NCBI GenBank assembly: GCA_002421665.1
Contig: DISH01000005.1
Coordinates: 14,092 to 78,091, forward strand
Reading direction: 5' to 3'
Length of the DNA: 64,000 nucleotides
DNA from: Candidatus Omnitrophica bacterium UBA6215
GTDB lineage: Bacteria; Omnitrophota; Gorgyraeia; Pluralincolimonadales; Pluralincolimonadaceae
The first letter of the stretch is position 1, and each line of letters starts with the position of its first letter. Both the position numbers and the translations under genes were made by a program. Shown here piece after piece: positions 1-64,000 of this stretch. Under the pieces are notes generated by a model. That model had not been told where the DNA came from. It saw only the letters and a list, made by a program, of their open reading frames with translations, and ran no database searches.

Positions 1-327
1 GGCGGAGACGAACAATATCAGGAAAAATACGGGGGAAAGGAAGGTAACACATCTGATGCTATTTATACTATCCCGAGGGGCATAATCCTTATGTCTTGGT
101 GGTATGATTCGAAAGACACTTTGTGCAAAATGAAAAATACCCCTCATTTCTATGATTCGTTGGGTTTTAATTATTTAGCAGCCGGTTATAAGGATGCAGA
201 TAACATTGCTGCTTGGGCGAAAGCTACCGAAGGAAGCAAGGGATGTATGGGGATGATCGTAACTACATGGGATGGCTGGAAAAGGAATATAGAGGGTATA
301 AGATATACAGCAGAAACTGCCTGGTAA
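1..327 (+). CDS. C-terminal fragment of a gene that starts upstream of the window (hypothetical protein)
   Basis: Frame 1 is open from nt 1 to the stop at 325-327. The listed ORF 91..327 is only its tail. No recognisable catalytic motif. It is immediately followed, and probably co-transcribed, by a GT4 gene. Confidence 0.4.
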   Translation, partial: GGDEQYQEKYGGKEGNTSDAIYTIPRGIILMSWWYDSKDTLCKMKNTPHFYDSLGFNYLAAGYKDADNIAAWAKATEGSKGCMGMIVTTWDGWKRNIEGIRYTAETAW

Positions 328-331
328 AGAC

Positions 332-1522
332 ATGAAGATACTTTTCCTGACATCAAGGTTCCCTTATCCCCCTTATGGAGGGGATAAATTGAGGGTGTTT
401 AATTTCATTAAGTACCTTTCTCGGAAACATGAGATACATCTTATATCTTTTATCGAATCCGAGAACGAAAAAAAATATCTCGCGGAGATGGAAAAATATT
501 GCAAACGCATAGAGATAGTACTCCTGAGCCCCGGGAAATCATATTTAAATTGTGCCGCGTTCTCGATAACGAACTTGCCGTTCCAGGTTGCCTATTACCG
601 TGATTCCTCAATGCGAGGGAAGGTGGATGAAATGATACGCGGCGAAAACTATGATGCGGTCTATGTTCACCTTATGAGGATGGCGCAGTATGTTTACGGA
701 TGTAATAGCGTAAACAGAGTTCTTGACCTTACCGATTCCCTCTCTTTGAGCCTTTTCCGGTCGCTTAAATACAGAAGACACGTGTTCTTTTTGTTCTATT
801 TTCTGGAATGGCTTAAAGTGAAAAGATATGAACGCGCGGCTGTAAAAGTTTTCGAAAGATCTTTACTTATATCAAGCGCCGATACATGTTCGGAGACTTT
901 ACTTGCCGCGGGAGAAAAGATCTCTATTGTCGGCAATGGGGTGGACCTTGGATATTTCAAGCCTTCCAACGGTCCGTACGACAAGGATAAGATAGCTTTT
1001 GTGGGCAATATGCATAGCTTCCCTAACCGTGACGGAGTGTTATATTTTTGCGACAGGATATTGCCGGTAATAAGGAAGCGCAGGCCGGATATGAAGTTTT
1101 ATGTAATAGGCGCTAATCCTCCGGATAAGATAAAGAAACTTGATGACGGTAAGACCGTGTTTGTCACGGGTCCCGTGGATGATACAAGAAAATACCTTAA
1201 CGATGCTTTGGCGCTCGTCTGTCCAATAAGGACGGCCACAGGCATGCAAAATAAGATAATGGAAGCCATGTCCATGGGTTTGCCGGTTATTTCTACAAAA
1301 ATCTCCGCCCAGTGGCTTGAAGATAGCGATAGAGCGGGGATAATCTTGGCGGATAATGAAGAAGAATTCGCGAAAGCTGTCTTATCTGTAGTTGAAAATG
1401 ACAACTTGAGGCATGAATTGTCATTGCAAGCAAGGAGATATTCCGAAGATAATTTCTCTTGGGACGGGAATATAGAAAAGCTTGAAAAAAGTATGACAAG
1501 AGGAGCCAATGGGGACAGTTAA
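332..1522 (+). CDS. glycosyltransferase family 4 (GT-B, retaining)
   Basis: 396 aa. C-terminal GT1/GT4 signature region (GNGVD..., EAMSMGLPVISTKIS with the E-x7-E-like motif). Its start is 4 nt after the upstream stop. Confidence 0.85.
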   Translation: MKILFLTSRFPYPPYGGDKLRVFNFIKYLSRKHEIHLISFIESENEKKYLAEMEKYCKRIEIVLLSPGKSYLNCAAFSITNLPFQVAYYRDSSMRGKVDEMIRGENYDAVYVHLMRMAQYVYGCNSVNRVLDLTDSLSLSLFRSLKYRRHVFFLFYFLEWLKVKRYERAAVKVFERSLLISSADTCSETLLAAGEKISIVGNGVDLGYFKPSNGPYDKDKIAFVGNMHSFPNRDGVLYFCDRILPVIRKRRPDMKFYVIGANPPDKIKKLDDGKTVFVTGPVDDTRKYLNDALALVCPIRTATGMQNKIMEAMSMGLPVISTKISAQWLEDSDRAGIILADNEEEFAKAVLSVVENDNLRHELSLQARRYSEDNFSWDGNIEKLEKSMTRGANGDS

Positions 1523-2552
1523 ATATTTTCTCCTTACGTTTTTCGTTTCTGCCGGCACAGCGGTAGTATTGACCCCAATTATAAGAAGGATTGCTCTTAC
1601 CTTGGGAGTGGTTGATAAGCCCGGCGGAAGAAAAATACACAGGAATAATATGCCCACTCTCGGCGGAGTCGCGATCGCCGCGGCATTTTTTGCGGGCATC
1701 GCCGCGGCATTTTATGCGGTACCCGGGGCCATGGATACGTTTTCTCTGAAGTTCTCCGGATTTTGCGTAGCCGGCGCGATGATAGTCATACTCGGAATAA
1801 TAGACGACGTCAAACCCCTTAATGCGAAGCCTAAATTTTTCGTTCAGATCGTCGCGGCTGCCGTCCTTGTGGCCTGCGGGTTTATAGTCGAAGAGGTGAC
1901 AATTCCTTTTTTCGGGAAACTGTCCCTGGGGTTCCTGGGCGTGATATTCTCGATGCTCTGGATAGTTGGCATAACGAACGCGATAAACCTGCTTGACGGG
2001 CTTGACGGATTGGCAGCCGGAGTTTCCGGAATAGCCTCTTTCTTTATATTCGTCTCCGCGCTTGAGCAACATGATTATGTAGTAGCTTCCCTGGCATTTG
2101 CCCTTACGGGAGCATGTGCGGGTTTCCTGCCGTTCAATTTCTACCCGGCAAAGATATTTATGGGCAATCCCGGGAGTATGTTCCTTGGGCTGGTCCTGGC
2201 ATCCATAGCGCTGGTTAGTTTCCAGAAAAGCAGCACTATAATAACCCTTTTTATCCCCGTCATAGCCCTGGGCATACCCATAATAGATACGACCCTAGCC
2301 GTCGTCAGAAGACTGGCCAAGAAGAGGCATATATTCCAGGCGGATAAAGAACATATACACCATAAATTATTGTTCAGGGAGGAATCACAGAGAAGAGTTG
2401 TTTTGTCCCTGTATTTTCTTTCGGCATGTTTCGGCATGATAGCCCTGAGTTTCAGGGGGATAAAGGGTTTATATGCAATCGCGGCGCTTGCCATAGTTAT
2501 CGTTGTGACTTATAAATGGATGAAGGATTCCGGGTTCCTGGATTTCAGGTGA
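1509..2552 (+). CDS. polyprenyl-phosphate sugar-1-phosphate transferase, MraY/WecA (TagO) family
   Basis: 347 aa, multi-pass membrane protein. Carries the hallmark NAINLLDGLDGLAAG motif of UDP-HexNAc:undecaprenyl-P HexNAc-1-P transferases. Overlaps the GT4 gene by 14 nt. Confidence 0.85.
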   Translation: MGTVKYFLLTFFVSAGTAVVLTPIIRRIALTLGVVDKPGGRKIHRNNMPTLGGVAIAAAFFAGIAAAFYAVPGAMDTFSLKFSGFCVAGAMIVILGIIDDVKPLNAKPKFFVQIVAAAVLVACGFIVEEVTIPFFGKLSLGFLGVIFSMLWIVGITNAINLLDGLDGLAAGVSGIASFFIFVSALEQHDYVVASLAFALTGACAGFLPFNFYPAKIFMGNPGSMFLGLVLASIALVSFQKSSTIITLFIPVIALGIPIIDTTLAVVRRLAKKRHIFQADKEHIHHKLLFREESQRRVVLSLYFLSACFGMIALSFRGIKGLYAIAALAIVIVVTYKWMKDSGFLDFR

Positions 2553-2600
2553 GTTATTTGCTTGACAAAATTGCTCAAATATAGTAAATTTTAGTGACAT

Positions 2601-3425
2601 ATGGAATGCTCATTAGCTATTAAAGGCATAGCCAGCACAAGGGTCCTTCAGGAAGTGGAAGACGCTTTCCTGAAGCTTACGGGGATGGAGTTCTCTTTCA
2701 TCGACCTTAAAGGTAAACCCGTCATTATACCGCAGTACGCCGGACACTCATGCAAGTCACTGATATCTTCCAAGAAGAAAGACCAGATTTTCCTCGATCT
2801 TGTCAATAAATCGTGCGCAAGTGCCGGCAGTTCGAAAAGGACTTGTTTTGCGGAATATAATAAATTGCAGATAGCGTTCATACCTATCGTTATAGAGGAA
2901 AAGGCGATAGGTGTTATAATGATGTGTCCCGGCCAAGCGGACAATTCCGGCGTAAGGAAAGAGCAGGTAAAGAATGCCGCCGAGCTTTTATCTATCCTGA
3001 TAAATTACATCTTCAAGCATGAGTTCGATTTCCTCGTGGTTTCGGAGTCGGATAAACAATTTTCGCGCAACCAGGAAGCGGTACTAAAGGCCGTGGCTTT
3101 TATAAAAAAGAATTACCATGACAAGGATATATCGCTGCAAAAGGTAGCTTCCGAAGTATCTTTGAGCCACTATTACTTCAGCCATATTTTTAAAGATGAG
3201 CTTAAGATTACTTTCATCGAATACCTGACCAAGATCAGGATGGAAGCGGCAGCGAAGATGCTCAAGAACAGGAACCTTAACGTCAACCAGATAGCTTATG
3301 CTGTAGGATACCAGGACCCGAATTATTTCAGTAAAGTTTTCAAAAGATACATGAAAACATCTCCTATAGAATACAGGAACAGCGTACTGAAGAAGGGGGT
3401 TGAAAAGCAAATTATTACGGCATAA
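2601..3425 (+). CDS. AraC-family transcriptional regulator with N-terminal PocR-like sensor domain
   Basis: C-terminal double HTH (QIAYAVGYQDPNYFSKVFKRYMKTSPIEYR). The N-terminal ~150 aa resemble the PocR ligand-binding domain. A TTGACA-17-TAAATT promoter-like element lies at 2562-2590. Confidence 0.8.
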   Translation: MECSLAIKGIASTRVLQEVEDAFLKLTGMEFSFIDLKGKPVIIPQYAGHSCKSLISSKKKDQIFLDLVNKSCASAGSSKRTCFAEYNKLQIAFIPIVIEEKAIGVIMMCPGQADNSGVRKEQVKNAAELLSILINYIFKHEFDFLVVSESDKQFSRNQEAVLKAVAFIKKNYHDKDISLQKVASEVSLSHYYFSHIFKDELKITFIEYLTKIRMEAAAKMLKNRNLNVNQIAYAVGYQDPNYFSKVFKRYMKTSPIEYRNSVLKKGVEKQIITA

Positions 3426-3433
3426 AAGCAACA

Positions 3434-3468
3434 AAAACCGTTGACACGGTTTACTTTTGTGTTATACT
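3434..3468 (+). promoter_or_regulatory. rho-independent terminator hairpin (AAACCG-TTGACA-CGGTTT + T-tract) overlapping a TTGACA-16-TATACT promoter for the PilZ gene
   Basis: Inverted repeat 3435-3440/3447-3452 followed by ACTTTTGTGTT. The hairpin loop is itself TTGACA, with a TATACT -10 at 3463-3468. Confidence 0.45.
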
Positions 3469-3502
3469 AACCTTAACTTAAAGCAGGACAAGGAGAAATA
3501 AT

Positions 3503-3967
3503 TTGGAACGCAGAAAGTTTAAACGTGTCGAAGTTAATGTTGCTATCAGGGGAAAGCTGGTAGATCCCCAAAAGAAGATAGATATTTCAGGCAGTATCCC
3601 ATTGAGGGCAAAGAACTTAAGCGAGGGAGGGGCTTTGCTCGAGTGGCCTCGTTCGTGGAATTGCGAAACCTGTTCAAATTGCCTTGGCTGGGTCCATAAT
3701 TCAGGATGCAGGCTTAAAGAAGATAACTCCGGCGGGGAAGAATTCAATAAGGATCTCGTACCTGAGATGCACATTACCCTGAACATTATACCGGGAAACG
3801 ACCTTGAACCTGTGGATGCGCTTGCCAAGGTAAACTGGGTACGTCCGGCCATAAGTAATGATCCCGGGAATTACCATATTGGCGTATCATTCGTCGATGA
3901 CGGGAAGCAGGAGCCTGATATCAAAAAAAAGATATTAGTAATAAAGAAGTCTTTTGATAATGGTTAA
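3503..3967 (+). CDS. PilZ domain protein (c-di-GMP receptor-like)
   Basis: 154 aa. RxxxR (RRKFKRVEV) and N/DxSxxG (NLSEGGALLE) PilZ motifs. TTG start 6 nt after an AGGAGA RBS. Unusual Cys cluster CETCSNC...C inside the domain. Confidence 0.7.
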   Translation: MERRKFKRVEVNVAIRGKLVDPQKKIDISGSIPLRAKNLSEGGALLEWPRSWNCETCSNCLGWVHNSGCRLKEDNSGGEEFNKDLVPEMHITLNIIPGNDLEPVDALAKVNWVRPAISNDPGNYHIGVSFVDDGKQEPDIKKKILVIKKSFDNG

Positions 3968-4802
3968 AGCTGTTTGGTCCGTAACTTTAAGGATGATAGG
4001 CAGGCACCCGAGCGTACTGGTGCCTTTTTTTCTGAAAGCGTTATTCGAAGGGTTGGTCCTTACCGTGTTATTCTACTATCCCCGCCCGCCTCTTTCAGTC
4101 GTATTCGCGGAACCGGTGAAGACCTTTTTCGGGCCGGCTTTTCTTCATTACCCGTATAACTTCAACCTGCTGCCGACGCTTTATTATTACGGCCAACTAG
4201 TATCCATGGTAATTTTTGGTGTAATAATGTACGGCATGGCCATGTCCCTTGTTTCGCAGGCGCATTCTGCCGACGAGGAAGTCAGGTTATTTGGCAGTTT
4301 TAACAGGGCGGTAAGAAGGTATTTCCCTTTATTGGGAATATGGATCGTCATATCGGTCCTTTCAGCGCTGGTGCTCAGCGGCCCGTCGTTTATCATAAAG
4401 AAAACCATGCAGCCTACCCCCGCAGCCATAACGCTGGTGTACATATTTTCATATGCCGGCATAGCGGCCGCTTTTTTAGTGGAGACCCTTTTTATTTACT
4501 CTTACCCTGCAATAATAATCGAGAGGAGCGGTTTTATAGCGTCGATATCACGGTCTTTTGGCATGGCAAAAAAACTTTTTCTTACTACCGTATGCATAGT
4601 ATTTATCCCGAGGTTACTTGAAGTATTGTTTATGTTCGTCAAACAGAAACAGCAAGGCATAATGAATTTGACCGTGCCCGAGATGATGCTGGTCATATTA
4701 GGCGCGGGGATAGTGGTATCCTTTGTTACCGATTCGCTGGTATTCCTAAGCGCGGCCAATCTTTTTATATTAAAACAAGAAAACGAAAAAGGGAAAGACT
4801 GA
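3954..4802 (+). CDS. polytopic membrane protein, unknown function
   Basis: 282 aa with 6-8 hydrophobic helices. Overlaps the PilZ gene stop by 14 nt (co-transcribed). Confidence 0.5.
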   Translation: MIMVKAVWSVTLRMIGRHPSVLVPFFLKALFEGLVLTVLFYYPRPPLSVVFAEPVKTFFGPAFLHYPYNFNLLPTLYYYGQLVSMVIFGVIMYGMAMSLVSQAHSADEEVRLFGSFNRAVRRYFPLLGIWIVISVLSALVLSGPSFIIKKTMQPTPAAITLVYIFSYAGIAAAFLVETLFIYSYPAIIIERSGFIASISRSFGMAKKLFLTTVCIVFIPRLLEVLFMFVKQKQQGIMNLTVPEMMLVILGAGIVVSFVTDSLVFLSAANLFILKQENEKGKD

Positions 4803-4805
4803 CAG

Positions 4806-5651
4806 ATGCCCAGGACAGCGGGATTTTTATGCGCCGTATTTTTGTTTGCGGCTTGCTTAGGCGGATGCGATTCGACCAGGTATTCGGCCGAGAAGAGATT
4901 CTGGCACGCTTCAAGGGATTATAACAAATTATTAAAATCACAGGATACCGCCTCAGCCGTCGACTACCAGAGGGTTATAGATAAGTTCAGGGAGATAACG
5001 ATAAGGTATCCCATGTGGCCTAACAGCGCGCAGGCCCAATTTAATATCGCGCAGTTGTACGCCATGCAGGGCAATATGGCGAAGGGGAAGGATGAATTTT
5101 ACGTAATATTGAAAGATTACCCTGAAAACAAGGATATGTGCGCGAGAGCGTTGTTCATGATAGCTCTGGCCTATGAAATGGGTGACGATTGGCCGAAGGC
5201 TCTCGAGGAGCTAAATAGAATAACCGTTGACTACCCCGAAACAGGGATAGCTTTGCAGGTGCCGGTCCATATAGCCGAATATTACAAGATAAAAGGAAAG
5301 AATGAAGAGGCCTCGGCCGCATACTCTGCCGCGATCGAAAAATACCGTAATGTAATATCAAAAGAACCAAATACTTACGCCGCGCTGGCCGCAGTGGACT
5401 TTATTGTGTCGTGTTACGCGGACCAGGAGAAATGGAACGACGCGGTCGATTACCTCGGCTCCCTGGCCTCATCCTATGAAGATCTGGTCTTGGCGCCAAA
5501 AGCCCTGTTTGTGGAAGCGGCGATATATGAACAGAAATTGAATATGCCGGATAAGGCCGAGATCAATTACAAGAAGATCATAGAGAAATACGGCAATACT
5601 CCTTTTGCCAAGCCGGCGAAAGACCAATTGGCGGCGCTCAAGAAAAAATGA
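4806..5651 (+). CDS. TPR-repeat lipoprotein (exosortase-system-associated, PrsT-like, short)
   Basis: Lipoprotein signal MPRTAGFLCAVFLFAACLGGC followed by TPR-like helical repeats. Its stop overlaps the exosortase start. Confidence 0.65.
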   Translation: MPRTAGFLCAVFLFAACLGGCDSTRYSAEKRFWHASRDYNKLLKSQDTASAVDYQRVIDKFREITIRYPMWPNSAQAQFNIAQLYAMQGNMAKGKDEFYVILKDYPENKDMCARALFMIALAYEMGDDWPKALEELNRITVDYPETGIALQVPVHIAEYYKIKGKNEEASAAYSAAIEKYRNVISKEPNTYAALAAVDFIVSCYADQEKWNDAVDYLGSLASSYEDLVLAPKALFVEAAIYEQKLNMPDKAEINYKKIIEKYGNTPFAKPAKDQLAALKKK

Positions 5652-6481
5652 AGCTTATATCCAGGCTGGGTCCCGCTATAGCGGGTGTGCTGCTGGCGGC
5701 GGTATATTGGCCCACTTTTGTGTGGATGGCAGCACGTTTTGAAGAAGCCGATACTTATTATTCGCATGGCTATCTCGTGCCTTTTGTGTTTGCCTACATC
5801 CTTTGGATAAAACGAGACGAATTTAAAAAATGCGCTATCAAACCTCTTTCCGCCGGGCTGGCCCTTTTCCTGCCGGCACTCCTGATCCACCTTATAGCTT
5901 ATTTTTTCGAGATAAATTTTGTCTCCGGTTTCTCCATAATTTTAGCGTTGTTCGGACTCTGCCTTTATTTGTACGGGGCCGGCGCCGCGAAGAAAGCCGC
6001 TTTTGCGATAATATTCCTTACATTCATGATACCCCTCCCGCAAGTCTTGATCATAAACATTAGTTTTAATATGAAGATGATGGCTGCCAACGCGGCTACT
6101 TATATTATACAGCTGATGGGCATACCGGCGGTCAGGGAAGGCAGTATAGTATACCTTAAGCCCGGCACGTTCCTTACCGTAGGGGATCCGTGCAGCGGCC
6201 TCAGGTCGCTTATAGCGCTTACCGCGTTAGGAGCTCTTTATGCCTATCTGGTGAAAGTCTCCGCGGCGAAGAAGATGCTGCTGTTTTTATTGTCTATACC
6301 TATAGCGCTGGCAGCTAATATACTGAGGATAGTCCTCCTGTTGTTGGTAGCTTATGCGTACAACGCGCAGGTTGCCACCGGGAAGTTCGTGCATGATTTT
6401 CTCGCTTTCCTATTGTATGTGTTTGCTATAATCGGTTTAATACTGGCCGGAAGGATATTGTCTTGGGAAAAAAAGAAATAA
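5648..6481 (+). CDS. exosortase (Xrt family, short form)
   Basis: 277 aa. N-terminal W..W...YSHGYLVP...WI exosortase signature, catalytic Cys motif DPCSGLRSL, conserved Arg-containing TM helix (ANILRIVLLL). Confidence 0.85.
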   Translation: MKLISRLGPAIAGVLLAAVYWPTFVWMAARFEEADTYYSHGYLVPFVFAYILWIKRDEFKKCAIKPLSAGLALFLPALLIHLIAYFFEINFVSGFSIILALFGLCLYLYGAGAAKKAAFAIIFLTFMIPLPQVLIINISFNMKMMAANAATYIIQLMGIPAVREGSIVYLKPGTFLTVGDPCSGLRSLIALTALGALYAYLVKVSAAKKMLLFLLSIPIALAANILRIVLLLLVAYAYNAQVATGKFVHDFLAFLLYVFAIIGLILAGRILSWEKKK

Positions 6482-7113
6482 ACACACTCATATCCATAGT
6501 TGTGCTCTTTGCGTGCCTGACGGCGGTATTGTTCATTTCGTCCTTAAAGAGGACGCCGGCCAGGGATGTCAGGATACTTTCTTTCCCGATGGAATTGGCG
6601 GGCTGGCAGGGAGCCGATGTGGAATTTAAGGATAAGGAGTACCTTAAAAGGGTATACGAGATACTCGGGACAGATAAAATCCTGATACGCTCTTACCGGA
6701 ACAGCGGCGGAGAAAGGATATCGATGCAGGTTGTTTATTCCGACCAAAAGAGGCAAAGTTTTCATCCCCCGGAATATTGCTACCTTGGCAGCGGGAACAA
6801 CGAAATGTTGTACAGGGGAAAGGTTGATATCGATCTTGGCGGGGGGGAATCCTTTTCGGCGAACGAGTCGGTCTACCAGGTATCCAGGAACAAGGTTCTT
6901 ATGCTGGATTGGTATACTTCAGGGGATATCATGACCGGCAATTATTATAAACAGCAGTTGTACTTTGTCTTGAACCAGTTTAAGCATGCCAAGAACGGAG
7001 GTTCGGCAGTCAGGGTCTGGACTGTTGTTGCCTCGGATGGAGAACCTGCCGCGCTGGAAAGATGCAAGAAGTTTATAAAGGAAGTAGCGAAGGTCCTCCC
7101 CGATTACCTATAA
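6463..7113 (+). CDS. EpsI-family exosortase-associated protein
   Basis: 216 aa. N-terminal TM anchor. HPPEYCYLGSG motif typical of EpsI. Overlaps the exosortase gene by 19 nt. Confidence 0.8.
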   Translation: MGKKEINTLISIVVLFACLTAVLFISSLKRTPARDVRILSFPMELAGWQGADVEFKDKEYLKRVYEILGTDKILIRSYRNSGGERISMQVVYSDQKRQSFHPPEYCYLGSGNNEMLYRGKVDIDLGGGESFSANESVYQVSRNKVLMLDWYTSGDIMTGNYYKQQLYFVLNQFKHAKNGGSAVRVWTVVASDGEPAALERCKKFIKEVAKVLPDYL

Positions 7114-7143
7114 ATAATACCATAAAATAGCAATTTATTTCTC

Positions 7144-7172
7144 TTGACACTTCTATCTTGTTAAGGTATATT
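7144..7172 (+). promoter_or_regulatory. sigma70-type promoter TTGACA-17-TATATT for the PEP-CTERM gene pair
   Basis: Near-consensus -35/-10. Followed by a ~130-nt leader containing two 18-nt direct repeats (7183-7200 and 7270-7287). Confidence 0.5.
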
Positions 7173-7307
7173 ATAGTGGTTCATAAACACGTGTCGAAAA
7201 CTGCATGGGCAACTTCTGAATTACAAGCTCATTTAACCGGTTAACGAAAAAGTTTATTGTTCTTGAATAATAAACACGTTTCGAAAAATGGGAGCCAAGA
7301 AAGAACC

Positions 7308-7943
7308 ATGGCAAAGACGATAGTTGTTGCAGTAATGATCCTCTCCGCTATGTTGTGCCTGCCTTCTTACGCTAACGCGAATCTTTTAACCAATTCGGGA
7401 TTTGAATCCGGAGATTTCACAGGCTGGGGCCAGTGGAACGGTTCTAATACAGCGATCAATAATTGGGGTCACTCAGGGAGTTACTCTGCTTCCGGTTGGT
7501 CGGCTACGGCAACTTACCAGGATGTGGATATTACAGATCCTTCCGCCGCGCTTAAAGTCGGCGGTTATATATATGACGATGTTGCCGGAAACGAATCACT
7601 TAGGGACGGAGCCTATACCTCCTTGAGGGTTGAATTTAAGCGTTCCGACAATTCGATCGTAGGAACTTGGACAACCGGGAATCTTACCGGATTAGACCTT
7701 GCGGACAACGTTTGGAATGAGGAAACAAGTATAGTAACGCCTTTGAGCTACGGTTCCGATATCGCAAAAGCTACGCTTGTGTGGGAAGTAAACAATTCTG
7801 GCAGTGGGAACGGGAGGGGCATCTTTGACGATCTGACCATTGAATCAGCGCCCGTTCCTGAACCTGCCAGTCTTTTGTTGTTGGGCAGCGGTTTGTTTGG
7901 AGTGGGTTTCTTGAACAGGTTTAAAAACAAAAGAAAGGGGTGA
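7308..7943 (+). CDS. PEP-CTERM sorting-signal protein with N-terminal CBM4_9/galactose-binding-like domain
   Basis: Signal peptide MAKTIVVAVMILSAMLCLPSYANA, then ANLLTNSGFESGDFTGW (CBM4_9-type start). C-terminus VPEPASLLLLGSGLFGVGFLNRFKNKRKG (PEP motif, TM helix, basic tail). GGGAG RBS before the ATG at 7308. The track ORF 7257 start is an upstream extension. Confidence 0.85.
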   Translation: MAKTIVVAVMILSAMLCLPSYANANLLTNSGFESGDFTGWGQWNGSNTAINNWGHSGSYSASGWSATATYQDVDITDPSAALKVGGYIYDDVAGNESLRDGAYTSLRVEFKRSDNSIVGTWTTGNLTGLDLADNVWNEETSIVTPLSYGSDIAKATLVWEVNNSGSGNGRGIFDDLTIESAPVPEPASLLLLGSGLFGVGFLNRFKNKRKG

Positions 7944-7954
7944 GAAAGAGAAAG

Positions 7955-8581
7955 ATGGGAAAGTTAATAGCTGTAGTGTGTTTGTCTGTGTTATTGGTCC
8001 CTGGTGTTGCCAGCGCTAACTTGTTGGTCAACGGTGATTTTGAGGTGTCTGTTGACGGCGATTACTCGTATGGTTGGGAGAACAATGACGCAACCCAGGA
8101 CGCCTGGAATCCCGACAATCAGGTCGCTACGACCGATAACCCGCAGAGCGGGAGCCGTGCACTTCATAACTACAACGATGGTGGTATGTCGCAGACGGTT
8201 GCCGTTACGGCCGGTCAGACGTACAGACTTACGGGTTACGCTTGGGTTCCCGCCGGGACGGTTGCCAACGGTTGGGGTTCATACATCGGCGTCAAGTTCC
8301 TTAGGTCAAACGGTACGGTGTCGAAGAAATACACGGTTGACATGAAGGCCTTGACCAGGAATCAGTATAATCTCGGAGATACGGGTGATATAGCTGCTCC
8401 GGATGATGCTGTTTCTGCGAGGATCATGTTCGGTACGTACGCGAACGATCCGTATGAGGTACCTGGCGAAAGCGATTATGACAACTTCAACTTTGATGTC
8501 GCAGCTGTTCCCGAGCCTGCCAGCTTATTGCTTCTCGGCTCAGGATTGATCGGTTTGGTTGGTTTTTCAAGAAAGAAGTAA
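7955..8581 (+). CDS. PEP-CTERM sorting-signal protein with N-terminal CBM4_9/galactose-binding-like domain (paralog)
   Basis: Signal peptide MGKLIAVVCLSVLLVPGVASA, then ANLLVNGDFEVS...YGWEN. C-terminus AAVPEPASLLLLGSGLIGLVGFSRKK. An alternative GTG start at 7940 is possible. Confidence 0.85.
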   Translation: MGKLIAVVCLSVLLVPGVASANLLVNGDFEVSVDGDYSYGWENNDATQDAWNPDNQVATTDNPQSGSRALHNYNDGGMSQTVAVTAGQTYRLTGYAWVPAGTVANGWGSYIGVKFLRSNGTVSKKYTVDMKALTRNQYNLGDTGDIAAPDDAVSARIMFGTYANDPYEVPGESDYDNFNFDVAAVPEPASLLLLGSGLIGLVGFSRKK

Positions 8582-8609
8582 GCAAGTCAGTTTAGAAGTA
8601 GGAGGACGA

Positions 8610-8660
8610 AAAGGGCTTCCAACCTTCCGCTCCAGGAATTGGAAGCCCTTTTTCTATTTT
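8610..8660 (+). terminator. rho-independent terminator after the PEP-CTERM pair
   Basis: 13-bp stem AAAGGGCTTCCAA/TTGGAAGCCCTTT (8610-8622 / 8639-8651) followed by a T-tract TTTTCTATTTT. Confidence 0.6.
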
Positions 8661-8688
8661 ATACATTCCTCCGCCCGTTCTATAATCC

Positions 8689-8717
8689 TTGACTTAACAC
8701 CCTATAATCGCTATAAT
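8689..8717 (+). promoter_or_regulatory. sigma70-type promoter TTGACT-17-TATAAT driving tRNA-Val and the thrS-infC-rpmI-rplT-pheST cluster
   Basis: Consensus hexamers with 17-nt spacing, 15 nt upstream of the tRNA 5' end. Confidence 0.5.
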
Positions 8718-8732
8718 TTAGGTTCATTGCGT

Positions 8733-8809
8733 GGGCTTATAGCTCAGTTGGTTAGAGCGCTTCCTTGACATGGAAGAGGTCAGAGGTTCGAGTCCTCTTA
8801 GGCCCACCA
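8733..8809 (+). tRNA. tRNA-Val (anticodon GAC)
   Basis: Manual cloverleaf fold: acceptor GGGCTTA/TAGGCCC, D-arm AGCTCAGTTGGTTAGAGC, anticodon stem CTTCC/GGAAG with loop TTGACAT, T-arm GGTTCGAGTCC, 3' CCA encoded. Confidence 0.9.
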
Positions 8810-8826
8810 TTTTTCTATTTTTTACT

Positions 8827-10557
8827 ATGGAACTCGATACTTTAAGGCATTCGACCTCACATGTGATGGCCCAGGCCGTAAAAAGGCTGTTTCCGGGCGT
8901 AAAACTGGCTATAGGGCCGGCTATAGAGGACGGTTTTTATTATGATTTTGACTCTCCGCAGCCGTTTTCTGAGGAAGACTTGCCCAAGATAGAAGCCGAG
9001 ATGGCCAGGATCATAAAGGAGAACCAAAAGTTCGAAAGGTCCGAGCTCGGCAAAGTTGAGGCCGTAAAGCTCTTTGAAAAGATGGGAGAGTCCTATAAGG
9101 TTGAGCTTATTAAGGATATCCCCGATGAAAAAGTATCATTGTATAAGAGCGGGGATTTTACGGACCTGTGCAAGGGTCCGCACATAGCTTCTACTGGCCA
9201 GATAAAGGCCTTCAAGCTGCTCTCCGCTACCGGCGCATATTGGCGCGGAAGCGAAAAGAATAAAATGCTGCAACGCATTTACGGCACGGCTTTTGCGACG
9301 AAAGAAGAGCTGGAGAATTACCTTAAGGCCAAGGAAGAGGCGGAAAAACGCGACCATAATAAGGTCGGCAGGATATTGGAGATCTTTACCACTCACGAAG
9401 CCGTGGGGCAAGGCCTCCCGCTCATAATGCCGAAGGGCGCCAAGATAATCCAGATACTCCAGAGGTTTGTGGAAGATGAGGAGGAGAAGAGAGGGTATCT
9501 TCTCACCAAGACGCCTTATATGGCAAAGAGCGACCTTTACAAGATATCCGGGCACTGGGATCACTACAGGGAAGGGATGTTCATAATTAACAGTAAGGAC
9601 GAAGAGATCCTTGCCTTAAGGCCCATGACATGCCCGTTCCAGTTCATGATATATAAATCCAAGACCAGGAGCTACAAGGACCTGCCCCTTAAGTACTGCG
9701 AAAATGCGGTCCTTTTCAGGAACGAAAGCTCAGGGGAGATGCACGGGCTTACCCGCGTCAGGCAGTTTACCCTGGCCGACGCGCATATCATATGCCTTCC
9801 GGAGCAACTGGAAGAAGAGTTCAAGAAGGTTCTGGACCTGATCAAGTTCGTAATGAAGACCCTTGGCATAGAGAACGAGATATGGTACAGGTTCTCAAAG
9901 TGGGACCCGGACAACAAAGAGAAATATATAGATGACCCCAAGGCCTGGGAAGAGTCACAGAAGATAATGAAGAAGATCCTCGACGATATCAAGCTTGACT
10001 ATAAAGAGGCGGACGGGGAAGCCGCTTTCTATGGGCCTAAACTTGATATTCAGTTCAAGAACGTTTACGGCAAGGAAGACACGATCTTTACCGTGCAGGT
10101 GGATTTTGCGCTGCCGGGAAGGTTCGGGATGGAATATGTAGATAAGGACGGGTCGCTAAAGACCCCGATGGTAATACACAGGTCTTCTATAGGCTGCTAC
10201 GAAAGGACCCTTGCGCTGTTGATAGAGCACTATGCCGGGGCTTTTCCGGTCTGGCTTTCTCCGGTGCAAACTGTTATAATACCGATATCCGATGAGCATA
10301 TGGCTTATGCCGAAAAAGTTGCTCAAACCCTTCGAGACAGGGACATAAGGGTAGAGATAAACGACAAAAGCGGCAGGATGCAGCATAAGATAAGGGACGC
10401 CGAGGTCCAGAAGGTGCCCTATATGCTGATAGTGGGCGCGAAAGAAGCCCAGGCGGAGAGCGTATCCGTAAGGGAGAGGAGCAAGGGAGACCTTGGTCCC
10501 ATGAAACTTGCGGATTTTGCGGACAAGATAGTCACGGAAGTAAAAGAGAAAAAATAG
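8827..10557 (+). CDS. thrS: threonyl-tRNA synthetase lacking the N-terminal TGS (N1) domain
   Basis: Starts at the N2/editing domain (HSTSHVMAQA...LAIGPAIEDGFYYDFD). Class II core and C-terminal anticodon-binding domain present. The track ORF 8770 start runs through the tRNA and is rejected. No SD before the ATG at 8827. Confidence 0.85.
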   Translation: MELDTLRHSTSHVMAQAVKRLFPGVKLAIGPAIEDGFYYDFDSPQPFSEEDLPKIEAEMARIIKENQKFERSELGKVEAVKLFEKMGESYKVELIKDIPDEKVSLYKSGDFTDLCKGPHIASTGQIKAFKLLSATGAYWRGSEKNKMLQRIYGTAFATKEELENYLKAKEEAEKRDHNKVGRILEIFTTHEAVGQGLPLIMPKGAKIIQILQRFVEDEEEKRGYLLTKTPYMAKSDLYKISGHWDHYREGMFIINSKDEEILALRPMTCPFQFMIYKSKTRSYKDLPLKYCENAVLFRNESSGEMHGLTRVRQFTLADAHIICLPEQLEEEFKKVLDLIKFVMKTLGIENEIWYRFSKWDPDNKEKYIDDPKAWEESQKIMKKILDDIKLDYKEADGEAAFYGPKLDIQFKNVYGKEDTIFTVQVDFALPGRFGMEYVDKDGSLKTPMVIHRSSIGCYERTLALLIEHYAGAFPVWLSPVQTVIIPISDEHMAYAEKVAQTLRDRDIRVEINDKSGRMQHKIRDAEVQKVPYMLIVGAKEAQAESVSVRERSKGDLGPMKLADFADKIVTEVKEKK

Positions 10558-10569
10558 GAGGTCACGGCA

Positions 10570-11085
10570 ATCCAGTTCCAGGCTAAGTCAATAAGGGTAA
10601 ATGACAGGATAAGGATACGCGAGGTAATGGTCATTGGCGAGGATGGTAAACAGCTGGGGGTTATGCCTCCGGAAGAAGGCCTCAAACTCGCGCAACAGGC
10701 AGGGTTGGACCTGGTGGAAATAGCTCCGATGGCAAGGCCTCCGGTCTGCAGGATAATGGACTTCTCCAAGTACAAGTATGAGCAGGAGAAGAAAGAGAAA
10801 GAGGCGAGGAAAAAACAGCACGCCACACATATCAAGGAGATCAGGCTTAAGCCCAAGATCGGGGATCACGATTACCTGGTTAAACTGGGTTTTATCAAGA
10901 AGTTCCTGGAACGTAAGGATAAAGTCAAGGTAACGCTTATTTTCAGGGGCCGTGAGATGGCTCACCCCGAGCTTGGGGATAAGGTCATAGAGCGGTTAAA
11001 AGCCGATATAGCTGAGTTCGGGCAGGTGGAGAAGCCGCCCGTTAAGGAAGGCCGCGCCGTAATAATGGTTGTAGCCCCCAAATAG
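10570..11085 (+). CDS. infC: translation initiation factor IF-3, probable non-AUG (AUC) start
   Basis: The conserved IF-3 N-terminus ...IRVNDRIRIREVMVIGEDGKQLGV lies upstream of the first ATG (10627). The frame opens after TAG at 10555-10557. In-frame ATC at 10570 sits 8 nt after an AGGAGG SD. The exact start is uncertain. Confidence 0.7.
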   Translation: MQFQAKSIRVNDRIRIREVMVIGEDGKQLGVMPPEEGLKLAQQAGLDLVEIAPMARPPVCRIMDFSKYKYEQEKKEKEARKKQHATHIKEIRLKPKIGDHDYLVKLGFIKKFLERKDKVKVTLIFRGREMAHPELGDKVIERLKADIAEFGQVEKPPVKEGRAVIMVVAPK

Positions 11086-11113
11086 ATGAAAGCAACGCAA
11101 GGAGGAAGATGAC

Positions 11114-11311
11114 ATGCCTAAGATGAAGACACGCAGGGCGACCAAGAAAAGGTTCAAGATCACAAAAAAAGGCAAAATAATGAGACGCAAAGGTGGCAAG
11201 GGCCATCTTTTGACGAACAAAACAAAGAAAAGGAAGAGATCGCTCAGGAAATCGGATCTGGTCAGTAAGAGCGACCATGAAAAGATAGCAAAGCTCTTGC
11301 CTTACGCGTAA
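11114..11311 (+). CDS. rpmI: 50S ribosomal protein L35
   Basis: MPKMKTRRATKKRFKITKKG...LLPYA is canonical L35. Confidence 0.9.
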   Translation: MPKMKTRRATKKRFKITKKGKIMRRKGGKGHLLTNKTKKRKRSLRKSDLVSKSDHEKIAKLLPYA

Positions 11312-11337
11312 TAAAGACATAGAAGGAGAACAAAGAA

Positions 11338-11691
11338 ATGCCTAAGTCGAAATATCTGCCGGCAAAAAAACAGCGCAGGAAGAAGGTCCTTAAGGCGGCA
11401 AAAGGTTATTTCCTCGGCCGCTCTAAACAATATAAGAAGGCGAGAGAGACCGTAAGAAGGGCAATGGTATATGCTTACCGCGACAGGAAAGCCCACAAGA
11501 GGGAGATGCGCGCCCTTTGGGTTGTCCGCATAAATGCGGCATGCAGGAATTGCGGTATAACCTATTCCAAGTTCATCAGCGGCTTGAAGAAGCTCAAGAT
11601 CGACCTGGACAGGAAGATCCTTGCGGACCTGGCTGCAAACGATAACCCGACATTTGTCAAGCTGGCGGAAGAAGCAGGCAAAGCCAAGTAA
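11338..11691 (+). CDS. rplT: 50S ribosomal protein L20
   Basis: [18 protein letters not shown]...AYRDRK...RINAACR...[10 protein letters not shown] matches L20. Confidence 0.9.
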
Positions 11692-11694
11692 AAA

Positions 11695-12708
11695 ATGATC
11701 GAGAAGATCAAGGCCATTGAAGACGCGGCGGGCGCCGAGATCAAGGCGTCTGCCGACGTAAAGACACTCGATGATCTCAGGACCAAATACCTCGGAAGAA
11801 AAGGCCTCGTCACCGAGTTGTTGGGCCAGATTGCGTCGTTGCCTGCCGAAGAGAAGCCGCACATGGGCAAGGAGCTCAATGCCCTAAAATCCCGCATAGA
11901 AGAAGTTTTCAAGGCAAGACAGGCGGAGATCGCTAAGTCCCCAGTTTTGCCTAAGGACCACTCCGATCTTACCTTACCGGGGTTCAGGCCCCTTTCGGGC
12001 ACAAAACATCCTATTACCAAGACTATAGATGAAGTCCTTTTGACTTTCCTCGGGATGGGGTTCAAGGTAGTCGAAGGTCCTGAGATAGAAACGGAATTTT
12101 ATAATTTCGAGGCGCTAAATATAGCGCTTGACCATCCTTCGCGTGATGCTTTCGATACATTCTACGTCAGGGACCGTTACCTGCTTCGAAGCCATACTTC
12201 GCCTATGCAGGTCAGGTTCATGGAAACCGAGAACCCGCCTTTCAAGATAGTTGTTCCCGGGAAGGTGTACCGTCCGGATGCGGTAGACGCTTCGCATTCT
12301 TTCATGTTCCATCAGGTCGAAGGGCTTGTGGTAGGCGAAGACGTCACGTTCGCGGACCTGAAAGGTACCCTTAGCATGTTCATAAGAAGTTATTTTGGCG
12401 CCGGTACAAAAGTGAGGTTCAGGCCGCATCATTTCCCGTTCACCGAACCGAGCGCCGAGGTCGATGTATCCTGTTTTATATGCGGGGGCAAAGGATGCAG
12501 CGTCTGCGGCAGAAAGGGTTGGCTTGAAATACTCGGGTGCGGCATGGTGCATCCCAACGTATTCAAGGCCGTAAAATATGCTCCCGGCAAATACACTGGT
12601 TTTGCCTTCGGTATGGGGATCGATCGCATCACCATGCTTAAATACGGCATAAACGATATGAGGCTTTTATTCGAGAATGACATGCGGTTCCTGGAGCAGT
12701 TCAAATGA
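11695..12708 (+). CDS. pheS: phenylalanyl-tRNA synthetase alpha subunit
   Basis: FNFEALNIALDHPSRDAFDTFYV and class II motifs. Confidence 0.9.
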   Translation: MIEKIKAIEDAAGAEIKASADVKTLDDLRTKYLGRKGLVTELLGQIASLPAEEKPHMGKELNALKSRIEEVFKARQAEIAKSPVLPKDHSDLTLPGFRPLSGTKHPITKTIDEVLLTFLGMGFKVVEGPEIETEFYNFEALNIALDHPSRDAFDTFYVRDRYLLRSHTSPMQVRFMETENPPFKIVVPGKVYRPDAVDASHSFMFHQVEGLVVGEDVTFADLKGTLSMFIRSYFGAGTKVRFRPHHFPFTEPSAEVDVSCFICGGKGCSVCGRKGWLEILGCGMVHPNVFKAVKYAPGKYTGFAFGMGIDRITMLKYGINDMRLLFENDMRFLEQFK

Positions 12709-14750
12709 AGGTATCCTATAACTGGCTCAGGGATTACGTTCCCGTCAAGGTTTCCCCTTCTGAGATTGCCGACAAACTTACGATGGCAGGTTTGGAGGTC
12801 AAGGGTATCGAGCGGAATGGCGGAGATTCTGTTTACGAGATAGAAATAACCTCGAACAGGCCCGACTGGCTCTGCCTTCTCGGGATAGCTCACGAGATAC
12901 AGGCGCTCTATGACCTTAAGCTGAAGGTTCCGAAGAGCGTCCTCAGAAAATCCGCAAAAACGCCGAGACCTTCGATAACCGTTGAAGACAAAAAAGGCTG
13001 CCCGAGGTACGTGGGTGCCGTTATTGACGGCGTGAATATTGCTTTATCTGATGCGGGTATCGCCAGCAAGATCGAGAGCATAGGAATGAGGCAGGTCAAT
13101 AACGCCGCGGATATCACGAATTTCTGCATGATGGAGAACGGCCAACCCCTGCATGCGTTCGATCTCGATAAGCTTGAAGGCGGAAAGATAATCGTCCGCA
13201 GGGCCAGGAAAGGTGAAGAGATAGTTACGATCGACGGAGCGAAACGCTCCCTCGACGAAAATATACTGGTGATAGCCGACGCAAAAAAGCCGGTAGCGAT
13301 AGCCGGGATCATGGGCGGCAAGAATACCGAGGTAGGGTTTTCTACAAAGAGGATACTGCTCGAGAGCGCATATTTTGACCCGGTACTGATACGCCGCGGG
13401 GCAAGGCAACTCGGGATTTCTACCGAGGCCTCGTATAGGTTCGAGAGGAATGTAGATATCGGCGGATGCCTGAAAGCGGCGGAGAGGGCTGCCGCTATGA
13501 TCATGCAGGCATGCAAAGCTTCGTCGGTTTCGCTTTTTTCTGATTCATCATCCAAGAAGCAGAAAGCTATAAAGATCAAGTTAAACGTTGCAAGGGCCAA
13601 TAAGGTCCTGGGGACCTCTATCCCCGCCCAGGGGTGTGCAACAATACTCAAAGGCCTGGGACTTGGAGTAAAGCTTTCAGGTAAAGATGTGTTGTCAGTT
13701 TCAGTGCCTTCGTTCAGGAGGGACCTTAAGGCCGAGATAGACCTGGTCGAAGAGATAGCGAGGATATACGGCTATGATAATATACCGGAAACGATATCCA
13801 GGATACAGATTTGGGGCAAAGGAAGCCAGAAGGGCCGCGACAGGATCATAGAGGAAGCCGCCAGGGACCTGCTTACCGGAGCAGGTCTTAATGAGGTCAT
13901 AACCTATTCTTTAAGGTGCAAAGACCCGTATGTCCAAAAAGCCCTGGGCATACGCGACGAGGATGTATTAAAGGTCCAGAACCCCCTAAGTTCTGAATCC
14001 GAGGCTCTCAGGTCCGTGCTGCTGTGCGGGATGCTCGATGTCGTCTCGTATAACGTAAACAGGAAAGTGCAGGATGTCAGGATATTCGAACTCGGCAAGT
14101 CGTATTCATGCGACGGCGATATTCCCTGTGAAAGCGGCGTATTGGCAATGGCCGTCTGCGGCATGAAAAGGAAAGACTGGAACAAAAAAGAGGCCTTCGA
14201 TATTTTTGACATCAAAGGCATAATAGAGTCCCTTTTTGCCAGGCTGGGCATAAACGGCTATTCCTTTGATGTTAAACCGCTGCCTTTGCTTTCTCCGGCG
14301 GCCTCAGCCGTGGTGACCGTCGACGGGAAGCAGGCCGGAACGATAGGAAGGGTAGATAAAGCCCTTCTTGATAAATTTGATATAAAGACCGCCGTGTTTG
14401 TCAGCGAGCTAAGTCTCCCCGTAGTTTATGCCGCCGCAAACATGGAGAGGAAATTCATGGGCCTGCCAAAGTTCCCTTCAGCGGTGCGTGATATATCGCT
14501 TATAGTAGATGACAAGGCAACTAATTCGGATATAGTGAGCATCATAAGACAGATATGCGGAGAGCTTGCCATTAACGTGACCCCGTTCGATCTTTATCGC
14601 GGCGAACAGGTGCCAAAGGGATATAAGAGTATCCTGTATTCCGTGGAGTACAGGGCCGGAGACAGGACCCTTACCGACGAGGAAGTCAATTCCCTTGACG
14701 GGAAAGTCCGCGAGGAGCTGGTACGTAAGTTTGGAGCCAAGATACGTTAA
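12705..14750 (+). CDS. pheT: phenylalanyl-tRNA synthetase beta subunit (short form, 681 aa)
   Basis: MKVSYNWLRDYV...MAGLEVKGIE N-terminus, B3/4 and B5 regions, C-terminal FDX-ACB-like segment. Overlaps pheS by 4 nt. Confidence 0.9.
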   Translation: MKVSYNWLRDYVPVKVSPSEIADKLTMAGLEVKGIERNGGDSVYEIEITSNRPDWLCLLGIAHEIQALYDLKLKVPKSVLRKSAKTPRPSITVEDKKGCPRYVGAVIDGVNIALSDAGIASKIESIGMRQVNNAADITNFCMMENGQPLHAFDLDKLEGGKIIVRRARKGEEIVTIDGAKRSLDENILVIADAKKPVAIAGIMGGKNTEVGFSTKRILLESAYFDPVLIRRGARQLGISTEASYRFERNVDIGGCLKAAERAAAMIMQACKASSVSLFSDSSSKKQKAIKIKLNVARANKVLGTSIPAQGCATILKGLGLGVKLSGKDVLSVSVPSFRRDLKAEIDLVEEIARIYGYDNIPETISRIQIWGKGSQKGRDRIIEEAARDLLTGAGLNEVITYSLRCKDPYVQKALGIRDEDVLKVQNPLSSESEALRSVLLCGMLDVVSYNVNRKVQDVRIFELGKSYSCDGDIPCESGVLAMAVCGMKRKDWNKKEAFDIFDIKGIIESLFARLGINGYSFDVKPLPLLSPAASAVVTVDGKQAGTIGRVDKALLDKFDIKTAVFVSELSLPVVYAAANMERKFMGLPKFPSAVRDISLIVDDKATNSDIVSIIRQICGELAINVTPFDLYRGEQVPKGYKSILYSVEYRAGDRTLTDEEVNSLDGKVREELVRKFGAKIR

Positions 14751-14761
14751 GATATTCAAAG

Positions 14762-14965
14762 ATTTTCCTGCTGTGCTCGATCTGTCACGGTGTATTTTGA
14801 GCCAACACCAAAATACATAGGGAGCCCGGCCTTAATTGCGGATTGCAGGCCCCGGTCACCGGGGAGCATGAAGCCTTTAACAGGGCACCCACCTTAGCGA
14901 AAGCTCAGGTTCAAAAATTATCGGGATGGAACGGCACAGCGGGAGCAGATTTTAATCTGTCTATC
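14762..14965 (+). ncRNA. candidate structured RNA or structured leader in the GC-rich pheT-rarA intergenic region (identity unknown)
   Basis: 231-bp non-coding gap, markedly more GC-rich than its flanks, with four hairpins. These are a 9-bp stem TGTATTTTG/CAAAATACA (14793-14819), CCCCGG-TCA-CCGGGG (14850-14864), a GAAA-tetraloop hairpin ACCTTAGC-GAAA-GCTCAGGT (14891-14910) and CAGAT-TTTAA-ATCTG (14946-14959). There is also a possible long-range 7-bp helix GCTGTGC/GCACAGC (14770-14776 with 14934-14940). Confidence 0.25.
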
Positions 14966-14981
14966 AGAGGAAGTTAAAGCC

Positions 14982-16316
14982 ATGCCCGATACCTCTCAAA
15001 GCAAAGACCTCTTCGAAAAGAAAAGCCGCTCCTCTAAAACAGAACCCCTATCCTCGAGGATGCGTCCACGCAGCCTGAAAGAGTTTGTAGGCCAGCCGCA
15101 CATAATAGGTCCGGGAAAACTGCTTACCAGGGCGATCGAATCCGATACCATAACCTCTCTTATACTTTACGGTCCCCCGGGGACCGGCAAAACCACCCTC
15201 GCGCATGTTGTATCCAATGCTACAAAGGGAGATTTCGTCCAGCTCAACGCTACTACATCTAATGTCCAGGAGCTCAGGAAGGAGATAGAGGCAGCCAAAC
15301 AGCGCAAGGCGATCTACGGCAGGAAGACGATACTTTTCGTTGATGAGATACACAGGTTCAATAAGGCCCAGCAGGACGTGCTCATGCCGGATGTCGAGGC
15401 GGGGACGGTTGTCCTTATCGGCGCGACGACGCATAACCCTTTCTTCTCGATCATAGCGCCTCTTATCTCAAGGTCGCTTGTATTCGAACTGAAACCCCTG
15501 ACTTCTGCGGACATTTCAGTTATACTCAATAATGCGCTTAGGGACAAGGAACGCGGCCTGGGTAATATGCCAGTAAAACTTTCGAAAGATGCCGCTGCTT
15601 TCCTGTCCAAGCTTTCGGAAGGGGACGGCAGGCGCGCCCTGAACGCATTGGAATTGGCGGCCTTGACCACGATTGTCTCAAAGGACGGTTCTATAGATAT
15701 AAGCCTTAAAGTCGCGGAAGAATGTATACAAAAAAAGGCGGTAGTCTACGACAGGGACGAAGACGGCCATTATGATACGATATCAGCTTTTATTAAATCG
15801 ATGCGCGGCAGCGACCCCGATGCCGTCCTTTACTGGTTGGCCAAGATGATCTATGCCGGGGAAGACCCGAGGTTTATCGCCAGGAGGATAGTTATCTGTG
15901 CGGCAGAGGACGTCGGGCTCGCCGATCCGCAGGCCATTGTTGTGGCCAACGCGGCAATGCAGGTATCGGAGTTTGTTGGCCTTCCCGAGGCCCGGATCCC
16001 GCTCGCCGAGGCGGCCGTATATATAGCGTGCGCCCCGAAGTCGAATTCGGCATATCTCGGGATAGATAAGGCCTTAAAAGATGTCGAAGAAGGCAGGGTG
16101 ATGGAAGTGCCCGACCACCTCAAAGACGCTTCACTCGATTCGAAAGACCTCGGACACGGCAAGGGTTATAAATACGCTCACGATTTCGAGGAACATTTCG
16201 TCAAACAGGATTATATACCGGTAAAAACGGTATATTACGAACCCGGCGATATAGGTTTCGAGAAACAGCTTAAAGAACGGATAGAAAGGTTATGGAAGAA
16301 AAAGCAAGAGCGATAG
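14982..16316 (+). CDS. rarA: replication-associated recombination protein A (AAA+ ATPase RarA/MgsA)
   Basis: Walker A LYGPPGTGKTTLA and the C-terminal MgsA helical domain (WLAKMIYAGEDPRFIARR). Confidence 0.9.
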   Translation: MPDTSQSKDLFEKKSRSSKTEPLSSRMRPRSLKEFVGQPHIIGPGKLLTRAIESDTITSLILYGPPGTGKTTLAHVVSNATKGDFVQLNATTSNVQELRKEIEAAKQRKAIYGRKTILFVDEIHRFNKAQQDVLMPDVEAGTVVLIGATTHNPFFSIIAPLISRSLVFELKPLTSADISVILNNALRDKERGLGNMPVKLSKDAAAFLSKLSEGDGRRALNALELAALTTIVSKDGSIDISLKVAEECIQKKAVVYDRDEDGHYDTISAFIKSMRGSDPDAVLYWLAKMIYAGEDPRFIARRIVICAAEDVGLADPQAIVVANAAMQVSEFVGLPEARIPLAEAAVYIACAPKSNSAYLGIDKALKDVEEGRVMEVPDHLKDASLDSKDLGHGKGYKYAHDFEEHFVKQDYIPVKTVYYEPGDIGFEKQLKERIERLWKKKQER

Positions 16317-17302
16317 GCCTGTTCAGCGGAGGCCTGGATTCCATAATTGCCGCCAGTCTCGTAATGGAGCAGGGCATAGAAGTGGAGCTTGTTAATTTTA
16401 CCACGGTGTTTTTTGACAGGGCCTTCAAGGAATCGGTAATGGCTTCCGCTCAAAAAGCCGCGGATGGTATAGGCAAGCCCTTGACCGTTATAGACCTTTC
16501 GGCCGAATTTTTCAGCGTATTGAAGGACCCTGCCTACGGTTACGGAAGCGCGATGAATCCGTGTATAGACTGCAGGATATTCATGCTGAAGAAGGCGAAA
16601 GGATACATGGCCGAGAGGGGCGCGTCTTTTGTGTTCACGGGGGAAGTCCTCGGGCAGAGGCCTTTTTCGCAAAGAAGGGACGCTATGAGGATCATCGAAC
16701 GGGAATCCGGGCTGAAGGGGTTTCTATTGAGACCGCTTTCGGCCAGGCTCATGTCTCCGACGGTGGCGGAAGAGAAAGGTATCATCGACAGGTCAAAGTT
16801 ACTATCGATGTCCGGGAGGTCCAGAAAACCCCAGATGGCCCTTGCGAAGCGTTTCGGGATAGAAGAGTATCCTGCCTCAGGCGGAGGATGTGTGTTGACG
16901 GAAAAAGAATTTGCCGTGAAACTCCGCGATCTTATGAAGCACGAACCGGATTTTGATGCCGGTGATATCGAGTTATTAAAGCATGGCAGGCATTTCAGGA
17001 TATCCCCGGCCTCAAAACTTGTCGTGGGCAGGGATGCGCAGGAAAACTACAGGATCGCCTCCCTCGCGAGGAAGGACGACGTGATGTTCCATGCCCGGGA
17101 CCCATTGGGTCCGGTCTGCCTGTTGAGGGGATCGGATCCCGGAAGCACCTTCGAAGAAGCCATGTCCATCCTGGCCAGGTACGCGCTTGGCAAGGGGAAT
17201 GAGGGAACTGCCAGTATCAGGTGTTTTTCCTGCCGCGGGGAAGAGAGATTTCTGAGCGCACGGCCCTGTAAAGAATCGTTTGTCGAGGACAAGAGGATAT
17301 AA
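16292..17302 (+). CDS. PP-loop (SGGxDS) ATP pyrophosphatase family protein, MnmA/ThiI-like putative tRNA thiolation enzyme
   Basis: LFSGGLDS P-loop, then NPCIDCR (compare the MnmA NPxxxC region). Overlaps the rarA 3' end by 25 nt. Exact family not resolvable by eye. Confidence 0.55.
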   Translation: MEEKARAIGLFSGGLDSIIAASLVMEQGIEVELVNFTTVFFDRAFKESVMASAQKAADGIGKPLTVIDLSAEFFSVLKDPAYGYGSAMNPCIDCRIFMLKKAKGYMAERGASFVFTGEVLGQRPFSQRRDAMRIIERESGLKGFLLRPLSARLMSPTVAEEKGIIDRSKLLSMSGRSRKPQMALAKRFGIEEYPASGGGCVLTEKEFAVKLRDLMKHEPDFDAGDIELLKHGRHFRISPASKLVVGRDAQENYRIASLARKDDVMFHARDPLGPVCLLRGSDPGSTFEEAMSILARYALGKGNEGTASIRCFSCRGEERFLSARPCKESFVEDKRI

Positions 17303-17304
17303 AT

Positions 17305-18036
17305 ATGGAAAGCGGTCAAACAGCCGTAACTGTGGCGGCGGCTTTTTTCGCCGGGTTCCTGTCGTTTCTTTCCCCGTGCGTCCTGCCGTTGCTGCCCTCC
17401 TACCTGTCGTACATAACCGGCGTCACTTTCAGCGAGCTTACACAGGAATTCCCGCAAAGGAGGGTCCGCATGCTTACGCTTACCCATTCTATCCTTTTCA
17501 TAGCGGGGTTTACGGCCGTCTTCGTCCTTTTAGGGATGTCGCTTAACTTCCTGGGAGGATTCCTGCCCCAAAATAAGGTCTTGATAAGGAAAATTGGAGG
17601 CGCGGCGGTCGTTTTTTTCGGGCTTTTCATAGCGGGGATCGTCAACCCGGGCTTCATGCAGAAAGAGAAGAAAGTCGAATTGCGGTCTAAACCCGCAGGA
17701 TATGCCGGGTCTTTGCTTGTTGGAGCGGTATTTGCCGTAGGATGGACCCCTTGCGTAGGACCGATATTGGCCTCCATACTGGTGCTTAGTTCCGCCTCCG
17801 ACGGCGCGGGCAGGGGAGGTTTATTGTTGCTTGCCTATTCCCTGGGTTTGGGATTGCCGTTCCTTATATCCGGGCTGCTTATCAACAATTTCCTGTCGTA
17901 TTTTAAGGTAATAAAGAGGCATTTTAAAGTTGTGTCCGTAATAAGCGGTATTTTTCTAATTGCAATAGGGATAATGATTTTCACCAATTCGTTCGGGCGC
18001 TTTACGGGGCTGCTCGAAGGGCTGTTTTCCCCTTGA
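17305..18036 (+). CDS. ccdA: cytochrome c-type biogenesis / thiol-disulfide transporter CcdA (DsbD-like)
   Basis: Six TM helices. Conserved Cys in LSFLSPCVLPLLPSY and a second Cys in WTPCVGPIL. Confidence 0.8.
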   Translation: MESGQTAVTVAAAFFAGFLSFLSPCVLPLLPSYLSYITGVTFSELTQEFPQRRVRMLTLTHSILFIAGFTAVFVLLGMSLNFLGGFLPQNKVLIRKIGGAAVVFFGLFIAGIVNPGFMQKEKKVELRSKPAGYAGSLLVGAVFAVGWTPCVGPILASILVLSSASDGAGRGGLLLLAYSLGLGLPFLISGLLINNFLSYFKVIKRHFKVVSVISGIFLIAIGIMIFTNSFGRFTGLLEGLFSP

Positions 18037-18069
18037 CTAAAAGCCGTTTTAACTTATAATAGATAACAG

Positions 18070-18627
18070 ATGGTAGAAAAGCTAAAAAAGAACTTACGAG
18101 ATAAGATCCTTAGCAAACTAAAAATCCAAAAGGAGGAAGAAAGGCATAGTAGGAGCCTCGCTATAAAAAGGAGGCTTTTGTTGTTGCCCTCGTTCAGAAG
18201 GGCAAACGTTATAATGTTTTACGTCTCGAAAGACGGCGAAGTCGATACGATGCCTATGATCGAGGCGGCTTTGGAACGTGGTAAGGTGGTTTTGGTGCCG
18301 GTCATTAAAGCGAGAAAGAATAAAATGGTGGTATCCGAAATAATGGATCCCGATAAAGATCTGGTTAGAGGCCCTTACGGAATTTATCAGCCTAAGGCGC
18401 ATTTTGAGGTTTTTCATCCGCGTTCGATAGATCTTGCCGTAGTTCCCGGGGTTGCCTTCGACGAGAAGGGTAACCGCCTGGGTCGCGGTAAAGGCTATTA
18501 CGATAAATTCCTTACCAGGCTCCGCCCCGGAGTCCCCACGGTGGGCCTTGCGTTCAAATTCCAGGTTGTCAGGAAATTACCCACCCTTTCTCACGATAAG
18601 CCCGTCACGAAACTTCTTACCGCATAA
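18070..18627 (+). CDS. 5-formyltetrahydrofolate cyclo-ligase
   Basis: VPGVAFDEKGNRLGRGKGYYDKFL signature. Confidence 0.85.
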   Translation: MVEKLKKNLRDKILSKLKIQKEEERHSRSLAIKRRLLLLPSFRRANVIMFYVSKDGEVDTMPMIEAALERGKVVLVPVIKARKNKMVVSEIMDPDKDLVRGPYGIYQPKAHFEVFHPRSIDLAVVPGVAFDEKGNRLGRGKGYYDKFLTRLRPGVPTVGLAFKFQVVRKLPTLSHDKPVTKLLTA

Positions 18628-18666
18628 CACTGATATAGCCAGGTTTTACACAAAGGGGGAACAAAG

Positions 18667-20229
18667 ATGAACGGTGTTCTATCTATCGTCCTCTGGCTTG
18701 TTATTCTTGCGGTCGGAGGCTTATTAGGTTTTGTGGCAAGGAAGACGTATGCCGAGAAGAAGGTCCAGTCCGCCGAAGAGAGAGCCAAGCTCATTATCGA
18801 CGAGGCCGAGAAAAAGGTCCAGGAGAAGAGGAAAGAAGTCGAGCTCGAGTCGAAAGAGCTGCTCCATAATATAAGGGCTGATTTCGAGAAAGAGACGAAG
18901 GACAGGCGCGCTGAACTCCTTAACATGGAGAAACGCCTTATCCAGCGTGAAGAGAACCTCGACAAAAAGGTCGAGGTGATGGACAAGAAAGAAAAAGAAC
19001 TTACCGAAAAACTCAAGGAACTTTCCGGCAAAGAGCAGAAGCTCCATTCCATGGAAGAGGAATATAAGGTGATGTTGGCCGAAGAGAAGGACAGGCTCCA
19101 GAGGGTATCGGGCCTGACCGCCGAGGAGGCGAAGAAGCTGCTGCTTGCCAGGATGGAAGAGGATGTCAAGCAGGAAGCCGGCCTTATGATAAAGAAGATC
19201 GAGGAAGAGACGAAGCAGGAAGCCGACAAGAAAGCCCGTGAGATACTGGCTACGGCCATCCAGAGGTGCGCTGTAGAACATACGGTCGAATCGACGGTCT
19301 CGGTAGTGAACCTGCCTAATGACGAGATGAAAGGCAGGATAATCGGACGAGAAGGCCGTAATATAAGGGCCCTTGAAATGGCCACGGGAATAGATGTTAT
19401 TATAGACGACACCCCTGAGGCGGTCATCCTTTCCGGTTTCGACCCCGTTAAAAGGGAAGTGGCGCGTATAGCATTGACCCGCCTGATGGAAGACGGAAGG
19501 ATACATCCGGGCAGGATCGAGGAGATAGTCGAGAAGGTCAAGAAGGAGATGGAAGTATCCATCAAGGAAGCCGGTGAACAGGCTGTATTCGAAGTGGGCA
19601 TACGCAATATGCATCCTGAGCTTATAAAGATGCTCGGAAAACTGAAATACAGGACATCATATGGCCAGAACGTCCTTGACCACCTCAAGGAAGCTGCATT
19701 CATCATGGGGACCATGGCCAATGAACTTGGCCTGGACGCCCAGCTGGCAAAGCGCATAGGAATGTTGCACGATATAGGAAAAGCCGTAAGCCACGAAGTG
19801 GAAGGCGCACATCCGAAACTCGGCGCCGAGATGGCGAAGAAATACGGCGAGAACGAACTGGTCATCAACGCGATAGAAGGCCACCACGGCGAGATAGCTC
19901 CTATATCGATATACACGGTGCTCTCGAGCGCGGCCGATGCCGTATCGGGGGCCAGGCCCGGGGCCAGGCGCGAGACCCTCGAGACCTACATAAAGAGGCT
20001 CGAGAAACTTGAGGAGATAGCCGATTCGTTCAAGGGAGTCGACAAGGCATATGCCATACAGGCCGGACGCGAGGTAAGGGTCATCGTCGAGCCTACAAAG
20101 ATAACCGATGCCCAGGCAACCGTCCTTTCGCGCGAGATCAAGAAGAAGATAGAGGAAGGAATGGAATATCCCGGACAGATAAAGATCACCGTGATACGCG
20201 AGACACGCGCCATAGAATACGCGAAATAG
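18667..20229 (+). CDS. rny: ribonuclease Y
   Basis: N-terminal TM helix, coiled-coil region, KH domain ([15 protein letters not shown]), HD domain (HDIGKA...H). Glu/Lys-rich, which explains the long spurious antisense ORFs. Confidence 0.9.
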
Positions 20230-20233
20230 AAGA

Positions 20234-21016
20234 ATGAACATACTGTTTATAGGTGATATAGTCGGTAATCCCGGCCGTGATGCCGTGAAATCGCTGCTCC
20301 CTGCTATCAGGAAAAGGGAGAAGATAGATTTTATCATAGCGAATTCCGAGAACGCGGCCGGAGGAGCCGGCATAACGCCGGATATAGCCGATGAGATTCT
20401 TGGCATGGGTATAGACGTGCTGACTAACGGCGACCACGTTTGGGACAGGAAAGAGATAGCGGAAGGTTTTGAAAAGGAACCGAGGATATTGCGCCCCCTG
20501 AATTACGGCGAATTCGCGCCAGGCAAGGGCTCGATCATACTTGGCACGAAATCCGGGGCCAAAGTCGGCGTGATAAGCTTGGTTGGCCGCGTGTTCATGC
20601 AGGCGGTAGAATGCCCTTTCAAGACCGCACTGGCGGAGGCGGAAAAGTTAAGGAAAGAGACCCCCGTCATCATAGTCGATATGCACGCGGAAGCCACCTC
20701 TGAAAAAGTGGCCCTTTGCTATTATCTTGACGGTATGGTCACGGCGATATGCGGCACCCACACTCACATACAGACGGCGGATGAGAGGTTGTTCAAGAAG
20801 GGCACGGCGTTTATTTCCGATGCCGGAATGACCGGACCTTTCGATTCCGTCCTTGGCAGGAAGACCGAACAGGTGATAAGGCGTTTTATTACGGGTTTGC
20901 CGACCAGGTTCGAGGTGGCAGATTCCGATATCCAGCTGCAGGGTGTTATGATCTCTTGTGACGAAAAGACCGGGAAGGCGCTTTCAATAAAAAGGGTGCA
21001 GGAAAAGCTCTCTTGA
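20234..21016 (+). CDS. YmdB-like metallophosphoesterase (TIGR00282 family, 2',3'-cNMP phosphodiesterase)
   Basis: MNILFIGDIVGNPGR N-terminus. The conserved rny-ymdB gene pair. Confidence 0.85.
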   Translation: MNILFIGDIVGNPGRDAVKSLLPAIRKREKIDFIIANSENAAGGAGITPDIADEILGMGIDVLTNGDHVWDRKEIAEGFEKEPRILRPLNYGEFAPGKGSIILGTKSGAKVGVISLVGRVFMQAVECPFKTALAEAEKLRKETPVIIVDMHAEATSEKVALCYYLDGMVTAICGTHTHIQTADERLFKKGTAFISDAGMTGPFDSVLGRKTEQVIRRFITGLPTRFEVADSDIQLQGVMISCDEKTGKALSIKRVQEKLS

Positions 21017-22233
21017 TGGATTCCGGAAGGCTTGTCTATTCAGTTACACAGCTTACCAGGGAGATAAAGCTCGTACTTGAGGGCGCATTTGCGCAGGTTT
21101 GGGTCGAGGGCGAGATCTCCAACTTCAAGCTGCATTCCTCAGGCCACATGTATTTCGCGCTTAAGGACCAGGAGTCGGTCATACAGTGCGCTTTTTTTAA
21201 AGGATCCAATCAGTCGGTAAAGTTCCAGATGAAAGACGGCCTTAAGGTCCTGTGTTTCGGAAGGGTGGGTTTCTACAATAAGACCGGCCAGGCCCAGCTT
21301 TATGTCGAAAGGGCCGAACCTAAAGGCGTAGGCGAGCTCCAGCTTGCTTACGAACAGCTTAAGGAAAAATTACAGAAAGAAGGATTGTTCGACGAAGGGC
21401 ATAAAGTCCCTATACCTATGCTGCCTTCGAAGATAGGTATCGTTACTTCCCCCACGGGAGCGGTCATACGCGATATCCTGCATGTGCTAAGCAGGAGGTT
21501 TAACGATATCGAAGTGCTTATATACCCTGTCAAGGTCCAGGGCGACGGGGCTTCCGGTGAGATAGCCGCTGCGATAAACTATTTTAACGGCATGAAGGAT
21601 GTAGACGTTATGATAGTTGCCAGAGGAGGCGGAAGTATCGAGGACCTCTGGGCATTTAACGAGGAAGCCGTAGCCAGGGCCATATACGATTCCCGGGTAC
21701 CGGTTATATCGGCAATAGGCCATGAGGTGGATTATACGATAGCGGATTTTGTTGCCGATCTGAGAGCCCCCACCCCGTCGGCGGCTGCAGAACTTGTGAT
21801 ACTCAGGAAAGATGAATTGCTCGACAGGATCGAAGGTCTTGTTAAAGACCTCAAAGTCTCACTGGACGGGGCCGTCTCTTATTACGAGAACAGGCTGTCG
21901 GACCTTTCCGGAAGCCCGGCGTTCAAGTATCCTTTTGAAGCCATAGACAGATACGGACAGGAGATTGACGACCTGAAAAGATCACGCGACAGTAATTTTG
22001 TGCATGGGCTGCAGATAAGGTCCGAGAGGTTGAATTCATTTGTAGGCAGGCTTGAAGCCCTTTCACCTTTATCGATACTCAGGAGAGGCTACAGCATAAC
22101 CGTCAGCGCGGAAAAGAAAGAAGTATTAAGGAGTGTCAAAGGGATAAAACGCGGTGATATAATAGAGACAAGGATCGCCGGGGGCAGGATAATAAGCGAG
22201 GTGAAAGATGCCGTTAAGGAGGATGTCAGATGA
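21013..22233 (+). CDS. xseA: exodeoxyribonuclease VII large subunit
   Basis: OB-fold N-terminus VWVEGEISNFKLHSSGHMYFALKD. Overlaps the ymdB-like stop by 4 nt. Confidence 0.9.
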   Translation: MMDSGRLVYSVTQLTREIKLVLEGAFAQVWVEGEISNFKLHSSGHMYFALKDQESVIQCAFFKGSNQSVKFQMKDGLKVLCFGRVGFYNKTGQAQLYVERAEPKGVGELQLAYEQLKEKLQKEGLFDEGHKVPIPMLPSKIGIVTSPTGAVIRDILHVLSRRFNDIEVLIYPVKVQGDGASGEIAAAINYFNGMKDVDVMIVARGGGSIEDLWAFNEEAVARAIYDSRVPVISAIGHEVDYTIADFVADLRAPTPSAAAELVILRKDELLDRIEGLVKDLKVSLDGAVSYYENRLSDLSGSPAFKYPFEAIDRYGQEIDDLKRSRDSNFVHGLQIRSERLNSFVGRLEALSPLSILRRGYSITVSAEKKEVLRSVKGIKRGDIIETRIAGGRIISEVKDAVKEDVR

Positions 22234-22469
22234 GCACTGAGATGAAATTTGAGGACGCTTTGAAGAAACTCGAAAAGATAGTCGCGGATCTTGAGTCCGG
22301 CGAACTGTCCCTCGATGATTCCTTAAAAAAATATGAAGAAGGGATAAAGCTTTCCCAGTTCTGCTCCAAGAAACTGGACGCGGCGCGCAGGAAAGTGGAA
22401 GTCCTTGTAAAAAGCGGATCCGGCAAACTCGAGGCGAAGGCTTTCAACGAAAAAGAACTGGAGGGATAA
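22230..22469 (+). CDS. xseB: exodeoxyribonuclease VII small subunit
   Basis: 79 aa, FEDALKKLEKIV..LESGELSLDDSLKKYEEG. Confidence 0.9.
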   Translation: MSTEMKFEDALKKLEKIVADLESGELSLDDSLKKYEEGIKLSQFCSKKLDAARRKVEVLVKSGSGKLEAKAFNEKELEG

Positions 22470-23284
22470 TGGGCATCTCCGGTTACCTGAAGAGCAGGCA
22501 GAAACTGGTCGACGCGGCGCTTGATTCCTGTCTCCCCCGCGAGAACGAGTACCCCAAAGAAATACACAAGGCTATGAGGTATTCTGTCTTTTCAGGCGGG
22601 AAGAGGGTCAGGCCCATACTTGTGTTGGCGTCGTGCGAGGCTTGCGGAGGGAAGACCGGCGATGCCATGATACCGGCCTGCGCCATAGAGCTGATGCATA
22701 CATATTCGCTGGTGCATGACGACCTTCCTTCCATGGATGACGATGATTACAGGAGGGGCAAGCCGACATGCCACAAGAAGTTCGGGGAAGGTATAGCCGT
22801 ACTGGCCGGGGACGCTTTATTGACATTCGCTTTTGAGCTTTTAGCCGGCGGCAAGGATGTAAAAGCGAACAATGCCGTAATCAAGGCTGCTTCCGAAGGG
22901 ATAGGCACTTACGGAATGATAGGCGGCCAGGTTGTGGATATCTTGAACCAGCCGGACCCGGACCTTCCTACCCTGACTTACATAAATGCCCGAAAGACAG
23001 GCGCTCTTATAGCCGCTTCATGCAGGATAGGGGCTTTAGCTGCCCGCGCCTCAAGGAAACAAGCGGATGCGTTGACAAGATATGGTGAATATATCGGCTT
23101 TACCTTTCAGGTCGTAGATGATATATTAGATAAAGAAGGCTTTGCCCTGGCCCTGGGTGTGGATGGGGCCAAAAAGGAAGCTTCCAGGCTCATCAAAAAG
23201 GCCCACAAAGAGATCGAGTTGTTCGGTCGCAAGGCTAAACCCCTTGGAGATCTGGCCGATTTCATCCTGAACCGCAAAAAATAA
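22469..23284 (+). CDS. ispA: (2E,6E)-farnesyl diphosphate synthase / polyprenyl synthetase
   Basis: First DDxxD motif LVHDDLPSMDDDDYRRG and second DDILD motif. Confidence 0.85.
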   Translation: MGISGYLKSRQKLVDAALDSCLPRENEYPKEIHKAMRYSVFSGGKRVRPILVLASCEACGGKTGDAMIPACAIELMHTYSLVHDDLPSMDDDDYRRGKPTCHKKFGEGIAVLAGDALLTFAFELLAGGKDVKANNAVIKAASEGIGTYGMIGGQVVDILNQPDPDLPTLTYINARKTGALIAASCRIGALAARASRKQADALTRYGEYIGFTFQVVDDILDKEGFALALGVDGAKKEASRLIKKAHKEIELFGRKAKPLGDLADFILNRKK

Positions 23285-25185
23285 TGTATAAAATACTAGA
23301 TTCCATAAATTCTCCGCAGGACCTTAGGATATTATCGAGGGATGAGCGCGAGCTTCTTGTAAGCGAGATACGCGATTTCATCGTAAATACCATATCCAAG
23401 ACGGGAGGCCATCTTGCGCCAAGCCTGGGCGCGGTGGAAATAATCGTAGCGCTTCATTATTGCCTTAATACCCCTTACGACAAGATACTTTGGGACGTCG
23501 GGCACCAGGCATATGCGCATAAGATATTGACCGGCAGGCGCGAGAGATTCGGGACCATACGCCAATTAGGGGGGCTTAGCGGTTTTCCGAATGTTTCCGA
23601 AAGCGAATACGATACATTTACCGTAGGGCATGGTTCCACGTCGATATCGTCCGCTCTCGGGATGGCGAAAGCGAGGGACATAACGGGCGAATCCTATAAG
23701 GTGGTGGCGGTCATAGGCGACGGCTCCCTGGTCGGCGGTATGGCGCTTGAAGCCCTCAACGATGCAGGGCACAGCAAGACCAATATGCTCATCATCCTGA
23801 ATGATAACGAGATGTCTATAGCCCCGTCCGTAGGCGCTTTTTCCAAGTATCTTAATAAAATATTGATAAATCCGACATATAACAAGATACACAAGGACAT
23901 GGAAGGGCTCATAAAGAGGGTGCCGTGGTACGGTTTCAGGGTTTACAGGGCAGCGAAAAAGCTTGAAGAGAGCATGAAGGGCCTGCTGATACCCGGGATG
24001 CTTTTTGAGGAGCTTGGGCTCAGGTATATAGGTCCTGTCGACGGTAATAATCTTGAAGAGCTGATAACTACCATAGATAAAGCGATCCGCCTTGACGGGC
24101 CGATACTCATACACGCCCTTACGAAGAAAGGCAAAGGTTACCAGCTTGCCGAAAAACATCCTGAAAAATTTCACGGTACGGCGCCTTTTGATATTGAGAC
24201 CGGAGAGGTCCGCGGTTCAAAGACCGGAGGGGCGAGATCATTTACCGAGACATTCTCCGAATCGATAATAGAATTGGCTGCTTCTAACCAGAAGATAGCC
24301 GCAGTAACGGCAGCTATGCCGGAAGGCACGGGGCTGGATGCTTTCCAAAAGGCATATCCGAACCGATTCTTCAACGTAGGCATGGCCGAGCAGCATGCGG
24401 TCACATTTGCCGCGGGGCTGGCGAAAGGCGGACTTGTGCCGGTCGTAGCGATATATTCGACTTTTATGCAACGTTCATATGACCAGATAATCCATGACGT
24501 ATGCCTACAGGGCCTGCATGTGGTTTTTTGCCTGGACAGGGCCGGGCTTGTAGGCGAGGACGGGGCGACCCATCACGGGCTTTTTGATGCAGCATACCTG
24601 CGCCATATGCCGAACATGGTACTCATGGCCCCGAAGGACCAGGCCGAGCTGAAAGACATGCTCGATTTCGCAGTGAATAAATGTTCCGGTCCCGTTGCCA
24701 TAAGATACCCCAGGGGCAAGGTAACGGCCCCTCCCGTTCTCGAGACAAATGCCCCGGTCTCTCTCGGTAAGTCGGAGGTCATGTCCAAGGAGGGGGAAGT
24801 TGCCATATTGGCTGTCGGTTCTATGGTCTGGCCTGCGTGCGCCGCGGCAGGCCTCTTATTCAGCGAAGGGATAAAAACTTCGCTGGTCAACGTGAGATTC
24901 ATCAAGCCGCTGGACGAAGACCTTCTAAGGAGCCTCGCGGCAAAGACAAAGAAATTCGTTACCCTTGAAGAAGGCGTGCTTGAGGGCGGGTTCGGCAGTG
25001 CAGTCCTCGAATTTTTTGACAAAGAAAAGATGGGGGATATTTCCGTCAAGATGATAGGCTTACCCTCGAAGTTCATAGAACACGGCAAGAAAGACGAATT
25101 ATTCAAGATCTACGGGCTTGATGCTCAGGGGATAGCCTCGGAGATAAAGAAGATGTTTTCCAAGGGAAAGGCGGTCAAGGTCTGA
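23284..25185 (+). CDS. dxs: 1-deoxy-D-xylulose-5-phosphate synthase
   Basis: 633 aa. TPP-binding GDG...N motif (IGDGSLVGGMALEALNDAG), transketolase-like central and C-terminal domains. Confidence 0.9.
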   Translation: MYKILDSINSPQDLRILSRDERELLVSEIRDFIVNTISKTGGHLAPSLGAVEIIVALHYCLNTPYDKILWDVGHQAYAHKILTGRRERFGTIRQLGGLSGFPNVSESEYDTFTVGHGSTSISSALGMAKARDITGESYKVVAVIGDGSLVGGMALEALNDAGHSKTNMLIILNDNEMSIAPSVGAFSKYLNKILINPTYNKIHKDMEGLIKRVPWYGFRVYRAAKKLEESMKGLLIPGMLFEELGLRYIGPVDGNNLEELITTIDKAIRLDGPILIHALTKKGKGYQLAEKHPEKFHGTAPFDIETGEVRGSKTGGARSFTETFSESIIELAASNQKIAAVTAAMPEGTGLDAFQKAYPNRFFNVGMAEQHAVTFAAGLAKGGLVPVVAIYSTFMQRSYDQIIHDVCLQGLHVVFCLDRAGLVGEDGATHHGLFDAAYLRHMPNMVLMAPKDQAELKDMLDFAVNKCSGPVAIRYPRGKVTAPPVLETNAPVSLGKSEVMSKEGEVAILAVGSMVWPACAAAGLLFSEGIKTSLVNVRFIKPLDEDLLRSLAAKTKKFVTLEEGVLEGGFGSAVLEFFDKEKMGDISVKMIGLPSKFIEHGKKDELFKIYGLDAQGIASEIKKMFSKGKAVKV

Positions 25186-25397
25186 TGCCCAGAATAACCA
25201 TTGACAGGGACGCATGCAAAGGCTGCGGCCTATGCTCCATAAATTGCCCCGAGAAACTTATCGTAATAGACGAGACACTTAATGTCCGAGGCGTCCATCC
25301 GGCTAAATTCATCGGCCAGGAAGACCCGGACAAGTGTAAGGGATGTAAAATGTGCGCTATAATGTGCCCCGAGGTGTGCATAGAGGTGTTCAAATAA
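25185..25397 (+). CDS. 2-oxoacid:ferredoxin oxidoreductase delta subunit (2x[4Fe-4S] ferredoxin)
   Basis: Two CxxCxxCxxxCP clusters (CKGCGLCSINCP, CKGCKMCAIMCP). Start overlaps the dxs stop (TGATG). Confidence 0.85.
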   Translation: MPRITIDRDACKGCGLCSINCPEKLIVIDETLNVRGVHPAKFIGQEDPDKCKGCKMCAIMCPEVCIEVFK

Positions 25398-26488
25398 TGG
25401 CAAAGATCATGATGTGCGGTAATGAGGTGATAGGAGAGGCCGCAGTGCATGCAGGCTGCACTTTTTATGCGGGATACCCTATAACTCCCCAGAACGAGCT
25501 TACGCATTATATGTCCTTCAGGATGCAGGAAGCCGGAGGGACTTTTATACAGGCCGAATCCGAACTTGCCGCAATAAACCTTGTCTTTGGGGCGGCCGCT
25601 GCCGGAGCCAGGGCCATGACATCGAGTTCCAGTCCCGGGATAAGCCTGAAGCAGGAAGGGATATCCTACATGGCGGCGTGTCAGCTGCCCGCGGTCATTG
25701 TTAACATGATGCGCGGCGGCCCCGGGCTCGGGAACATAGCCCCGTCCCAGGCCGATTATTTCCAGGCGACGCGCGGCGGAGGCCATGGGGATTACAGGAC
25801 AATAGTTCTTGCTCCATCAACGGTGGAAGAAGCCTGGGACCTGACGCATCTTGCTTTTGACCTCGCCGATGAGTACAGGACTCCTGTGATGATATTGGGC
25901 GACGGCATACTCGGCCAGATGATGGAGCCTGTTGAGGCCGTAAGGCGACACCTGCACGGGAAAGGAACGGGGCTCAACCCGAACAAGCCCTGGGCCCTGA
26001 CCGGATGCAAAGGCAGAAAACCGAATGTGATCAAGTCACTTTTACTCGGGGAAGGCGAACTTGAGGAGCTCAACCGCATATTGCAGATAAAATACGGCAA
26101 GATAGAATCAAAAGAACCCCGCTTCGAGTCCCTTTATACGGAAGATTCCGATCTTGTCATAGTCGCTTACGGGACTACCAGCAGGATAGTCCGCTCCGCC
26201 ATTTCGAAGGCAAGACGCGAGCATTTGCACGTCGGTATGTTCAGGCCTGTAACGCTATGGCCTTTTCCGGAGACGCAACTCCAGAAATTGGCCAGAAAGA
26301 CAAAGGCATTCCTGGTAGTGGAGATGAGCGCCGGACAGATGGTCGAAGACGTCAGATTATCCATTCTCGGGCAGAGGCCCATACATTTCCACGGGAGGGC
26401 AGGCGGAGGCGTGCCTACCGAGGAGACGATAGTCGAGATGATAAGGGATATACTCAAGCCCAGGTCAAAGAAGAGAGTCTACGCATGA
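25397..26488 (+). CDS. 2-oxoacid:ferredoxin oxidoreductase alpha subunit
   Basis: MAKIMMCGNEVIGEAAVHAGC..YAGYPITPQNE N-terminus typical of POR/KOR alpha. The track ORF start 25352 overlaps the ferredoxin gene and is rejected. Confidence 0.85.
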   Translation: MAKIMMCGNEVIGEAAVHAGCTFYAGYPITPQNELTHYMSFRMQEAGGTFIQAESELAAINLVFGAAAAGARAMTSSSSPGISLKQEGISYMAACQLPAVIVNMMRGGPGLGNIAPSQADYFQATRGGGHGDYRTIVLAPSTVEEAWDLTHLAFDLADEYRTPVMILGDGILGQMMEPVEAVRRHLHGKGTGLNPNKPWALTGCKGRKPNVIKSLLLGEGELEELNRILQIKYGKIESKEPRFESLYTEDSDLVIVAYGTTSRIVRSAISKARREHLHVGMFRPVTLWPFPETQLQKLARKTKAFLVVEMSAGQMVEDVRLSILGQRPIHFHGRAGGGVPTEETIVEMIRDILKPRSKKRVYA

Positions 26489-27219
26489 AAAAGATATTTG
26501 AACGCCCCGCGTCATTGAAGAACGTCCCGACACATTATTGTTCCGGATGCGGCCACAGCATCGTTCACAGACTTTTATGCGAAGTTATAGATGAACTTGG
26601 CATACGTGAAGACGTTATAGCCGTTTGCCCGGTAGGGTGCGCGGTAATAGCTTATGAATATTGGGATTTCGATTGTTCGGAGGCTCCGCACGGCAGGACG
26701 CCTTGCGTGGCGACCGGGATAAAACGTACCCATCCGGATAAAATCGTCTTTAGTTACCAGGGAGACGGGGACCTTGCCGCGATAGGTACTTCCGAAATAA
26801 TACACACGGCCAATAGGGGCGAGAATATAACCGTGTTCTTCATTAACAACGGTGTCTATGGGATGACCAACGGGCAGATGGCCCCTACCACCCTTATAGG
26901 GCAGAAGACATCGACCTCAATAAAGGGCCGTGATCCGGTCAGGGACGGCTACCCCATAAAAATGTCGGAACTGTTAGCGCAGCTTCCGGGGGCCAAATAT
27001 ATAGAAAGGGTTACGGTCAGCAACCCGGCCAATATTTTAAAGGCAAAGGCGGCCATAAGGAAAGCCTTGAAGAACCAGATGGAGGGGAAGGGGTTCTCGC
27101 TGGTGGAAGTGCTATCCCCGTGCCCGACATACTGGGGTCTTTCTCCGAAGGACGCCTACAGGCGCATAGATGACGAGCTGACAAAACATTTCCCGCTGGG
27201 AGTGATAAAGGATATTTAG
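26485..27219 (+). CDS. 2-oxoacid:ferredoxin oxidoreductase beta subunit (TPP-binding)
   Basis: HYCSGCGHSIVHRL and GDGD..AIG TPP motif. Internal start MKKIF at 26485 overlaps the alpha stop (ATGA). The track ORF 26257 start is rejected. Confidence 0.85.
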   Translation: MKKIFERPASLKNVPTHYCSGCGHSIVHRLLCEVIDELGIREDVIAVCPVGCAVIAYEYWDFDCSEAPHGRTPCVATGIKRTHPDKIVFSYQGDGDLAAIGTSEIIHTANRGENITVFFINNGVYGMTNGQMAPTTLIGQKTSTSIKGRDPVRDGYPIKMSELLAQLPGAKYIERVTVSNPANILKAKAAIRKALKNQMEGKGFSLVEVLSPCPTYWGLSPKDAYRRIDDELTKHFPLGVIKDI

Positions 27220-27220
27220 A

Positions 27221-27763
27221 ATGAAAGAAGAGATAATATTTGCCGGTTTCGGAGGACAGGGAATAATGGTCATGGGCAAGGTGCTTGCCTGGGCCGCCAT
27301 GAAAGAGGGCCTTAAGGTTACCTGGATGCCTTCATACGGCGCAGAAGTGCGCGGAGGGACGGCCCATTCCATGGTAGTGATCTCGGATGAAATGGTCCCT
27401 TCCCCGGTAATATCGAGCCCTACCGCCTGCGTTGTAATGAACAGGCCTTCCATGGACAGGTATGAAGACACGATTACACCTTCAGGGACCCTCGTGATGA
27501 ACGCCACGCTTATAGACAGGAGCCCTTCCCGTAACGATATAGATGTCCTCAGGATTCCTGCCACGGAAATGGCCACGGATATGGGCAACACGCGTTGCGC
27601 GAACATGATAGTTCTCGGGGCCCTTAACGCCAAGCTAAAGATAGTATCCATGAGAGCCCTTATCGATGCCCTTAAGGACGTCATATCGCCTGACAAGCAG
27701 GACCTTATACCTATAAATGAAGAGGCGCTGAAAGAAGGCGCGCGTCTCGTAGCGAGGCAGTGA
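27221..27763 (+). CDS. 2-oxoacid:ferredoxin oxidoreductase gamma subunit
   Basis: IIFAGFGGQGIMVMGKVLAWAAMKEGLKVTWMPSYGAEVRGG. Confidence 0.85.
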   Translation: MKEEIIFAGFGGQGIMVMGKVLAWAAMKEGLKVTWMPSYGAEVRGGTAHSMVVISDEMVPSPVISSPTACVVMNRPSMDRYEDTITPSGTLVMNATLIDRSPSRNDIDVLRIPATEMATDMGNTRCANMIVLGALNAKLKIVSMRALIDALKDVISPDKQDLIPINEEALKEGARLVARQ

Positions 27764-27764
27764 A

Positions 27765-29075
27765 ATGGTCAAAGTGAGATTTGCCCCGTCTCCGACGGGA
27801 TTTTTGCATATAGGGAGCGCGCGCACCGCTTTATTTAACTGGCTGTTTGCCAGGCATGAAGGCGGTATTTTTGTATTCAGGATAGAAGATACCGACAAAG
27901 AACGCTCGAAAGACGAATTTCTCCAGGAAATAATCAGCTCGATGAAATGGCTCGGGATGGATTGGGACGAAGGGCCATATTACCAGACCAAGAGGATCGA
28001 TGTATACCGGGATTACGCCGGCAGATTATTAAAGGAAGGCAAGGCCTACGAGGCCGAAGGTACGCTCGGCGGGCAGAAGGCCGTAATATTGTCGATGCCG
28101 AAAGAGACGATGGTGATGGACGACATCGTGCATGGCAAGGTATCGTTCGATATGAACCTTCAGAAAGACCTCGTGCTTATAAAGTCCGACGGTTTTCCCG
28201 CTTATAACTTTGCCTGTGTTATCGACGACAATGATATGAAGATAACGCACGTCATAAGGGGCGACGACCATATCTCCAATACGCCTAAACAACTGGCAGT
28301 ATATAAGGCCCTGGGTATCGAGCCCCCGAAATTCGCGCATATTCCGCTGATACTGGGCACCGACCGGTCCCGCATGTCTAAGCGCCACGGTGCTACGTCA
28401 ATATCTGATTACAGGCAGATGGGGTTTCTCCCGGACGCCCTCGTTAATTATATATCACTTTTGGGCTGGGCACCCTCAGGAGACAGGGAGATACTGCCTA
28501 TTAAGGAGATAATAAAGGAATTCTCGCTTGAGAGGGTAGGTAAGACCGGAGCGGTATTTGATATAAACAAGCTCATATGGATGAACGGGGAATATATCAG
28601 GGCCAAAGGGCCGGAAGAACTTATGGGGATGGTCATGCCGGGCTTGAAAGAAAAAGGTATTATAAAGGGAGACCCCGATAAGGACAGGCTCCTGGATGTC
28701 GTAAAATTGTTCCATCCCAGGGCCAAGACTCTTGAAGAGCTTTCTAATTCGGCCGTTCCTTTCTTCACGGACGAAGTAGCATACGATGAGGCCGCAGTGG
28801 TCTCTGTTCTGGGAAAAGAAGGCGCCGGGAAAAAACTCGAAGCGGTGGTCGAGAGGTTTTCATCCATCCCTGTATTTGATACCCCGGGCCTGGAAAATTG
28901 CGTAAGAGACCTTGCCTCAGAATTGGGCATCAAGGCCGCCGATCTTATCCATCCGATAAGGGTTGCCGTTACCGGCAGCAAGGTAGGGGCCAGCCTGTTC
29001 GAGACGGTGGCGCTTGTCGGCAAGGAGAAAACCATAGAGCGGTTGAGATCGGCCATAGGGAAAGCAAAACCATGA
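27765..29075 (+). CDS. gltX: glutamyl-tRNA synthetase
   Basis: VRFAPSPTGFLHIGSARTALFNWLFAR (HIGH) and KMSKRHG (KMSKS). Confidence 0.9.
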   Translation: MVKVRFAPSPTGFLHIGSARTALFNWLFARHEGGIFVFRIEDTDKERSKDEFLQEIISSMKWLGMDWDEGPYYQTKRIDVYRDYAGRLLKEGKAYEAEGTLGGQKAVILSMPKETMVMDDIVHGKVSFDMNLQKDLVLIKSDGFPAYNFACVIDDNDMKITHVIRGDDHISNTPKQLAVYKALGIEPPKFAHIPLILGTDRSRMSKRHGATSISDYRQMGFLPDALVNYISLLGWAPSGDREILPIKEIIKEFSLERVGKTGAVFDINKLIWMNGEYIRAKGPEELMGMVMPGLKEKGIIKGDPDKDRLLDVVKLFHPRAKTLEELSNSAVPFFTDEVAYDEAAVVSVLGKEGAGKKLEAVVERFSSIPVFDTPGLENCVRDLASELGIKAADLIHPIRVAVTGSKVGASLFETVALVGKEKTIERLRSAIGKAKP

Positions 29076-29854
29076 AAAAGACCTTATTGTTGTGCCTGAT
29101 ATTGCTGTTGTACATTGCCGTATTGTCCGAATGCCGGGCTGATAAGATCTATTATATAGACGGCAGGATCGTTGACGAGCAGATAGCCGGCCGCAACAAG
29201 GACGTGATAAAGATACAAAGGTCTTCCGGTACGGTAAGCGTAAAGAGGGACCGCATAGACAGGATACTCAGTGATGACGGTTCGATATCAAAATATGATT
29301 ACGAAGGCATATGTAATGCCATTAGAGACAAGGTAAAGGAAGGCAATTATGCGGAAGCGGCTTCCCTGTCCGACCTGTTGCTGCAGTCATTTTCCAAGAG
29401 CGCAGAAGTTCATTACCTGAGCGCGGTCCTTAACCATAAAGCCGGCAACATTTCCAAGACCAAGGAAGATTATAATTTTGTGCTGGAGTCGGGAACCGTT
29501 GACGCGAAGATACTCAATAATCTCGGTGCAATATACGCGACAGACAGGGATAATGATAAGGCGATCGAGATGTTCAACCAGGCTATAGAAAAGGATCCCG
29601 GCTTGACCGAAGCGCATTTTAACCTGGCAGGACTTTTGCTGGAAAAGAAAGACTACCCCGCTGCGATAAACGAATACAACAAAGTAATAGAAAGGGAGCC
29701 CGATAATACGGAAGCCCTGTATAATCTGGGTGTCGCGTATTTTAACAGGAGAGATATATCGTCCGCGCGCAATAATTGGAAGAGGATCCTTTCCGTGGAC
29801 CCGGATAACAGAGAGGCCAAGGCTGCCTTGAATGCGCTTTCTTCAGGAAATTAG
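29072..29854 (+). CDS. secreted TPR-repeat protein
   Basis: Start MKKTLLLCLILLLYIAVLSEC overlaps the gltX stop (ATGA). TPR repeats (AHFNLAGLLLEKKDYPAAINEYNKVIEREPDNTEALYNLGVAY). The track ORF 28898 start is rejected. Confidence 0.75.
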   Translation: MKKTLLLCLILLLYIAVLSECRADKIYYIDGRIVDEQIAGRNKDVIKIQRSSGTVSVKRDRIDRILSDDGSISKYDYEGICNAIRDKVKEGNYAEAASLSDLLLQSFSKSAEVHYLSAVLNHKAGNISKTKEDYNFVLESGTVDAKILNNLGAIYATDRDNDKAIEMFNQAIEKDPGLTEAHFNLAGLLLEKKDYPAAINEYNKVIEREPDNTEALYNLGVAYFNRRDISSARNNWKRILSVDPDNREAKAALNALSSGN

Positions 29855-29920
29855 GGTTGAAAACCGGTTTTCTTGTGGTAAAATTATATAAGAAAAGAGG
29901 TTAGGACGAGGGAAGGCAAT

Positions 29921-31135
29921 ATGAGCAGAAAAAAAGGGGTTACATTCGTAGAGATACTACTGGCGCTCACGGTCATCGCCGTGTTCTTCGGGCTCATCTT
30001 TGCTTTTTATAAGAACGCCATAAACAAGTCTAAATACGTTGAAGCAGTTGCGACGGTCTCCAACATAACAAAAGCAGAAGAGATGTACAAGATGGATACC
30101 GGCGAATACGTAGCGGCCGCTAATACGCAGGAGGTAAATGAACGCCTTGGCATGAACATAGAGCCAAGGTGGTTTAATTATAAGGTGGTAGGGGTAACTA
30201 ACGATAACTTCATAGTGCTTGCCGAGAGGATCCGCGATGACATAGAATCCGGCAATCTTGAAGGCGATGATGTCGTTATCGCGATGGATAATTCGGGGCC
30301 CGTTTCCCCGTCCGACATTAATCGGAACGAGCCTTCCCTTGATGATACTTCCGGCGAAGGAGGGCCTCCTCCCGGCAGTAACAGCCCGGGCGGGGGTAGT
30401 CCGGGCGCGGGCAGTCCGGGCGGAGGGGCTCCGGGAGGCGATTCCGGCACTCCAGGCAGCGGGGATTCCAGCCAGAGCAATCCCACCGGAGGCGGATCGG
30501 AAAAACATGATTACGAAGATACGGTAGATGTCCCGGATGATGTCATAGCATTACTCAGCGGGACCGTAAACGGCGATTATTTTTATAATCTAATAAATGA
30601 CAACGACATAAATGTAGTTTATTTTGATTTCAGCCGTCTTTACGGGGATTTCGTTTATCTATTTCCTCTTGCAATGTGGACAGGACTGGATGATCAGCCG
30701 TATTTCGATTACTTTAACAATGACAGCGATACCCTTTACAGCAATACAATATATGTTAACTACCTGCTTGAAGAGGATACGGATATTTTTGGTTCCGCTT
30801 ACAGCGATAAAGCGATAGCTTCGGTAGTGACCCATGAAGCCACTCATGCCGATTACAGTTACAATCCGGATTTCTGGATAAATGATGCAATAGTCAATCA
30901 CGGGCAATCTCCGGAAGATATACACATAACCCAAGATCCGTATGATTCGATAGATCAGGAATATAATGCGTTTAATAATGCCACGCTAGTCTGGGGCGAG
31001 ATAAAAGGGACGGAAACTAACGAAGAGCTTGACGGTTGGCTGGATATAGTTGGAAGCGAAATCGCCATGAAACAGGAAGTTCGCTCCCGTTACTCGAGCC
31101 TAAAGGATGAAGAGGGTAATTATATAGAATTTTGA
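29921..31135 (+). CDS. prepilin-type (class III signal peptide) protein fused to a Gly/Pro/Ser-rich linker and a C-terminal HExxH putative metallopeptidase domain
   Basis: MSRKKG|VTFVEILLALTVIAVFFGLIF, with Glu at +5 after the predicted prepilin peptidase site. Pilin-like N-terminal helix. Low-complexity GGPPPGSNSPGGGSPGAGSPGGGAPGG. C-terminal D/N/Y-rich domain with VVTHEATHADY (HExxH). Confidence 0.6.
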   Translation: MSRKKGVTFVEILLALTVIAVFFGLIFAFYKNAINKSKYVEAVATVSNITKAEEMYKMDTGEYVAAANTQEVNERLGMNIEPRWFNYKVVGVTNDNFIVLAERIRDDIESGNLEGDDVVIAMDNSGPVSPSDINRNEPSLDDTSGEGGPPPGSNSPGGGSPGAGSPGGGAPGGDSGTPGSGDSSQSNPTGGGSEKHDYEDTVDVPDDVIALLSGTVNGDYFYNLINDNDINVVYFDFSRLYGDFVYLFPLAMWTGLDDQPYFDYFNNDSDTLYSNTIYVNYLLEEDTDIFGSAYSDKAIASVVTHEATHADYSYNPDFWINDAIVNHGQSPEDIHITQDPYDSIDQEYNAFNNATLVWGEIKGTETNEELDGWLDIVGSEIAMKQEVRSRYSSLKDEEGNYIEF

Positions 31136-31153
31136 AGATAGCCAGGGGGATGT

Positions 31154-31750
31154 ATGGTATATAAGAGACGCCTGTTTTTGGCAATAGTCTCAGGAGCTGT
31201 TATGATAGGCCTTTTATCAGGTTGTTCCGGCGGTTTTAAATATGATAAATATGTTACTAAGGATCCAATGCTCGGATTGCGGGTCGAATATTTAAAAGGC
31301 TGGCTTCATGGTGAGTCGAGAGGATCTAAGGAAAGTTATGCGGAAGTTTTTTTTGGTGAGCCGCCAAAAGATAAGTCGGCCAGTTTTAAGCCTTTTATGA
31401 GCATTGTCGCCAGGAACGCTTCTTCTGTAGGGATTGCAAAAAAAGACCTTTCGGGCGTAGCTGATGCCGTGATATCGGATAATATAAAGATACATCGCGC
31501 TTCAGAAATACCGGGCTCGAAAACAGCGATCAAGCTTCCCGCGGGAGACGCCATAGAGTCAACCTTCAATTTTGATACTTTCGACAGGATATATACGGTA
31601 GGGAATAAAAAGATAAAGGTGACCGAAAAGCAGGTAGTCCTCTTGAAGGGCTCTAAGGTATATATATTAAGCTACAGGAATAAACAGGAAGATTTTGATA
31701 AGTATTCCAAGGCTTTCAGGCATTTTGTTAAATCCGTCAGGTTCCAGTAA
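31154..31750 (+). CDS. lipoprotein, unknown function
   Basis: Lipobox LLSGCSGG. 198 aa. AT-rich gene like the 3' half of the preceding gene. Confidence 0.5.
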   Translation: MVYKRRLFLAIVSGAVMIGLLSGCSGGFKYDKYVTKDPMLGLRVEYLKGWLHGESRGSKESYAEVFFGEPPKDKSASFKPFMSIVARNASSVGIAKKDLSGVADAVISDNIKIHRASEIPGSKTAIKLPAGDAIESTFNFDTFDRIYTVGNKKIKVTEKQVVLLKGSKVYILSYRNKQEDFDKYSKAFRHFVKSVRFQ

Positions 31751-31817
31751 CCTTCCTTTACACAGTCCTTCGAATAGGGTATAATACATACTCTTGGATT
31801 GACAGAAGCTGATCTTC

Positions 31818-31891
31818 TGCCCCGTCGGGTAATGGTAGCCCACAAGATTCTGGATCTTGCTGTCTTGGTTCGAGTCCAAGCGGGGCAACCA
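31818..31891 (+). tRNA. tRNA-Gln (anticodon CTG)
   Basis: Manual fold: U1-A72 acceptor TGCCCCG/CGGGGCA, D-arm GGGTAATGGTAGCCC, anticodon stem CAAGA/TCTTG with loop TTCTGGA, T-arm CTTGGTTCGAGTCCAAG, CCA encoded. Confidence 0.85.
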
Positions 31892-31897
31892 CTATAT

Positions 31898-31929
31898 AAA
31901 AACCCCGGCATTAAATTGCCAGGGTTTTT
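31898..31929. terminator. bidirectional rho-independent terminator between tRNA-Gln and the convergent RND pump gene
   Basis: AAAAACCCCGGCA...TGCCAGGGTTTTT inverted repeat with A-tract and T-tract on either side. Confidence 0.6.
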
Positions 31930-31952
31930 ATTATGTCTCGGCGCCTGCACGT

Positions 31953-34900
31953 TTAGGCGTCGAGATCTTTTTTTCCTTCCAGTTTATTCCTTGCCGCATC
32001 CGAACGGGTAAGTTCGAACCTGTCGAGGAATTTTTCCTGGAACTTCTGCATATAAAGGAATATACCCGGGGTAACAAGGAGGGTTACGACCTGCGAGAAT
32101 ATAAGCCCGCCGACCACTATCAGGCCGAGAGGCTTCCTGGATGCCCCGTCGGCACCGTAGCCTAAGGCTATAGGCATGGCGCCCATTATGGCGGCAAGTC
32201 CCGTCATGAGTATCGGGCGGAACCTGACAAGGCACGCGTTATATATGGCGTCGAAATTGCTCATCTTGTTCTTGACGAGGTTCTCATTTGCGAAATCAAC
32301 CATCATGATGCCGTTCTTTGCCACGATACCCAGGAGCATGAATATGCCGACATAGGCATAAAGCGAAAGCTCGGACCTGAACAGCCAGAGAGTAGCCAAT
32401 CCTCCGAAGGTGGCTACCGGGAGCGTCGTGAGTATTGTGAACGGATGAACGTAGCTTTCGTAAAGTATCCCGAGTATGACATATTTGATGAATATGGCGA
32501 CGATTATTAGTATGCCGAGGCTCGCTATGGATTCCTTGAACTGTTCCGCCTCTCCCTGCAGCGCACCGGTCACGCCGTCGGGAAGTATCTTCCTCGTCGT
32601 CTCCTCCAGCGCCTTTGTGGCGTTGCCGAGGGGGACGTTAGGCGCGAGGTTGAAGGAGAGGGTGGATGAATTAAGCTGGTTGAGATGCGGGACGTTCTGC
32701 GGCCCTAGCGCCAGCTTCCATTTTGCCACAGAGCTTAAAGGGACCAGCTTGTTCGTTATAGAGGACCTTACGTATATCTGGGAAAGGTTTTCCGGTCTCT
32801 TTTGGAAATTCTTTGTAAGCTCCACTATGACGTCATACTGGTCGATATCGGTCTTATATTCAGTGACCTTACCTCCCGCGTAAGCCAGCGTCAGGGCGTA
32901 TTCTATGTCGTGGGCGGTTATACCGAGGGTAGAGGCCCTGTCGCGGAGTATCTCGATATCCAGTTCCGGTAAGTCCAGCCTTGTACTGTTTTGTATGTCA
33001 AGGAAGCCGGGCAGCTGTTTCATGGCTTCCTCAAGTTCAAAAGATGTCTCATAAAGTTTGTCCTGGTCCGGCCCTATGATCGTATAGGAGTATTTGCTTC
33101 CGGTGGCGGTCGCTTCTCCTCCTGCACTCAACTTCAGGGCCGGGATCGCCATGACGTAAACTACGCCGTCGGGTATACGGGATAGTTTAGCGCGCAGGTC
33201 GGGGACCACCTTTTCCATAGGCGCCCTTTTATCTATCGGTTTTAAAGTCGAGAAGAATATGCCGGTGCTTTGGTCGGCGCCGGGCTGCATGCCGGTTACC
33301 GAAATGACCTTTTCGACATTCTTATCGTTCAGGAGGACCTCGTTTATCTCTTCCTGGAAAGTCTTGATCTGTTTTGTGGATGTCCCGAGAGGCATCATCA
33401 TCTGGCCCATGACGGCGCCGCTGTCTCCTTCGGGGAGGAAGGTCTGCGGGACAATATAGAAGAAAAAGACGGTACCGCCGAAGCACAAGACCCAGGCTAT
33501 GAGCGTGGTTATCGGCCTTTGCAGGGTCCACTTGAGGGCGGCCCCGTATTTGTTTATCATGCCGTTCATGAACCTGTTTATGAGCTTCTGGAGCCAGGAC
33601 TCCTTGGAGTTCTCCTTGAGCATGCGGGCGCACATCATAGGAGTGAGCGTAAGGGAAACTATGCCTGAACACAGGATAGCCACGACGACCGTAATGGAGA
33701 ATTCACGGAATATCCTGCCTACGACCCCTCCCATAAAGACCAGCGGGACGAATATTACCGCCAGCGAAAGGGTCATTGAGATGATCGTGAAGGTTATCTG
33801 GTCGGCGCTCTCTATGGCGGCGTCCATCGGTTTCTTCCCGGATTCGATCAGCCTTACCGTGTTCTCGAGGACAACTATGGCATCATCCACAACGAACCCG
33901 ATACACAGGGTAAGGCCCATTAATGACATCTGATCGAGACTGAAGTGCATCGCGTACATGACGACGAACGTCGCTACGACCGACAGGGGAAGGGAGATGC
34001 TTGGTATTATAGTGTCCGATAAGCGTCCGAGGGAAAGGAATATAATAAAAACAACGAGAGTGATGGCTATAAGTATCGTTTCTTTTACGTCATTGACGGA
34101 CTCAACTATCTCTATGGACTTGTCGTAGAATATGTCCAGTTTTGCCGATCCTGGCAGTTCCTTCTGCAGGGAATCCACCAGCGTGCGGATCTCTTCGGAA
34201 AGGGCAACCGTATTGGACCCCGCCGCACGCGAGACGGCTATGATCACATTGTTGGCCTTCATGCCTTCTTTAGGGTTGCCGTAAGTCGGGTAGATGACGT
34301 CGTTGTCCAGGCTGTCTATGCACCTTCCGAGATCCTTCAGTCTTACCGGCGCATTGTTCCTGTAAGCGACTATCAGTTCTTCGTAATCCTTCGCCTTGAA
34401 TATCTGGCCGTCCGGCTGGATGGAGAAAGACCTGACATCGCCGTTGAGGCTTCCGCCCGGGATAAGGACGGTTCCCGTGGATACCGCCTGTGCCACTTCA
34501 TTTATTCCTATCTGAAAAGCGGATAATTTATTCGGGTCTACTTGTACCCTGACGGCCGTTTTGGCGCCCCAGACCTGCACCTGCGAAACGCCGTCTATCA
34601 TGCTTATCCTTTTTCCGACGGTCCTGTTTCCCAGATCGTATAATTGACCCGGGGTAAGCGTGTCGGAATTCAGCATGAGGTAGAGTATAGGCGTATCGGA
34701 GGGATTGACTTTCTGGTAAGTAGGAGGAGCCGGCAAGTCGGTCGGTAAATCGCCCGCGGCAGCCGAGATAGCCGCCTGGACATCGGGGGCGGCCAGGTCA
34801 ACGTTGCGGCTAAGGTCGAAAGTAAGGATTATCTGCGATTGACCTTCCGTATTGTTCGAAATAATGCTTGTAAGGCCCTGGATCTGGGTGAACTGGTTCT

Positions 34901-35102
34901 CCAGGGGAGATGCCACCGCGGAAGCCATGGTGTCCGGGCTGGCGCCCGGGTAAGACGCGGTAACGAGAATAACAGGGTAGTCTACTACCGGCAAATCGCT
35001 TATAGGCAGCGTGAAGTACGCGAATATACCGAATATAGTCACGACCACCATCAAAAGTGTGGTCATGATGGGTTTTCTTATAAAATTCTCAGAAAAGCTC
35101 AT
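31953..35102 (-). CDS. RND efflux transporter, HAE1 (AcrB/MexB-like) inner-membrane permease
   Basis: 1049 aa, 12-TM topology with two large periplasmic loops. N-terminus FIRKPIMTTLLMVVV...PVVDYPVILVTASYPGASP is typical of AcrB. Confidence 0.9.
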   Translation of the reverse strand: MSFSENFIRKPIMTTLLMVVVTIFGIFAYFTLPISDLPVVDYPVILVTASYPGASPDTMASAVASPLENQFTQIQGLTSIISNNTEGQSQIILTFDLSRNVDLAAPDVQAAISAAAGDLPTDLPAPPTYQKVNPSDTPILYLMLNSDTLTPGQLYDLGNRTVGKRISMIDGVSQVQVWGAKTAVRVQVDPNKLSAFQIGINEVAQAVSTGTVLIPGGSLNGDVRSFSIQPDGQIFKAKDYEELIVAYRNNAPVRLKDLGRCIDSLDNDVIYPTYGNPKEGMKANNVIIAVSRAAGSNTVALSEEIRTLVDSLQKELPGSAKLDIFYDKSIEIVESVNDVKETILIAITLVVFIIFLSLGRLSDTIIPSISLPLSVVATFVVMYAMHFSLDQMSLMGLTLCIGFVVDDAIVVLENTVRLIESGKKPMDAAIESADQITFTIISMTLSLAVIFVPLVFMGGVVGRIFREFSITVVVAILCSGIVSLTLTPMMCARMLKENSKESWLQKLINRFMNGMINKYGAALKWTLQRPITTLIAWVLCFGGTVFFFYIVPQTFLPEGDSGAVMGQMMMPLGTSTKQIKTFQEEINEVLLNDKNVEKVISVTGMQPGADQSTGIFFSTLKPIDKRAPMEKVVPDLRAKLSRIPDGVVYVMAIPALKLSAGGEATATGSKYSYTIIGPDQDKLYETSFELEEAMKQLPGFLDIQNSTRLDLPELDIEILRDRASTLGITAHDIEYALTLAYAGGKVTEYKTDIDQYDVIVELTKNFQKRPENLSQIYVRSSITNKLVPLSSVAKWKLALGPQNVPHLNQLNSSTLSFNLAPNVPLGNATKALEETTRKILPDGVTGALQGEAEQFKESIASLGILIIVAIFIKYVILGILYESYVHPFTILTTLPVATFGGLATLWLFRSELSLYAYVGIFMLLGIVAKNGIMMVDFANENLVKNKMSNFDAIYNACLVRFRPILMTGLAAIMGAMPIALGYGADGASRKPLGLIVVGGLIFSQVVTLLVTPGIFLYMQKFQEKFLDRFELTRSDAARNKLEGKKDLDA

Positions 35103-35108
35103 ATGAGC

Positions 35109-36326
35109 CTATTTACCTTTGGTTTGGGCCTGCTGTGTTTTAGGGGTACTTATCTCCACGTCAACGCCTTCCCGCAGCCCCATCTGTCCGGCCGTTACCA
35201 CTTTCTCTCCGGCCTTGACGCCGTCCTCTATTATGATATGGTCGTCTATCTTGTTTCCGACCTTTACATTTCTTTCGTCGGCTTTGTTATCGGATGTCAC
35301 GACGAACACATAATTATATAACGCGCCGTCTTTTTGCCCGACCTGCAGCGCCTCATAAGGGATGATCACCGCATCCTTTTCTTCTCTCAATATGAGGCGG
35401 ACCCTGGCGAACTGGCCCGGCCACAGCGATGTATCCTTGTTCGGGACGACCGCCCTCAATAGTATCGTACCGGTCGTATTGTCTACCGAGTTATCAACGA
35501 AATGCAATTGGCCTTCGTGGTCCCCGGAAGCATCATCATCCTCATCTTTTTGTGAAGCGGAGCCGCCGTTATTGCCGTCCTTTTCGAGCCGTATCAGTAC
35601 CTTCAACTGGTTCTTGGACATCGCGGCCCTTACTTCTTCCAGGTTCCTTTCGGGTATGGTGAAATCCACGTAAAGAGGGTCCACCGTCTTGATATTGACC
35701 AGGACAGGCCCGTTATTTGCGGTAACGATATTGCCGGGATCTACCTGCCGTTTGCCGCATACTCCGTCTATCGGAGAGGATATATAGCAATAGCCGAGGT
35801 TGATCTTGGCCAGTTCGATGTTGGCGTTATCGAGTTTTATCATGGCCTCGGTGGAGGTCACGTTGGTCTCGTATTTCTCGAAATCCTGCTGTGATATGAG
35901 TTCCCTGGCCAGGAGCGCCCTGTTCCTTTCCAGGGTATCCTTGTTCAACTTCAGGTTCGCGAGGTCCTGTATAAGCTGTGCCTCGGCTTTGTCCAATGTG
36001 GCCTTGTATTGGCTGGGGTCTATCGTGAATAACATATCCCCGGTTTTAACGATATCCCCGTCCTTGAAATGCACTTCTTTGATCTCTCCGGTCACCTGGG
36101 ACATCACGTTGACGTCATAGGGGGAATAGAGGTTCCCGAAGGACTCGAGGAATATATATGCGTCTTTCTGTTCCGCCTCGGCGGCTTTGACGACCTTAGG
36201 CATGGCTTTCTTCTCGGGAGGCTTACGGCTGCAGCCTTTGACTATCAGAAAAGCGGCCGCGACGGCCAGGGCTATCCAGAATACGAGTTTCAATTTTCCG
36301 AGGATCGATTCCCATAGATTTTTCAT
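35109..36326 (-). CDS. RND efflux periplasmic adaptor (membrane fusion protein, HlyD/AcrA family)
   Basis: Lipoprotein signal with Cys, coiled-coil hairpin, beta-barrel/MP domains. Directly upstream of the RND permease gene. Confidence 0.85.
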   Translation of the reverse strand: MKNLWESILGKLKLVFWIALAVAAAFLIVKGCSRKPPEKKAMPKVVKAAEAEQKDAYIFLESFGNLYSPYDVNVMSQVTGEIKEVHFKDGDIVKTGDMLFTIDPSQYKATLDKAEAQLIQDLANLKLNKDTLERNRALLARELISQQDFEKYETNVTSTEAMIKLDNANIELAKINLGYCYISSPIDGVCGKRQVDPGNIVTANNGPVLVNIKTVDPLYVDFTIPERNLEEVRAAMSKNQLKVLIRLEKDGNNGGSASQKDEDDDASGDHEGQLHFVDNSVDNTTGTILLRAVVPNKDTSLWPGQFARVRLILREEKDAVIIPYEALQVGQKDGALYNYVFVVTSDNKADERNVKVGNKIDDHIIIEDGVKAGEKVVTAGQMGLREGVDVEISTPKTQQAQTKGK

Positions 36327-37759
36327 TGTTTGGTCTCTCCGCCTGTATAGATGGTTCCCGTGGCGTAAGCAAGCTCGGCCAGCGCCACGAACAAATCCTT
36401 ATTTGATTGTATCAGACTGCTTTTCGCGTCGGAGAGTTTGCTCTCCGCGTCGATCAGGTCCAGTATGCTGTTAAGGCCGTTGCTATAGCTTTCCAGTGCC
36501 AGCTCATATGAAGTCTGGGATGTCTCCAGGAATGCCTTGCTGTATTCTACCTTCTTGATAGCCGTTTTGAAATCAAAATATTTAGTCCATACTTCCGCGC
36601 TGGCGGATATCTCCGCGTCGATCAGTTTTTCGCGCTCTACGTTCGCAAGGGCTTCTTCCTCTTTTAATTTATTGAGGTTCTTAAAACCGTCGAAAACGTC
36701 CCAGTCGAAGCTCAGGTAAGCGGCGTAGGTGCGGTCGTTGTCGCGGTCCTGCCTGTTGCCGTAATATTTATAGAAATTTTTGTCAGCGCTGGCCCCGGCG
36801 CTCAAACTTGGATAGAGGTCGGAATTCGCTGATTTTGCGGCGGCGTTTTGCGCCCTCACATTAGCCCTGAGCGCGGCTATGTCCGGCCTTTGTTCTATGG
36901 CGTCGTTTATCATAACGGTTATGTCCTGATCGTTTATTGCGGTAGGGATATCCTTTTTCGGTTCAAGGACCTCGAATTGAGTATCTGCCGGGTAACCCAG
37001 GGATTTTGCCAGGGCCGCCTTGCTGGTCTTGACGTTGCCTTTTGCGTTCTCAAGAGAATAGAGGGTCTGCTCGTAAGTGGATTTTGCCTGCAGGACGTCG
37101 AGTCTGGCTGCCAATCCTACCTCGTATCTGCGAGAGGCCGCGTCATAAGCGGCTTTCGAGTTCTTCAGGTCGGACTCTGCCGCGGCAAGGAGCGCAAGGC
37201 AGCTGTGGTAGGTGTAATAAGATTTTTCAACGTCTAGAACGACGCTTTGCATCGAACGGTTGAATTGAAAATTTGCGGCTATAAGCAGCTGGGATTGCTC
37301 TTCTACGTCAGCGCTCCTTCCGCCGAAGTCGAGCAGGAGATAGGTTATCTGTATGCCGGGCCCGTATTTAAAATAGTTAACGTCCGCGTAGTCCATCGTC
37401 GCTTTTGTGTCCTGCCTTGTGCCTGTCCCGGTTATGGTCACGGAGGGATAGTAGGCCGCTTCTTTCTGCAGTTTTACTGCCTGGACTGATTTAGCGTTTT
37501 CCCAGGCCTGCTTGGTGGACGGGTTTGTATGCAAAGCGACATCCAGAAGGTCACCCAAGGCGAGCAGTTTGGAGCTGTCCAGCTTTTGGTTGCGTATATC
37601 CTGCCAGGTGGTATCCTTTGAATCGGAAGACTGGATCTTTTTTGCGGGGATCCATTCAATGCTTGAGGACGAAGGGGCTGTCAGGGTGCGGCAACCTGCC
37701 GCAATGATCATCATAAACGCGCAAACAAAGACAGATAAGGTCCTCTTAATGGTAGCCAT
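36323..37759 (-). CDS. TolC-like outer membrane efflux protein (OMF)
   Basis: Two OEP repeats. Probable start MATIKRTLSVFVCAFMMIIAAGC, preceded by a TATAAT element. The track ORF extends further 5' to 38011 without support. Confidence 0.8.
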   Translation of the reverse strand: MATIKRTLSVFVCAFMMIIAAGCRTLTAPSSSSIEWIPAKKIQSSDSKDTTWQDIRNQKLDSSKLLALGDLLDVALHTNPSTKQAWENAKSVQAVKLQKEAAYYPSVTITGTGTRQDTKATMDYADVNYFKYGPGIQITYLLLDFGGRSADVEEQSQLLIAANFQFNRSMQSVVLDVEKSYYTYHSCLALLAAAESDLKNSKAAYDAASRRYEVGLAARLDVLQAKSTYEQTLYSLENAKGNVKTSKAALAKSLGYPADTQFEVLEPKKDIPTAINDQDITVMINDAIEQRPDIAALRANVRAQNAAAKSANSDLYPSLSAGASADKNFYKYYGNRQDRDNDRTYAAYLSFDWDVFDGFKNLNKLKEEEALANVEREKLIDAEISASAEVWTKYFDFKTAIKKVEYSKAFLETSQTSYELALESYSNGLNSILDLIDAESKLSDAKSSLIQSNKDLFVALAELAYATGTIYTGGETKQ

Positions 37760-37871
37760 ATTATCCATGTGTATTATACAAACAAACAAAACTATTGGCA
37801 ACAAAAAATCATTGAAACCCTTGTCATTTTCGAGTATTTTTGGTATAGTTATATCGCTTGGAGGAGGCCAA

Positions 37872-38588
37872 ATGCGCAACATTCCTTGTATTGTAACTTT
37901 GGCGGCCGCGGCGATCCTTTTTTCAGCCGGATATTTGACTGCCGCCGAAATAAAGTTCGAGATACTGGAATCAAGCCGAACTATCCAGGGCAATCTTTTT
38001 CCTGCAGGCACAAGGATAGAATATACCGGATCGGGAGCGGTTAATTACGCCATATTGGAGACTCCCGGAAAGATACAGGAGATCCCGTGTCTCGGATGGG
38101 TTTATTTTTATGAGTCCGGGAAGATAAAGAACGCAGAGTTGGCAAAGGAACTCTCGCTCTACGGCATGAAATTCGGCAAGGGAAGTATCCTTCACCTTTA
38201 TGAGTCAGGGAAGGTGCGTTCGGGCATCCTGGCAGACGGAAAACTTGTTGGTGAAGTCAGGCTGGGGGCAGGTTCTAGAATTTTCCTTTCGGAATCAGGC
38301 AACCTTTCCAATGTGGACTTGGCCCAAAATCAGGAGATACAGGGAATAACCTGTGCGCCGGGACAGCTGTATTTTTACGAAGACGGCAGGCTTAAGCGCG
38401 CTGTATTGGCGGAAGATGAAGAGATAGGGCGCATTAAGTTCCCGTCGGGAAGCGAGATAGAATTATATAAGTCAGGAAGGATAAAGAGGGTCGCCCTGTC
38501 GCAGGACATGAAGATAGAAGGCAAGACCTATAACAGGGGCAGCCGGGTGAATTTCGGAGAAGACGGAAAGATCCTGCCCGTGATCTGA
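37872..38588 (+). CDS. secreted protein with six tandem ~30-aa MORN-variant (YwqK-like) repeats
   Basis: GGAGGA RBS 7 nt before ATG 37872. Signal peptide MRNIPCIVTLAAAAILFSAGYLTAA. Repeats with core [YFL]-[YF]-E-[SD]-G-[KR]-[IVL]-[KR] (FYESGKIKNAEL, LYESGKVRSGIL, FYEDGRLKRAVL, LYKSGRIKRVAL). The track ORF 37512 start is antisense-overlapping and rejected. Confidence 0.65.
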   Translation: MRNIPCIVTLAAAAILFSAGYLTAAEIKFEILESSRTIQGNLFPAGTRIEYTGSGAVNYAILETPGKIQEIPCLGWVYFYESGKIKNAELAKELSLYGMKFGKGSILHLYESGKVRSGILADGKLVGEVRLGAGSRIFLSESGNLSNVDLAQNQEIQGITCAPGQLYFYEDGRLKRAVLAEDEEIGRIKFPSGSEIELYKSGRIKRVALSQDMKIEGKTYNRGSRVNFGEDGKILPVI

Positions 38589-38613
38589 TCATATAGAAGC
38601 GTATCGATCTTGT

Positions 38614-38701
38614 GCTGGGATGGCGGAATTGGCAGACGCGACAGTTTGAGGGGCTGTTGGTTGAATAAACTGTGGGGGTTCAAATCCCCCTCCCAGCACC
38701 A
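38614..38701 (+). tRNA. tRNA-Leu (anticodon GAG), type II with long variable arm
   Basis: Acceptor GCTGGGA/TCCCAGC, anticodon stem ACAGT/GCTGT with loop TTGAGGG, 16-nt variable arm, T-arm GGGGGTTCAAATCCCCC, CCA encoded. Confidence 0.85.
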
Positions 38702-38725
38702 ATCTTTTTGAATCAGCGGTGACAT

Positions 38726-39499
38726 ATGTCCGGACCCAAGATAGGCTGCCATACTCTTACCTGGGGTAATTACTTCGGAGCATATCCCCTGAAGAACGTT
38801 CTTTGTGATATAAAGGAAGCGGGATACGAAGGGGTTGAAATATATGAAGATGTACAGAACCCGTCCCTGCTAAAAAGCCAGTTTGAGGAGACCGGTTTGG
38901 AGTTGGCCGCGCTTTCTGCCAATGTCAGGGTTACCTCCGACGAGAAATCCGATATATCAGAAGCCGTGCAGAAGGTGCTTCTGGGGGGTAAGTTCGGTAT
39001 AAAGACACTCATGGTCACCGGAGGCTGGAAGAACGACGGCCTCAACAAGGATCCGGGAAGCTATAAGTTACTTTGCAGGAGGCTCGACTCCCTTAGCCGC
39101 TACGCTTCCGAATTCGGGATCTCCGTTGCCTTTCATAACCACCTGGACACGATAGTCGAGGACGAGAAGGATATATTCAACCTTCTCGAGTTTTCGAGGT
39201 CGGTCAAACTCTGCGCGGATACCGGCCACCTTGCCGCTGCGGGTTGTAACCCTGCCGCCGTGATCGAAGAACTTTCGTCATCAGTTGCCCTTGTCCACCT
39301 TAAAGATTGGGATCCCGGTATAAAGGATTTTGTAGAGCTCGGGCGAGGCGCACTTTGCCATAATATAAAAAATATCCTTGAAACTCTGAGAAGGATTAAT
39401 TATACTAACTGGATTGTTGTGGAACTTGACAGGACTATAAGCACTCCGTTGGAGAGCGCGAAAGTTTCTCGCGGTTTCCTTAGGGGGATAGGATATTAG
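38726..39499 (+). CDS. sugar phosphate isomerase/epimerase (xylose isomerase-like TIM barrel)
   Basis: 257 aa, KIGCHTLTWGNYFG...EAGYEGVEI, typical AP-endonuclease-2/XylA-like TIM-barrel family. Confidence 0.75.
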   Translation: MSGPKIGCHTLTWGNYFGAYPLKNVLCDIKEAGYEGVEIYEDVQNPSLLKSQFEETGLELAALSANVRVTSDEKSDISEAVQKVLLGGKFGIKTLMVTGGWKNDGLNKDPGSYKLLCRRLDSLSRYASEFGISVAFHNHLDTIVEDEKDIFNLLEFSRSVKLCADTGHLAAAGCNPAAVIEELSSSVALVHLKDWDPGIKDFVELGRGALCHNIKNILETLRRINYTNWIVVELDRTISTPLESAKVSRGFLRGIGY

Positions 39500-39501
39500 A
39501 C

Positions 39502-40506
39502 ATGGAGTTTAAGGTTGGGATCTGCGGCCTCGGGAGGAGCGCCCAGGAATTCCATATACCCCTTATGAAAAGGGTAGGGAAGTTCCGGATAGTGGCGGTC
39601 TGTGACACCATACAGGGCCGCAGGAGAGTCGCGGACAGGGATTACAATACAATAGCTTTTTCCGATTATAAGCATTTCCTTGACAGCGATATAGATCTGG
39701 TAGTCATTGCGACCCCTTCGAGCAGCCATTTCCGCATAGCCAAGATGGTCCTCGGGGAAGGCAAGCATTGCGTAGTCGAAAAACCGATAGCATTAACGCT
39801 GAAAGAGGTCGACTACCTTATAAAGCTTGCCGCCAGGAAAAAAGCCGTTCTTTCGGTATTCCAGAGCAGGCGGTTTGACGGGGATTTTTTAACGGTAAAG
39901 AAGATCCTGGACGAGCATCTCGTCGGCGAGCCTTTTACCATAGAGTCCAGGGCTACATCATACGGTTCTTTGAAGAATTACGGGGTAAAGGAATTCAAAC
40001 CCTCTTGGCGTTACAAGAAGGCCTACGGAGGGGGGATACTCTATGATTTCGGTTCCCATATAATCGACCAGATACTTACTCTTGTGAAAGAGACCCCGGT
40101 CTCGGTCTGGTGTGACATGAAGTCGGTACTGTGGTCGAGGGAAGTAGATGATTACTTCAAGCTGCTTATAAGGTTCCGCGGAGGGATAACCGCGCATCTT
40201 GAAGCGAGCCAGGTTTCGCGGTATAATCTACCCCGGTGGTATATCCTGGGGAGCAAGGGCGCCTTGCTCAGCGAGAATGGCGGCCACCCCATCAAGATAA
40301 AGACCCAGATAAAAGGCGAGGAGTTCGAAAGGACGTACCAGGTCGAACCAAGCTGCTGGGAGAAGTATTACGAGAATCTTTATAATGTGCTTATGCATCG
40401 CGCGCACCCTCTCATAAAACTCGACGAAGTGCGCAAGAGCGCCGCGGTCATAGATGCCGCCCAGCTTTCGGCGCACAACAGGAGAGAAGAGAAAGTCAGA
40501 TATTGA
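39502..40506 (+). CDS. Gfo/Idh/MocA-family NAD(P)-dependent oxidoreductase
   Basis: N-terminal Rossmann VGICGLGRSAQEFHIPLM..FRIVAVCD and C-terminal GFO_IDH_MocA alpha/beta domain. Confidence 0.8.
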   Translation: MEFKVGICGLGRSAQEFHIPLMKRVGKFRIVAVCDTIQGRRRVADRDYNTIAFSDYKHFLDSDIDLVVIATPSSSHFRIAKMVLGEGKHCVVEKPIALTLKEVDYLIKLAARKKAVLSVFQSRRFDGDFLTVKKILDEHLVGEPFTIESRATSYGSLKNYGVKEFKPSWRYKKAYGGGILYDFGSHIIDQILTLVKETPVSVWCDMKSVLWSREVDDYFKLLIRFRGGITAHLEASQVSRYNLPRWYILGSKGALLSENGGHPIKIKTQIKGEEFERTYQVEPSCWEKYYENLYNVLMHRAHPLIKLDEVRKSAAVIDAAQLSAHNRREEKVRY

Positions 40507-40513
40507 GATTCAC

Positions 40514-40589
40514 GGCCCCTTCGTCTAGTGGCCTAGGACGGATGGTTCTCAGCCATTAAACACGGGTTCGATTCCCGTAGGGGCTACCA
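40514..40589 (+). tRNA. tRNA-Glu (anticodon CTC)
   Basis: Same architecture as E. coli tRNA-Glu (GUCUAG..GGCC.AGGAC D-arm, 4-nt variable loop, GGGTTCGATTCCCGT T-arm). Anticodon loop TTCTCAG. CCA encoded. Confidence 0.85.
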
Positions 40590-40604
40590 AATTTTGGCAT
40601 ATTC

Positions 40605-41276
40605 ATGAAATACCTTCCTTTACTTTTTCTGATGCTGTCCCTGCTTATGCCGGGTTGCGTTAGCGCACCGCGGCAGGAACCTGTTGCACTCGGAACACTG
40701 AATAACCCGATAGTTGACAGCGACATCACATTATCCGAGGCGCTCAGGAAAGATGCCCCCGAGGAGTTCAAGAAGGACCAAAGACTGGTAGAAGTGCTTT
40801 ACTATTCTTTTGACGGGAAGGTGCATAAAGGCCAGGTGGTCATCGACTACAGGCTTGTCAGCGATATAGATGAGGTCTTTCGCGTTGCCCTCGAAGAGAG
40901 GTTCCCCATAAATTCAGCAGTCCCGATATCACACGACAGGTTCTTCACTGAAGGCAAATGGAACGAAGACGACCAGTCGATGATGTCGAACAACACCTCT
41001 GCATTCAACTACAGGTTTGCCACCGGAAGCAAGAAGCTCTCAATGCATGCTTACGGGTTCGCGATCGATATAAATCCCGTTCAGAATCCCTACATAAAAG
41101 ATGATATCGTGCTGCCTCCCGGAGCGGTATACGATATTTCCAAGAGAGGGACGCTTGCACGGGACGGCAATATAGTCCGTACGTTCCTTAATCTGGGGTG
41201 GACATGGGGAGGCGATTGGACATCCCTGAAGGATTATATGCATTTCGAGAAAAACCCAATTATTACCGAACAATAG
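40605..41276 (+). CDS. M15-family zinc peptidase-like lipoprotein (D-Ala-D-Ala carboxypeptidase/VanY-like fold)
   Basis: Lipobox LLMPGCVSA. SxHxxGxAxD motif (SMHAYGFAIDI) and MHFE (compare EWWHFE) zinc-ligand motifs. Confidence 0.6.
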   Translation: MKYLPLLFLMLSLLMPGCVSAPRQEPVALGTLNNPIVDSDITLSEALRKDAPEEFKKDQRLVEVLYYSFDGKVHKGQVVIDYRLVSDIDEVFRVALEERFPINSAVPISHDRFFTEGKWNEDDQSMMSNNTSAFNYRFATGSKKLSMHAYGFAIDINPVQNPYIKDDIVLPPGAVYDISKRGTLARDGNIVRTFLNLGWTWGGDWTSLKDYMHFEKNPIITEQ

Positions 41277-41288
41277 CAATTTCATCCC

Positions 41289-41316
41289 TTGACAAAACGA
41301 GCTCATGATATATAAT
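41289..41316 (+). promoter_or_regulatory. sigma70-type promoter TTGACA-16-TATAAT for the AraR-like regulator gene
   Basis: Consensus hexamers. A palindromic GAGTATAC element follows at 41323-41330. Confidence 0.45.
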
Positions 41317-41378
41317 ATAACCGAGTATACCAAGGTATATAATAACTGTTTTTTTGGACAAAAAAGGATGAGAAGAAT

Positions 41379-42482
41379 ATGAAAGACTCTATCGAGAAGA
41401 ATTCCCCCGTCCCCCTGTATAAGCAGCTTAAGCATATCATCGAGAACCAGATTAAGAGCGGGCAAAAGAAGCCGGGGGAGTTGATTTCTTCCGAAAAGGA
41501 ATTCTGTGAGGAGCACGGCATAAGCCAGATAACCGTCCGTAAGGCCATATTCGAGTTGGTCAACGAGGGCATTCTTTACAGGATCCCCGGGAAGGGGACT
41601 TTCATTTCAGGCCCGGAGCAGGGCCCAAGGAGCATATCCAGGTTAAAGACCGAGAACATAGGCTTCGTTATATCACGCGAACACCACCCGATATTTTCCA
41701 ATACGTTCTATTCATACGTATTTGCAGGTGTGGAAGAAGAGGCGCGCGCCCACGGCTACAACCTTATCTATCAAGTCCTTGACGAAAAGCTTATGTTCGA
41801 CCCCTCTACCTTCAAGCTGATAGAAGAGCGCAAGGTGGACGGACTGATACTTGCCGGGGAGATGTCACACAGCTTCGTATCCAATCTTAAGGCAAAGGAC
41901 ATACCCATTGTGCTTGTGGACCACTATATAGATAACTCCGGGCTTGATTCGGTCGTGACGGACAACACGAAGGGTGTCTGTGAGATGATCAAGTATCTTG
42001 CCGACCTTGGACATGAACGAATAGGTTTCCTCGGGGCCACCCTTGAGCACGGCTCCTTCATGGAGAGGTTCGAGGGATATAAGGCCGCCCTGAAGAAGAA
42101 CCGCCTGGACTTCAACGAGGAACTCGTCCAGACGGGACTGTTGTGGAACGGTTACGGCATAATGGAGAAGATGTTCCGACTTTCCAATATGCCTACGGCC
42201 ATATTTGCATGCAATGACCTTCTGGCTATACGTGCCATGGCAGCGATACAGGATAAGGGAATGAAGATACCGGATGATATAAGCATAGCGGGTTTCGATG
42301 ATATAGATATGAGCCAGCAAATACATCCGCCCCTTACGACCGTGCGAGTCCAAAAAGAAGAGATGGGCAAGACCGGCGTCAAAAGGCTCATACAGAGGAT
42401 CAAAAACAGCAGCAAGAAGCCCGAGAAGATAGTGGTGGCGACCGAACTTGTTGTCAGGAAGTCCTGTAAGTCGATCAAGTAA
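41379..42482 (+). CDS. AraR-like transcriptional regulator (GntR-family HTH fused to LacI/GalR-type sugar-binding domain)
   Basis: N-terminal GntR wHTH (PLYKQLKHIIENQI...ISSEKEFCEEHGISQITVRKAI) and C-terminal periplasmic-binding-protein type I fold with CNDLLAIRAMAAI...GFDD typical of LacI-family effector domains. Confidence 0.8.
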   Translation: MKDSIEKNSPVPLYKQLKHIIENQIKSGQKKPGELISSEKEFCEEHGISQITVRKAIFELVNEGILYRIPGKGTFISGPEQGPRSISRLKTENIGFVISREHHPIFSNTFYSYVFAGVEEEARAHGYNLIYQVLDEKLMFDPSTFKLIEERKVDGLILAGEMSHSFVSNLKAKDIPIVLVDHYIDNSGLDSVVTDNTKGVCEMIKYLADLGHERIGFLGATLEHGSFMERFEGYKAALKKNRLDFNEELVQTGLLWNGYGIMEKMFRLSNMPTAIFACNDLLAIRAMAAIQDKGMKIPDDISIAGFDDIDMSQQIHPPLTTVRVQKEEMGKTGVKRLIQRIKNSSKKPEKIVVATELVVRKSCKSIK

Positions 42483-42500
42483 CAGGAAGGGGGGCGGAAG

Positions 42501-43085
42501 ATGGCAGGAAGGATATTTTTTACCGTAGCGGTCACGGTACTCTGTTCATTGACTTATGCTCAGGAGCTGGTCTGGGAAGGTTTTGAAGGGAAGAACAACT
42601 GGGTTATGGTCGAATGGCGCAATTCGGGCAGGGGGAAGATGGAGATATCAGAAGAGCAGTCTACCGAAGGCGCCAAATCCCTGAAGGTTATAATGAACAG
42701 GGAAAGAAAGACCTACAGGGATAAGGTGGGGGTATCGAGGGAAGGATACCTAAACCTGGCCAGGGCGGATAAGGTGATAATGGACGTTTACTGCAAATCT
42801 GACGACGGCCTTGCCGTATCGATAGCTTTTGATATAGGCGATAAGGGAAATTACTATGAATCCGTCAAAAGGCCGTTAAAAAGGGGTTGGAACAAGGATA
42901 TCAGTTTTGACCTGGCGGCTGATTATTTCAAATGTGAGGGCAGCGACTGGAAATACGACAAGTCTATACCCGACAGGAGCAACATAACCAAGATGCATAT
43001 AATAATATACAGGCCTTCGAATATCATTTTTGAGGAGACCGTGTATATAGATAATATAAGGATAGACCAGAAGAAGCCCGTATAG
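42501..43085 (+). CDS. small secreted protein consisting of one uncharacterised CBM-like beta-sandwich module (copy 1)
   Basis: Signal peptide. Motifs VWEGFEGKNNW, KSLK, RGWNKDISFDL, FKCEGSDWK, YIDNIRID are shared with six other copies in the window. Confidence 0.7.
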   Translation: MAGRIFFTVAVTVLCSLTYAQELVWEGFEGKNNWVMVEWRNSGRGKMEISEEQSTEGAKSLKVIMNRERKTYRDKVGVSREGYLNLARADKVIMDVYCKSDDGLAVSIAFDIGDKGNYYESVKRPLKRGWNKDISFDLAADYFKCEGSDWKYDKSIPDRSNITKMHIIIYRPSNIIFEETVYIDNIRIDQKKPV

Positions 43086-43120
43086 GGGACGCATTTGCTC
43101 CGCGAACAAGGAGAAATTGG

Positions 43121-43681
43121 ATGAAAAGAGCGGTTTTTTTCGCTATATTGACGGCAGTAATGCTGTTCATGTATGTCTCTGTACATGCAGAGGTATTTGA
43201 CAGTTTCGAGGGGGTCAATGATTGGGGCTTCGAGAGCTGGGATAACGTCGGCGGGGTCGCGCTGTCGATAAGCGCGGAGAAGGCTTCCGACGGCAAGCAG
43301 TCGCTAAAGGCAGTCGCCAAAGAAGAACAAGAGGACTGGAAGAACAGGTTTGTGTTATCCAGGGATGCCTCGCTGGACCTTTCCGGTTCGGATATGTATA
43401 TGGACATCTATACTGATGCTTCTTCCGGGATGTCGGTTGCCGTAGCATTCGATACCGGCGGGGAATATTATGAGTCCGAAGGCAAGATCCTCAACCAGGG
43501 TTGGAATAGGGACATAAAGTTCGACCTCTCTGCAAAAGATTTCAAGTGCAAGGCAAGCGACTGGAAAAATTCGGTTCCGTTAGCAGACAGGAGCGATATA
43601 AGCAAGGTCTTCGTACTTGTGCAGCATCCGAAGAAAATGAAGGGCGCTACGGTATTCATCGATAATATAAGGTTTAAGTGA
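43121..43681 (+). CDS. small secreted protein consisting of one uncharacterised CBM-like module (copy 2)
   Basis: Signal peptide. VFDSFEGVNDW, QSLK, NQGWNRDIKFDL, FKCKASDWK, FIDNIRFK. Confidence 0.7.
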   Translation: MKRAVFFAILTAVMLFMYVSVHAEVFDSFEGVNDWGFESWDNVGGVALSISAEKASDGKQSLKAVAKEEQEDWKNRFVLSRDASLDLSGSDMYMDIYTDASSGMSVAVAFDTGGEYYESEGKILNQGWNRDIKFDLSAKDFKCKASDWKNSVPLADRSDISKVFVLVQHPKKMKGATVFIDNIRFK

Positions 43682-43704
43682 GATACTAGGACCGGTCGGT
43701 CTCA

Positions 43705-46119
43705 ATGATCAAGAGCATAGCGTTAACCATGTCTGTATTTGTTTTGGCGGCCTTTATATCCCCTGCAGAGGCGGGCATAGTCTCAATAACGGCGGACCGG
43801 GAAGAAGTGCCGGAATTCGGGAAATTGGAAATTACGGTCGGGCTTGACATTGTTTTTTCCAATCCGTTCGACCCGGAAGAAGTGGATCTGTCGGCGGTAT
43901 TTACGGGTCCTGCGGGCAGGTCATATATGGTTCCGGGTTTCCTGTATTCGGCGCAACAGGATTCATCCATGAGTTATATTAACCCCGTCTGGAAGATCAG
44001 GTTCTCTCCATGCTGTAAGGGAACTTGGAAGTATGAGGTGCGCGTGAGGACGAAAGACGGCGCGGAAAATTCCGAGGGGAAAAACTTTGAATGTGTACCG
44101 TCAAAAGCGAAGGGATTCATAAGGGTGAGCGCAGCGGATCCCCGCTATTTCGAATTTACCAACGGGGATTTCTATTATCCTGTCGGCGAGAACATATGCT
44201 GGGCATCTCTGCCCGGTTTCAGGAAATATTTCGCCGGAATGCAGAAGGCCGGGTGTAATTGGACGAGGGTATGGATGTCGAACTGGGAATCGGGATTGGA
44301 GTGGACCAAGGGCTCCGGATACAGGGGACTTGGCAGGTATAATCTCGAGAAAGCAGATAAATTGGATAAGATAATAGAGCTTGCGCAGGAACACGGCCTG
44401 TACGTGCAGCTTGTGATCAACCACCACGGCCAGTTAAGTACCAGGGTAAACCCGCAATGGGATGATAACCCCTATAATGCCGGGAACGGCGGCCCATGCA
44501 AAGAACCCAAGGATTTTTTTACCGATCCCTTGGCAAAAAAACATTTCAAGAACAGGATGCGCTATATCGTGGCACGCTGGGGATACAGCCCTAATCTAAT
44601 GGCATGGGAATTATGGAATGAATTGACATTCATCGATGACCTTGACCTCGAAAGGGACGCAGCTTGGCACAAGGAAATGGCCTCGTATATCAAGGAGACC
44701 GACCCTTACAAACACTTGATAACCACGAGTTACGCCGGGACCTTTCACGATTACGGTTTTAACGAAAAAGTCTGGGAGATACCCGAGATAGATTATACGC
44801 AATTCCATATGTATACGCAGGATGTCGTCTCGGCTATAATAGGCGCCTACAGGCTTATGAGCCGGTTCGACAAACCGTATTTCATGGCGGAGATAGGTAC
44901 GGATTCGACCGAGGGCGTAGACAAGAAAGACCTCGACGGCGCTTACCTCCATGCGGCTATCTGGTCGGAATATATGCTTTCCTGCGCAGGCAACGCGATG
45001 CCTTGGTGGTGGGACAGCTACGTGCATCCGAGGGGTATGTATTACCATTGGGCGGCGCTTACGGCTTTTAACCGGGGGACCGACAGGAGGGGCAAGGGAT
45101 ATTGCACGTCGACATCACGCGTGCTTGCAGAGATCGAAGGGTTGAAGACGTCCGTGTCCGCAGTAGGCATGATGAACGACAGGGAAGCTTTTATATGGGT
45201 CTTCGACCCGAAATGGACCAGGTTTGAACCGGGCCATCCGGAGCCTCCGGAGATAAAGGATGCATCGGTGAGGATAAACGGTATGGCCGGAGGAAGATAT
45301 CTGATAGAATTCTGGGATACGTTGTCCGGGGCAGTAACGGGAAAAGTGGAAAAGGGTTCCGATGAGAACGGGCTGGACATAACCATCCCTCCTTTCAGAA
45401 GAGATATCGCGGTTAAAGTAATACCCGTTGAGGTCAAGTCTTCCGGCCGCAGGAAGGCAGCCCTGGCAGATACTGTTCCCGCACCTATCGGTTTTTCCAG
45501 GCAGTCTGTAACGGCCGGGAGGGCGAGACAGCATATAAAAGTAGATGGCGACCTTTCGGAATGGTATCTGTCCGGTTTTGCCGGCGACCGGATAGCCTCG
45601 GCGGATAAAGGTGCTGCCAGGTTCTACCTTTTATATGACAAAGACAACCTTTATCTGGCCGCTGAGGTCGAGGATGAGTCCGTTATAGGCAACCAGAGCG
45701 GCGTTGACATTTGGCGTGATGACGCGATAGAGTTCTGGATAGACGCCCGGGGGGACGCGGATACATTCAATAACATGCCTTTCAACCCGGGTTGCTACCA
45801 GGTGAATATCGCGCCTATTACAAAAGACGGGACCGCGGGTGTCTATGTTTACAGGAATATCAATACGAGGTCTCTCGCGGAAGCGGTCAAAGCCGCCTCA
45901 AAAGTATCGTCCGACCCTAAGAAACCGGGCTATACCATAGAAGCGGCTATACCGATACGCTCAGTTGACGGACTTGAATTGAAGGACGGCAAGACCCTCG
46001 GAGTGAATTTTTCCGTTACCGACAGGGACACGGAAAAAGGACAATGGCGTCACGTCATATGGTCGGGGCAACGGGAGGATGACGCCACGCAATGGGGCAT
46101 ATTGAAGGTAAAAAACTAA
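43705..46119 (+). CDS. secreted glycoside hydrolase: N-terminal beta-sandwich (DUF5060-like) + GH-A clan TIM barrel (DUF4038/GH5-like) + C-terminal CBM9-like domain
   Basis: Signal peptide. WELWNELT (putative NE acid/base), W-rich TIM-barrel motifs. C-terminal ~190 aa DGDLSEWY...RFYLLYDKDNLYLAAEVEDESV...WRDDAIEFWID resembles the CBM9/DOMON-like fold. Paralog of the central region of 53394..56267. Confidence 0.65.
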   Translation: MIKSIALTMSVFVLAAFISPAEAGIVSITADREEVPEFGKLEITVGLDIVFSNPFDPEEVDLSAVFTGPAGRSYMVPGFLYSAQQDSSMSYINPVWKIRFSPCCKGTWKYEVRVRTKDGAENSEGKNFECVPSKAKGFIRVSAADPRYFEFTNGDFYYPVGENICWASLPGFRKYFAGMQKAGCNWTRVWMSNWESGLEWTKGSGYRGLGRYNLEKADKLDKIIELAQEHGLYVQLVINHHGQLSTRVNPQWDDNPYNAGNGGPCKEPKDFFTDPLAKKHFKNRMRYIVARWGYSPNLMAWELWNELTFIDDLDLERDAAWHKEMASYIKETDPYKHLITTSYAGTFHDYGFNEKVWEIPEIDYTQFHMYTQDVVSAIIGAYRLMSRFDKPYFMAEIGTDSTEGVDKKDLDGAYLHAAIWSEYMLSCAGNAMPWWWDSYVHPRGMYYHWAALTAFNRGTDRRGKGYCTSTSRVLAEIEGLKTSVSAVGMMNDREAFIWVFDPKWTRFEPGHPEPPEIKDASVRINGMAGGRYLIEFWDTLSGAVTGKVEKGSDENGLDITIPPFRRDIAVKVIPVEVKSSGRRKAALADTVPAPIGFSRQSVTAGRARQHIKVDGDLSEWYLSGFAGDRIASADKGAARFYLLYDKDNLYLAAEVEDESVIGNQSGVDIWRDDAIEFWIDARGDADTFNNMPFNPGCYQVNIAPITKDGTAGVYVYRNINTRSLAEAVKAASKVSSDPKKPGYTIEAAIPIRSVDGLELKDGKTLGVNFSVTDRDTEKGQWRHVIWSGQREDDATQWGILKVKN

Positions 46120-46136
46120 AAAGACAAAAGGAAAAA

Positions 46137-48182
46137 ATGAAGAAAAAAGCGGAAATAAAGGAAGGCATATTCTATCTCGGAGGAAAACCAACGTTCCTTG
46201 TAAGCGCGGATTACCCTTATTATCGCGATGATGCCGCGAACTGGAACGACAGGTTAAAGAAGATAAAAGATGCCGGGATCGATGCCGTTACGTTCTATAC
46301 TCCCTGGAGGCACCATGTTCTAAGGGACGGAGAAGGTTTCATCGAGGATTTCAACGGCAAGACGCGCCCGAACCGCAACGTTGAACTGTTCCTTAAATTA
46401 TGCCGTGACAACGGCCTTTGGGCTATAGTAAAACCCGGGCCTTTTATACATGCAGAGTTGACGTTCGGAGGTCTTCCGGATTGGGCTGCCGCCGAAAAAA
46501 GCTCCGGCCTGGAGACCTTCCCGAACAACAAGGGCGAGCCTATGCTCGACCCGTTCCGTAAACCAGACACATACGGCAGGCCCATGCCCGCCCCTCTTTG
46601 TAAAAAATTCAGGTCGATGACCAGGCAGTGGTACAAGACCGTATATGACAAAGTGATAAAAGGCAATATATATCCGGAAGGCAATATAATAGCGGTTCAG
46701 GTCTGCAACGAGGGGCTCTATTCCAACGGGCCTGCCTCGATAACCGATTATGATTATTCGGACTCATCGCTTGAACTATTCAGGAAATTCACCGGACGAA
46801 AGGACCTGAAGGTAGCAAGGAGGCTCTACGGGATAAAGAGGCTTTCCGACCTCAAGGACTACCTTGATTGGGCCAGATGGCAGTCGGAGTATATGAGGTT
46901 AATATATACGGAATTCTCCGCGGTCGTCCACGGCAAACTACCTATCGTAATAAATATCAATCCTCCGTGCGAGGGCAGGAAGCTTGACCATTGGCTGACC
47001 AGGGTAATACCGGAGAACTGGCCTACGATAAACTACGGTTTTACGAACTGGCTGCGGCCCGTTTCCGAGGACCGTTCATCCTTTGATCGTTACAGCCTTT
47101 TATCCAAGCGCAAAAGAGGCATAAATTTCGAGGAGAACTGGGGATTTTCCAAGATATACGATTACCATTTCCAGTATCCCGTGATCTGCGTATTCGAGAC
47201 CATGCTGGCGATAGCAAACGGAGCGACCGGCTTCAATGTCTATACCGCAGTCAATACCGCCTCATGGGATGATTCCATAGACAGCCAGCATGAAAGACCG
47301 TATCCGGATTCTTCTCCCATAAAAGAAGACGGTTCGCTGACCAAAAAGTACGAAGTATTAAGCCTTATATCGCATTTCTTTGAGACCGAGGGCCCCGCCT
47401 TCCTTAAATGTTCCGCAGATACGCCTATAGCGTGGGGCTTTTATCCGCCCTATGCGTTCCTGGCGGCGTGGGACATACCTAAGGAAGACTGGGACAGGCT
47501 TCACATGGACCCGGTAAGGTGCGGTTATGAAGGGTTGGACAAGTTCCAAAGGGTACTTAGGGACCGGAACATCGATTTCCATATAGTCAATCTTGAGACC
47601 GCCAGCCTAAAGGAATTGAAGCAGAATAAATTCATAGTCCTTAACGGCGGTTTCTTCATGGACAGGAAGACCCAACAGAAACTTGCCTCTTTTGCGGCGG
47701 GAGGCGGAAAGGTTATATTCATAGGAGAGACGCCCCGCGCGGATGAAAATTTCAATGACTGCAGGATATCACAGAAAAACAGTTTCTGTTTGCTTAAGAT
47801 AGAGGATATAGGCGGAATATTGGCGCGTTATCATTCAAAGCTTAAGGTTAACGACCCCGAGACCCAGGTATGGGCTTATGACGATCCCGCTTCCGATACG
47901 CAGTTTTTCTTTATCCTTAACCTGTCGATAAACGCGGGTGCCCGATACTTCGATTATGACGGCGTAAATGGGAGTGTTGTAATGCCGGATAAATCCGCGG
48001 CTGTGATCAAGGTCAAGAAGGGCAAGCTTGATTCACTGTTTATAAAAGGCATCAACGAGATGAACAATACGTCAGTGGTCCCGGCGGCCTCGTTCGGCAG
48101 GGATGTTTTCAGGTCGGAGAAGGCATGTGACGTCCTGGCTTACAGGAAGGCGAATAAATGGCAGGCAAAAATCGTATTATAA
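46137..48182 (+). CDS. GH35/GH42-like beta-galactosidase family protein (cytoplasmic)
   Basis: GH35 N-terminal pattern: YPYYR...W.DRLKKIKDAGIDAVTFY.PW..H, then AIVKPGPFIHAELTFGGLPDW and VQVCNEGLY (compare VQVENEYG, acid/base Glu). No signal peptide. Start set to ATG 46137 after the upstream stop. Confidence 0.65.
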   Translation: MKKKAEIKEGIFYLGGKPTFLVSADYPYYRDDAANWNDRLKKIKDAGIDAVTFYTPWRHHVLRDGEGFIEDFNGKTRPNRNVELFLKLCRDNGLWAIVKPGPFIHAELTFGGLPDWAAAEKSSGLETFPNNKGEPMLDPFRKPDTYGRPMPAPLCKKFRSMTRQWYKTVYDKVIKGNIYPEGNIIAVQVCNEGLYSNGPASITDYDYSDSSLELFRKFTGRKDLKVARRLYGIKRLSDLKDYLDWARWQSEYMRLIYTEFSAVVHGKLPIVININPPCEGRKLDHWLTRVIPENWPTINYGFTNWLRPVSEDRSSFDRYSLLSKRKRGINFEENWGFSKIYDYHFQYPVICVFETMLAIANGATGFNVYTAVNTASWDDSIDSQHERPYPDSSPIKEDGSLTKKYEVLSLISHFFETEGPAFLKCSADTPIAWGFYPPYAFLAAWDIPKEDWDRLHMDPVRCGYEGLDKFQRVLRDRNIDFHIVNLETASLKELKQNKFIVLNGGFFMDRKTQQKLASFAAGGGKVIFIGETPRADENFNDCRISQKNSFCLLKIEDIGGILARYHSKLKVNDPETQVWAYDDPASDTQFFFILNLSINAGARYFDYDGVNGSVVMPDKSAAVIKVKKGKLDSLFIKGINEMNNTSVVPAASFGRDVFRSEKACDVLAYRKANKWQAKIVL

Positions 48183-49693
48183 AAGCGGTCCTTATCGCAG
48201 CGATCCCGGCCCTATTATCACAGGCCCGGGCCGATGAAGGGAGACTCGTTTACCTTAACCCTTTTACGGTAGCGGCTTCGTCTTTTGATGACAGTGAGTG
48301 GGCGCCGGAACCCGAGCCTTCGGCCGTATCCGACGGCGATTTCAACACTCGCTGGTCATCCGTCATGGGCAAGGATAACGAATGGATATACCTTGACTTC
48401 GGTAAGCAGAAGACCGTTACGGAAGTTATTATATACTGGGAACGTGCTTATGCTACGGAGTTCGAGATACAGTCATCCGATGACGCAATGAACTGGAAGA
48501 CCATCGCCCGGGTGAAAAACGGAAAGGGCGAGAAAGAGACGGTTTCAGTCCCCAAGACGACTGCGCAATACCTCAGGCTGGTCGGCTTAAAGAGGGTCAA
48601 CCCCGACTGGGGGTTCTCGGTCTGGGAGTTCGAGGCGTACGGTCCGCCAGAGCTCAATCCCCAGGACTTTCCGGTCGAGGAGGTGTTCCCCGGCAGGAGG
48701 CCGCGAGAAGAGGTCAAGCTTGTTATGGAGGAACCGGTGAGGTCACCCGGGGCCATCGGGCCCGGGGAGTTCCAAAAAGGCGTCAATTATTCGTCTTATA
48801 ATGAGGTGGACCTTGCCCTGCAGGAATCCGATGAAATACTGGCTTATCTCAAGACGATGAACGTGACGGATGTATGCATTATCGTGACGTGGTACCAGGA
48901 CAGCCTGGAGTCGATGTCCATGTCGCCTGATGCCGTCGGAGGAAGGACCCCGCGCGACGAAGCGCTCATCCATGCTATAAATAAGGCGCATTCCCTGGGT
49001 TTCAAAGTTATGTTAAAGCCTCATATAGACATACAATCCGGCGAGTTTCGCGGGGATATCCCCGGCGAGGAAGAATGGTTCGGGAATTACGGAGATTTCA
49101 TATTGAAATATGCAGGCATCGCGCAAAAATTCAATGTCGAACTCTTCTGTATCGGGACCGAGCTTTCCGGCACTCCTACAAAATGGGAACCAAACTGGAG
49201 GAAGATCATAAAGGATATACGCGCCGTATACTCCGGGCCGATAACCTACGCCGCGAACTGGGACGAATACAAATATGTCCCTTTCTGGAACGACCTGGAT
49301 TATATGGGCATAGACGCCTATTTCCCCCTTACCAACAAGAATGAGCCTTCGAAAGAAGAACTCCTTGTTGCCTGGAAACGGGAGGCAGATAATATAGAAA
49401 ATTTTTTGAAGAAGAAAGGCATAAACAAACCGGTCATCTTTACCGAAGCCGGTTATGCCAGTTCGGACGGCGCCAACAAGAGGCCGTGGGAAGTCACATC
49501 TAAGACCGAAGACCAGAGGGAGCAAGCGGACTGTCTGGATGCGCTTATGACGGTCATGACAAATCGGGTGTGGTTTTCGGGACTTTACGTGTGGAATGTA
49601 TTCCCCCAGGATATCTCCAGCCCGCTTGGTTTCCCGGTTAAGGGGAAATTGGCTGAAAAGATACTTGCCGACTGGTATGCGAAGCTGAAGTAA
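48158..49693 (+). CDS. secreted F5/8 type C (discoidin, CBM32-like) domain + GH-A clan TIM-barrel glycoside hydrolase
   Basis: Signal peptide. Discoidin signature FNTRWSS...EWIYLDFG...VWEFEAYG. C-terminal TIM barrel with FTEAGY (nucleophile-like TE) and WNDLDYMGIDAYFP. Paralog of 50372..51553. Confidence 0.65.
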   Translation: MAGKNRIIKAVLIAAIPALLSQARADEGRLVYLNPFTVAASSFDDSEWAPEPEPSAVSDGDFNTRWSSVMGKDNEWIYLDFGKQKTVTEVIIYWERAYATEFEIQSSDDAMNWKTIARVKNGKGEKETVSVPKTTAQYLRLVGLKRVNPDWGFSVWEFEAYGPPELNPQDFPVEEVFPGRRPREEVKLVMEEPVRSPGAIGPGEFQKGVNYSSYNEVDLALQESDEILAYLKTMNVTDVCIIVTWYQDSLESMSMSPDAVGGRTPRDEALIHAINKAHSLGFKVMLKPHIDIQSGEFRGDIPGEEEWFGNYGDFILKYAGIAQKFNVELFCIGTELSGTPTKWEPNWRKIIKDIRAVYSGPITYAANWDEYKYVPFWNDLDYMGIDAYFPLTNKNEPSKEELLVAWKREADNIENFLKKKGINKPVIFTEAGYASSDGANKRPWEVTSKTEDQREQADCLDALMTVMTNRVWFSGLYVWNVFPQDISSPLGFPVKGKLAEKILADWYAKLK

Positions 49694-49718
49694 AGGTACG
49701 GGAAAGGAGGCAGTAACG

Positions 49719-50303
49719 ATGGGCAGGTTAATGGCAGCAGCATTGCTGGTCGCGTCACTTCTTGCGTTGAGCAGTGTCCCTCACGCGGCTGAAACGGTGC
49801 TCTTCGGGTTCGAGGATGACACCGGGGGTTGGCGCGTCCCTGATTGGGCGCTTGAAAAAGAAGACCATGTAGCGAGGGACCTCTCCCTCTCTACCGATTG
49901 GGCTTCCGAAGGGAAGAAGTCCATGAAGGTCACTTCCGAGTTCCTCGGGGGCAAATGGTCGGGCGCGTATGTCGAGATAGAAGAATATTTCGACTGGTCG
50001 CCTTACAGCAAGCTTTTGGTCGATGTGTACATACCAAAAGATGCCCCGGCCGGGCTTAAAGGTAAGATAATCCTTACCGTAGGTGATGAGTGGAAATGGA
50101 CCGAGATGAGCAAGACCGTGCCGCTTACCCCGGGCCAAGTCACCACGATAACGGCCGATATAGCCCCGGGAAGCAAGGATTGGAAGAACACGATCGTCGA
50201 TGATAACTTCAGGAAAGATGTCCGGAAATTCGGTGTAAGGGCGGAAAACAACAGGACCGAGTGGAAGGGCGCCTATTATGTCGACAACATAAGGTTGGAA
50301 TAA
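49719..50303 (+). CDS. small secreted protein consisting of one uncharacterised CBM-like module (copy 3)
   Basis: Signal peptide. LFGFEDDTGGW, KSMK, KDWKN, YYVDNIRLE. Confidence 0.65.
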   Translation: MGRLMAAALLVASLLALSSVPHAAETVLFGFEDDTGGWRVPDWALEKEDHVARDLSLSTDWASEGKKSMKVTSEFLGGKWSGAYVEIEEYFDWSPYSKLLVDVYIPKDAPAGLKGKIILTVGDEWKWTEMSKTVPLTPGQVTTITADIAPGSKDWKNTIVDDNFRKDVRKFGVRAENNRTEWKGAYYVDNIRLE

Positions 50304-50313
50304 TGGCTGTTAC

Positions 50314-50351
50314 GCGGGGCCGCAAAAACCGGCCCCGCGCGACACCTTTTA
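50314..50351 (+). terminator. rho-independent terminator
   Basis: Perfect 9-bp GC stem GCGGGGCCG-CAAAAAC-CGGCCCCGC (50314-50338) followed by TTTTAT. Confidence 0.65.
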
Positions 50352-50371
50352 TAAGTCTTAAGGAGAGCAAG

Positions 50372-51553
50372 ATGTTTTTCAGGAGAAAGTTATTAATATT
50401 CATTCTGGTAGCAGCCGCGTTCCTGGCCGGCTACCTGGCCAGCGTAATGGCCCCGCGCGTGTCCTCGCAGAAGCCGGTCGAGACCAAGTTTGCTTTTGGC
50501 GCGGGAAAGAAGGTGTCCGGAGCTCCTCAGGAAGCAGCCGGTCCCTCAAGGGAGCAGGCCCCTGCGGCCGCGGCCCAGAAAAAAGTAGACAGGCCCCCTT
50601 TCCCTCAATTCCAGAAAGGGATGACCTATGTGACATGGGACAGGTCCGCGTACGGCAAAGGTTTTTCAGACATGTCCCTGGAAAAACTCGCCTCGATAGG
50701 CTGTGGTTATGTTGCCATAATAACCACCTGGTACCAGGGTGATTATAATATTACCCAGATAAAGCGGGGAGGCAGCACGCCTACCGATGAAAGCCTGATA
50801 CATGCAATAGAGTCGGCGCATAAAGCGGGCTTAAAGGTCATGCTTAAGCCGCACCTTGACCTTGTAAAAGGCGGCTGTTGGAGGGGGGAGATACAATTTG
50901 GCAACGATACCGATTGGGAAACATGGTTTGCCAGCTACGGGGATTTCATAACTCACTACGCTAAACTTGCGGAAGATAACGGTGTAGAGATATTCTGTAT
51001 CGGAGTGGAGCTTACGGTGCCCGCGGTAGAGAAGCCGGATATGTGGGTAACGAAAGTCATAGAGCCCGTGAGGAAAGTTTTTTCAGGCCCGATAACTTAT
51101 GCAGCGAACTGGAACGAGGAATACCAGAACGTTGAATTCTGGGATAAGCTCGATTATGCAGGTTTGGACGCCTATTTTCCTCTTTCTGATAAAGAAGACC
51201 CGTCGCTCGATGACTTGAGGCAGGGATGGAAACCCCATATGGAAGCTATCGAAACCTGGCAGAAGTTCATAAATAAGCCGGTCCTGCTTACCGAGGTAGG
51301 TTATAAGAGTTCAACGGGCACGGCCAGGACCCCGTGGGAGCACCAGCTCGGCAGGGAAGTGGATCTGAAACTGCAAAGCGATTGCTACACGGCTATGTTG
51401 GAAGCTTTTTGGGATAAACCCTGGTTTTATGGGATGTACTGGTGGTATTGGGGGACGAATGATAGAATGGGAGGCAGCACCGACCGCGGGTTCAATGTGC
51501 AGAACAAACCTGCGCAGGCCGTGGTCAGGGATTGGTACGCCAAAGGGCGCTAA
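50372..51553 (+). CDS. membrane-anchored/secreted GH-A clan TIM-barrel glycoside hydrolase (paralog of the 48158 catalytic domain)
   Basis: AGGAGA RBS before ATG 50372. N-terminal signal anchor. LLTEVGY, WDKLDYAGLDAYFP and YAANWNEEY motifs shared with the 48158 protein. The track ORF start 50261 is rejected. Confidence 0.65.
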   Translation: MFFRRKLLIFILVAAAFLAGYLASVMAPRVSSQKPVETKFAFGAGKKVSGAPQEAAGPSREQAPAAAAQKKVDRPPFPQFQKGMTYVTWDRSAYGKGFSDMSLEKLASIGCGYVAIITTWYQGDYNITQIKRGGSTPTDESLIHAIESAHKAGLKVMLKPHLDLVKGGCWRGEIQFGNDTDWETWFASYGDFITHYAKLAEDNGVEIFCIGVELTVPAVEKPDMWVTKVIEPVRKVFSGPITYAANWNEEYQNVEFWDKLDYAGLDAYFPLSDKEDPSLDDLRQGWKPHMEAIETWQKFINKPVLLTEVGYKSSTGTARTPWEHQLGREVDLKLQSDCYTAMLEAFWDKPWFYGMYWWYWGTNDRMGGSTDRGFNVQNKPAQAVVRDWYAKGR

Positions 51554-51568
51554 AAACAGGAGGATAAT

Positions 51569-52498
51569 ATGAGGTTTGTCTGCAAGAAATACGAAAAGAA
51601 CCCGATAATAACAAAAGAAGATATGCCTTACCCGTGCGAATGCGTATATAACGCGGGTGCGGCAAAGTACAAGAATAAATATATACTCTTGCTCAGGGTT
51701 CTTCTGCTTAACGGTAACTGCGTATTCGGGCTCGCCGAGAGCGATGACGGTTTCGATTTCAGGATCCACCCGAAACCGGTTATGGTCCCGGCGACTACAG
51801 GGCCTTTCGCCAGGTATGAGGAGAAGGGCATCGAAGACCCGCGTATCACCAAGATCGGGGACACCTATTATATCTTCTACAGCTGCTATTCAGGGCTCGG
51901 GATGAGGATAGGGCTCGCCAAGACCAAGGACTTCAGGAAATTCGACCGTATCGCCATGACGACCACCATAGATTATCGCAATTCGGTCCTGTTCCCGGAG
52001 AAGATCAACGGCAAATATTGCCGTTTCGAGCGCCCGAACGTGGGACGCCAGGGGATATGGGTCTCTTACTCTCCGGACCTGATACATTGGGGCGAGCAGG
52101 AGCATATAATGGCCCCTTACGGCAACCATATTTGGGAAGACCATAAGATCGGCGCCGGCGCTCCGCCTATCAAGACCAAGAAGGGCTGGCTGAGTATCTA
52201 CCACGGCGTTACCTGGACGATGGACGGAATGACTTACAGGCTTGGAGCAGCTATGCATGACCTGAAGAACCCGGCAAAGATCCTCGGGATAGCCGACCAA
52301 TTCATACTCAGCCCCGATGAGATCTTTGAAAGGGTGGGGTATGTCCATAACGTCGTTTTTACCTGCGGCGCAATACCCGAACCTGACGGGACGGTCAAGA
52401 TATATTACGGCGGTGCCGATACGGTAATGTGCGTTGCCGTTGCAAAAATAGAAGACCTTATAGATATAGCGCTTAAAGGCAAGAGGAAACCGCTATAA
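51569..52498 (+). CDS. GH130-family glycoside phosphorylase (beta-1,4-mannoside phosphorylase-like)
   Basis: 309 aa, no signal peptide. NPIITKEDMP...VYNAGAAKYKNKYILLLRV N-terminus and VVFTCGAIPEPDGTVKIYYGGADTVMCVAVAKIEDL C-terminus are characteristic of the five-bladed beta-propeller GH130 family. Confidence 0.75.
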   Translation: MRFVCKKYEKNPIITKEDMPYPCECVYNAGAAKYKNKYILLLRVLLLNGNCVFGLAESDDGFDFRIHPKPVMVPATTGPFARYEEKGIEDPRITKIGDTYYIFYSCYSGLGMRIGLAKTKDFRKFDRIAMTTTIDYRNSVLFPEKINGKYCRFERPNVGRQGIWVSYSPDLIHWGEQEHIMAPYGNHIWEDHKIGAGAPPIKTKKGWLSIYHGVTWTMDGMTYRLGAAMHDLKNPAKILGIADQFILSPDEIFERVGYVHNVVFTCGAIPEPDGTVKIYYGGADTVMCVAVAKIEDLIDIALKGKRKPL

Positions 52499-53397
52499 AA
52501 TATTATCTCGGGATTGACATAGGTGGCACGAACATCCGCCTGGGTGTCGTAGACGGCCGCGGCAAGGTACTGGCAAGATATCGGATGCCTACCTTGAGAA
52601 GGCAGGGAAGGGACAGGGTCATATCGAGACTGTTCGACGCCATAAAGGATATCGCGGCGTCGTATGACATAAAAGCGATAGGGATAGGTTGCCCCGGACC
52701 GCTTGACAGTAAAAAGGGGATAGTGCTCTCTCCTCCTAATCTGCCCGGCTGGCGCAACGTGCGGATAAAAGAGATGGTCGGCAAGAGGTTCCGCGTCCCG
52801 GCGGCGGTCGAGAACGATGCCAATTGCGCGGGGTTGGGGGAATCCGTTGCCGGCGCAGGGAAGCGCGCCTCGAGCATGGTCTTGCTTACTCTCGGCACTG
52901 GTATAGGCAGCGCAATAGTCCTGGAAGGGAGATTATGGACGGGTAAGGGAGGCTTTGCTTCCGAGTTGGGCCACGTATCGGTGGATATTAACGGTCCGAG
53001 ATGCGAATGCGGCAACAGGGGCTGCATAGAATTATATGCTTCGGCAACAGGAGTCGTCCGCCGCATGAAAAAGGCATCCTGGAGCAAGGCTGCCTTGACG
53101 GCTGAGGATGTATTTCGCAATGCCGGCAGAGGAGACAAGAAAGCGCGCAAGATAGTCGATGAGACGGCCTATTACCTTGGGTGCGCGCTTGCCAATATAG
53201 TTAACGCGCTGGACCCCGAGCTTATAGTGCTTGCCGGAGGAATGACAAGGGCCGGGCGCGGATTTGTGCGCAAAGCCGAACAAATAATGAGGAAGAGGGC
53301 TTTGAGGGAATCATCACGAGCAGTCAAAGTAACTGTCTCTAAACTTGGAGATGATGCCGGTTTGATCGGCGCCGCTTGGAGGGCGAAGGAGCTATGA
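52495..53397 (+). CDS. ROK-family sugar kinase with non-canonical start codon (or 5' disruption)
   Basis: The conserved ROK N-terminus YYLGIDIGGTNIRLGVVDGRGKVL (52501-52572) lies upstream of the first in-frame ATG (52585). The frame opens at 52477 with no ATG/GTG/TTG. In-frame ATA at 52495 sits 7 nt after an AGAGGA SD. ROK motifs ENDANCAGLGE and CECGNRGC (Zn) are present. The 5' boundary is uncertain. Confidence 0.6.
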   Translation: MKYYLGIDIGGTNIRLGVVDGRGKVLARYRMPTLRRQGRDRVISRLFDAIKDIAASYDIKAIGIGCPGPLDSKKGIVLSPPNLPGWRNVRIKEMVGKRFRVPAAVENDANCAGLGESVAGAGKRASSMVLLTLGTGIGSAIVLEGRLWTGKGGFASELGHVSVDINGPRCECGNRGCIELYASATGVVRRMKKASWSKAALTAEDVFRNAGRGDKKARKIVDETAYYLGCALANIVNALDPELIVLAGGMTRAGRGFVRKAEQIMRKRALRESSRAVKVTVSKLGDDAGLIGAAWRAKEL

Positions 53398-56267
53398 AAA
53401 GAATACTGTTAACCGTGTTCACTGGTGTTGTAGCATCGGTATTTTTGCAGGTCTTTGCGTTCTCTGCCGCGACGGAAGCGGTCCCGGCGGCAGGAGGGAC
53501 CGAAACCATCGTCTGGGACAGTCTTGAGTCGAAACACCTCTGGAGCATAGCCCAGTGGGGCGACGCCGCGAAACTGGCCGTAGCCCCTGACAATAAGACC
53601 GAGGGCGAAAAATGTTTCAAGGTGTCGTTCGGGCCGGAAGGCAAGCAGAACCCGCCGAAGGGCGTAGTCCTTGAGCGCGAGCAGTCGGCAATAGACCTCG
53701 ATACGTCCAAAAAACTTACCGTCGATGTATATAATGACGGCCCGCCTCTCGAGATGGCGCTTGTACTGTATACCGATGAATTCATAGAAAGCTCCACGGC
53801 GACCATAAAGAAAGGGTTGAACAAGGACATAACCTTCGACCTCCATGCCAAGGACTTCAAGAGTCCCACGAGTAAATGGCAGTATAATTATTCTCCTCGT
53901 CCCGGAACGATCGCGTGGCGCATAATGTTCATAATGTATACGGAAGACCCGGACATCAAAAGCACGGTATGTTTCGATAATATACGCCTTGAAAGGACGC
54001 CGAGGATAACCAGCGAACAGAAGATAATTGCCTTGGCCGATTACAAAGAGCCAAGGATAACCGCGGTAAAGACCGGCAATGAGAAAGTCGAGCAGTACGA
54101 GAAACTGGAGATCACCGTGGATTTCGAGGGAACCTACCAGTACCCCTATAATCCCGATAATATAGACCTGACGGCTTACTTTACGGCCCCTGACGGGAAA
54201 AAATATATCATGCCGGGCTTCCTTTATTCGGGGAAGGTGGACGGGGTCAACATCTCCGACGCGGTTTGGAAGGTGAGGTTCACGCCGGTGATAGCCGGGG
54301 AATGGGAATACTACGTAGAGGTCAGGAACCCGAAAGGCAAGGCGAAGTCGGAGAAATTTTCATTCGAATGCTTTGCCCCCGCATCGCCCAAGAAGGGTTT
54401 CGCGCGTATAAGCAGGAGAGACCCCTTATTTTTTGAGTTCGAGAACGGGGAGTATTATTATCCGATAGGCCAGAACGTGGCGTGGGCGCCGTCGGTGCAG
54501 ATGTTCGACCATTATTTCTCAAAGATGCACGAGAATATGTATAACTGGACGCGCGTCTGGATGTCAAGCTGGCAATGCGCGATAGAATGGCTGGATGTCG
54601 GGGATTACCACGGGCTTAACAACTATAACCTGAAGAACGCGAAATTGCTCGATGATATAACCGACCTGGCGAAGAAATACGACCTGTATTTCCAGCTTGT
54701 CCTTAACCAGCACGGGCAGTTGAGCACTAAGGTCGATCCCGAATGGCTCAATAACCCGTATAACAAGAAAAACGGCGGTCCATGCGAGAAGCCGGCTGAT
54801 TTCCTTACTGATCCCGAGGCGAAGAGGTTGTATAAGATGCGCATGCGTTATATAGTGGCCCGTTGGGGGTATTCTACCAACATACTCGCTTGGGAGCCGT
54901 GGAACGAGCTGACCCTCATGGACAACTATGACTCGAACCTGGATATCCCCTGGCAGAAAGAGATGGGCTGTTACCTGAATTCCATCGATCCTTACAGGCA
55001 CATGATAACGACCAGCTATTTCGGGAACTTCCCTAAGGAGATATGGAAACTGCCGGAGATAAGCTATGGGCAGATCCATATGTATACCCCGGAGATAGTT
55101 ACCACCCTGGACGGTCTTTACATGATAATGAAGGATTACAAGAAGGCCTATTTCGTCGGGGAATACGGCGGAAGCAACCTCAGCGGAATAGACATCCAGG
55201 ATCCCGATGCGACCGTCCACCACAACGGCATATGGGCTGCCTACATGACCGTGTCCTCCGGCGATGCCATGCCCTGGCAATGGGACGATTATATCGACCC
55301 GAGGAACCTGTATTTCCACTGGCGCGCACTTTCCAAGTTCAACGAGGGCGAGGACAGGCGCGGACAGAAATACCAGTACAGCCGCGGCACCATGGAGTTC
55401 GATGACGGGACCATATTGATGGCACAGGGCATAATGAACAACAATAAGGCCCTGGTATGGGTCTATGACCTTTATGCTACCAAGTTCAATCAGGGGGAGT
55501 TCAAGCCGCTTGACGTCAAGGGCGCCGTCCTGACCGTGGCGGGAATGGACAAAGGCGACTACAAGATAGAGTTCTGGGATACCTACAAGGGTATCGTGAC
55601 AGGCACGGCCGATACAAAATGCGACGGCAGGAAACTCGATATCCCGCTGCCTGAGATAAAGAAGGATATTGCGGTCAAGATCACGGCCTGCAATGAAAAT
55701 GCGCGCCCAAGGTCGGGCAAGATATACATTGAATCGAAATATGCAGAGAAAGACGTCCCTGAAGAACCGCGCAAACTTTGGGAAGGTTTTGAGGTACAGG
55801 GGGACTGGGATTACGCCGGCTGGGGCGATAAAGTGAAAGTATCTCTTGCCGGTAATAAGGTAACGGAAGGGAAAAAAGCGATCAAGGTTGTCTTCGACAA
55901 AGCGGGCAGGAGGACCGACGGGAAAGGTATCTGTGTCCAGAATACCAAGCTGAACCTTGACCTGTCGAAAGAGAAGAAGATGGTATTTGATGTCTATCTC
56001 GATGCGCCTAACTCCATAGAGGTATCGGTCGTACTTAACAGCAAAGGTTTCTGCGAAAGCGTGCGCAGGATCATAGTCCCCGGCTGGAACAGGAATATCA
56101 CTTTTGACCTTAAGGCAAGGACGTTCAAGAAAGAATCTACCAAGTGGCAACACAAAGGAGAGATAGACAGGGAAGAGCCGATGAAGGAAGTGATGTTCAT
56201 GTTCTACCCGTGGGATGTGGAATCGGGGAGCTTCTATATAGACAACGTAGGGTTCCTGAATAATTGA
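53394..56267 (+). CDS. secreted multidomain glycoside hydrolase: CBM-like module (copy 4) + DUF5060-like beta-sandwich + GH-A TIM barrel + CBM-like module (copy 5)
   Basis: ATG 53394 overlaps the ROK stop (ATGA) and follows a GAAGGAG SD. Signal peptide. N-module 53500-54000 (TIVWDSLESKHLW...GLNKDITFDL...CFDNIRLE). Central region is paralogous to 43705..46119 (WEPWNELT). C-module 55776-56264 (LWEGFEVQGDW...PGWNRNITFDL...YIDNVGFL). Confidence 0.7.
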   Translation: MKRILLTVFTGVVASVFLQVFAFSAATEAVPAAGGTETIVWDSLESKHLWSIAQWGDAAKLAVAPDNKTEGEKCFKVSFGPEGKQNPPKGVVLEREQSAIDLDTSKKLTVDVYNDGPPLEMALVLYTDEFIESSTATIKKGLNKDITFDLHAKDFKSPTSKWQYNYSPRPGTIAWRIMFIMYTEDPDIKSTVCFDNIRLERTPRITSEQKIIALADYKEPRITAVKTGNEKVEQYEKLEITVDFEGTYQYPYNPDNIDLTAYFTAPDGKKYIMPGFLYSGKVDGVNISDAVWKVRFTPVIAGEWEYYVEVRNPKGKAKSEKFSFECFAPASPKKGFARISRRDPLFFEFENGEYYYPIGQNVAWAPSVQMFDHYFSKMHENMYNWTRVWMSSWQCAIEWLDVGDYHGLNNYNLKNAKLLDDITDLAKKYDLYFQLVLNQHGQLSTKVDPEWLNNPYNKKNGGPCEKPADFLTDPEAKRLYKMRMRYIVARWGYSTNILAWEPWNELTLMDNYDSNLDIPWQKEMGCYLNSIDPYRHMITTSYFGNFPKEIWKLPEISYGQIHMYTPEIVTTLDGLYMIMKDYKKAYFVGEYGGSNLSGIDIQDPDATVHHNGIWAAYMTVSSGDAMPWQWDDYIDPRNLYFHWRALSKFNEGEDRRGQKYQYSRGTMEFDDGTILMAQGIMNNNKALVWVYDLYATKFNQGEFKPLDVKGAVLTVAGMDKGDYKIEFWDTYKGIVTGTADTKCDGRKLDIPLPEIKKDIAVKITACNENARPRSGKIYIESKYAEKDVPEEPRKLWEGFEVQGDWDYAGWGDKVKVSLAGNKVTEGKKAIKVVFDKAGRRTDGKGICVQNTKLNLDLSKEKKMVFDVYLDAPNSIEVSVVLNSKGFCESVRRIIVPGWNRNITFDLKARTFKKESTKWQHKGEIDREEPMKEVMFMFYPWDVESGSFYIDNVGFLNN

Positions 56268-56321
56268 AGACCCTTCGTAGAATATAGCAAATATTTCCTA
56301 TAAAATAACAATAATATTATC

Positions 56322-56350
56322 TTGACAAAGGAATCTTAAAATGGTATTAT
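56322..56350 (+). promoter_or_regulatory. sigma70-type promoter TTGACA-17-TATTAT for the second PEP-CTERM gene pair
   Basis: Consensus hexamers in a 210-bp very AT-rich intergenic region. The ~130-nt leader carries two copies of the palindrome AGTATACT (56373-56380, 56440-56447). Confidence 0.5.
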
Positions 56351-56480
56351 TTCCCCGAAATAGTTATACCAGAGTATACTTGCCTTGTTATCTAATACTT
56401 AGTTAAACTTTATCCAAACATCTTTTGTTTTTATAACATAGTATACTCGGTTATACTAATCAGTGAAAGGGGGCGGTATA

Positions 56481-57110
56481 ATGGTAAAGAATTTTCTGGT
56501 AATAGCGGTTACAGTGATAGCGTCGCTGTCAATTTCCGTTGCGGCGCACGCTACTGTCCGGTTCGATTTTGCAGATTCAACCCAGGGTTGGGCTGCCGAG
56601 GATTGGGGTTACGGCCTTCCTGCTTTAGCGCAGGTAGGTTGGTCGAAGGACCCTGATACGGGGAGCCTCGAATCGAACAGTTCTTCCATGACATATACGC
56701 GCGCTGACAGCCAGAACTGGACAAAAGTGTACCTGAAAGGCGACTTCGCTTCCTCGCAAGACCTCACGTCGGAAGCTGTGTATACCATGGATCTCTATAT
56801 ACCCGATAACATTTATTTTGGTAAAGCGAAACTCGGGGTCAGGACGGGCAACTCATGGGACCTTTTTGAATCGGATGAGATCAGTTTGGAGCAGGGCTGG
56901 AACGGCCTGTCTTGGAACATGGGCGGTGTTTCGAATATTGCGGACGCCAGGCAGCTGGGGGTCGAGATATCGGGATGGTTCCCGGTCAGCGACGACGCGA
57001 AGTGGAATATCGATAACGTTGCCACTAATTCCGTGCCCGAGCCGGCAAGCATGTTTCTGCTGGGTGCGGGTCTCGCAGGTATCTTTACAATCAAAAAAGG
57101 AAGGAGGTGA
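56481..57110 (+). CDS. PEP-CTERM sorting-signal protein carrying the locus-specific CBM-like module (copy 6)
   Basis: Signal peptide MVKNFLVIAVTVIASLSISVAAHA. RFDFADSTQGW, EQGWNGLSWN, WNIDNV echo the module motifs. C-terminus SVPEPASMFLLGAGLAGIFTIKKGRR. Confidence 0.8.
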   Translation: MVKNFLVIAVTVIASLSISVAAHATVRFDFADSTQGWAAEDWGYGLPALAQVGWSKDPDTGSLESNSSSMTYTRADSQNWTKVYLKGDFASSQDLTSEAVYTMDLYIPDNIYFGKAKLGVRTGNSWDLFESDEISLEQGWNGLSWNMGGVSNIADARQLGVEISGWFPVSDDAKWNIDNVATNSVPEPASMFLLGAGLAGIFTIKKGRR

Positions 57111-57778
57111 AGACAATCATGACGAAGTATTTTATAGCTGTCACGGCTGTTTTGCTTATCGGACAGGCAGCATTCGGCGCGACTCTGTATGATTTTGAAA
57201 GCGGCACCCAGGGTTGGACATACCAGGATTATACGGACAGTCAGGCCATAACGGCTGCCGCGCAGTCCGGCACGCAGGCTAAGTCCGGTTCCTACTCGTT
57301 GATGGGGACCACCCACCTGGTGCCGGGTGACGTCAACTACAGCAAAGGCGAACTTCTTGTGACAAGGACGCAGGCCGACAAACTGGACCTGAACGGTCTT
57401 ACGACATCGGTATCCGTCTACGGGCCCACGGGAGCGGCAGGGACCAACCCCTCGTCTCCCAACGGCTGGCAGATGTTCTTTAAGGACGTCAACTACAAGG
57501 CATGGTACGGTCCGTGGACCAACATGGTCGAGAACAGCTGGACTACCCTCTCTTCAACAATAGGGACCACGACCCCGGCTTTTGTCGATTCGGGATTCGA
57601 CCCGACGCAGATCGTTACACTCGGTGTCAAGATCGGCACCGGCGGTTCTTCAACCGGTACCTATGACGGCGCTGTCTATGTCGATGATTACACGGTAGTC
57701 CCGGAACCGGCCAGCATGCTCCTTCTCGGCAGCGGTTTGATAGGCATACTTGGTTTTGCGAGAAAGAAGAGAGCGTAA
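57107..57778 (+). CDS. PEP-CTERM sorting-signal protein carrying a divergent copy of the CBM-like module (copy 7)
   Basis: Signal peptide. LYDFESGTQGW, PNGWQMFFKDV, VYVDDYTV. C-terminus VVPEPASMLLLGSGLIGILGFARKKRA. Overlaps the previous gene by 4 nt. Confidence 0.8.
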   Translation: MKTIMTKYFIAVTAVLLIGQAAFGATLYDFESGTQGWTYQDYTDSQAITAAAQSGTQAKSGSYSLMGTTHLVPGDVNYSKGELLVTRTQADKLDLNGLTTSVSVYGPTGAAGTNPSSPNGWQMFFKDVNYKAWYGPWTNMVENSWTTLSSTIGTTTPAFVDSGFDPTQIVTLGVKIGTGGSSTGTYDGAVYVDDYTVVPEPASMLLLGSGLIGILGFARKKRA

Positions 57779-57829
57779 AAGTAACGTTAACAAGGCAAGT
57801 AAAAAGATAATAAAGGGGGTATTAGAGCT

Positions 57830-60208
57830 ATGAGGAAAGTTGTAAAAGACTTGCTCCCTCACCCGAAAATAGCTTTAAGCACCCCCTTTTTTATCCGTTT
57901 CCGGCGCAGGGGTGGGGTGGCCCTCATACTGACCGTCGGGGTGCTGGCTTTGATAGCCCTGATAGGGACGTCTTTTGCCGTGAGCATGTTCGCGGATTAC
58001 AAAGCGGCAAAGAATTTCCATCACCTGGCCGATGCCCGCAATCTTGCCGAAGCTGGGGTAAACAGGGCGATAGCGGAGCTTCTATACGGGACCCAGGGGT
58101 TTGTATCGGATGCCGTAGATTCCTCTACAGAGACATGGGCAGGGACCGATCCGTTCTCCGCGAATATAGGCCCTGATAACAGCGGTTACGTGGTCAACAA
58201 GATATCTGACTGTGCCGGGCGGATCTACCTGAACGATACAAATCCCAACCTTAGGGTTATGCTTGGGAACCTGGCGTTCGCATGCGGGCTCGCTGTTTCA
58301 GACGGCCAGGCGATATTCGACAACCGTCCGGCAGCGGGATACTCCTCGCTCGAGGAGATAAAGATGGTCCCTGGTTTCGACGCGGCCAAGTATGCCGCGA
58401 TATCCGATTTCCTTACGACATATGCTTACATTGACGCGGACGTCTCATCAACGGCATATCCGTATTCCGCGGCACCCCGGGCGCCTGTTAATGTCAATAC
58501 GGCGTCAAGGGAAGTCCTCATCGCCGTTCTGTCGGGGATAAGCAATGGCGCAAATACAGTTTCGCAGGCAGAAGCGGCTTCTCTTGCCGGCCACCTTATC
58601 AACGGCCGGCCCTATTCAACTTATGACAACCTATGGGACAGGCTGCTGACGGCCGAAACGCTCGGATATATCTCAGACGGCGACGCAGCGGTGGTAATGG
58701 CTAATGCCAACCCGAACACCGATATGATGAGGTTCAACCCTAACTATTCGTGGAGGTATAAACACGTCTCAAAAGGAGATCCGTCCAATGCCTCGGGTTA
58801 TGACGGTAACGGTATGCCCTATGCGGTGGACAAGACATCGCTGACATCATATACGACGGAATTCTCGTTCAATTCAGGAGGTTATTACGAGATAATTTCG
58901 ACAGGCGTTGTCCGGAATACAGCGGGCGCGCAGCTGGCAACCAGGAGTATCCGCGCTTGCGTCAAGATTTTTGATATCTGGAGGCAGACTACCCAGGCGC
59001 AATTTGCCGCGGGTTTATCAAGCAATGTGTCATCGTACCCGGAGCCTACGGCAGTCACGGCAGCGTCTTATGACGGGCAAGTCATGCTGTCGTTCCTGCA
59101 TTCGTCCGAACCGGTAAGCGGCACTCCGCATTTCCTCCACAAGATGGCCTCGCTCGACGCTTTCAGCGCAGGAGGCAATCCTAACAGGTCCAGTTCTGCC
59201 TGGGTCCCCATGAATCCGAATGCAGCCAGTGTTATAGACGCTTCCGACCCAGGCAACCTTTATCCTGACGGGCTTTTCTTCCCGAGGGACGATACCGTTA
59301 CCAACTACTGGTTCTATCCGGAGAACAACATCGATTCAGCTGACGGGACGCTCGAAATATGGTTCAAGCCCAACTGGCAGTACCATTACGCAACGTTCAA
59401 CAATTCCTGGCATTCGGCCAAGGTCTTTGAGGCGCAGAACAGGGGGACGGGCGGGGGAGGCTTCAGCTGGTCGAATTCGTCCATGGACATATATATAGCA
59501 TCCGACGATGATACTATACGCTGGAGGATAAATAACAAGAACGGCACCCAGTATACCTGGCCGATGTCAATGCCCGTTACCTGGAAACCCGGGACATGGC
59601 ACCAGATAGCAGTAACGTGGGATTATGAAGATTATTCTGGAGACCCTGCGAGGGCCCAGGTATTCTATATCGACGGTATAGGCGCACCCGCGTGGAACAT
59701 AAAAGACGCCCCTAACCAGTTTCTCGGTGACAACGGGCTGGAATTCGGATGTGATACCCCTTACCAGGAACCGCCGAATGCCACTTACGGGGAGATCCGG
59801 ATATTCGCTTCAAGCACTGCCACGTCGCCGGGAATCGATTATGCCACAGGGGTCTATTATGATGTCGGTGACGCGAATTTTGTCTCTTCTTCGGAAACTA
59901 TAGGCGCGGCCAGGCTCGGCACGATATCATGGACGGAGCATATAGCCGATTCATCCGGCAACCCCGTAGTGCCCGGGGCCGACCTTACTTTCGATGTCTT
60001 TGACGGGACCAGCTGGCTCGGCAACAGCGCCGGAAGGTCAAACCCGTCCGGCAACCCACTCAACGTCATTACTGCGGGAGCGGGCGCCGTCCAATACAGG
60101 GTAAATTTCCTCGAGAACGGCAGCGGGCTTTTCGATACTCCGGTGCTGGACGACGTGACTATAACGTATACAAGAAAGGCGGAGATCCTTTACCGGAGGG
60201 ATATTTAA
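57830..60208 (+). CDS. GspK/PilX-like minor pseudopilin fused to a C-terminal LamG/ConA-like lectin domain
   Basis: N-terminal RRRGGVALILTVGVLALIALIGTSFA hydrophobic segment as in T2SS GspK. Two helix-hairpin-helix-like segments including PVNVNTASREVLIAVLSGI. C-terminal ~250 aa with LEIWFKPNW...WHQIAVTWDYEDY...AQVFYIDG resembling a laminin-G/concanavalin-A-like jelly roll. Confidence 0.55.
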   Translation: MRKVVKDLLPHPKIALSTPFFIRFRRRGGVALILTVGVLALIALIGTSFAVSMFADYKAAKNFHHLADARNLAEAGVNRAIAELLYGTQGFVSDAVDSSTETWAGTDPFSANIGPDNSGYVVNKISDCAGRIYLNDTNPNLRVMLGNLAFACGLAVSDGQAIFDNRPAAGYSSLEEIKMVPGFDAAKYAAISDFLTTYAYIDADVSSTAYPYSAAPRAPVNVNTASREVLIAVLSGISNGANTVSQAEAASLAGHLINGRPYSTYDNLWDRLLTAETLGYISDGDAAVVMANANPNTDMMRFNPNYSWRYKHVSKGDPSNASGYDGNGMPYAVDKTSLTSYTTEFSFNSGGYYEIISTGVVRNTAGAQLATRSIRACVKIFDIWRQTTQAQFAAGLSSNVSSYPEPTAVTAASYDGQVMLSFLHSSEPVSGTPHFLHKMASLDAFSAGGNPNRSSSAWVPMNPNAASVIDASDPGNLYPDGLFFPRDDTVTNYWFYPENNIDSADGTLEIWFKPNWQYHYATFNNSWHSAKVFEAQNRGTGGGGFSWSNSSMDIYIASDDDTIRWRINNKNGTQYTWPMSMPVTWKPGTWHQIAVTWDYEDYSGDPARAQVFYIDGIGAPAWNIKDAPNQFLGDNGLEFGCDTPYQEPPNATYGEIRIFASSTATSPGIDYATGVYYDVGDANFVSSSETIGAARLGTISWTEHIADSSGNPVVPGADLTFDVFDGTSWLGNSAGRSNPSGNPLNVITAGAGAVQYRVNFLENGSGLFDTPVLDDVTITYTRKAEILYRRDI

Positions 60209-61072
60209 ATGAAGATATGGGCGGCCCTGGCCGCCGTTATGCTGTTTATGTTCCCTGCACACGCGCAAGAGATGAAGGCGGAGGGCTACGGGAGGGCTGC
60301 AGCGTCCAAATATGAGCTCAGCGTCTCGGCAGAAGTAAGGAAACTTACCTCGGGGGACGCCGTTCTCGTAAAATACAAGACCAACCTGCCGCAGAAGACA
60401 GTGCTATACATGACCGTAAGGGCCCTCGGCCAGGTCCTTGTCACGCGCAAGCAGACGGTGGAAGGTCCGACCTTTGCTATAAGGTTCGGCCCGTTCGATG
60501 ACAAGAGTTTTGCGCCGGGTATATATGTTGTTGATGTCTCATGCCTGCCTTCCCGCCAGGAGAGCGCGTCGGTAAAGGAAGAGCTCGCAGGCATGGATGA
60601 TCTTGTCGCTTCCGCTGAGTTAAGGGTAGGGTCCCCGGAGGAATACGAAGTCACAACGCTCAGGCGCAAGGCCGAGCTCACCTCTGAGCTGGAAGACCTG
60701 GCGGCCTTGTATTCCGCGATAAACACCGAATACGTTTCCCAGAAGAAGGATTTTGACGGGGAGAGATGGGAAGCATTTTCCGCGTCGTGGAAGGAGAAGA
60801 TTGGCGCGATCCGGCAGAAAGACATCCAATACCGCGCCCGGATGCTCGTTATGGATTATGCGGCTCAGGAGAACATAAAGATGATGATGGTTGACACCCT
60901 TGATAAACTCTGGACCAGGTATATGGAAGACCTTTCACAGGAGAACGGCCTCGGTTTCAAGGCCCCGCCTTCACCGGACAACAGGCCTGCGGAGATGCTT
61001 AAAAGCGTTATGCAGGAATTGCTCGTCAACTCGGATAGTTTCGTCTTGACTTTTTCCAAGCAGAAAGATTAA
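60209..61072 (+). CDS. secreted hypothetical protein
   Basis: Signal peptide MKIWAALAAVMLFMFPAHAQ, 287 aa, no recognisable motif. Start codon abuts the previous stop. Confidence 0.45.
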   Translation: MKIWAALAAVMLFMFPAHAQEMKAEGYGRAAASKYELSVSAEVRKLTSGDAVLVKYKTNLPQKTVLYMTVRALGQVLVTRKQTVEGPTFAIRFGPFDDKSFAPGIYVVDVSCLPSRQESASVKEELAGMDDLVASAELRVGSPEEYEVTTLRRKAELTSELEDLAALYSAINTEYVSQKKDFDGERWEAFSASWKEKIGAIRQKDIQYRARMLVMDYAAQENIKMMMVDTLDKLWTRYMEDLSQENGLGFKAPPSPDNRPAEMLKSVMQELLVNSDSFVLTFSKQKD

Positions 61073-61081
61073 TATAAATCC

Positions 61082-62329
61082 ATGCATGGCCGGGATATAC
61101 CAATAGCGATCGCAAAGGCACTGGTCTTTTCTTTGATGATTTTTACCGTGTTTTGCCTTGCGGGCTGCGGCAAGGTCCCGGAAGAGAAGAAGATATTGAT
61201 GTGGCTGGTAGGTTCGGAGAAACAGGCCCAGAAGATAACGGAACTGGGCCTCGATTTTTATAAGCAGACCGGCGTTAAGGTCAGCTGCGAGGCCATATCG
61301 TGGGGCGAAGCGCATTCTAAATACCTTACCTCTGTCGTCGGAGAAGTAACGCCCGATATAGGCACTATGGGGTTGACCTGGGGTACGGAATTCGGGAATC
61401 TCGGGGCCATGGTGGACCTGAACAGGGAATTCCCGGACGATCTCAGCGAACTGACATCCAGCATCTTCCCGGGACTGGCGGGTTCCATACGATATAACGA
61501 CAGTATATTCGCGGTCCCGTTTGACATGAGCGAATATATAATGTTTTACAGGTGCGATATCATAAAGGAGCCTCCTCGCACATGGAAAGACCTTACCTCT
61601 CTGCTTTCCGAGCTTAATTCTTCCGGCAGATCCATGATAATAGACTGGGGCGGCATGGGATGGATAGGCTATTCCCCGTTCCTGTGGCAGAACGGCGGGG
61701 ATTATTACGACAAGGACATGACCTCCGCTACCTTAGACAGCGATAAGGCCCTTGAAGCGATGAAGTTCTTTACCAGCCTCTATAAGGCATATGAAGTCCC
61801 CGTGGAGAACAGGCCGGTCGAGCAAAGTTTCAAGATCGGGGAGTACCCTATTTTCATATCGGGTAACTGGAAGATGAAGAGCCTTTCAGATATAGCGCCG
61901 GAGCTCAAAGGCAAGTGGGCCATAGCAACGCTTCCCGCAGGTCCGACGGGCAAGAAGACGGGTTTTATCGGAGGCAGGGTCATGGGTATATTTTCCCTTT
62001 CGAAGCATAAGAAAGAAGCATGGGAATTTATAAAATACCTGTCGAGGCCGGATATACAGATAAAGCTTTACGAGGACACGCTTGAATCGCACGACACCTA
62101 TCTTCCGCCGAACATAAAGACCTGGAACTTATTGCCGATGGAAGATTCTTTCAAACGGCCTCTCCTGGATCAGGCGATGGACTCAAAGGGTCCGCCTTCG
62201 GTACTGGGCTGGGATGACAGCACAAGGTTCATAGACACGGCCATACAGATGGTGGTGCTTAAGAATAAGGATGCCGGCGCCGCCTTGAAAGATGCGGATA
62301 ACGAGCTCGAGAGGAGGATCAGGCGATGA
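61082..62329 (+). CDS. sugar ABC transporter substrate-binding lipoprotein (solute-binding protein family 1)
   Basis: Lipobox FCLAGCGK. 415 aa with the overall composition of the MalE/UgpB-type SBP fold. Confidence 0.75.
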   Translation: MHGRDIPIAIAKALVFSLMIFTVFCLAGCGKVPEEKKILMWLVGSEKQAQKITELGLDFYKQTGVKVSCEAISWGEAHSKYLTSVVGEVTPDIGTMGLTWGTEFGNLGAMVDLNREFPDDLSELTSSIFPGLAGSIRYNDSIFAVPFDMSEYIMFYRCDIIKEPPRTWKDLTSLLSELNSSGRSMIIDWGGMGWIGYSPFLWQNGGDYYDKDMTSATLDSDKALEAMKFFTSLYKAYEVPVENRPVEQSFKIGEYPIFISGNWKMKSLSDIAPELKGKWAIATLPAGPTGKKTGFIGGRVMGIFSLSKHKKEAWEFIKYLSRPDIQIKLYEDTLESHDTYLPPNIKTWNLLPMEDSFKRPLLDQAMDSKGPPSVLGWDDSTRFIDTAIQMVVLKNKDAGAALKDADNELERRIRR

Positions 62330-63228
62330 ACTCCGTATTAAAAGAGCTCAATAAGCAGAAATCGGCTTATATCTTTATCGCTCCGTCCTTTATAATATTT
62401 ACGGTTTTTTTGATAATACCCGTCTTTGCATCGCTTTATTGGAGCCTTACCGAATACAATATACTGCAGCCCCCGAAGTTCGTGGGTTTCCAGAACTATA
62501 TAAACATACTATTTCACGATCCCCGTTTCTGGAAGGCGATGGCCAATACCGTGATATTCGTTGCGGGCACAGTTCCTACCAGTATCGCAATATCGCTTCT
62601 CCTGGCCATAGCTATAGACCAGAATATAAGGTTCAAGAACTGGTTCAAGACATTTTTTTTCATACCGAGCATAACTTCCATAATAGCCATATCGGTGATA
62701 TGGAAGTGGCTCTATGCCAGCGGCAAATACGGGCTGTTTAACCACCTGCTGACCTCAATAGGCCTGCCTTCGGTCAACTGGCTGGGCGTCACCTGGACCC
62801 TGCCGTCGATAATCCTCATGAGCGTATGGGGAGGGCTCGGTTATAACATGATATTATTCCTGGCCGGCCTGCAAGGCATACCACATGTATTCTATGAAGC
62901 GGCTGAGGTCGATGGGGCAAGCGAATGGGACAAGTTCAGGAACGTTACGCTGCCTTTGCTGAGGCCTACCATGCTTTTTGTCACTATAATGTCCGTAATA
63001 AGCGCTTTCCAGGTATTCGAGCAGGTATATATAATGACATATAATTCCGAAGGCGCCGTTGGCGGGACCCTTGATTGCGCCCTGACCATAGTCGCGTACC
63101 TTTACGAGACCGGTTTCCAGAGGTTCTCGATGGGTTATGCTTCGGCCCTCGCTTACCTGATATTTTTCATATTGTTCATAGTGACCATAGTTAACATGAA
63201 GATCGTAGAAAAGAAGGTAGAGTATTGA
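62326..63228 (+). CDS. carbohydrate ABC transporter permease (MalF/UgpA-like)
   Basis: Six TM helices. EAA loop EAAEVDGASEWDKFRNVTLPLLRP. Confidence 0.85.
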   Translation: MNSVLKELNKQKSAYIFIAPSFIIFTVFLIIPVFASLYWSLTEYNILQPPKFVGFQNYINILFHDPRFWKAMANTVIFVAGTVPTSIAISLLLAIAIDQNIRFKNWFKTFFFIPSITSIIAISVIWKWLYASGKYGLFNHLLTSIGLPSVNWLGVTWTLPSIILMSVWGGLGYNMILFLAGLQGIPHVFYEAAEVDGASEWDKFRNVTLPLLRPTMLFVTIMSVISAFQVFEQVYIMTYNSEGAVGGTLDCALTIVAYLYETGFQRFSMGYASALAYLIFFILFIVTIVNMKIVEKKVEY

Positions 63229-63229
63229 C

Positions 63230-64000
63230 ATGGATATCGCTGAGATAAAAAGATTGGAGGCGGAGGGGCCGGGAAGGCCTGCCAGCAAGAAGAGACAGCA
63301 GCAGGTCCTTAAGGCCTTCGTCTATATCTTCCTTATGGTAGGATCATTTGTTATGATAGTGCCTTTTGTATGGATGATAGTAACATCGTTCAAGCCGCTC
63401 GAAGAGATAAATACTTATCCTCCGAGTTTCTTCATCAGGAAACCGACCATAGCCGCTTACATAGAGTTGTTCAGCATCATACCCATGGGAAGATATTTCC
63501 TTAACAGCCTGATAGTCACCTGCTCTATAACGCTTGCGAATATATTCTTCTGTTCACTTGCCGGATACGCTTTTGCCAAGCACCGTTTCTTCGGCCGCGA
63601 CAAGCTTTTCCTGCTTTTAGTCGGGTCAATGATGATACCCTGGCAGGTCAACCTTATACCAAGTTTTGTCATAGTAAAAAAATTCGGGTGGCTCAACTCT
63701 TTCTACGGCCTGATAATACCTGCTATGTCGGGCGCATTCGGCATCTTCCTGATGAGGCAATTCATTATGAACATACCGGATGACCTTATAGACGCCGCGA
63801 AGATAGACGGTTGCAGCGAATTCACCATATACAGGAGGGTGATCCTGCCGCTCATCCAGCCGGCCCTCGCCTCACTGGCGATTTTTACCTTTATGGGGCA
63901 ATGGAACAATTTTGTCTGGCCCTTGGTTATCGTATATTCGTCCAAGATGAGGACCATACCCATTGCGTTGTCGGTGCTCAACGGCCAGTTCGGGACGAAT
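63230..64000 (+). CDS. carbohydrate ABC transporter permease (MalG/UgpE-like), 3'-truncated by window end
   Basis: Not in the ORF track because there is no stop before the window end. ATG 63230 opens a frame encoding MDIAEIKRLEAEGPGRP...DAAKIDGCSEFTIYRRVILPLIQP (EAA loop) through nt 64000. Confidence 0.8.
   Translation, partial: MDIAEIKRLEAEGPGRPASKKRQQQVLKAFVYIFLMVGSFVMIVPFVWMIVTSFKPLEEINTYPPSFFIRKPTIAAYIELFSIIPMGRYFLNSLIVTCSITLANIFFCSLAGYAFAKHRFFGRDKLFLLLVGSMMIPWQVNLIPSFVIVKKFGWLNSFYGLIIPAMSGAFGIFLMRQFIMNIPDDLIDAAKIDGCSEFTIYRRVILPLIQPALASLAIFTFMGQWNNFVWPLVIVYSSKMRTIPIALSVLNGQFGTN

Follow-up and report, generated by a model that had tools for sequence, protein, structure and literature searches.

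We describe here a gene from a 64,000 nucleotide stretch of Candidatus Omnitrophica bacterium UBA6215 DNA (the window) whose product is, on balance, best explained as a modular type IV pilin carrying a zinc-metallopeptidase-type effector, while the next gene would encode a lipoprotein that acts as its cognate inhibitor or immunity protein. The product joins an N-terminal pilin module to a C-terminal HExxH domain, and the HExxH domain and the lipoprotein vary together behind the conserved pilin module. In another phylum, relatives of the pair take the places of toxin and immunity gene in T7SS toxin loci, which suggests that pili may carry polymorphic toxins.

Architecture of the pilin fusion

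The coordinates of the fusion gene, its three parts and its neighbours are given in Table 1. A protein 100% identical to the window protein (P0001) is present on 12–16 public contigs. A word search with the 404 amino acid protein returned 45 homologues and a profile search returned 270 representatives, while the HExxH-domain family comprises at least 270 clusters at 50% identity.

Table 1. Features of the pilin fusion locus, in window coordinates
Feature	Position	Strand	Remarks
TPR-repeat protein, 260 aa	29072..29854	+	strong TPR Pfam matches; N-terminal signal-like hydrophobic segment
Pilin-HExxH fusion gene	29921..31135	+	ATG start, 404 aa and stop
Pilin module, residues 1–135	29921..30325	+	leader MSRKKG, E11, hydrophobic alpha1N, beta-sheet head
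Gly/Pro/Ser linker, about residues 136–195	30326..30505	+	disordered; divides conserved from hypervariable parts
Zincin-like HExxH domain, residues 196–404	30506..31132	+	DUF6782-related family without Pfam annotation
HEATH motif, H305-E306-A-T-H309	30833..30847	+	invariant in 38/38 homologues
E347, candidate third zinc ligand	30959..30961	+	DSIDQEYNAF motif, start of helix 344–361
Partner lipoprotein gene, 198 aa	31154..31750	+	lipobox LLSGC; PsbP/LpqN/DcrB-like signature

The sequence-only reading of this locus had recognised a class III prepilin signal, a Gly/Pro/Ser linker and a C-terminal HExxH motif in the product, and all three were confirmed. The N-terminus consists of the leader MSRKKG followed by VTFVEILLALTVIAVFFGLIFAFY (VTFVE...), with a predicted prepilin-peptidase site after G6, a Glu at +5 and a hydrophobic tract over residues 7–30, and it has the basic leader, E+5 and hydrophobic stretch that mark the class III signal peptides of type IV filament subunits. 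The +5 Glu, E11, is invariant across 38 aligned homologues. In the AF2 model the pilin module has an alpha1 helix of 55 residues (6–60) and strands at 85–128, with pLDDT above 90, giving the lollipop fold of an approximately 50-residue alpha1 helix on an antiparallel beta-sheet. The closest structures found by Foldseek are the pilins PilA4 (6xxd), PilE (4noa) and PilV (5v23), each at probability 1.00 with weak E-values of 0.04–0.08.

Two features of the pilin module count against the modular pilin reading. Position -1 is an Ala instead of a Gly in most homologues, and the window protein scores just under the curated cut-offs of both pilin models, with 19.3 bits against 21.2 for Pfam PF07963 (N_methyl) and 14.4 bits against 16.3 for TIGR02532. 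PF07963 is listed in the precomputed annotation of 14 of the 45 homologues.

The linker has a GC content of 68% and a pLDDT below 50 over residues 138–194, and it separates two confident AF2 domains, which is the arrangement of a modular pilin sensu Raynaud et al. 2021. The fusion of pilin and HExxH domain is retained in essentially all Omnitrophota homologues. Modular pilins are an established class; an InterPro survey lists 264 architectures, and in Streptococcus sanguinis PilB bears a vWA and PilC a lectin module (PMC8179133). The same survey (PMC8179133) had predicted peptidase modules of types S74 and M26 on pilins in silico, so that the architecture, which had been noted as non-standard for a pilin, is unusual but not unprecedented. 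The window protein resembles these proteins in being a pilin with a grafted functional module, but here the module belongs to an unannotated zincin family that is invisible to an InterPro-based survey. It also differs in having an obligate, co-varying downstream lipoprotein, in lying partly within a hypervariable cassette between conserved flanks, and in that an immunity-like partner has been described for none of the modular pilins.

The HExxH domain

The AF2 model of the HExxH domain is of high confidence (pLDDT 94, pTM 0.91). The motif VTHEATHADY occupies residues 303–312 and lies within a predicted helix (296–314), as expected for the active-site helix of zincins and gluzincins. Since H305, E306 and H309 are invariant in the 38 homologues, this is not a chance motif; the HExxH is also invariant in an alignment of 29 domain sequences, and of the 167 domain-bearing representatives scored, approximately 95% have it intact. 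E347 is equally invariant in the 38 homologues, lies 38 residues C-terminal to the motif and is flanked by Q346 and Y348, both conserved at 90% or more. It is the candidate for the third zinc ligand that the sequence-only reading had proposed to look for downstream. The mean column identity of the family is 28–29%, yet the two His, the Glu between them and the downstream Glu do not change.

To judge from sequence, the affinities of the C-terminal domain lie solely with zincin metallopeptidase families, and so do not point to the non-catalytic fold that had been named as the outcome contrary to a peptidase. A profile of the domain weakly matches the minigluzincin selecase MJ1213 (PDB 4qhf–4qhj) with an E-value of 6e-4. 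The aligned core, a beta-strand ‘NTIYIN’ followed some 15 residues on by the HExxH helix, is shared with the minigluzincins, M48/M56 and DUF6782. Weak matches to SprT-like families were found for 13 and to M48 for 10 of the 29 domain members, and M91 was matched weakly too. In selecase the third zinc ligand is a His seven residues past the HExxH motif. The family described here has no His at +7 and instead has the invariant Glu 38 residues downstream, and its domain of approximately 200 amino acids has extra N- and C-terminal elements compared to the 110 amino acids of selecase.

No match to DUF6782, a putative metallopeptidase family with a Pfam gathering threshold of 27 bits, was obtained for the window protein or any of the 29 domain sequences. 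Two relatives retrieved with the domain profile, P0140 (32.9 bits) and P0134 (28.4 bits), do exceed the threshold, and we therefore regard the domain as related to DUF6782 but not as a member under the current model. DUF6782 is itself uncharacterised, and a literature search on it returned no paper. Matches of curated Pfam and NCBIfam families to the C-terminal domain of the window protein were absent, and a Foldseek search of the PDB and BFVD gave no significant structural neighbour, the best being Zmp1 with an E-value of 1.

The domain is found fused to three kinds of filament subunit, namely T4a-like pilins (83 representatives), Flp/Tad-like leaders and a GspG pseudopilin (P0165).

A variable cassette with a partner lipoprotein

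The gene immediately 3′ of the fusion had been read as a lipoprotein gene, which its lipobox bears out. Weak PsbP matches were obtained for 12 of 22 partner members, and a search of the PDB with the lipoprotein profile gave no meaningful solved relative. A PsbP-like gene lies directly 3′ of 33 of 35 HExxH-domain genes, including both L029 copies and the Flp-type fusions. The exception that counts against our explanation is the L005/L012 clade, where the PsbP-like partner is missing and an unrelated lipoprotein of 247 amino acids is found instead. Divergence of the partner follows that of the HExxH domain (partial Mantel r = 0.47, p = 0.0002) and does not track the pilin module (r = 0.07, p = 0.22), bearing in mind that correlations of pairwise identities are not phylogenetically independent. 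A cognate downstream gene that co-varies with the C-terminal domain is a feature of polymorphic toxins, and we propose that the lipoprotein inhibits the HExxH domain or confers immunity to it.

A second such feature is a conserved N-terminal trafficking module joined to a sharply more divergent C-terminal domain, and this is also seen here. At loci L007 and L009, among the closest syntenic relatives, both flanks are 70–91% identical to the window and the pilin module is 77–79% identical, while the HExxH domain is only 39–42% and the lipoprotein 30% identical. The break lies at the linker, with identity to close relatives falling away between residues 105 and 135, approximately, and remaining low past the linker. 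Several homologues have around 80% identity in the N-module but 25–35% in the C-module, and there is no correlation (rho = -0.15) between the identities of the two modules to the window protein.

The 3′ half of the gene and the lipoprotein gene had also been described as AT-rich, and this compositional break holds up and is also seen at synonymous sites. The HExxH domain has a GC3 of 0.41 and the lipoprotein gene one of 0.44, compared to 0.57 in the pilin module and 0.60 ± 0.05 over 42 long ORFs of the window, and the fall of 0.13–0.16 is confined to exactly the domain and the lipoprotein gene. The break marks the hypervariable cassette. In most loci the GC3 of the domain is only slightly under that of the pilin module (mean -0.04), with a smaller dip in 21 of 26 loci, and the small size of the difference counts against our explanation. 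The domain acquisition that the sequence-only reading had drawn from the composition is supported as far as the break itself, but not as a recent fusion, because the fusion of pilin and HExxH domain is phylum-wide. That the low GC3 stems from recent horizontal transfer is likewise unsupported, since the smaller dip recurs elsewhere and all segments of the locus have a similar dS in the comparison of the window with L006. With dS so uniform no recent transfer is demonstrated, which counts against our explanation.

All parts are under purifying selection in the comparison with L006, with dN/dS of 0.025 for the pilin module, 0.13 for the HExxH domain and 0.16 for the lipoprotein gene; positive selection between this closest pair was rejected (omega 0.13–0.16 for the cassette). 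No orphan cassettes were seen, nor any alternation of unrelated toxin domains on the Omnitrophota pilin, since all of the pilin homologues found carry the one HExxH family. Both observations count against our explanation, the second because, as far as the sequences indicate, Omnitrophota use a single effector family where classic polymorphic toxins swap unrelated folds.

Related pairs in Chloroflexi T7SS loci

In Chloroflexi the HExxH domain forms the C-terminus of proteins with an N-domain of approximately 175 amino acids that is common to variants ending in Tox-GHH, Endonuclea_NS_2 and ParB-like nuclease domains; alternation with nuclease domains was seen only on this T7SS-type N-domain. The N-domain gave no match to Pfam LXG. 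WXG100 genes precede the toxin-type genes, one of which has an FtsK/SpoIIIE ATPase nearby. Behind the HExxH variants comes a gene homologous to that of the Omnitrophota lipoprotein (52.9 and 39.5 bits), and behind the Tox-GHH variant one for an unrelated YbjN-like protein. Judged by sequence and gene order, the domain and its partner hold the toxin and immunity positions of Chloroflexi WXG100/T7SS polymorphic toxins.

The partner is found where the domain would first fold, as a cytoplasmic protein with no signal peptide in the T7SS loci and as a lipoprotein in the Sec-exported pilin loci. We considered a trafficking chaperone as the role of the partner and judged this unlikely, given that in both phyla it goes with the C-terminal domain and not with the N-terminal module.

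Proposed function

If the window protein is a pilin-borne effector, Sec would insert the prepilin into the inner membrane and prepilin peptidase would remove the leader MSRKKG. The pilin module could then become a low-abundance component of a type IV filament, most probably placed at its tip or close to it, with the flexible linker (around 55 residues) holding the HExxH domain off the filament. There the domain, with zinc bound, would cut a target protein or peptide in or on the envelope of another cell, with a presumed toxic effect. Before assembly the catalytic domain would be in the periplasm of the producer, where the PsbP-like lipoprotein may bind it and keep it inactive. We propose that the lipoprotein also shields sibling cells, and would thereby act as an immunity protein. 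The HExxH domain and the lipoprotein gene would evolve, and probably be exchanged, as one cassette behind a conserved pilin ‘delivery’ module, following the logic of polymorphic toxin systems.

The locus resembles WXG100/T7SS polymorphic toxins (LXG-like helical N-domains with downstream immunity genes) in its conserved N-terminal trafficking module and divergent C-terminal effector, in the co-varying gene immediately 3′, and in a base composition that changes at the C-terminal domain and partner. It differs in that the trafficking module is a type IV pilin, that one effector family is found on the Omnitrophota pilin, and that there are no orphan cassettes. To our knowledge type IV pilins are not among the known delivery modes of polymorphic toxins, and literature searches for pilin-borne polymorphic toxins found none. 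A bolder possibility, to which we would give somewhat short of an even chance, is that type IV filaments are a previously unrecognised delivery route for such toxins. The pilin would be the carrier (in Omnitrophota and in the Flp- and GspG-type fusions), the DUF6782-like domain the toxin and the PsbP-fold lipoprotein the immunity protein, with the cassette diversified or exchanged, recruited independently by T7SS, and used as a contact-dependent pilus weapon.

If this is true, type IV pilins would join the carriers of polymorphic toxins, and the pilus would become a weapon of putatively predatory or epibiotic ultra-small bacteria. It would also provide a testable molecular candidate for a role of pili beyond adhesion in contact-dependent antagonism or predation (Myxococcus Kil, Bdellovibrio Tad, uncultivated Omnitrophota). 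The uncharacterised DUF6782-related metallopeptidase family would gain a proposed role and a candidate inhibitor family of PsbP-like fold, and its members would supply naturally occurring enzyme–inhibitor pairs, cognate and non-cognate, for studies of specificity.

Alternative explanations

The closest alternative is a metallopeptidase displayed on the pilus for adhesion, feeding or the remodelling of prey or host surfaces, with the lipoprotein as a self-protective periplasmic inhibitor or folding chaperone and the hypervariability as adaptation to those surfaces. This overlaps strongly with the explanation that we prefer, differing mainly in the effect of cleavage on the target cell. It would suit both the ligand-binding or enzymatic modules that modular pilins usually bear (PMC8179133) and the confinement of the variation to one domain family. 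Predatory or parasitic and epibiotic lifestyles have been proposed for Omnitrophota (PMC10066038), and in the Kil (Tad-like) pilus of Myxococcus xanthus prey is recognised through variable domains exposed on interchangeable minor-pilin Tips (PMC12075869). The Kil pilus is alike in being a type IV filament in contact-dependent antagonism, with the variable domains of minor pilins at its tip. The Tips, however, form multi-pilin complexes whose genes lie with or near the machinery, have no described catalytic motif or immunity partner, and show no sequence relationship to the pilin-HExxH family. A surface enzyme also does not predict the same pair in T7SS toxin and immunity slots alternating with nucleases, and we consider this explanation unlikely.

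More improbable is a housekeeping envelope protease that never enters a filament, with the pilin-like N-terminus as an inner-membrane anchor, the linker providing reach, and the TPR protein and lipoprotein acting as regulators or adaptors. The fusion gene is single-copy and lies amid housekeeping genes in conserved synteny (gltX, POR, dxs), which favours this protease and counts against a pilin-borne effector. Pilus or T2SS assembly genes and prepilin peptidase were absent from the 64-kb window and from within 10 kb in any locus examined. A Pfam search of approximately 37 further window ORFs found no PilB/C/D/M–Q or Tad/Gsp assembly proteins and only a GspK-like ORF, and a regex scan of the window for pilin leaders found none besides that of the fusion gene. 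The absence of nearby assembly genes likewise counts against our explanation. In favour of our explanation, T4aP genes are reported in most Omnitrophota, with the machinery described as near-universal there (PMC10066038), and the predatory or parasitic lifestyles proposed for the phylum would also fit it.

The weak M48 matches and the purifying selection on all parts would also fit an envelope protease, as would the TPR neighbour, since a TPR-type protein of around 250–290 amino acids is conserved upstream in most loci. Its NCBIfam matches to PilW, Tgl and NlpI are generic TPR and below the cut-off. BepA (an M48 peptidase with TPR) and NlpI-Prc are housekeeping envelope protease systems. They likewise bring a metallopeptidase, a TPR protein and a lipoprotein together in the periplasm, but have neither pilin anchors nor hypervariable partner cassettes, and the likeness is limited to generic TPR and weak M48 matches. 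The divergence of the TPR protein tracks the pilin module (Spearman 0.64) and not the catalytic domain (0.37), for which reason it was rejected as part of the variable cassette. A housekeeping pair should diverge with its flanks, whereas here 30–42% identity stands beside 70–91%. The independent fusions to T4a-like, Flp-like and GspG-like subunits point to filaments and not to a generic anchor, and the use of the domain as a T7SS toxin C-terminus also speaks against an envelope protease.

A non-catalytic binding module, in which the HExxH motif is kept for structural reasons, would agree with the lack of a significant Foldseek match to a solved peptidase, with scores under every curated peptidase family threshold for the window protein and with the degenerate motifs of a few relatives (HQGEH in P0116, HDAVH in P0063), but is highly improbable given the four invariant residues in so divergent a family and the general-base Glu, which pseudo-enzymes typically lose and which is kept in approximately 95% of the representatives.

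Architecture of the pilin-like protein

The open reading frame proposed in the sequence-only reading was recovered exactly. Its product joins a pilin module (residues 1–135) through a linker to a C-terminal HExxH domain (196–404). The class III leader claimed for it is present, the N-terminus being MSRKKG/VTFVEILLALTVIAVFFGLIFAFY with Glu11 at +5 invariant in an alignment of 38 sequences, and the linker proved Gly/Pro/Ser-rich and predicted to be disordered over residues 138–194. The window protein scores slightly below the cut-offs of Pfam N_methyl (19.3 against 21.2 bits) and TIGR02532 (14.4 against 16.3), and residues 5–66 give a partial GspG match. In an AlphaFold2 model made from the family alignment the pilin module has an alpha1 helix of 55 residues and a beta-sheet head (pLDDT >90), and it resembles the solved type IV pilins PilA4 (6xxd), PilE (4noa) and PilV (5v23) with a Foldseek probability of 1.00 at weak E-values (0.04–0.08). 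The C-terminal part is predicted to form a confident independent fold (pLDDT 94, pTM 0.91).

The HExxH domain

A first search gave 45 homologues of 330–559 residues, almost all from Candidatus Omnitrophota MAGs. The VTHEATHADY stretch lies at residues 303–312, and among 38 aligned homologues H305, E306 and H309 are invariant, as are W358 and the downstream E347, a candidate third zinc ligand; N275, T276, D311, Q346, Y348 and D371 are conserved in at least 90%, at a mean column identity of just 28%. The HExxH of the window protein is evidently no chance motif. A profile of the HExxH domain only, searched against 1.84 billion cluster representatives, matched 270 proteins at E≤1e-3, of which 68 reach E≤1e-30, and HExxH is kept in about 95% of 167 scored representatives, with a QE[YF] motif in a similar share.

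No curated family in Pfam or NCBIfam matches the HExxH domain of the window protein. Its sequence affinities all appear to be with zincin metallopeptidases. The profile matches selecase (MJ1213, a minigluzincin; PDB 4qhf–4qhj) at E=6e-4 across the strand 'NTIYIN' and the HExxH helix. Two distant relatives reached with it, P0140 and P0134, exceed the gathering threshold of Pfam DUF6782, a 'putative metallopeptidase family', and the NCBI name of P0183 accords with this. Weak SprT-like and Peptidase_M48 matches occur in 13 and 10 of 29 domain sequences respectively, and a few of the 29 touch M91, DUF2268, PhageMetallopep or eCIS_core. At the level of fold the peptidase assignment is indirect: the predicted topology, a beta-sheet, the HExxH helix (296–314) and a later helix (344–361) opening with the invariant Glu, would suit a gluzincin with E347 as its third ligand.

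Most family members, including the Chloroflexi toxins described below, end in a conserved ...LPEY-COOH (columns 800–829 of alignment A1), in place of which P0002 and the allele of the window have ...YIEF, the tail being aromatic. P0116 (759 aa) and P0123 (276 aa) carry tandem domain copies, the first with a degenerate HQGEH in P0116 and an intact HEGEH in P0123, the second lacking HExxH in both; in P0116 they are joined to a lipase/alpha-beta-hydrolase domain.

A hypervariable cassette

When homologues are compared with the window protein, their identity in the pilin module shows no correlation with that in the HExxH domain (rho=-0.15), and in P0004, P0008, P0020 and P0022 the module is about 80% identical and the domain 25–35%. 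At the syntenic loci L007/L009 of relatives the domain is 39–42% and the downstream lipoprotein 30% identical, the pilin module 77–79%, the upstream flank 69–91% according to gene (dxs 83%, POR subunits 87–91%, GltX 80%, TPR protein 69–73%) and the downstream flank likewise (RND 82–86%, MFP 70–72%, OEP 85–87%). Blockwise identity is 87–100% over most of residues 16–105, with one block (46–60) at 53–67%, falls over residues 106–135, and past the linker is 10–50% except in the HExxH block.

The AT-richness seen in the 3' half of the gene and in the lipoprotein gene holds at synonymous sites, with GC3 of 0.41 in the domain and 0.44 in the lipoprotein gene, compared with 0.57 in the pilin module, 0.58 in the TPR gene and 0.60 ± 0.05 in 42 long ORFs of the window; a smaller dip occurs in 21 of 26 loci. 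In comparison with L006, the closest relative, omega is 0.13 for the domain, 0.16 for the lipoprotein and 0.025 for the pilin module, with purifying selection on all parts; the cassette therefore evolves fast and is functional. Of the suggested domain acquisition the compositional break stands, while recent transfer is not demonstrated, dS against L006 being uniform across the locus.

The partner lipoprotein

A scan of GTDB species representatives yielded 30 loci, essentially all from Omnitrophota. Scored with HMMs for both proteins at genes with readable downstream DNA, a lipoprotein-family gene lies directly 3' of the HExxH-domain gene in 33 of 35 cases, among them the two copies of L029 and the Flp-type fusions L039 and L040. 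The sole exception is the clade L005/L012, with an unrelated 247-aa lipoprotein in the partner position, a case at odds with a strict model of immunity by a single family. This replacement has its own lipobox-like LGAC, and the HExxH domain beside it is typical. In the L029 genome there are two pilin-HExxH genes and a separate PsbP-like lipoprotein gene for each; of the two pilin-HExxH products the first (P0133, 474 aa), like P0124, has an extra domain of about 100 residues between linker and HExxH domain.

The lipoprotein family has a weak recurrent PsbP, PsbP_2, LpqN and DcrB signature (PsbP in 12 of 22 members), which points to a Mog1/PsbP-type binding fold and not an enzyme. Across 20 loci its identity tracks that of the HExxH domain when the pilin module is controlled for (partial Mantel r=0.47, p=0.0002) and is uncorrelated with the module when the domain is controlled for (r=0.07, p=0.22), statistics that remove phylogenetic non-independence incompletely; divergence of the TPR protein follows the pilin module. 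Domain and lipoprotein form one unit.

Other carriers and type VII toxins

Other carriers of the domain give independent evidence for the proposed effector–immunity pair. The domain profile also recovers proteins without a T4a-type pilin: many have Flp/Tad-type leaders (G/xxxxEY), P0165 is a GspG pseudopilin fusion (T2SSG E=3e-11) and others bear signal peptides. In a Chloroflexi/Anaerolineae group (P0140 and relatives) the domain follows a helical N-domain of about 175 residues. A search with P0140 showed this N-domain (residues 1–175, 41–62% identity) recurring with Tox-GHH (P0255 and P0258, with the GHH signature), Endonuclea_NS_2 (P0253), ParB-like nuclease (P0239, P0244) and yet other unrelated C-termini, which is the hallmark of a polymorphic toxin family. 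The toxin genes come directly after WXG100 genes, one of them also close to an FtsK/SpoIIIE ATPase; the context is therefore that of type VII secretion (T7SS).

In two of these loci, L036 and L037, the HExxH variant is followed by a protein of 205–207 aa matched by the Omnitrophota lipoprotein HMM (52.9 and 39.5 bits; E=1e-17 and 2e-13), and in L038 the Tox-GHH variant is followed by an unrelated YbjN-like protein; the HExxH domain and PsbP-like protein therefore travel together. They do so as a C-terminal domain and the partner specific to it, in two phyla and with two delivery modules that are unrelated to each other. T7SS substrates fold in the cytoplasm, and Sec export of a pilin-borne domain to the periplasm precedes assembly. 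In the T7SS loci the partner lacks a signal peptide and in the pilin loci it is a lipoprotein, which matches the expectation for an inhibitor, since an inhibitor must meet the domain in the producer.

In all three Chloroflexi loci, irrespective of toxin type, the gene in the immunity position is followed by that of a conserved 71-aa protein (WNDPVRW.FE.EFW), and L036 has a 92-aa protein between WXG100 and toxin; both are probably T7SS accessory or chaperone proteins.

Proposed mechanism and alternatives

Going beyond architecture, conservation and comparative genomics, and drawing on what is well established for type IV pilins and polymorphic toxins, we infer, with slightly better than even confidence, a pilin that carries a metallopeptidase effector with a cognate inhibitor or immunity lipoprotein. 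The prepilin would insert in the inner membrane, its leader would be cut after G6, and the pilin module would be built into a type IV filament, probably as a subunit of the tip or of low abundance, by the argument made for modular pilins (PMC8179133). The flexible linker would offer the metallopeptidase to the target cell envelope, the cognate lipoprotein would neutralise it in the periplasm of producer and siblings, and the cassette would diversify behind a conserved carrier by polymorphic toxin/immunity logic. Among systems studied by experiment, the nearest analogue for antagonism borne by a filament is the Kil pilus of Myxococcus; its interchangeable minor-pilin tips expose variable domains, and the authors of that study suggest for Tip4 either an association with a toxin or a toxic activity of its own (PMC12075869).

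An enzyme or adhesin displayed on the pilus, non-toxic and accompanied by a self-protective inhibitor, overlaps this model and is unlikely, if worth keeping in view. We give less credence to a housekeeping protease of the envelope, anchored in the inner membrane and under the control of the TPR protein and lipoprotein: the weak M48 matches and the neighbourhood (the housekeeping genes dxs, 2-oxoacid:ferredoxin oxidoreductase and gltX upstream, a convergent RND efflux operon downstream) favour it, but the evidence against it comprises cassette hypervariability, three independent fusions to filament subunits and the T7SS toxin context. A pseudo-peptidase is very improbable because the catalytic residues are invariant.

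Both modular pilins and polymorphic toxins are familiar classes. What appears new is the combination of a pilin-borne zincin effector family with an obligate co-varying PsbP-like partner, in a hypervariable cassette, the pair being shared with T7SS toxins; our literature searches found no paper on it. Peptidase-bearing pilins have already been predicted in silico (PMC8179133).

Genomic neighbourhood

No pilus or T2SS assembly genes were found within the 64-kb window; type IVa pilus genes are reported for most Omnitrophota genomes (PMC10066038). A second modular pseudopilin may be encoded by a GspK-like ORF, which scores 27.1 bits for T2SSK against a threshold of 24.2 and also has a ConA-like lectin (Laminin_G_3) domain. 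The ORF closes a mannan-utilisation and PEP-CTERM gene cluster.

Coordinates of features in the window and in loci of relatives
Locus	Feature	Position	Strand	Remarks
Window	Exosortase (EpsH) and DUF3485 genes, then two PEP-CTERM proteins	5648-8581		
Window	gltX	27765-29075		Separate from TPR gene, few-base overlap
Window	TPR protein gene	29072-29854		Immediately upstream of pilin gene
Window	Pilin-HExxH gene	29921..31135	+	ATG start, 404 aa
Window	...YIEF terminus	31111-31132		
Window	Lipoprotein gene	31154-31750		198 aa; lipobox LLSGC; immediately downstream of pilin gene
Window	GH113, GH130, GH5, GH35 genes	43705-52498		Adjoin the next entry
Window	Two further PEP-CTERM proteins	56463-57778		Mannanase galactose-binding-like domains
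Window	GspK-like ORF	57830-60208	+	792 aa; GspK-type N-terminus (RRRGGVALILTVGVLALIAL)
L004; L008; L010, L011	gltX-TPR single ORF	7881-9953; 1367-3436; 3859-5928		689-690 aa
L005; L012	Replacement lipoprotein	11180-11923; 1764-2507		
L023	Pilin-HExxH gene in two overlapping ORFs	5926-6741; 6708-7079		
L029	Two pilin-HExxH and lipoprotein pairs	3025-5054; 7204-8940		
L036; L037; L038	71-aa protein	5615-5830; 5622-5837; 3393-3608		

The single gltX-TPR ORF of several relatives either truly fuses a cytoplasmic tRNA synthetase to a TPR protein that bears a signal, or contains an internal start, and the splitting of the L023 gene reflects either a frameshift or pseudogene or else an error of assembly.

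Follow-up and report, generated by a model that had tools for sequence, protein, structure and literature searches.

A probable beta-mannan utilisation locus of Candidatus Omnitrophota with two gene units, a candidate shared operator and unusual cytoplasmic enzymes

The locus starting at position 41379 of the window (the whole stretch of 64,000 nucleotides that was analysed) probably serves the utilisation of beta-mannan, most likely linear beta-1,4-mannan or glucomannan, by a Candidatus Omnitrophota bacterium, with two units that share a putative palindromic operator. Judged by the encoded proteins, beta-mannan is the best-supported target polymer, and well supported as such; the exact polymer and the role of each cytoplasmic enzyme are what we infer. 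The same gene set was found again in other Omnitrophota MAGs.

Layout and putative regulation of the locus

Between 41379 and the end of the window, 18 genes follow each other in the same direction. The 11 genes listed in the first-pass annotation were all recovered on the plus strand, exactly or to within a few codons, and the co-directional arrangement with short gaps which it described was reproduced, the distances within 41379-56267 being -25 to +68 nt. A gap of 195 nt lies ahead of 56463. The assignment to a non-Bacteroidetes glycan-utilisation locus also holds, as the DXS of the window matches MFA5093823.1 of a Candidatus Omnitrophota MAG with full identity and a SusC/D pair is absent from the locus. 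Each unit is preceded by a near-consensus promoter and a common 24-bp palindrome.

41289..41339, + strand: promoter 1 (TTGACA-16-TATAAT, 12/12), followed by the 24-bp palindrome TATAACCGAGTATACCAAGGTATA
41379..42482, + strand: AraR-type regulator (GntR HTH, 50.6 bits; LacI-type sugar-binding Peripla_BP_3, 126 bits)
56322..56455, + strand: promoter 2 with operator copies (TTGACA-17-TATTAT with TG, 11/12)

At promoter 2, the perfect palindrome TATAACATAGTATACTCGGTTATA occupies positions 56432-56455, and a related 16-mer is located at 56365-56380. The exact 15-mer TATAACCGAGTATAC occurs at two sites in 64 kb, the promoter 1 region and 56441-56455. In the related loci L010, L011 and L012 the 24-mer is identical and in each case positioned upstream of the regulator gene; L012 contains a second operator copy as well. 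The palindrome is a candidate operator at which the AraR-type regulator, the product of the first gene in the locus, would co-regulate the two units. That this regulator is AraR-like had been proposed before, and the combination of a GntR HTH with a periplasmic-binding-protein domain is indeed the AraR architecture. It shows 86-98% conservation in L010-L012 and 38% in the L093 locus, which belongs to another lineage.

Secreted enzymes and carbohydrate-binding modules

42501..43085, + strand: sCBM_a, secreted stand-alone CBM (signal peptide; paralogy; AF2 beta-sandwich)
43121..43681, + strand: sCBM_b, secreted stand-alone CBM (signal peptide; 37% identity to sCBM_a, E 2e-45)
43705..46119, + strand: DUF5060 + GH5 (Cellulase; ManDH5-like beta-mannanase) + CBM9, secreted (domain search)
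48158..49693, + strand: F5/8 type C (CBM32-like, 80 bits) + GH113 (180.8 bits), secreted (signal peptide)
49719..50303, + strand: sCBM_c, secreted stand-alone CBM (Mann_GBD_bact PF21253, E 1.2e-9)
50372..51553, + strand: GH113 (216.8 bits), membrane-anchored or secreted (hydrophobic helix at the N-terminus)
53394..56267, + strand: CBM + DUF5060 + GH5 (ManDH5-like) + CBM, secreted (9GMJ match, E 1.6e-83)
56463..57110, + strand: PEP_a, PEP-CTERM-anchored Mann_GBD-like protein (Mann_GBD_bact 5.6e-7; PEP-CTERM 7.9e-7)
57107..57778, + strand: PEP_b, PEP-CTERM-anchored Mann_GBD-like protein (domain search; 30% identity to PEP_a)
5648..8581, + strand: exosortase EpsH, DUF3485 (EpsI-like) and two more PEP-CTERM proteins, in the same window

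The 43705 protein matches ManDH5, a Dictyoglomus beta-mannanase (9GMJ) whose structure was solved with mannobiose and mannotetraose, with an E value of 2.5e-86, its other sequence matches being GH5 mannanases. The WELWNE acid/base motif and the nucleophile Glu are invariant, the AF2 model (pLDDT 91.9) superimposes on ManDH5 with a TM of 0.89, and the precomputed annotation is PF26410 GH5_mannosidase. For the GH113 domains, the top PDB matches are AaManA (3CIV) and other endo-beta-1,4-mannanases exclusively, with both catalytic Glu residues aligned. GH113 clades 1-4 are mannan-specific and clade 5 is without known substrate (PMC9032380). Sequence comparison supports the membership of all four secreted catalytic domains in mannan-specific groups, for the two GH113 domains a probable one. 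These two GH113 and two ManDH5-like GH5 enzymes bear out the beta-mannan call of the first-pass annotation. Its GH-A TIM barrels are correct as such and can now be specified as these two families, and the domain orders it gave for 43705 (DUF5060, GH-A, CBM9), 48158 (discoidin, GH-A) and 53394 (CBM-GH-CBM) agree with the domain searches. Its paralogue pairs are genuine (43705/53394, 46% identity; 48158/50372, 44%). By contrast, the module of 53394 described as new is not new, since both terminal modules of this protein are paralogous to the sCBMs and belong to the same CBM family.

This mannanase-type CBM is present seven times in the locus, stand-alone (three), fused (two) or PEP-CTERM-anchored (two). 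The 42501 and 43121 proteins gave no match in a Pfam search; they are paralogous to 49719 and to both terminal modules of 53394 (BLASTP E 1e-7 to 1e-45), and the AF2 model of sCBM_a (pLDDT 79) has as top PDB match the CBM in 1WKY, a mannanase of Bacillus JAMB-602 (TMq 0.71). Paralogy and fold thus agree with their description as CBM-only proteins, as does the Mann_GBD_bact domain for the third one. In L093, the sCBM_c orthologue (53% identity) has a CBM27 match too, and the 48158 orthologue is 43% identical. The EpsH region is the sorting machinery required by PEP_a and PEP_b. In view of the mannan-type relatives of the GH113, GH5 and CBM domains, the extracellular half of the locus would represent ordinary mannan chemistry.

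Cytoplasmic enzymes, uptake and competing readings

46137..48182 (start 46092 alternative), + strand: GH35 enzyme, IaSGT/GlmA branch (GH35 N-terminal part + GLMA_2nd; signal peptide absent)
51569..52498, + strand: cytoplasmic GH130 mannoside phosphorylase, E/R clade (R43, E89, D90, R137, N138, R155, H212, D284)
52496..53397, + strand: ROK-family sugar kinase, glucokinase-like (ROK 229 bits; probable ATA start)
57830..60208, + strand: GspK-like protein (T2SS minor pseudopilin K) with C-terminal LamG (weak T2SSK, HHH_3 and Laminin_G_3 matches)
60209..61072, + strand: secreted 287-aa protein without family match (57% conserved in L020)
61082..62329, + strand: CUT1-type solute-binding lipoprotein (SBP_bac_1; LAGC lipobox)
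62326..63228, + strand: ABC permease 1 (domain search)
63230..64000, + strand: ABC permease 2, clipped by the window end (full length 294 aa)

A signal-peptide survey revealed export signals in all CBM and GH5/GH113 proteins and none in GH35, GH130 and ROK, a distribution which agrees with the previously proposed secretion of depolymerases, ABC import and phosphorolysis in the cytoplasm.

In the GH130 protein, the proton donor is retained together with the R/H residues for phosphate binding, and the enzyme is predicted to be an intact phosphorylase, as had been assumed. The assumed activity on beta-1,4-manno-oligosaccharides, however, cannot be presumed: Glu89 precedes the catalytic Asp where GH130_1 and GH130_2 have a Tyr strictly conserved across both (PMC4264767), an E/R residue pair is present in this protein and in 120/120 closest homologues, and the enzyme does not cluster with GH130_2. 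By its sequence it is neither GH130_1 nor GH130_2 and forms part of a separate clade. Its core is 42% identical to both TM1225 and Teth514_1788, and thus equidistant from beta-1,4 and beta-1,2 enzymes. In the published residue rule, experimentally validated for U7 and followed by Zobellia_231, E/R denotes beta-1,3-mannoside phosphorylases (PMC7660257). The clustering of the GH130, named beforehand as a point that could speak against the mannan assignment, does so in part. It is conceivable, albeit unlikely, that the target is a microbial or fungal beta-mannoside glycan with beta-1,3 or mixed beta-1,3/1,4 linkages instead of plant beta-1,4-mannan, which GH5/GH113 would cut before the E/R GH130 phosphorolyses Man-beta-1,3-Man/Glc units. 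In L093, which like the window locus comprises the regulator, F5/8C-GH113, CBM, GH113 and E/R GH130, the latter adjoins a canonical Y/R GH130, suggesting separate jobs for the two enzymes. Such a glycan would also suit a predatory or scavenging lifestyle, predators or parasites being widely proposed for Omnitrophota (PMC10066038). On the other hand, wherever the function of a relative is known, be it of a CBM or of one of the four secreted enzymes, it involves beta-1,4-mannan or beta-1,4-manno-oligosaccharides as substrate or as ligand in the solved structure, and the E/R rule is built on very few beta-1,3 enzymes. Speaking against the main beta-mannan reading, remoter members of the E/R clade are flanked by GT4 glycosyltransferases outside catabolic loci; in its favour, ManDH5-like GH5 genes adjoin Tyr-type GH130 genes in other phyla (L026, L030, Bacteroidota).

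The first-pass annotation was right in placing a GH35 enzyme in the cytoplasm but not in calling it a galactosidase. By sequence, the protein groups with the Glc/GlcN-acting IaSGT/GlmA branch, away from beta-galactosidases, the classical members of which align over its first approximately 110 residues alone. Its top PDB match is IaSGT, a beta-1,2-glucosyltransferase (130 bits), followed by GlmA (110-115 bits), and archaeal exo-beta-glucosaminidases are also among its nearest relatives. N206-E207 (acid/base), E347 (nucleophile), Y69, E122, N288 and Y384 are kept in 120 homologues (residue roles taken from PMC8861115). The -1 subsite of IaSGT/GlmA is retained, with Asn in place of the GlcN-specific Asp, and the key +1 residue known from IaSGT, Arg349, varies across homologues. 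The enzyme is probably a retaining exo-glycosidase or transglycosidase with a gluco-configured -1 sugar; its gene remains linked to the locus following rearrangement.

These properties bear on a galactomannan pathway, proposed earlier, in which GH35 would be a cytoplasmic beta-galactosidase and GH130 a GH130_2-type beta-1,4-manno-oligosaccharide phosphorylase. GH35 is mainly a beta-galactosidase family, automatic annotation names the homologues accordingly, and TM1225, a beta-1,4-manno-oligosaccharide phosphorylase, is the best single PDB match of the GH130. F5/8C (CBM32-like) domains, moreover, frequently bind galactose. Besides the position of the GH35 and the missing Tyr and separate clade of the GH130, the side chains make this pathway quite improbable: galactomannan carries alpha-1,6-galactose, the removal of which requires an alpha-galactosidase, GH36 in Roseburia (PMC6385246), and neither a GH36 nor a GH27 alpha-galactosidase is encoded in the window or in 8 kb downstream of it.

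The ROK family of the kinase had been recognised, but the reading frame given for it (52585-53397) is without the ATP-binding N-terminus. Due to the in-frame IKYYLGIDIGGT, the gene likely begins at approximately 52496 with an ATA codon that shares bases with the TAA stop of GH130, and the CCGCTATAA junction of both genes is conserved in L012-L014. The score against TIGR00744 (208 bits) is under the cutoff of 260.

As the first-pass annotation had indicated, transport and anchoring genes follow after 56267, namely the two PEP-CTERM proteins, the GspK-like/LamG protein, the solute-binding lipoprotein and two permeases. The GspK-like/LamG protein has a hydrophobic segment at the N-terminus, is retained in L020 (64%) along with the transporter, and may function in secretion or surface capture. 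The top PDB match of the binding protein is Lin1841 (E 2.2e-43, 152 bits), a beta-1,2-glucooligosaccharide binder with the ligands Sop3-5 (PMC12369401), other sugar-binding proteins reaching at most 112 bits; the 60 best PDB matches of the protein include no manno-oligosaccharide binder. Least probable of all is that the binding protein and GH35 handle beta-1,2-gluco-oligosaccharides as in clusters of Ignavibacterium album and Listeria innocua, with two glycans or a heteroglycan as target: the IaSGT gene of I. album clusters with a Lin1841 homologue (PMC8861115), but both similarities are remote, the +1 Arg varies, the locus contains neither an endo-beta-1,2-glucanase family member nor a GH94 phosphorylase, and L093 and L094, which are related mannan-type loci, have non-orthologous binding proteins (22-25% identity), so that this component is exchangeable and not diagnostic.

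Proposed beta-mannan pathway

For the preferred target, linear beta-1,4-mannan or glucomannan, the seven mannanase-type CBMs (three free secreted, two flanking one of the GH5 enzymes, two surface-fixed via PEP-CTERM/exosortase sorting) would bind the polymer, CBM9 and the F5/8C domain giving extra binding. The four exported endo-mannanase homologues would cleave the backbone to oligosaccharides, which may enter via the CUT1 ABC importer comprising the lipoprotein and two permeases; a passage route across the outer membrane was not identified. In the cytoplasm, GH130 would release the non-reducing mannose as alpha-mannose-1-phosphate, the IaSGT/GlmA-type GH35 would remove or transfer a gluco-configured residue, and the ROK kinase would phosphorylate free hexose. 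A canonical beta-mannosidase, mannobiose 2-epimerase, GH130_1/2, esterase, phosphomannomutase and mannose-6-phosphate isomerase are absent from the locus. It is similar to mannan loci known from gut Firmicutes, apart from its unusual cytoplasmic enzymes. What appears to be new in this Omnitrophota locus is the uptake and cytoplasmic half, which, as far as the encoded proteins indicate, departs from known mannan loci.

Gene content, host and regulation

The locus comprises 18 consecutive genes on the + strand, which extend from 41379 to the end of the window. Within 41379-56267 the intergenic gaps range from -25 to +68 nt, and a gap of 195 nt lies ahead of gene 56463. Pfam searches reproduced the gene list of the first-pass annotation almost item by item.

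Features of the locus assigned by Pfam (start, strand, product)
41379, + strand, regulator with GntR helix-turn-helix (HTH) and sugar-binding domain (AraR architecture)
43705, + strand, DUF5060 + GH5 + CBM9 protein
46092/46137, + strand, cytoplasmic GH35 with GLMA_2nd domain
48158, + strand, F5/8C + GH113 protein
49719, + strand, Mann_GBD_bact protein
50372, + strand, second GH113 protein
51569, + strand, GH130
about 52496, + strand, ROK
53394, + strand, DUF5060 protein of 957 aa

The regulator is of the AraR type, as its GntR HTH lies at the N-terminus and is joined to an effector domain of the LacI/PBP type. The transport and anchoring genes that had been expected past 56267 were also found; they encode two PEP-CTERM proteins, a GspK-like/LamG protein, a secreted protein, a lipoprotein of the solute-binding type (SBP) and two permeases. 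In the section 57830-61072, a 792-aa protein begins with a pseudopilin-like helix, ends in a LamG domain and gives weak GspK/HhH matches. It is directly followed by a 287-aa secreted protein without family match, and both are retained alongside the ABC transporter in an Omnitrophota MAG (L020). Neither a TonB-dependent transporter nor SusD was detected in any ORF of 38726-64000 or downstream. The locus therefore lacks the SusC/SusD pair of a Bacteroidetes PUL and was rightly described as a non-Bacteroidetes system.

The window DXS protein is identical to NCBI MFA5093823.1 of a Candidatus Omnitrophota MAG, and the protein clusters holding RNase Y and GH130 of the window contain members that NCBI names as Omnitrophota. 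Orthologous gene sets (65-98% identity) occur in Omnitrophota MAGs, and the same locus was seen on several metagenome contigs. One relative has its GH35 gene relocated upstream of the regulator, still adjoining the locus. One close MAG (L010) carries the label Planctomycetia, which is regarded as an outlier. The region upstream of the locus (positions 1-41300) contains housekeeping genes, an RND efflux system and an exosortase cassette. It also harbors a 6S RNA (14762-14949, 100 bits) and, as the infC (IF3) gene, the ORF 10627-11085, which, read from the first ATG, starts at position 12 of the IF3_N profile. Thus, infC probably uses an upstream non-canonical start, as is usual in many bacteria. 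Four tRNA genes were identified (Val-GAC, Gln-CTG, Leu-GAG and Glu-CTC), of which tRNA-Val overlaps the start of the listed ThrRS ORF, so that the true ThrRS start is probably located later.

tRNA genes of the window (coordinates)
8733-8809
31818-31891
38614-38701
40514-40589

A scan of 17 kb placed the best two sigma-70-like promoters, both near-consensus, at 41289-41316 (12/12) and 56322-56350 (11/12). Each is followed by a 24-bp palindrome, TATAAC-N3-GTATAC-N3-G(T/G)TATA (promoter and palindrome together spanning 41289-41339 and 56322-56455), whose exact 15-mer occurs at these two sites only within 64 kb. Three related loci (L010-L012) have kept the 24-mer in front of the regulator, and one of them (L012) contains a second copy. 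The palindrome is a candidate operator of the AraR-type regulator. The pairing of promoter and palindrome at both sites and its conservation in relatives suggest that two units are governed by one GntR-type repressor. An Rfam scan of the locus did not reveal any riboswitch.

Exported mannanase homologues and carbohydrate-binding modules

Signal peptides or N-terminal anchors were predicted for six CBM-containing or GH5/GH113 proteins and for the three stand-alone CBM proteins, while GH35, GH130 and ROK are devoid of them. Both GH113 domains matched PF22612 far above the cutoff of 27 bits (180.8 bits for 48158, 216.8 bits for 50261/50372) and align, both catalytic Glu residues included, with AaManA and further endo-beta-1,4-mannanases of known structure. 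Compared with 3CIV, the motifs GVELT and LTEVGY correspond to GCEMT and FMEVGC; the GH113 paralogue has GTELS and FTEAGY. In a family-wide survey, GH113 clades 1-4 were mannan-specific and clade 5 was without known substrate (PMC9032380). Since essentially all of the 511 surveyed sequences were single-domain and fused domains very rare (PMC9032380), the F5/8C-GH113 fusion (48158-49693) is unusual. It is kept in Omnitrophota MAGs and in a homologous locus of another lineage (L093).

The two DUF5060 + GH5 proteins matched PDB 9GMJ with E values of 2.5e-86 and 1.6e-83, and a GH5 model (pLDDT 91.9) superposed on this structure with a TM score of 0.89 over about 570 columns. The identity of 9GMJ was taken from the Foldseek entry titles, according to which it is the Dictyoglomus thermophilum enzyme ManDH5, a GH5 beta-D-mannanase whose structure was determined with mannobiose and mannotetraose. 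ManDH5 (PDB 9GMJ, 9GPA, 9GPC-9GPG) and the window enzymes have in common (E 1e-86) a DUF5060 Ig-like N-domain, a (beta/alpha)8 barrel, a C-terminal beta-sandwich and the catalytic NE and Glu. What separates them is an identity of about 29% (Foldseek) and the addition of signal peptides and of either CBM9 or two flanking Mann_GBD-like CBMs in the window proteins. The GH5 machinery (W277, E278, N281, the acid/base E282 of the NE motif and the nucleophile E372) is invariant in 20 diverse homologues. By analogy with the ManDH5 entry titles only, we infer that the GH5 enzymes would hydrolyze beta-1,4-mannosidic bonds. The supposed paralogy of the pairs 43705/53394 and 48158/50372 was corroborated by identities of 46% and 44%, respectively, and related MAGs already carry both copies. 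Antisense ORFs within GH5 (54564-56153, - strand, 529 aa) and ROK (52503-53150, - strand, 215 aa) gave no Pfam match and are probably composition artefacts.

Proteins 42501, 43121 and 49719, which had been described as CBM-only, and both terminal modules of 53394 match one another with E values of 1e-7 to 1e-45; more weakly, the family also extends to both PEP-CTERM proteins. Hence, the CBM-only proteins stood up as a single mannanase-type family, whereas the "new module" postulated for 53394 is not new, but belongs to this family as well. Its members match Pfam Mann_GBD_bact, and an orthologue in the other lineage (L093) additionally matches CBM27. The AF2 model of 42501 (pLDDT 79) is a beta-sandwich that, among PDB entries, matches the Bacillus JAMB-602 mannanase CBM best and CBM11, CBM4 and CBM22 next. 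Mutual matches, Pfam assignment and fold together indicate seven copies of a mannanase-type CBM in the locus, which additionally contains one CBM9 and one F5/8C domain.

The PEP-CTERM signal (PF07589), composed of a PEP motif, a transmembrane helix and a basic tail, was found in 56463 and 57107, whose C-termini read VPEPAS...KKGRR and RKKRA. An exosortase EpsH is encoded at 5648-6481 (203 bits), so that both components of a PEP-CTERM/exosortase system are present, and the cassette within the window provides a sorting system for the PEP-CTERM CBM proteins. The cassette (5648-8581), located 50 kb upstream of the locus, comprises EpsH, an EpsI-like protein (DUF3485) and another pair of PEP-CTERM proteins. 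Apart from the GspK-like/LamG protein and the PEP-CTERM system, the locus has no envelope-related parts, and no means of outer-membrane passage is evident in it.

The GH130 enzyme and the ROK start

The best full-length PDB match of GH130 (51569-52498) was TM1225 (217 bits), a beta-1,4-manno-oligosaccharide phosphorylase of subfamily GH130_2. Residue mapping and tree, however, ruled out the GH130_2 assignment that this match implies. In GH130_1 and GH130_2 the Tyr preceding the catalytic Asp (Y103 in UhgbMP) is strictly conserved (PMC4264767, PMC7660257), whereas the window enzyme possesses Glu89 at this position (GIE89-D90-PR versus YDPR in TM1225 and RaMP2). On the other hand, the Arg at the R150 position of UhgbMP is present, as R137-N138 corresponds to the RN of TM1225 and RaMP2, while beta-1,2 enzymes have KD. 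The enzyme thus exhibits the pair E89 and R137 (E/R). According to Li et al., whose rule has partly been validated by experiment, Y/R indicates beta-1,4, E/K beta-1,2 and E/R beta-1,3 specificity (PMC7660257). E/R recurs in each of the 120 closest homologues, which come from many phyla and are at least 56% identical, and in a neighbour-joining tree the E/R clade is separate, with 42% core identity both to TM1225 and to the beta-1,2 enzyme Teth514_1788. The beta-1,4 role ascribed to GH130 in the first-pass annotation should accordingly not be taken for granted.

The phosphorylase residues D90, R155, H212, R43 and D284 are intact and invariant in 122 sequences. The enzyme has the proton-donor Asp and the phosphate-binding Arg/His of GH130 phosphorylases, lacks a catalytic base as well as a signal peptide, and is a predicted mannoside phosphorylase. 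With TM1225 and RaMP2 it shares the short N-terminus, these residues and Arg137-Asn138; it differs from them by Glu89, by its separate clade (37-42% core identity) and by a loop after Arg155 (corresponding to RPSDxGHTPFGD of TM1225 and RaMP2) that is four residues shorter in the alignment. By residue signature, it resembles the beta-1,3-mannoside phosphorylases Zobellia_231 (GH130_5) and U7 (GH130_13) in the E/R pair at the +1 subsite and the intact machinery but, unlike these, it is located among beta-1,4-mannanase homologues.

Relatives that are at least 65% identical reside in GH113/ManDH5-type loci. The L093 locus of the other lineage (3537-13473, on a 1.99-Mb contig) comprises a regulator, F5/8C-GH113, GH113, an SBP, an N_methyl protein and a CBM27/Mann_GBD protein. 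Its E/R GH130 (67% identical) is immediately adjacent to a canonical Y/R GH130_2-like enzyme, which suggests that neither type is redundant with the other. Tyr-type GH130 genes have ManDH5-like neighbours in other phyla, and one relative of the window GH130 adjoins a GH30 gene. More distant E/R relatives (58-61% identity) belong to a conserved GT4-GH130-GT4-GH130 cassette (L096, 7743-13476; L097, 7761-13498) consisting of a GT4 (746 aa), a GH130 (309 aa), a second GT4 (336 aa) and a reverse-strand GH130 (approximately 490 aa). Its hosts are a Bacteroidota-like genome with Por secretion tails and a Spirochaetota genome, and it seems to serve biosynthesis or recycling rather than catabolism.

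The ROK protein is glucokinase-like, yet scored below the equivalog cutoff. At the junction with GH130 (52470-52520), no ATG, GTG or TTG precedes its ATP-binding motif (IKYYLGIDIGGT), and, as read from the sequence, the ATA at 52496 is the only plausible start. It overlaps the TAA stop of GH130 (ATAA, an analogue of the ATGA overlap) and is preceded 7 nt upstream by the Shine-Dalgarno-like sequence AGAGGAA. The junction CCGCTATAA is kept in the orthologues of L012, L013 and L014, even though their ROK proteins are only 65-76% identical, which rules out a sequencing error. Gene callers begin the ROK protein 30-33 residues too late.

Substrate of the locus and comparison with known systems

The locus is a beta-mannan-type utilization locus, a kind that is already known. 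In Firmicutes, mannan loci relying on ABC transporters are well documented. With those of Roseburia intestinalis (MULL/MULS), Faecalibacterium and Ruminococcus albus (PMC6385246), the window locus has in common a surface mannanase with mannan-binding CBMs, a CUT1 ABC importer (SBP and two permeases), a locus-encoded regulator, the lack of SusC/D, GH113 and cytoplasmic GH130 phosphorolysis yielding Man1P. There are several differences. The window encodes four exported mannanase homologues (GH5 of the ManDH5 type and GH113) instead of one GH26; its GH113 enzymes are exported, whereas RiGH113 is an exo-oligomannosidase acting on imported manno-oligosaccharides (PMC6385246); and its CBMs are stand-alone and PEP-CTERM-anchored. 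Contrary to Roseburia, there is no GH36, esterase or phosphomannomutase, and the host is a diderm. A single E/R-type GH130 stands in place of the trio of GH130_1, GH130_2 and epimerase, i.e., the E/R-clade enzyme replaces the GH130_1/2-epimerase route in this locus. Where Roseburia has GH3 beta-glucosidases, the window has an IaSGT/GlmA-type GH35.

This GH35 (46137-48182) had been taken for a galactosidase. Its nearest relatives are, however, the beta-1,2-glucosyltransferase IaSGT and archaeal GlmA exo-beta-glucosaminidases, matched in two stretches (E 8.1e-37 to 8.4e-30), while classical galactosidases cover merely the N-terminal residues 25-140 or so (about 110 residues; E 1e-18 or worse). 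Likewise, PF01301 matched at profile positions 2-104 of 319 only, and the protein does not qualify as a beta-galactosidase. Nor does it qualify as GlmA, as the NCBIfam GlmA model gave 134 bits against a cutoff of 1500. The -1 subsite and catalytic residues of IaSGT/GlmA are conserved; N206-E207 resembles N175-E176 of IaSGT, and the amino-group-binding Asp of TkGlmA (D178) is absent. Our best guess from this IaSGT-like subsite with Asn before the acid/base is a gluco-configured -1 sugar, which would parallel the Roseburia GH3 beta-glucosidases and favor glucomannan. The genomic contexts of distant GH35 homologues in Cohnella, Anaerobacterium and Alicyclobacillus gave no clue to the substrate.

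The relationship to IaSGT leads to a minor alternative, namely that the uptake and cytoplasmic half of the locus handles beta-1,2-gluco-oligosaccharides. By a clear margin (152 bits versus 112 or less), the SBP (61082-62329) is nearest to Lin1841 of Listeria innocua, a binder of sophoro-oligosaccharides (beta-1,2-glucooligosaccharides), and in Ignavibacterium album IaSGT (IALB_1185) is clustered with a Lin1841 homologue; for this reason the alternative was kept. With the I. album cluster and Lin1839-1843 of L. innocua the window shares a cytoplasmic GH35 of the same branch and a Lin1841-like SBP, but the similarity is remote, His120 of the window GH35 replaces Leu100 of IaSGT, and neither a beta-1,2-glucanase nor GH94 genes are present. 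It also speaks against this alternative that related mannan-type loci possess SBPs non-orthologous to that of the window.

Galactomannan, which had been proposed as a substrate, is unsupported since alpha-galactosidase, acetyl esterase, mannobiose 2-epimerase, GH130_1/2, beta-mannosidase, phosphomannomutase and mannose-6-phosphate isomerase are all absent from the window and 8 kb downstream. Past the end of the window (L007, 11880-17488), the second permease is followed by a LacI regulator and then by a GH2 of 1529 aa that carries a Glucodextran_C domain. This GH2 was rejected as a beta-mannosidase; its solved relatives are beta-glucuronidases, galacturonidases and galactosidases, and due to its GUS-like relatives and its own LacI regulator it was not counted in the locus. 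For the locus as a whole, we regard beta-1,4-mannan or glucomannan as the probable substrate, with moderate confidence.

The locus varies this known kind by its host in the Omnitrophota, by CBMs that are multiplied and in part exosortase-anchored, by the exported and fused GH113 enzymes, by the E/R GH130 and by the IaSGT/GlmA-type GH35. It is a tentative and rather doubtful idea that the widespread 309-aa E/R GH130 clade, GH35 and ROK form an undescribed cytoplasmic route for mannan oligosaccharides and that the free and PEP-CTERM CBM proteins are the Omnitrophota counterpart of Bacteroidetes surface glycan-binding proteins. Such a route could consist of direct phosphorolysis of mannobiose or mannosyl-glucose without epimerase and GH130_1, or of cleavage of linkages other than beta-1,4. 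If this idea is true, members of a phylum seen as predatory or parasitic nanobacteria would live as polysaccharide degraders. The GH130 clade (at least 120 sequences, many phyla), in which the residue signature contradicts the genomic context, is a test case for the published specificity rule. In addition, uncharacterized IaSGT/GlmA relatives within GH35 gain a genomic context, and the CBM-only proteins, some of them exosortase-sorted, are candidate glycan-capture proteins. The main survey of Omnitrophota does not mention glycoside hydrolases (PMC10066038). The present analysis assigns to Candidatus Omnitrophota a polysaccharide locus that is complete, conserved and, apparently, co-regulated.

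Follow-up and report, generated by a model that had tools for sequence, protein, structure and literature searches.

Seven copies of a probable CBM59-lineage module in a putative beta-mannan utilisation operon of an uncultured Omnitrophota bacterium

CBM59 is a sparsely characterised family of carbohydrate-binding modules (CBMs). Its characterised members are C-terminal appendages of GH5_8, GH26 or GH10 enzymes from Bacillota (PMC8952944, PMC3985142), and the CBM of PDB 1WKY belongs to this family (PMC8952944). The family is reported to be promiscuous in its binding, with mannan, xylan and Avicel as ligands, and its founding member, ManF-X10, binds mannan, xylan and cellulose (PMC3985142). Here we describe seven related modules within a 64,000-nucleotide stretch of DNA (the window) from an uncultured Candidatus Omnitrophota bacterium. 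We consider it probable that all seven belong to one CBM59/PF21253 jelly-roll lineage of the galactose-binding-domain-like clan, deployed across an Omnitrophota beta-mannan operon. On their sequence characters, c6 and c7 appear to be classical-type CBM59 modules and c3 an intermediate, while c1, c2, c4 and c5 would form a divergent clade marked by a GWN[KR]D strand and an insertion.

On the basis of Pfam assignments and gene context, the module-bearing stretch reads as a beta-mannan-utilisation operon (Table 1). The modules sit in a cluster of mannan-directed enzymes (two GH113, one GH130 and two that are DUF5060/GH5-like), which also encodes a ROK kinase and an ABC solute-binding protein. The two DUF5060/GH5-like enzymes are paralogues, with 46% identity over the core of the 957-aa protein (aa 205–763). 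The 804-aa enzyme matches PDB 9gmj with an E-value of 2.5e-86, its matches to GH5 mannanases are weak, and an orthologous glycoside hydrolase in a relative carries the label PF26410 (GH5_mannosidase). Literature searches on DUF5060, 9GMJ, GH5_mannosidase and the enzyme's PDB entries returned nothing relevant on its substrate, so the mannan assignment of these enzymes rests on Pfam labels and the weak similarity to GH5 mannanases. In a relative at ~44% identity the entire operon is syntenic, every module included, which indicates that the module genes are real and under selection. Promoter-like sites in the region, two of which are listed in Table 1, are in all no more numerous than in a shuffled control.

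Table 1. Coordinates of the module-bearing operon and of the sorting genes, numbered by position in the window
Feature	Coordinates	Strand	Evidence and remarks
Sigma-70-like promoter consensus TTGACA-16-TATAAT, 12/12	41289..41316	+	Upstream of regulator; putative main-operon start; consensus match only
AraR-type regulator: GntR HTH + LacI-type sugar-binding domain	41379..42482	+	Pfam
c1, standalone secreted group-A CBM59-like module, 194 aa	42501..43085	+	
c2, standalone secreted group-A module, 186 aa	43121..43681	+	In tandem with its paralogue c1 (37% identity)
DUF5060 + GH5-like catalytic domain + C-terminal CBM9, 804 aa	43705..46119	+	Pfam; partner enzyme of standalone modules
GH35-like / GLMA-type glycosidase	46092..48182	+	Start codon uncertain; overlaps preceding gene
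F5/8 type C domain + GH113 (beta-mannanase family)	48158..49693	+	GH113 180.8 bits
c3, standalone secreted PF21253/CBM59 module, 194 aa	49719..50303	+	PF21253 39.0 bits (gathering score 27)
GH113 enzyme	50366..51553	+	217 bits; start uncertain, GTG 50261 or ATG 50366
GH130, beta-1,4-mannooligosaccharide phosphorylase family	51569..52498	+	189 bits
ROK-family sugar kinase	52585..53397	+	Pfam
Secreted DUF5060 + GH5-like enzyme, 957 aa	53394..56267	+	Group-A module at each end
c4, N-terminal group-A module of 957-aa enzyme, aa ~36–201	53499..53996 (approx.)	+	A3 profile domain E 5e-61
c5, C-terminal group-A module of 957-aa enzyme, aa ~794–957	55773..56264 (approx.)	+	A3 profile domain E 1.5e-57
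Second sigma-70-like consensus, 11/12, extended TG	56322..56350	+	Upstream of PEP-CTERM pair; consensus match only
c6: signal peptide + classical-type CBM59/PF21253 passenger + PEP-CTERM tag	56481..57110	+	PF21253 30.4 bits; PF07589 29.4 bits
c7: signal peptide + classical-type CBM59-like passenger + PEP-CTERM tag	57107..57778	+	
Exosortase (5648–6481) + EpsI (6463–7113)	5648..7113	+	NCBIfam

All seven of the related segments originally predicted are present, in the three contexts proposed for them: free secreted proteins (c1–c3), both ends of a glycoside hydrolase (c4, c5) and PEP-CTERM proteins (c6, c7). The modules, each of ~165 aa, are homologous and fall into three tiers rather than one uniform set. 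Group A comprises c1, c2, c4 and c5, which are 30–37% identical, a similarity well above chance (BLASTP E-values between 1e-11 and 2e-40 with the database size set to 1e8). Copy c3 occupies a middle position, between group A and the classical CBM59 type, and c6 and c7 match each other with a BLASTP E-value of 8e-6. A profile of group A and its homologues (A3), run against all six-frame ORFs of the window, matches the whole length of c3 (E 2e-17) as well as c6 (E 4e-9), with no other match besides group A itself. Two further PEP-CTERM proteins, at 7257–7943 and 7940–8581, were considered as eighth and ninth copies, both being matched by a c3/c6/c7 profile, yet they were rejected: once signal peptide and sorting tag are removed, all their module scores are negative. 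They are therefore non-members, and the count of seven holds.

The claim that one motif set recurs seven times was overstated: all five motifs are found in group A, whereas c3 has part of the set and c6 and c7 the terminal motifs. The strict forms of GWN[KR][DN]IxFDL and FKxxxS[DK]W[KQ] are confined to the four group-A copies, with deviations in c4 (GLN) and c5 (TKWQ). In c3, FE..GW, KSMK, SKDWK and YVDNIR are present and GWN is absent. The PEP-CTERM copies, correctly expected to be more divergent, keep only generic motifs, F-x-x-x-TQGW on the N-terminal side and [IV]-D-[ND] at the end, with GWN additionally in c6, and in the alignment the FK..SDW segment is wholly absent from both. In group A this segment (FK...S-D/K-W) is a conserved insertion of ~15 residues placed between the last strands; in c3 it is shortened, to SKDWK.

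The original prediction regarded the module as uncharacterised and as not assignable by eye to a known CBM family. However, PF21253 (“Mannanase, galactose-binding domain-like”, Mann_GBD_bact; gathering score 27 bits), which served as our proxy for CBM59, matches c3 and c6 above that score and c7 just below it, and the remaining copies are linked to it indirectly. The model is in effect one of CBM59, since the CBM59 module of 1WKY scores 200 bits against it from end to end (positions 1–143 of 143). The score of c3 is 39.0 bits (E 1.2e-9, model positions 1–143 of 143) and that of c6 30.4 bits, both above the gathering score; c7 reaches 22.2 bits (E 1.8e-4), below that score, with full model coverage, and its orthologues, 69–80% identical, carry precomputed PF21253 annotation. 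The four group-A copies give no match to PF21253 even at E<=1. NCBIfam models matched nothing in any of the modules other than the PEP-CTERM tag, and a literature search on PF21253 found nothing relevant. Among relatives, individual matches to PF21253 are found in 9 of 26 group-A homologues (E<0.01) and in 21 of 54 members of the broader family, the highest score among multi-copy representatives being 77.6 bits.

Profile–profile comparison with hhalign links the c6/c7 family to canonical CBM59 with a probability of 98.6% (E 5.5e-16), and group A to canonical CBM59 with 75.3% (E 2.5e-5), the insertion appearing as a 15-column gap. The canonical profile is shallow (four homologues, Neff ~1.6), which probably lowers the latter value. 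As this direct comparison yields only 75%, we regard group A as a putative rather than a formal member of CBM59. A combined profile, including c3, c6, c7 and distant representatives, matches residues 310–463 of 1wky in a search of the whole PDB (E 7.2e-6), whereas the group-A-only profiles A1 and A3 have no match among PDB sequences at E<=10; the 1wky match, coming only from the broader profile, is thus not independent evidence for group A alone. Collapse into a characterised CBM family, the outcome named as fatal to novelty, has largely come about via PF21253/CBM59. What survives of the novelty claim is group A as a divergent, insertion-bearing branch of the CBM59 lineage that lacks database annotation.

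The predicted fold agrees with the beta-sandwich, CBM-type architecture proposed earlier: the models show a jelly-roll, and their top structural matches are all CBMs. AlphaFold models of c1 and c7 (pLDDT 87 and 86), made independently, give the same best PDB match, the CBM59 of 1wky; for the group-A model this match leads the next family by 2 Z units, at 18% identity in the structural alignment. The module is thus predicted to be a beta-jelly-roll most similar to solved CBM59.

The tiers raise the question of whether the seven segments are one family at all. Copies c6 and c7 lack the strict motifs and c3 lacks some of them, the direct BLASTP E-value between c3 and c6 is 0.44, and group A has no direct BLASTP match to c6 or c7, as would be expected if the motif resemblance were coincidental. 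We regard this as highly improbable. The profile matches join the tiers, as does hhalign, in which group A aligns with the c6/c7 family over 147 columns (95.3%, E 2.2e-8); one Pfam family matches c3, c6 and c7; and the c1 and c7 predictions converge on the same structure. A different doubt concerns the function of the free copies c1–c3, which might be accessory or regulatory proteins instead of glycan binders, for example a secreted sensor component coupled to the neighbouring AraR-type regulator, or else a chaperone or an assembly factor built on this jelly-roll fold in the manner of CIA30. In relatives, a c1-type module gene always lies directly 3' of the regulator gene, and in one genome (L001) the regulator and module genes form an isolated, overlapping pair that lacks any glycoside hydrolase in its neighbourhood, an arrangement that a pure enzyme-helper role leaves unexplained. 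Nevertheless, we find an accessory role unlikely: c1–c3 have signal peptides while the regulator is cytoplasmic, c1 and c2 are 30–31% identical to the enzyme-attached modules, relatives show free and fused copies replacing one another, free and enzyme-borne copies share their conserved residues, and the best structural matches are, again, CBMs.

The more serious alternative, and one that we hold possible although not favoured, is that group A, with ~10^3 related clusters, is a separate and as yet unnumbered CBM family, a sister of CBM59 in the same clan, with only c3, c6 and c7 being CBM59 proper. On this reading the FK...SDW insertion and GWN would set a ligand specificity of their own, and the family would be dedicated to DUF5060/9gmj-type enzymes. 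No Pfam or NCBIfam model is reached by any of the four group-A copies, and their modest hhalign link and low structural identity to 1wky fit such a separation. The insertion, which 1wky, c6 and c7 lack, occurs in 171 of 180 domains, and its Trp is conserved in 144 of the 180. Group A is also partnered, by fusion or adjacency, with a DUF5060/GH5-like enzyme (L001 being the case with no glycoside hydrolase nearby), and the partnership is strict across two phyla: a Bacillota MAG retains a DUF5060-GH homologue (31% identity, E 3e-66) together with a free module. Yet close group-A homologues, 39–46% identical to c1, pass PF21253, and the CBM59 of 1wky is still the best structural match. Moreover, c3 has a partial insertion and exceeds the PF21253 threshold, which suggests a gradual transition between group A and the known family and not a clean separation. 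More speculative still would be a scheme in which group A is an unnumbered sister of CBM59 whose insertion forms a new or extended binding platform, serving as the dedicated targeting module of DUF5060/9gmj-type enzymes, fused or in trans, and providing Omnitrophota, together with exosortase-anchored CBM59s, with a Sus-independent set of secreted and surface proteins that capture beta-mannan.

Returning to the single CBM59 lineage that we prefer, homology, fold, gene context, conserved synteny and the fusion and fission of modules are the observations from which we infer ligand, binding site and cellular location. The gene context (two GH113, GH130, ROK kinase) points to beta-mannan binding. 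Each module would accommodate inner segments of a chain of the beta-1,4-mannan type (mannan, glucomannan or galactomannan), using a cleft in one side of the sandwich like its closest structural relatives, CBM59, CBM11, CBM27 and CBM22; from conservation, the surface residues W34, W39, W130, W150 and E120 are putative cleft residues. Attached in cis, c4 and c5 would keep their DUF5060/GH5-like enzyme in contact with its substrate. The Sec-exported free modules c1, c2 and c3 may do likewise in trans, without a covalent link, or may retain polysaccharide near the cell. Relatives have two or three free modules, the third copy in one of them (L010) being fused to the N-terminus of the glycoside hydrolase, and in a set of 1,205 representative clusters it is common for one to five copies to be part of a fused architecture.

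The surface-tagged context was also predicted correctly, and the module occurs free, enzyme-appended and tagged. The PEP-CTERM tags of c6 and c7 score 29.4 and 29.9 bits with PF07589 (cut-off 20.7) and 23.3 and 24.4 bits with TIGR02595 (cut-off 16). Their C-termini, VPEPAS...KKGRR and RKKRA, were read in the sequence, as were the N-terminal signal peptides, and the AF2 model of c7 has a C-terminal helix at 202–222. The exosortase (TIGR02602, 154.6 bits, cut-off 105.55) and EpsI (TIGR02914, 88.9 bits, cut-off 42.8) would be expected to be the machinery for these tags. After export, c6 and c7 would be processed by this exosortase and displayed at the surface as glycan-capture proteins.

The value of these results lies mainly in annotation, as the fold, the family and the logic of CBMs in polysaccharide operons are already established and no new category is added. 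Some 1,000 clusters at 50% identity, made up of “hypothetical proteins” and unannotated termini of DUF5060-glycosidases, become readable as CBM59-related putative glycan-binding modules, and the locus becomes readable as a beta-mannan utilisation operon in Omnitrophota, an uncultured phylum with poorly known carbohydrate physiology. The fusion and fission of free and enzyme-borne copies provides a natural system for asking whether CBMs act in trans, and the PEP-CTERM-tagged copies are a testable case of exosortase-dependent display of glycan binders.

The closest known system is the CBM59 of 1WKY, the C-terminal module of the alkaline GH5_8 mannanase of Bacillus sp. JAMB-602. The modules described here have in common with it the N-terminal F-E-x-x-T/x-x-G-W signature, the C-terminal Y-[IV]-D-N-[IV] signature and the association with beta-mannan-degrading enzymes. 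Group A differs in having at most 18% identity to 1wky and in its insertion and GWN[KR]D strand, both absent from 1wky. Unlike the characterised CBM59s, the modules are free, at both ends of a DUF5060/GH5-like enzyme or in PEP-CTERM proteins, and they are found in Omnitrophota. CBM11 (PF03425; Clostridium thermocellum Lic26A-Cel5E, PDB 1V0A), with beta-1,3-1,4/beta-1,4-glucan as its ligand, is the second structural match, below CBM59; PF03425 matches none of the seven copies and two of 54 relatives, and its setting is a cellulosomal glucanase in place of the mannan setting here. CBM27 (Thermotoga maritima Man5, 1OF3; Caldicellulosiruptor ManA, 1PMH/1PMJ) is a clearly weaker structural match than CBM59, with no Pfam match and a marginal sequence relationship, the similarity to solved CBM27 modules not being significant. 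The SusE/F-like surface glycan-binding proteins (SGBPs) of Bacteroidota polysaccharide-utilisation loci differ in phylum and module family and in belonging with a SusC/SusD pair, which this locus lacks, and anchoring here would putatively be by PEP-CTERM/exosortase, or none, instead of lipidation; weak matches to PF18329 (SGBP_B_XBD) occur in c3 and one c1 homologue. The likeness to these and other CBM-only secreted proteins would be one of functional analogy only, as non-catalytic glycan binders, putatively exposed on the cell surface or close to it, that are encoded in a polysaccharide-utilisation operon.

The original prediction placed seven copies of a CBM-like module (c1–c7) in the window, and all seven ORFs or segments were found on the plus strand, where they had been predicted (see table). 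In each of the six proteins concerned, a putative signal peptide can be read from the sequence as a hydrophobic N-terminal segment followed by an AxA-type site. The C-terminal tags of c6 and c7 match PF07589 with 29–30 bits (cut-off 20.7), and TIGR02595 also matches.

Positions of the modules, sorting genes and sigma-70-type sites of the window, and of a related Bacillota cluster
Feature	Position	Strand	Length	Remarks
c1	42501-43085	+	194 aa	
c2	43121-43681	+	186 aa	
c3	49719-50303	+	194 aa	
c4	53394-56267, aa ~36-201	+		N-terminal in 957-aa protein
c5	53394-56267, aa ~794-957	+		C-terminal in 957-aa protein
c6	56481-57110	+		PEP-CTERM tag at C-terminal end
c7	57107-57778	+		PEP-CTERM tag at C-terminal end
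exosortase	5648-6481			same window as c6/c7
EpsI	6463-7113			same window as c6/c7
sigma-70-type consensus, perfect 12/12	41289-41316			upstream of regulator
sigma-70-type consensus, 11/12 with TG extension	56322-56350			upstream of c6
cluster in Bacillota MAG (L011)	JAHDNZ010000062.1, 4513-9926			LacI regulator, 719-aa protein, free group-A module, ABC sugar-binding protein

In BLASTP of all copies against each other (E-values scaled to 1e8 database residues), c1, c2, c4 and c5 form a tight group (group A; 30–37% identity, E 1e-11 to 2e-40), while the links between c3 and c2 (E 5e-4) and between c6 and c7 (E 8e-6) are weaker. A profile of group A and 22 database homologues retrieves full-length c3 (E 2e-17) and also c6 (E 4e-9) from the 566 six-frame ORFs of the window, and nothing further among them. 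Profile-profile comparison joins group A to the c6/c7 family (probability 95.3%, E 2.2e-8, 147 columns). Taken together, these three lines of evidence make the seven modules homologous, in three tiers. Taken strictly, the five motifs said to recur in every copy co-occur in group A only and are incomplete elsewhere: c3 retains four motif positions, with SKDWK replacing FK...SDWK and GWN absent, and in c6 and c7 the set is reduced to the N-terminal F-x-x-x-TQGW and the terminal [IV]-D-[ND].

Another two PEP-CTERM proteins of the window (7257-7943 and 7940-8581) were considered as extra copies and rejected: one profile matched them, but only in the signal peptide and the sorting tag, and the passengers have negative scores. 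The count of seven stands. These passengers start with NLLxNxxFE and are not CBM59-like, one having a weak CBM_4_9 match; the region 5648-8581 encodes a second set of putative surface proteins with jelly-roll-type passengers.

AlphaFold2 models were made of c1 (pLDDT 87.3, pTM 0.82) and c7 (pLDDT 86.1), the two extremes of the set, and both are predicted to be 11-strand beta-sandwiches. Below the top structural match, PDB 1WKY, rank CBM11 (1v0a), CBM44/30, CBM27 (1of3, 1pmj), CBM28 and CBM22, with Foldseek concordant. These are type-B, chain-binding CBMs. The beta-sandwich models and their CBM matches bear out the original reading of the modules as CBMs.

The suggestion that the modules belong to no known CBM family is wrong for c3, c6 and c7, which match PF21253 (“Mannanase, galactose-binding domain-like”) with 39.0, 30.4 and 22.2 bits against a gathering score of 27. 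The C-terminal module of 1WKY, recovered from the HMMER alignment, matches PF21253 end to end with 200 bits, and the CBM of this Bacillus sp. JAMB-602 GH5_8 mannanase is CBM59 (PMC8952944); thus PF21253 amounts to the Pfam model of CAZy CBM59. A small canonical CBM59 profile also aligns with the c6/c7 family (probability 98.6%, E 5.5e-16). No group-A copy on its own reaches PF21253 or any NCBIfam model. PF21253 is, however, carried by 9 of 26 database homologues of group A, such homologues being 39–46% identical, and multi-copy representatives retrieved by the group-A profile reach as much as 77.6 bits on it. As c3 both exceeds the Pfam threshold and matches the group-A profile, it bridges the two. 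A combined profile searched against the whole PDB matches 1wky residues 310–463 (E 7.2e-6), and direct profile-profile comparison of group A with CBM59 gives a probability of 75% (E 2.5e-5). Judged from these sequence comparisons, group A is tied to CBM59/PF21253 through its homologues, c3, the PDB match and the profile comparison. What survives of the novelty claim is that group A is a divergent, unannotated branch with a conserved insertion.

The window is chromosomal (ThrRS, PheT, RNase Y, DXS, GltX, an RND pump with outer-membrane factor), and its nearest relatives are Candidatus Omnitrophota MAGs. From 41379 to 57778 every gene lies on the plus strand, with short gaps, in the order AraR-type regulator, c1, c2, DUF5060 + GH5-like + CBM9, GH35-like glycosidase, F5/8C + GH113, c3, GH113, GH130, ROK kinase, c4 + DUF5060 + GH5-like + c5, c6, c7; an ABC sugar-binding protein lies farther downstream. 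GH113 and GH130 are families of beta-mannan and manno-oligosaccharide metabolism. The two sigma-70-type sites, which are no more than suggestive, hint at two transcription units, one of enzymes and free modules and the other of the PEP-CTERM pair. The GH35-like, GLMA-type glycosidase (46092-48182) overlaps the preceding gene end by 28 nt, has an uncertain start codon and shows no evident signal peptide. Mechanical listing gives a minus-strand ORF of 529 aa (54564-56153) antisense within the 957-aa enzyme gene, most likely a by-product of coding-strand codon bias. Directly 3' of c7, 57830-60208 encodes a 792-aa protein in which a T2SS GspK-like segment and a Laminin_G_3 (ConA-like lectin) domain are recognised; it is perhaps a surface protein of pseudopilin type, connected with the same locus.

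The two DUF5060/GH5-like enzymes (43705-46119 and 53394-56267) are paralogues, 46% identical over the core, with swapped CBM complements: the former has a C-terminal CBM9, the latter group-A modules at both ends. Among solved structures they are closest to 9gmj/9gpc, a “DUF5060 domain-containing protein” (E 1e-83 to 1e-86), on which we found no publication in the literature; GH5 endo-mannanases match weakly, and an orthologue is precomputed as PF26410 GH5_mannosidase.

In a relative with a c1 orthologue of 44% identity, the whole gene order is conserved, down to the two tandem free modules, the c3-type module and a 965-aa enzyme; these are thus real genes under selection. Among related loci retrieved with c1, tandem free modules number two in the window and L003, and three in the Omnitrophota loci L004, L005, L007, L008 and L009. 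At L010 (2658-5678) the third module forms the N-terminal part of a 1007-aa fusion protein with the DUF5060 enzyme (compare the database representative P0048), and this variation is a natural fusion/fission series. In the Bacillota cluster, the 719-aa protein has no Pfam match and is homologous to the DUF5060 enzyme of the window (31% identity, E 3e-66), and the free module (197 aa) has every group-A motif, so the enzyme-module pairing crosses phylum boundaries. The fusion/fission series and the adjacency across phyla indicate that this family of DUF5060 enzymes has its cognate non-catalytic partners in the group-A modules, whether in cis or in trans. The AraR-type regulator (GntR HTH + LacI-type sugar-binding domain) always lies directly 5' of a c1-type free module in the window (41379-43085), L001 (8925-10606) and L002. 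L001, on a 1.99-Mb contig, is an exception for which the enzyme-helper model does not account: its regulator and module genes overlap each other and stand by themselves, and within 10 kb of them there is no glycoside hydrolase.

Homology and fold mark the modules as putative non-catalytic binders of glycan chains, and context makes a beta-1,4-mannan-type polymer their most likely ligand. In such a scheme, c4 and c5 would tether the 957-aa enzyme to its substrate, the exported free proteins c1–c3 would bind the polymer too, and exosortase processing of c6 and c7 would lead to their display on the cell surface. Conservation across the clade yields candidate cleft residues W34, W39, E56/G57, K62, D95/Y97, E120/S121, G129-W130-N131, F136, F143/K144, W150 and D184/N185 (c1 numbering); the terminal E and D-N may instead be structural, as is generally known of the clan. 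The locus is a tidy experimental system for testing whether CBMs work in trans, and the group-A branch of CBM59/PF21253 has some annotation value. Searched exhaustively with an HMM, 1.84 billion representative proteins yielded 1,205 clusters at E<=1e-3 (649 at E<=1e-10, 48 at E<=1e-30), with 1–5 copies per protein, so the motif set marks a large unannotated clade and not a peculiarity of the window.

Compared with 1WKY, c6 and c7, group A has an extra ~15 residues between the GWN[KR]D-I-x-F-D-L strand and the penultimate strand, and the conserved F143, K144 and W150 sit in this insertion. Among 180 near-full-length domains from the best 150 representatives, 171 have the insertion and 144 keep the Trp. 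Canonical CBM59 also has two of the five motifs, F-E...W at the N-terminal end and Y-[IV]-D-N-[IV] at the C-terminal end; these two are hallmarks at the family level and nothing new.
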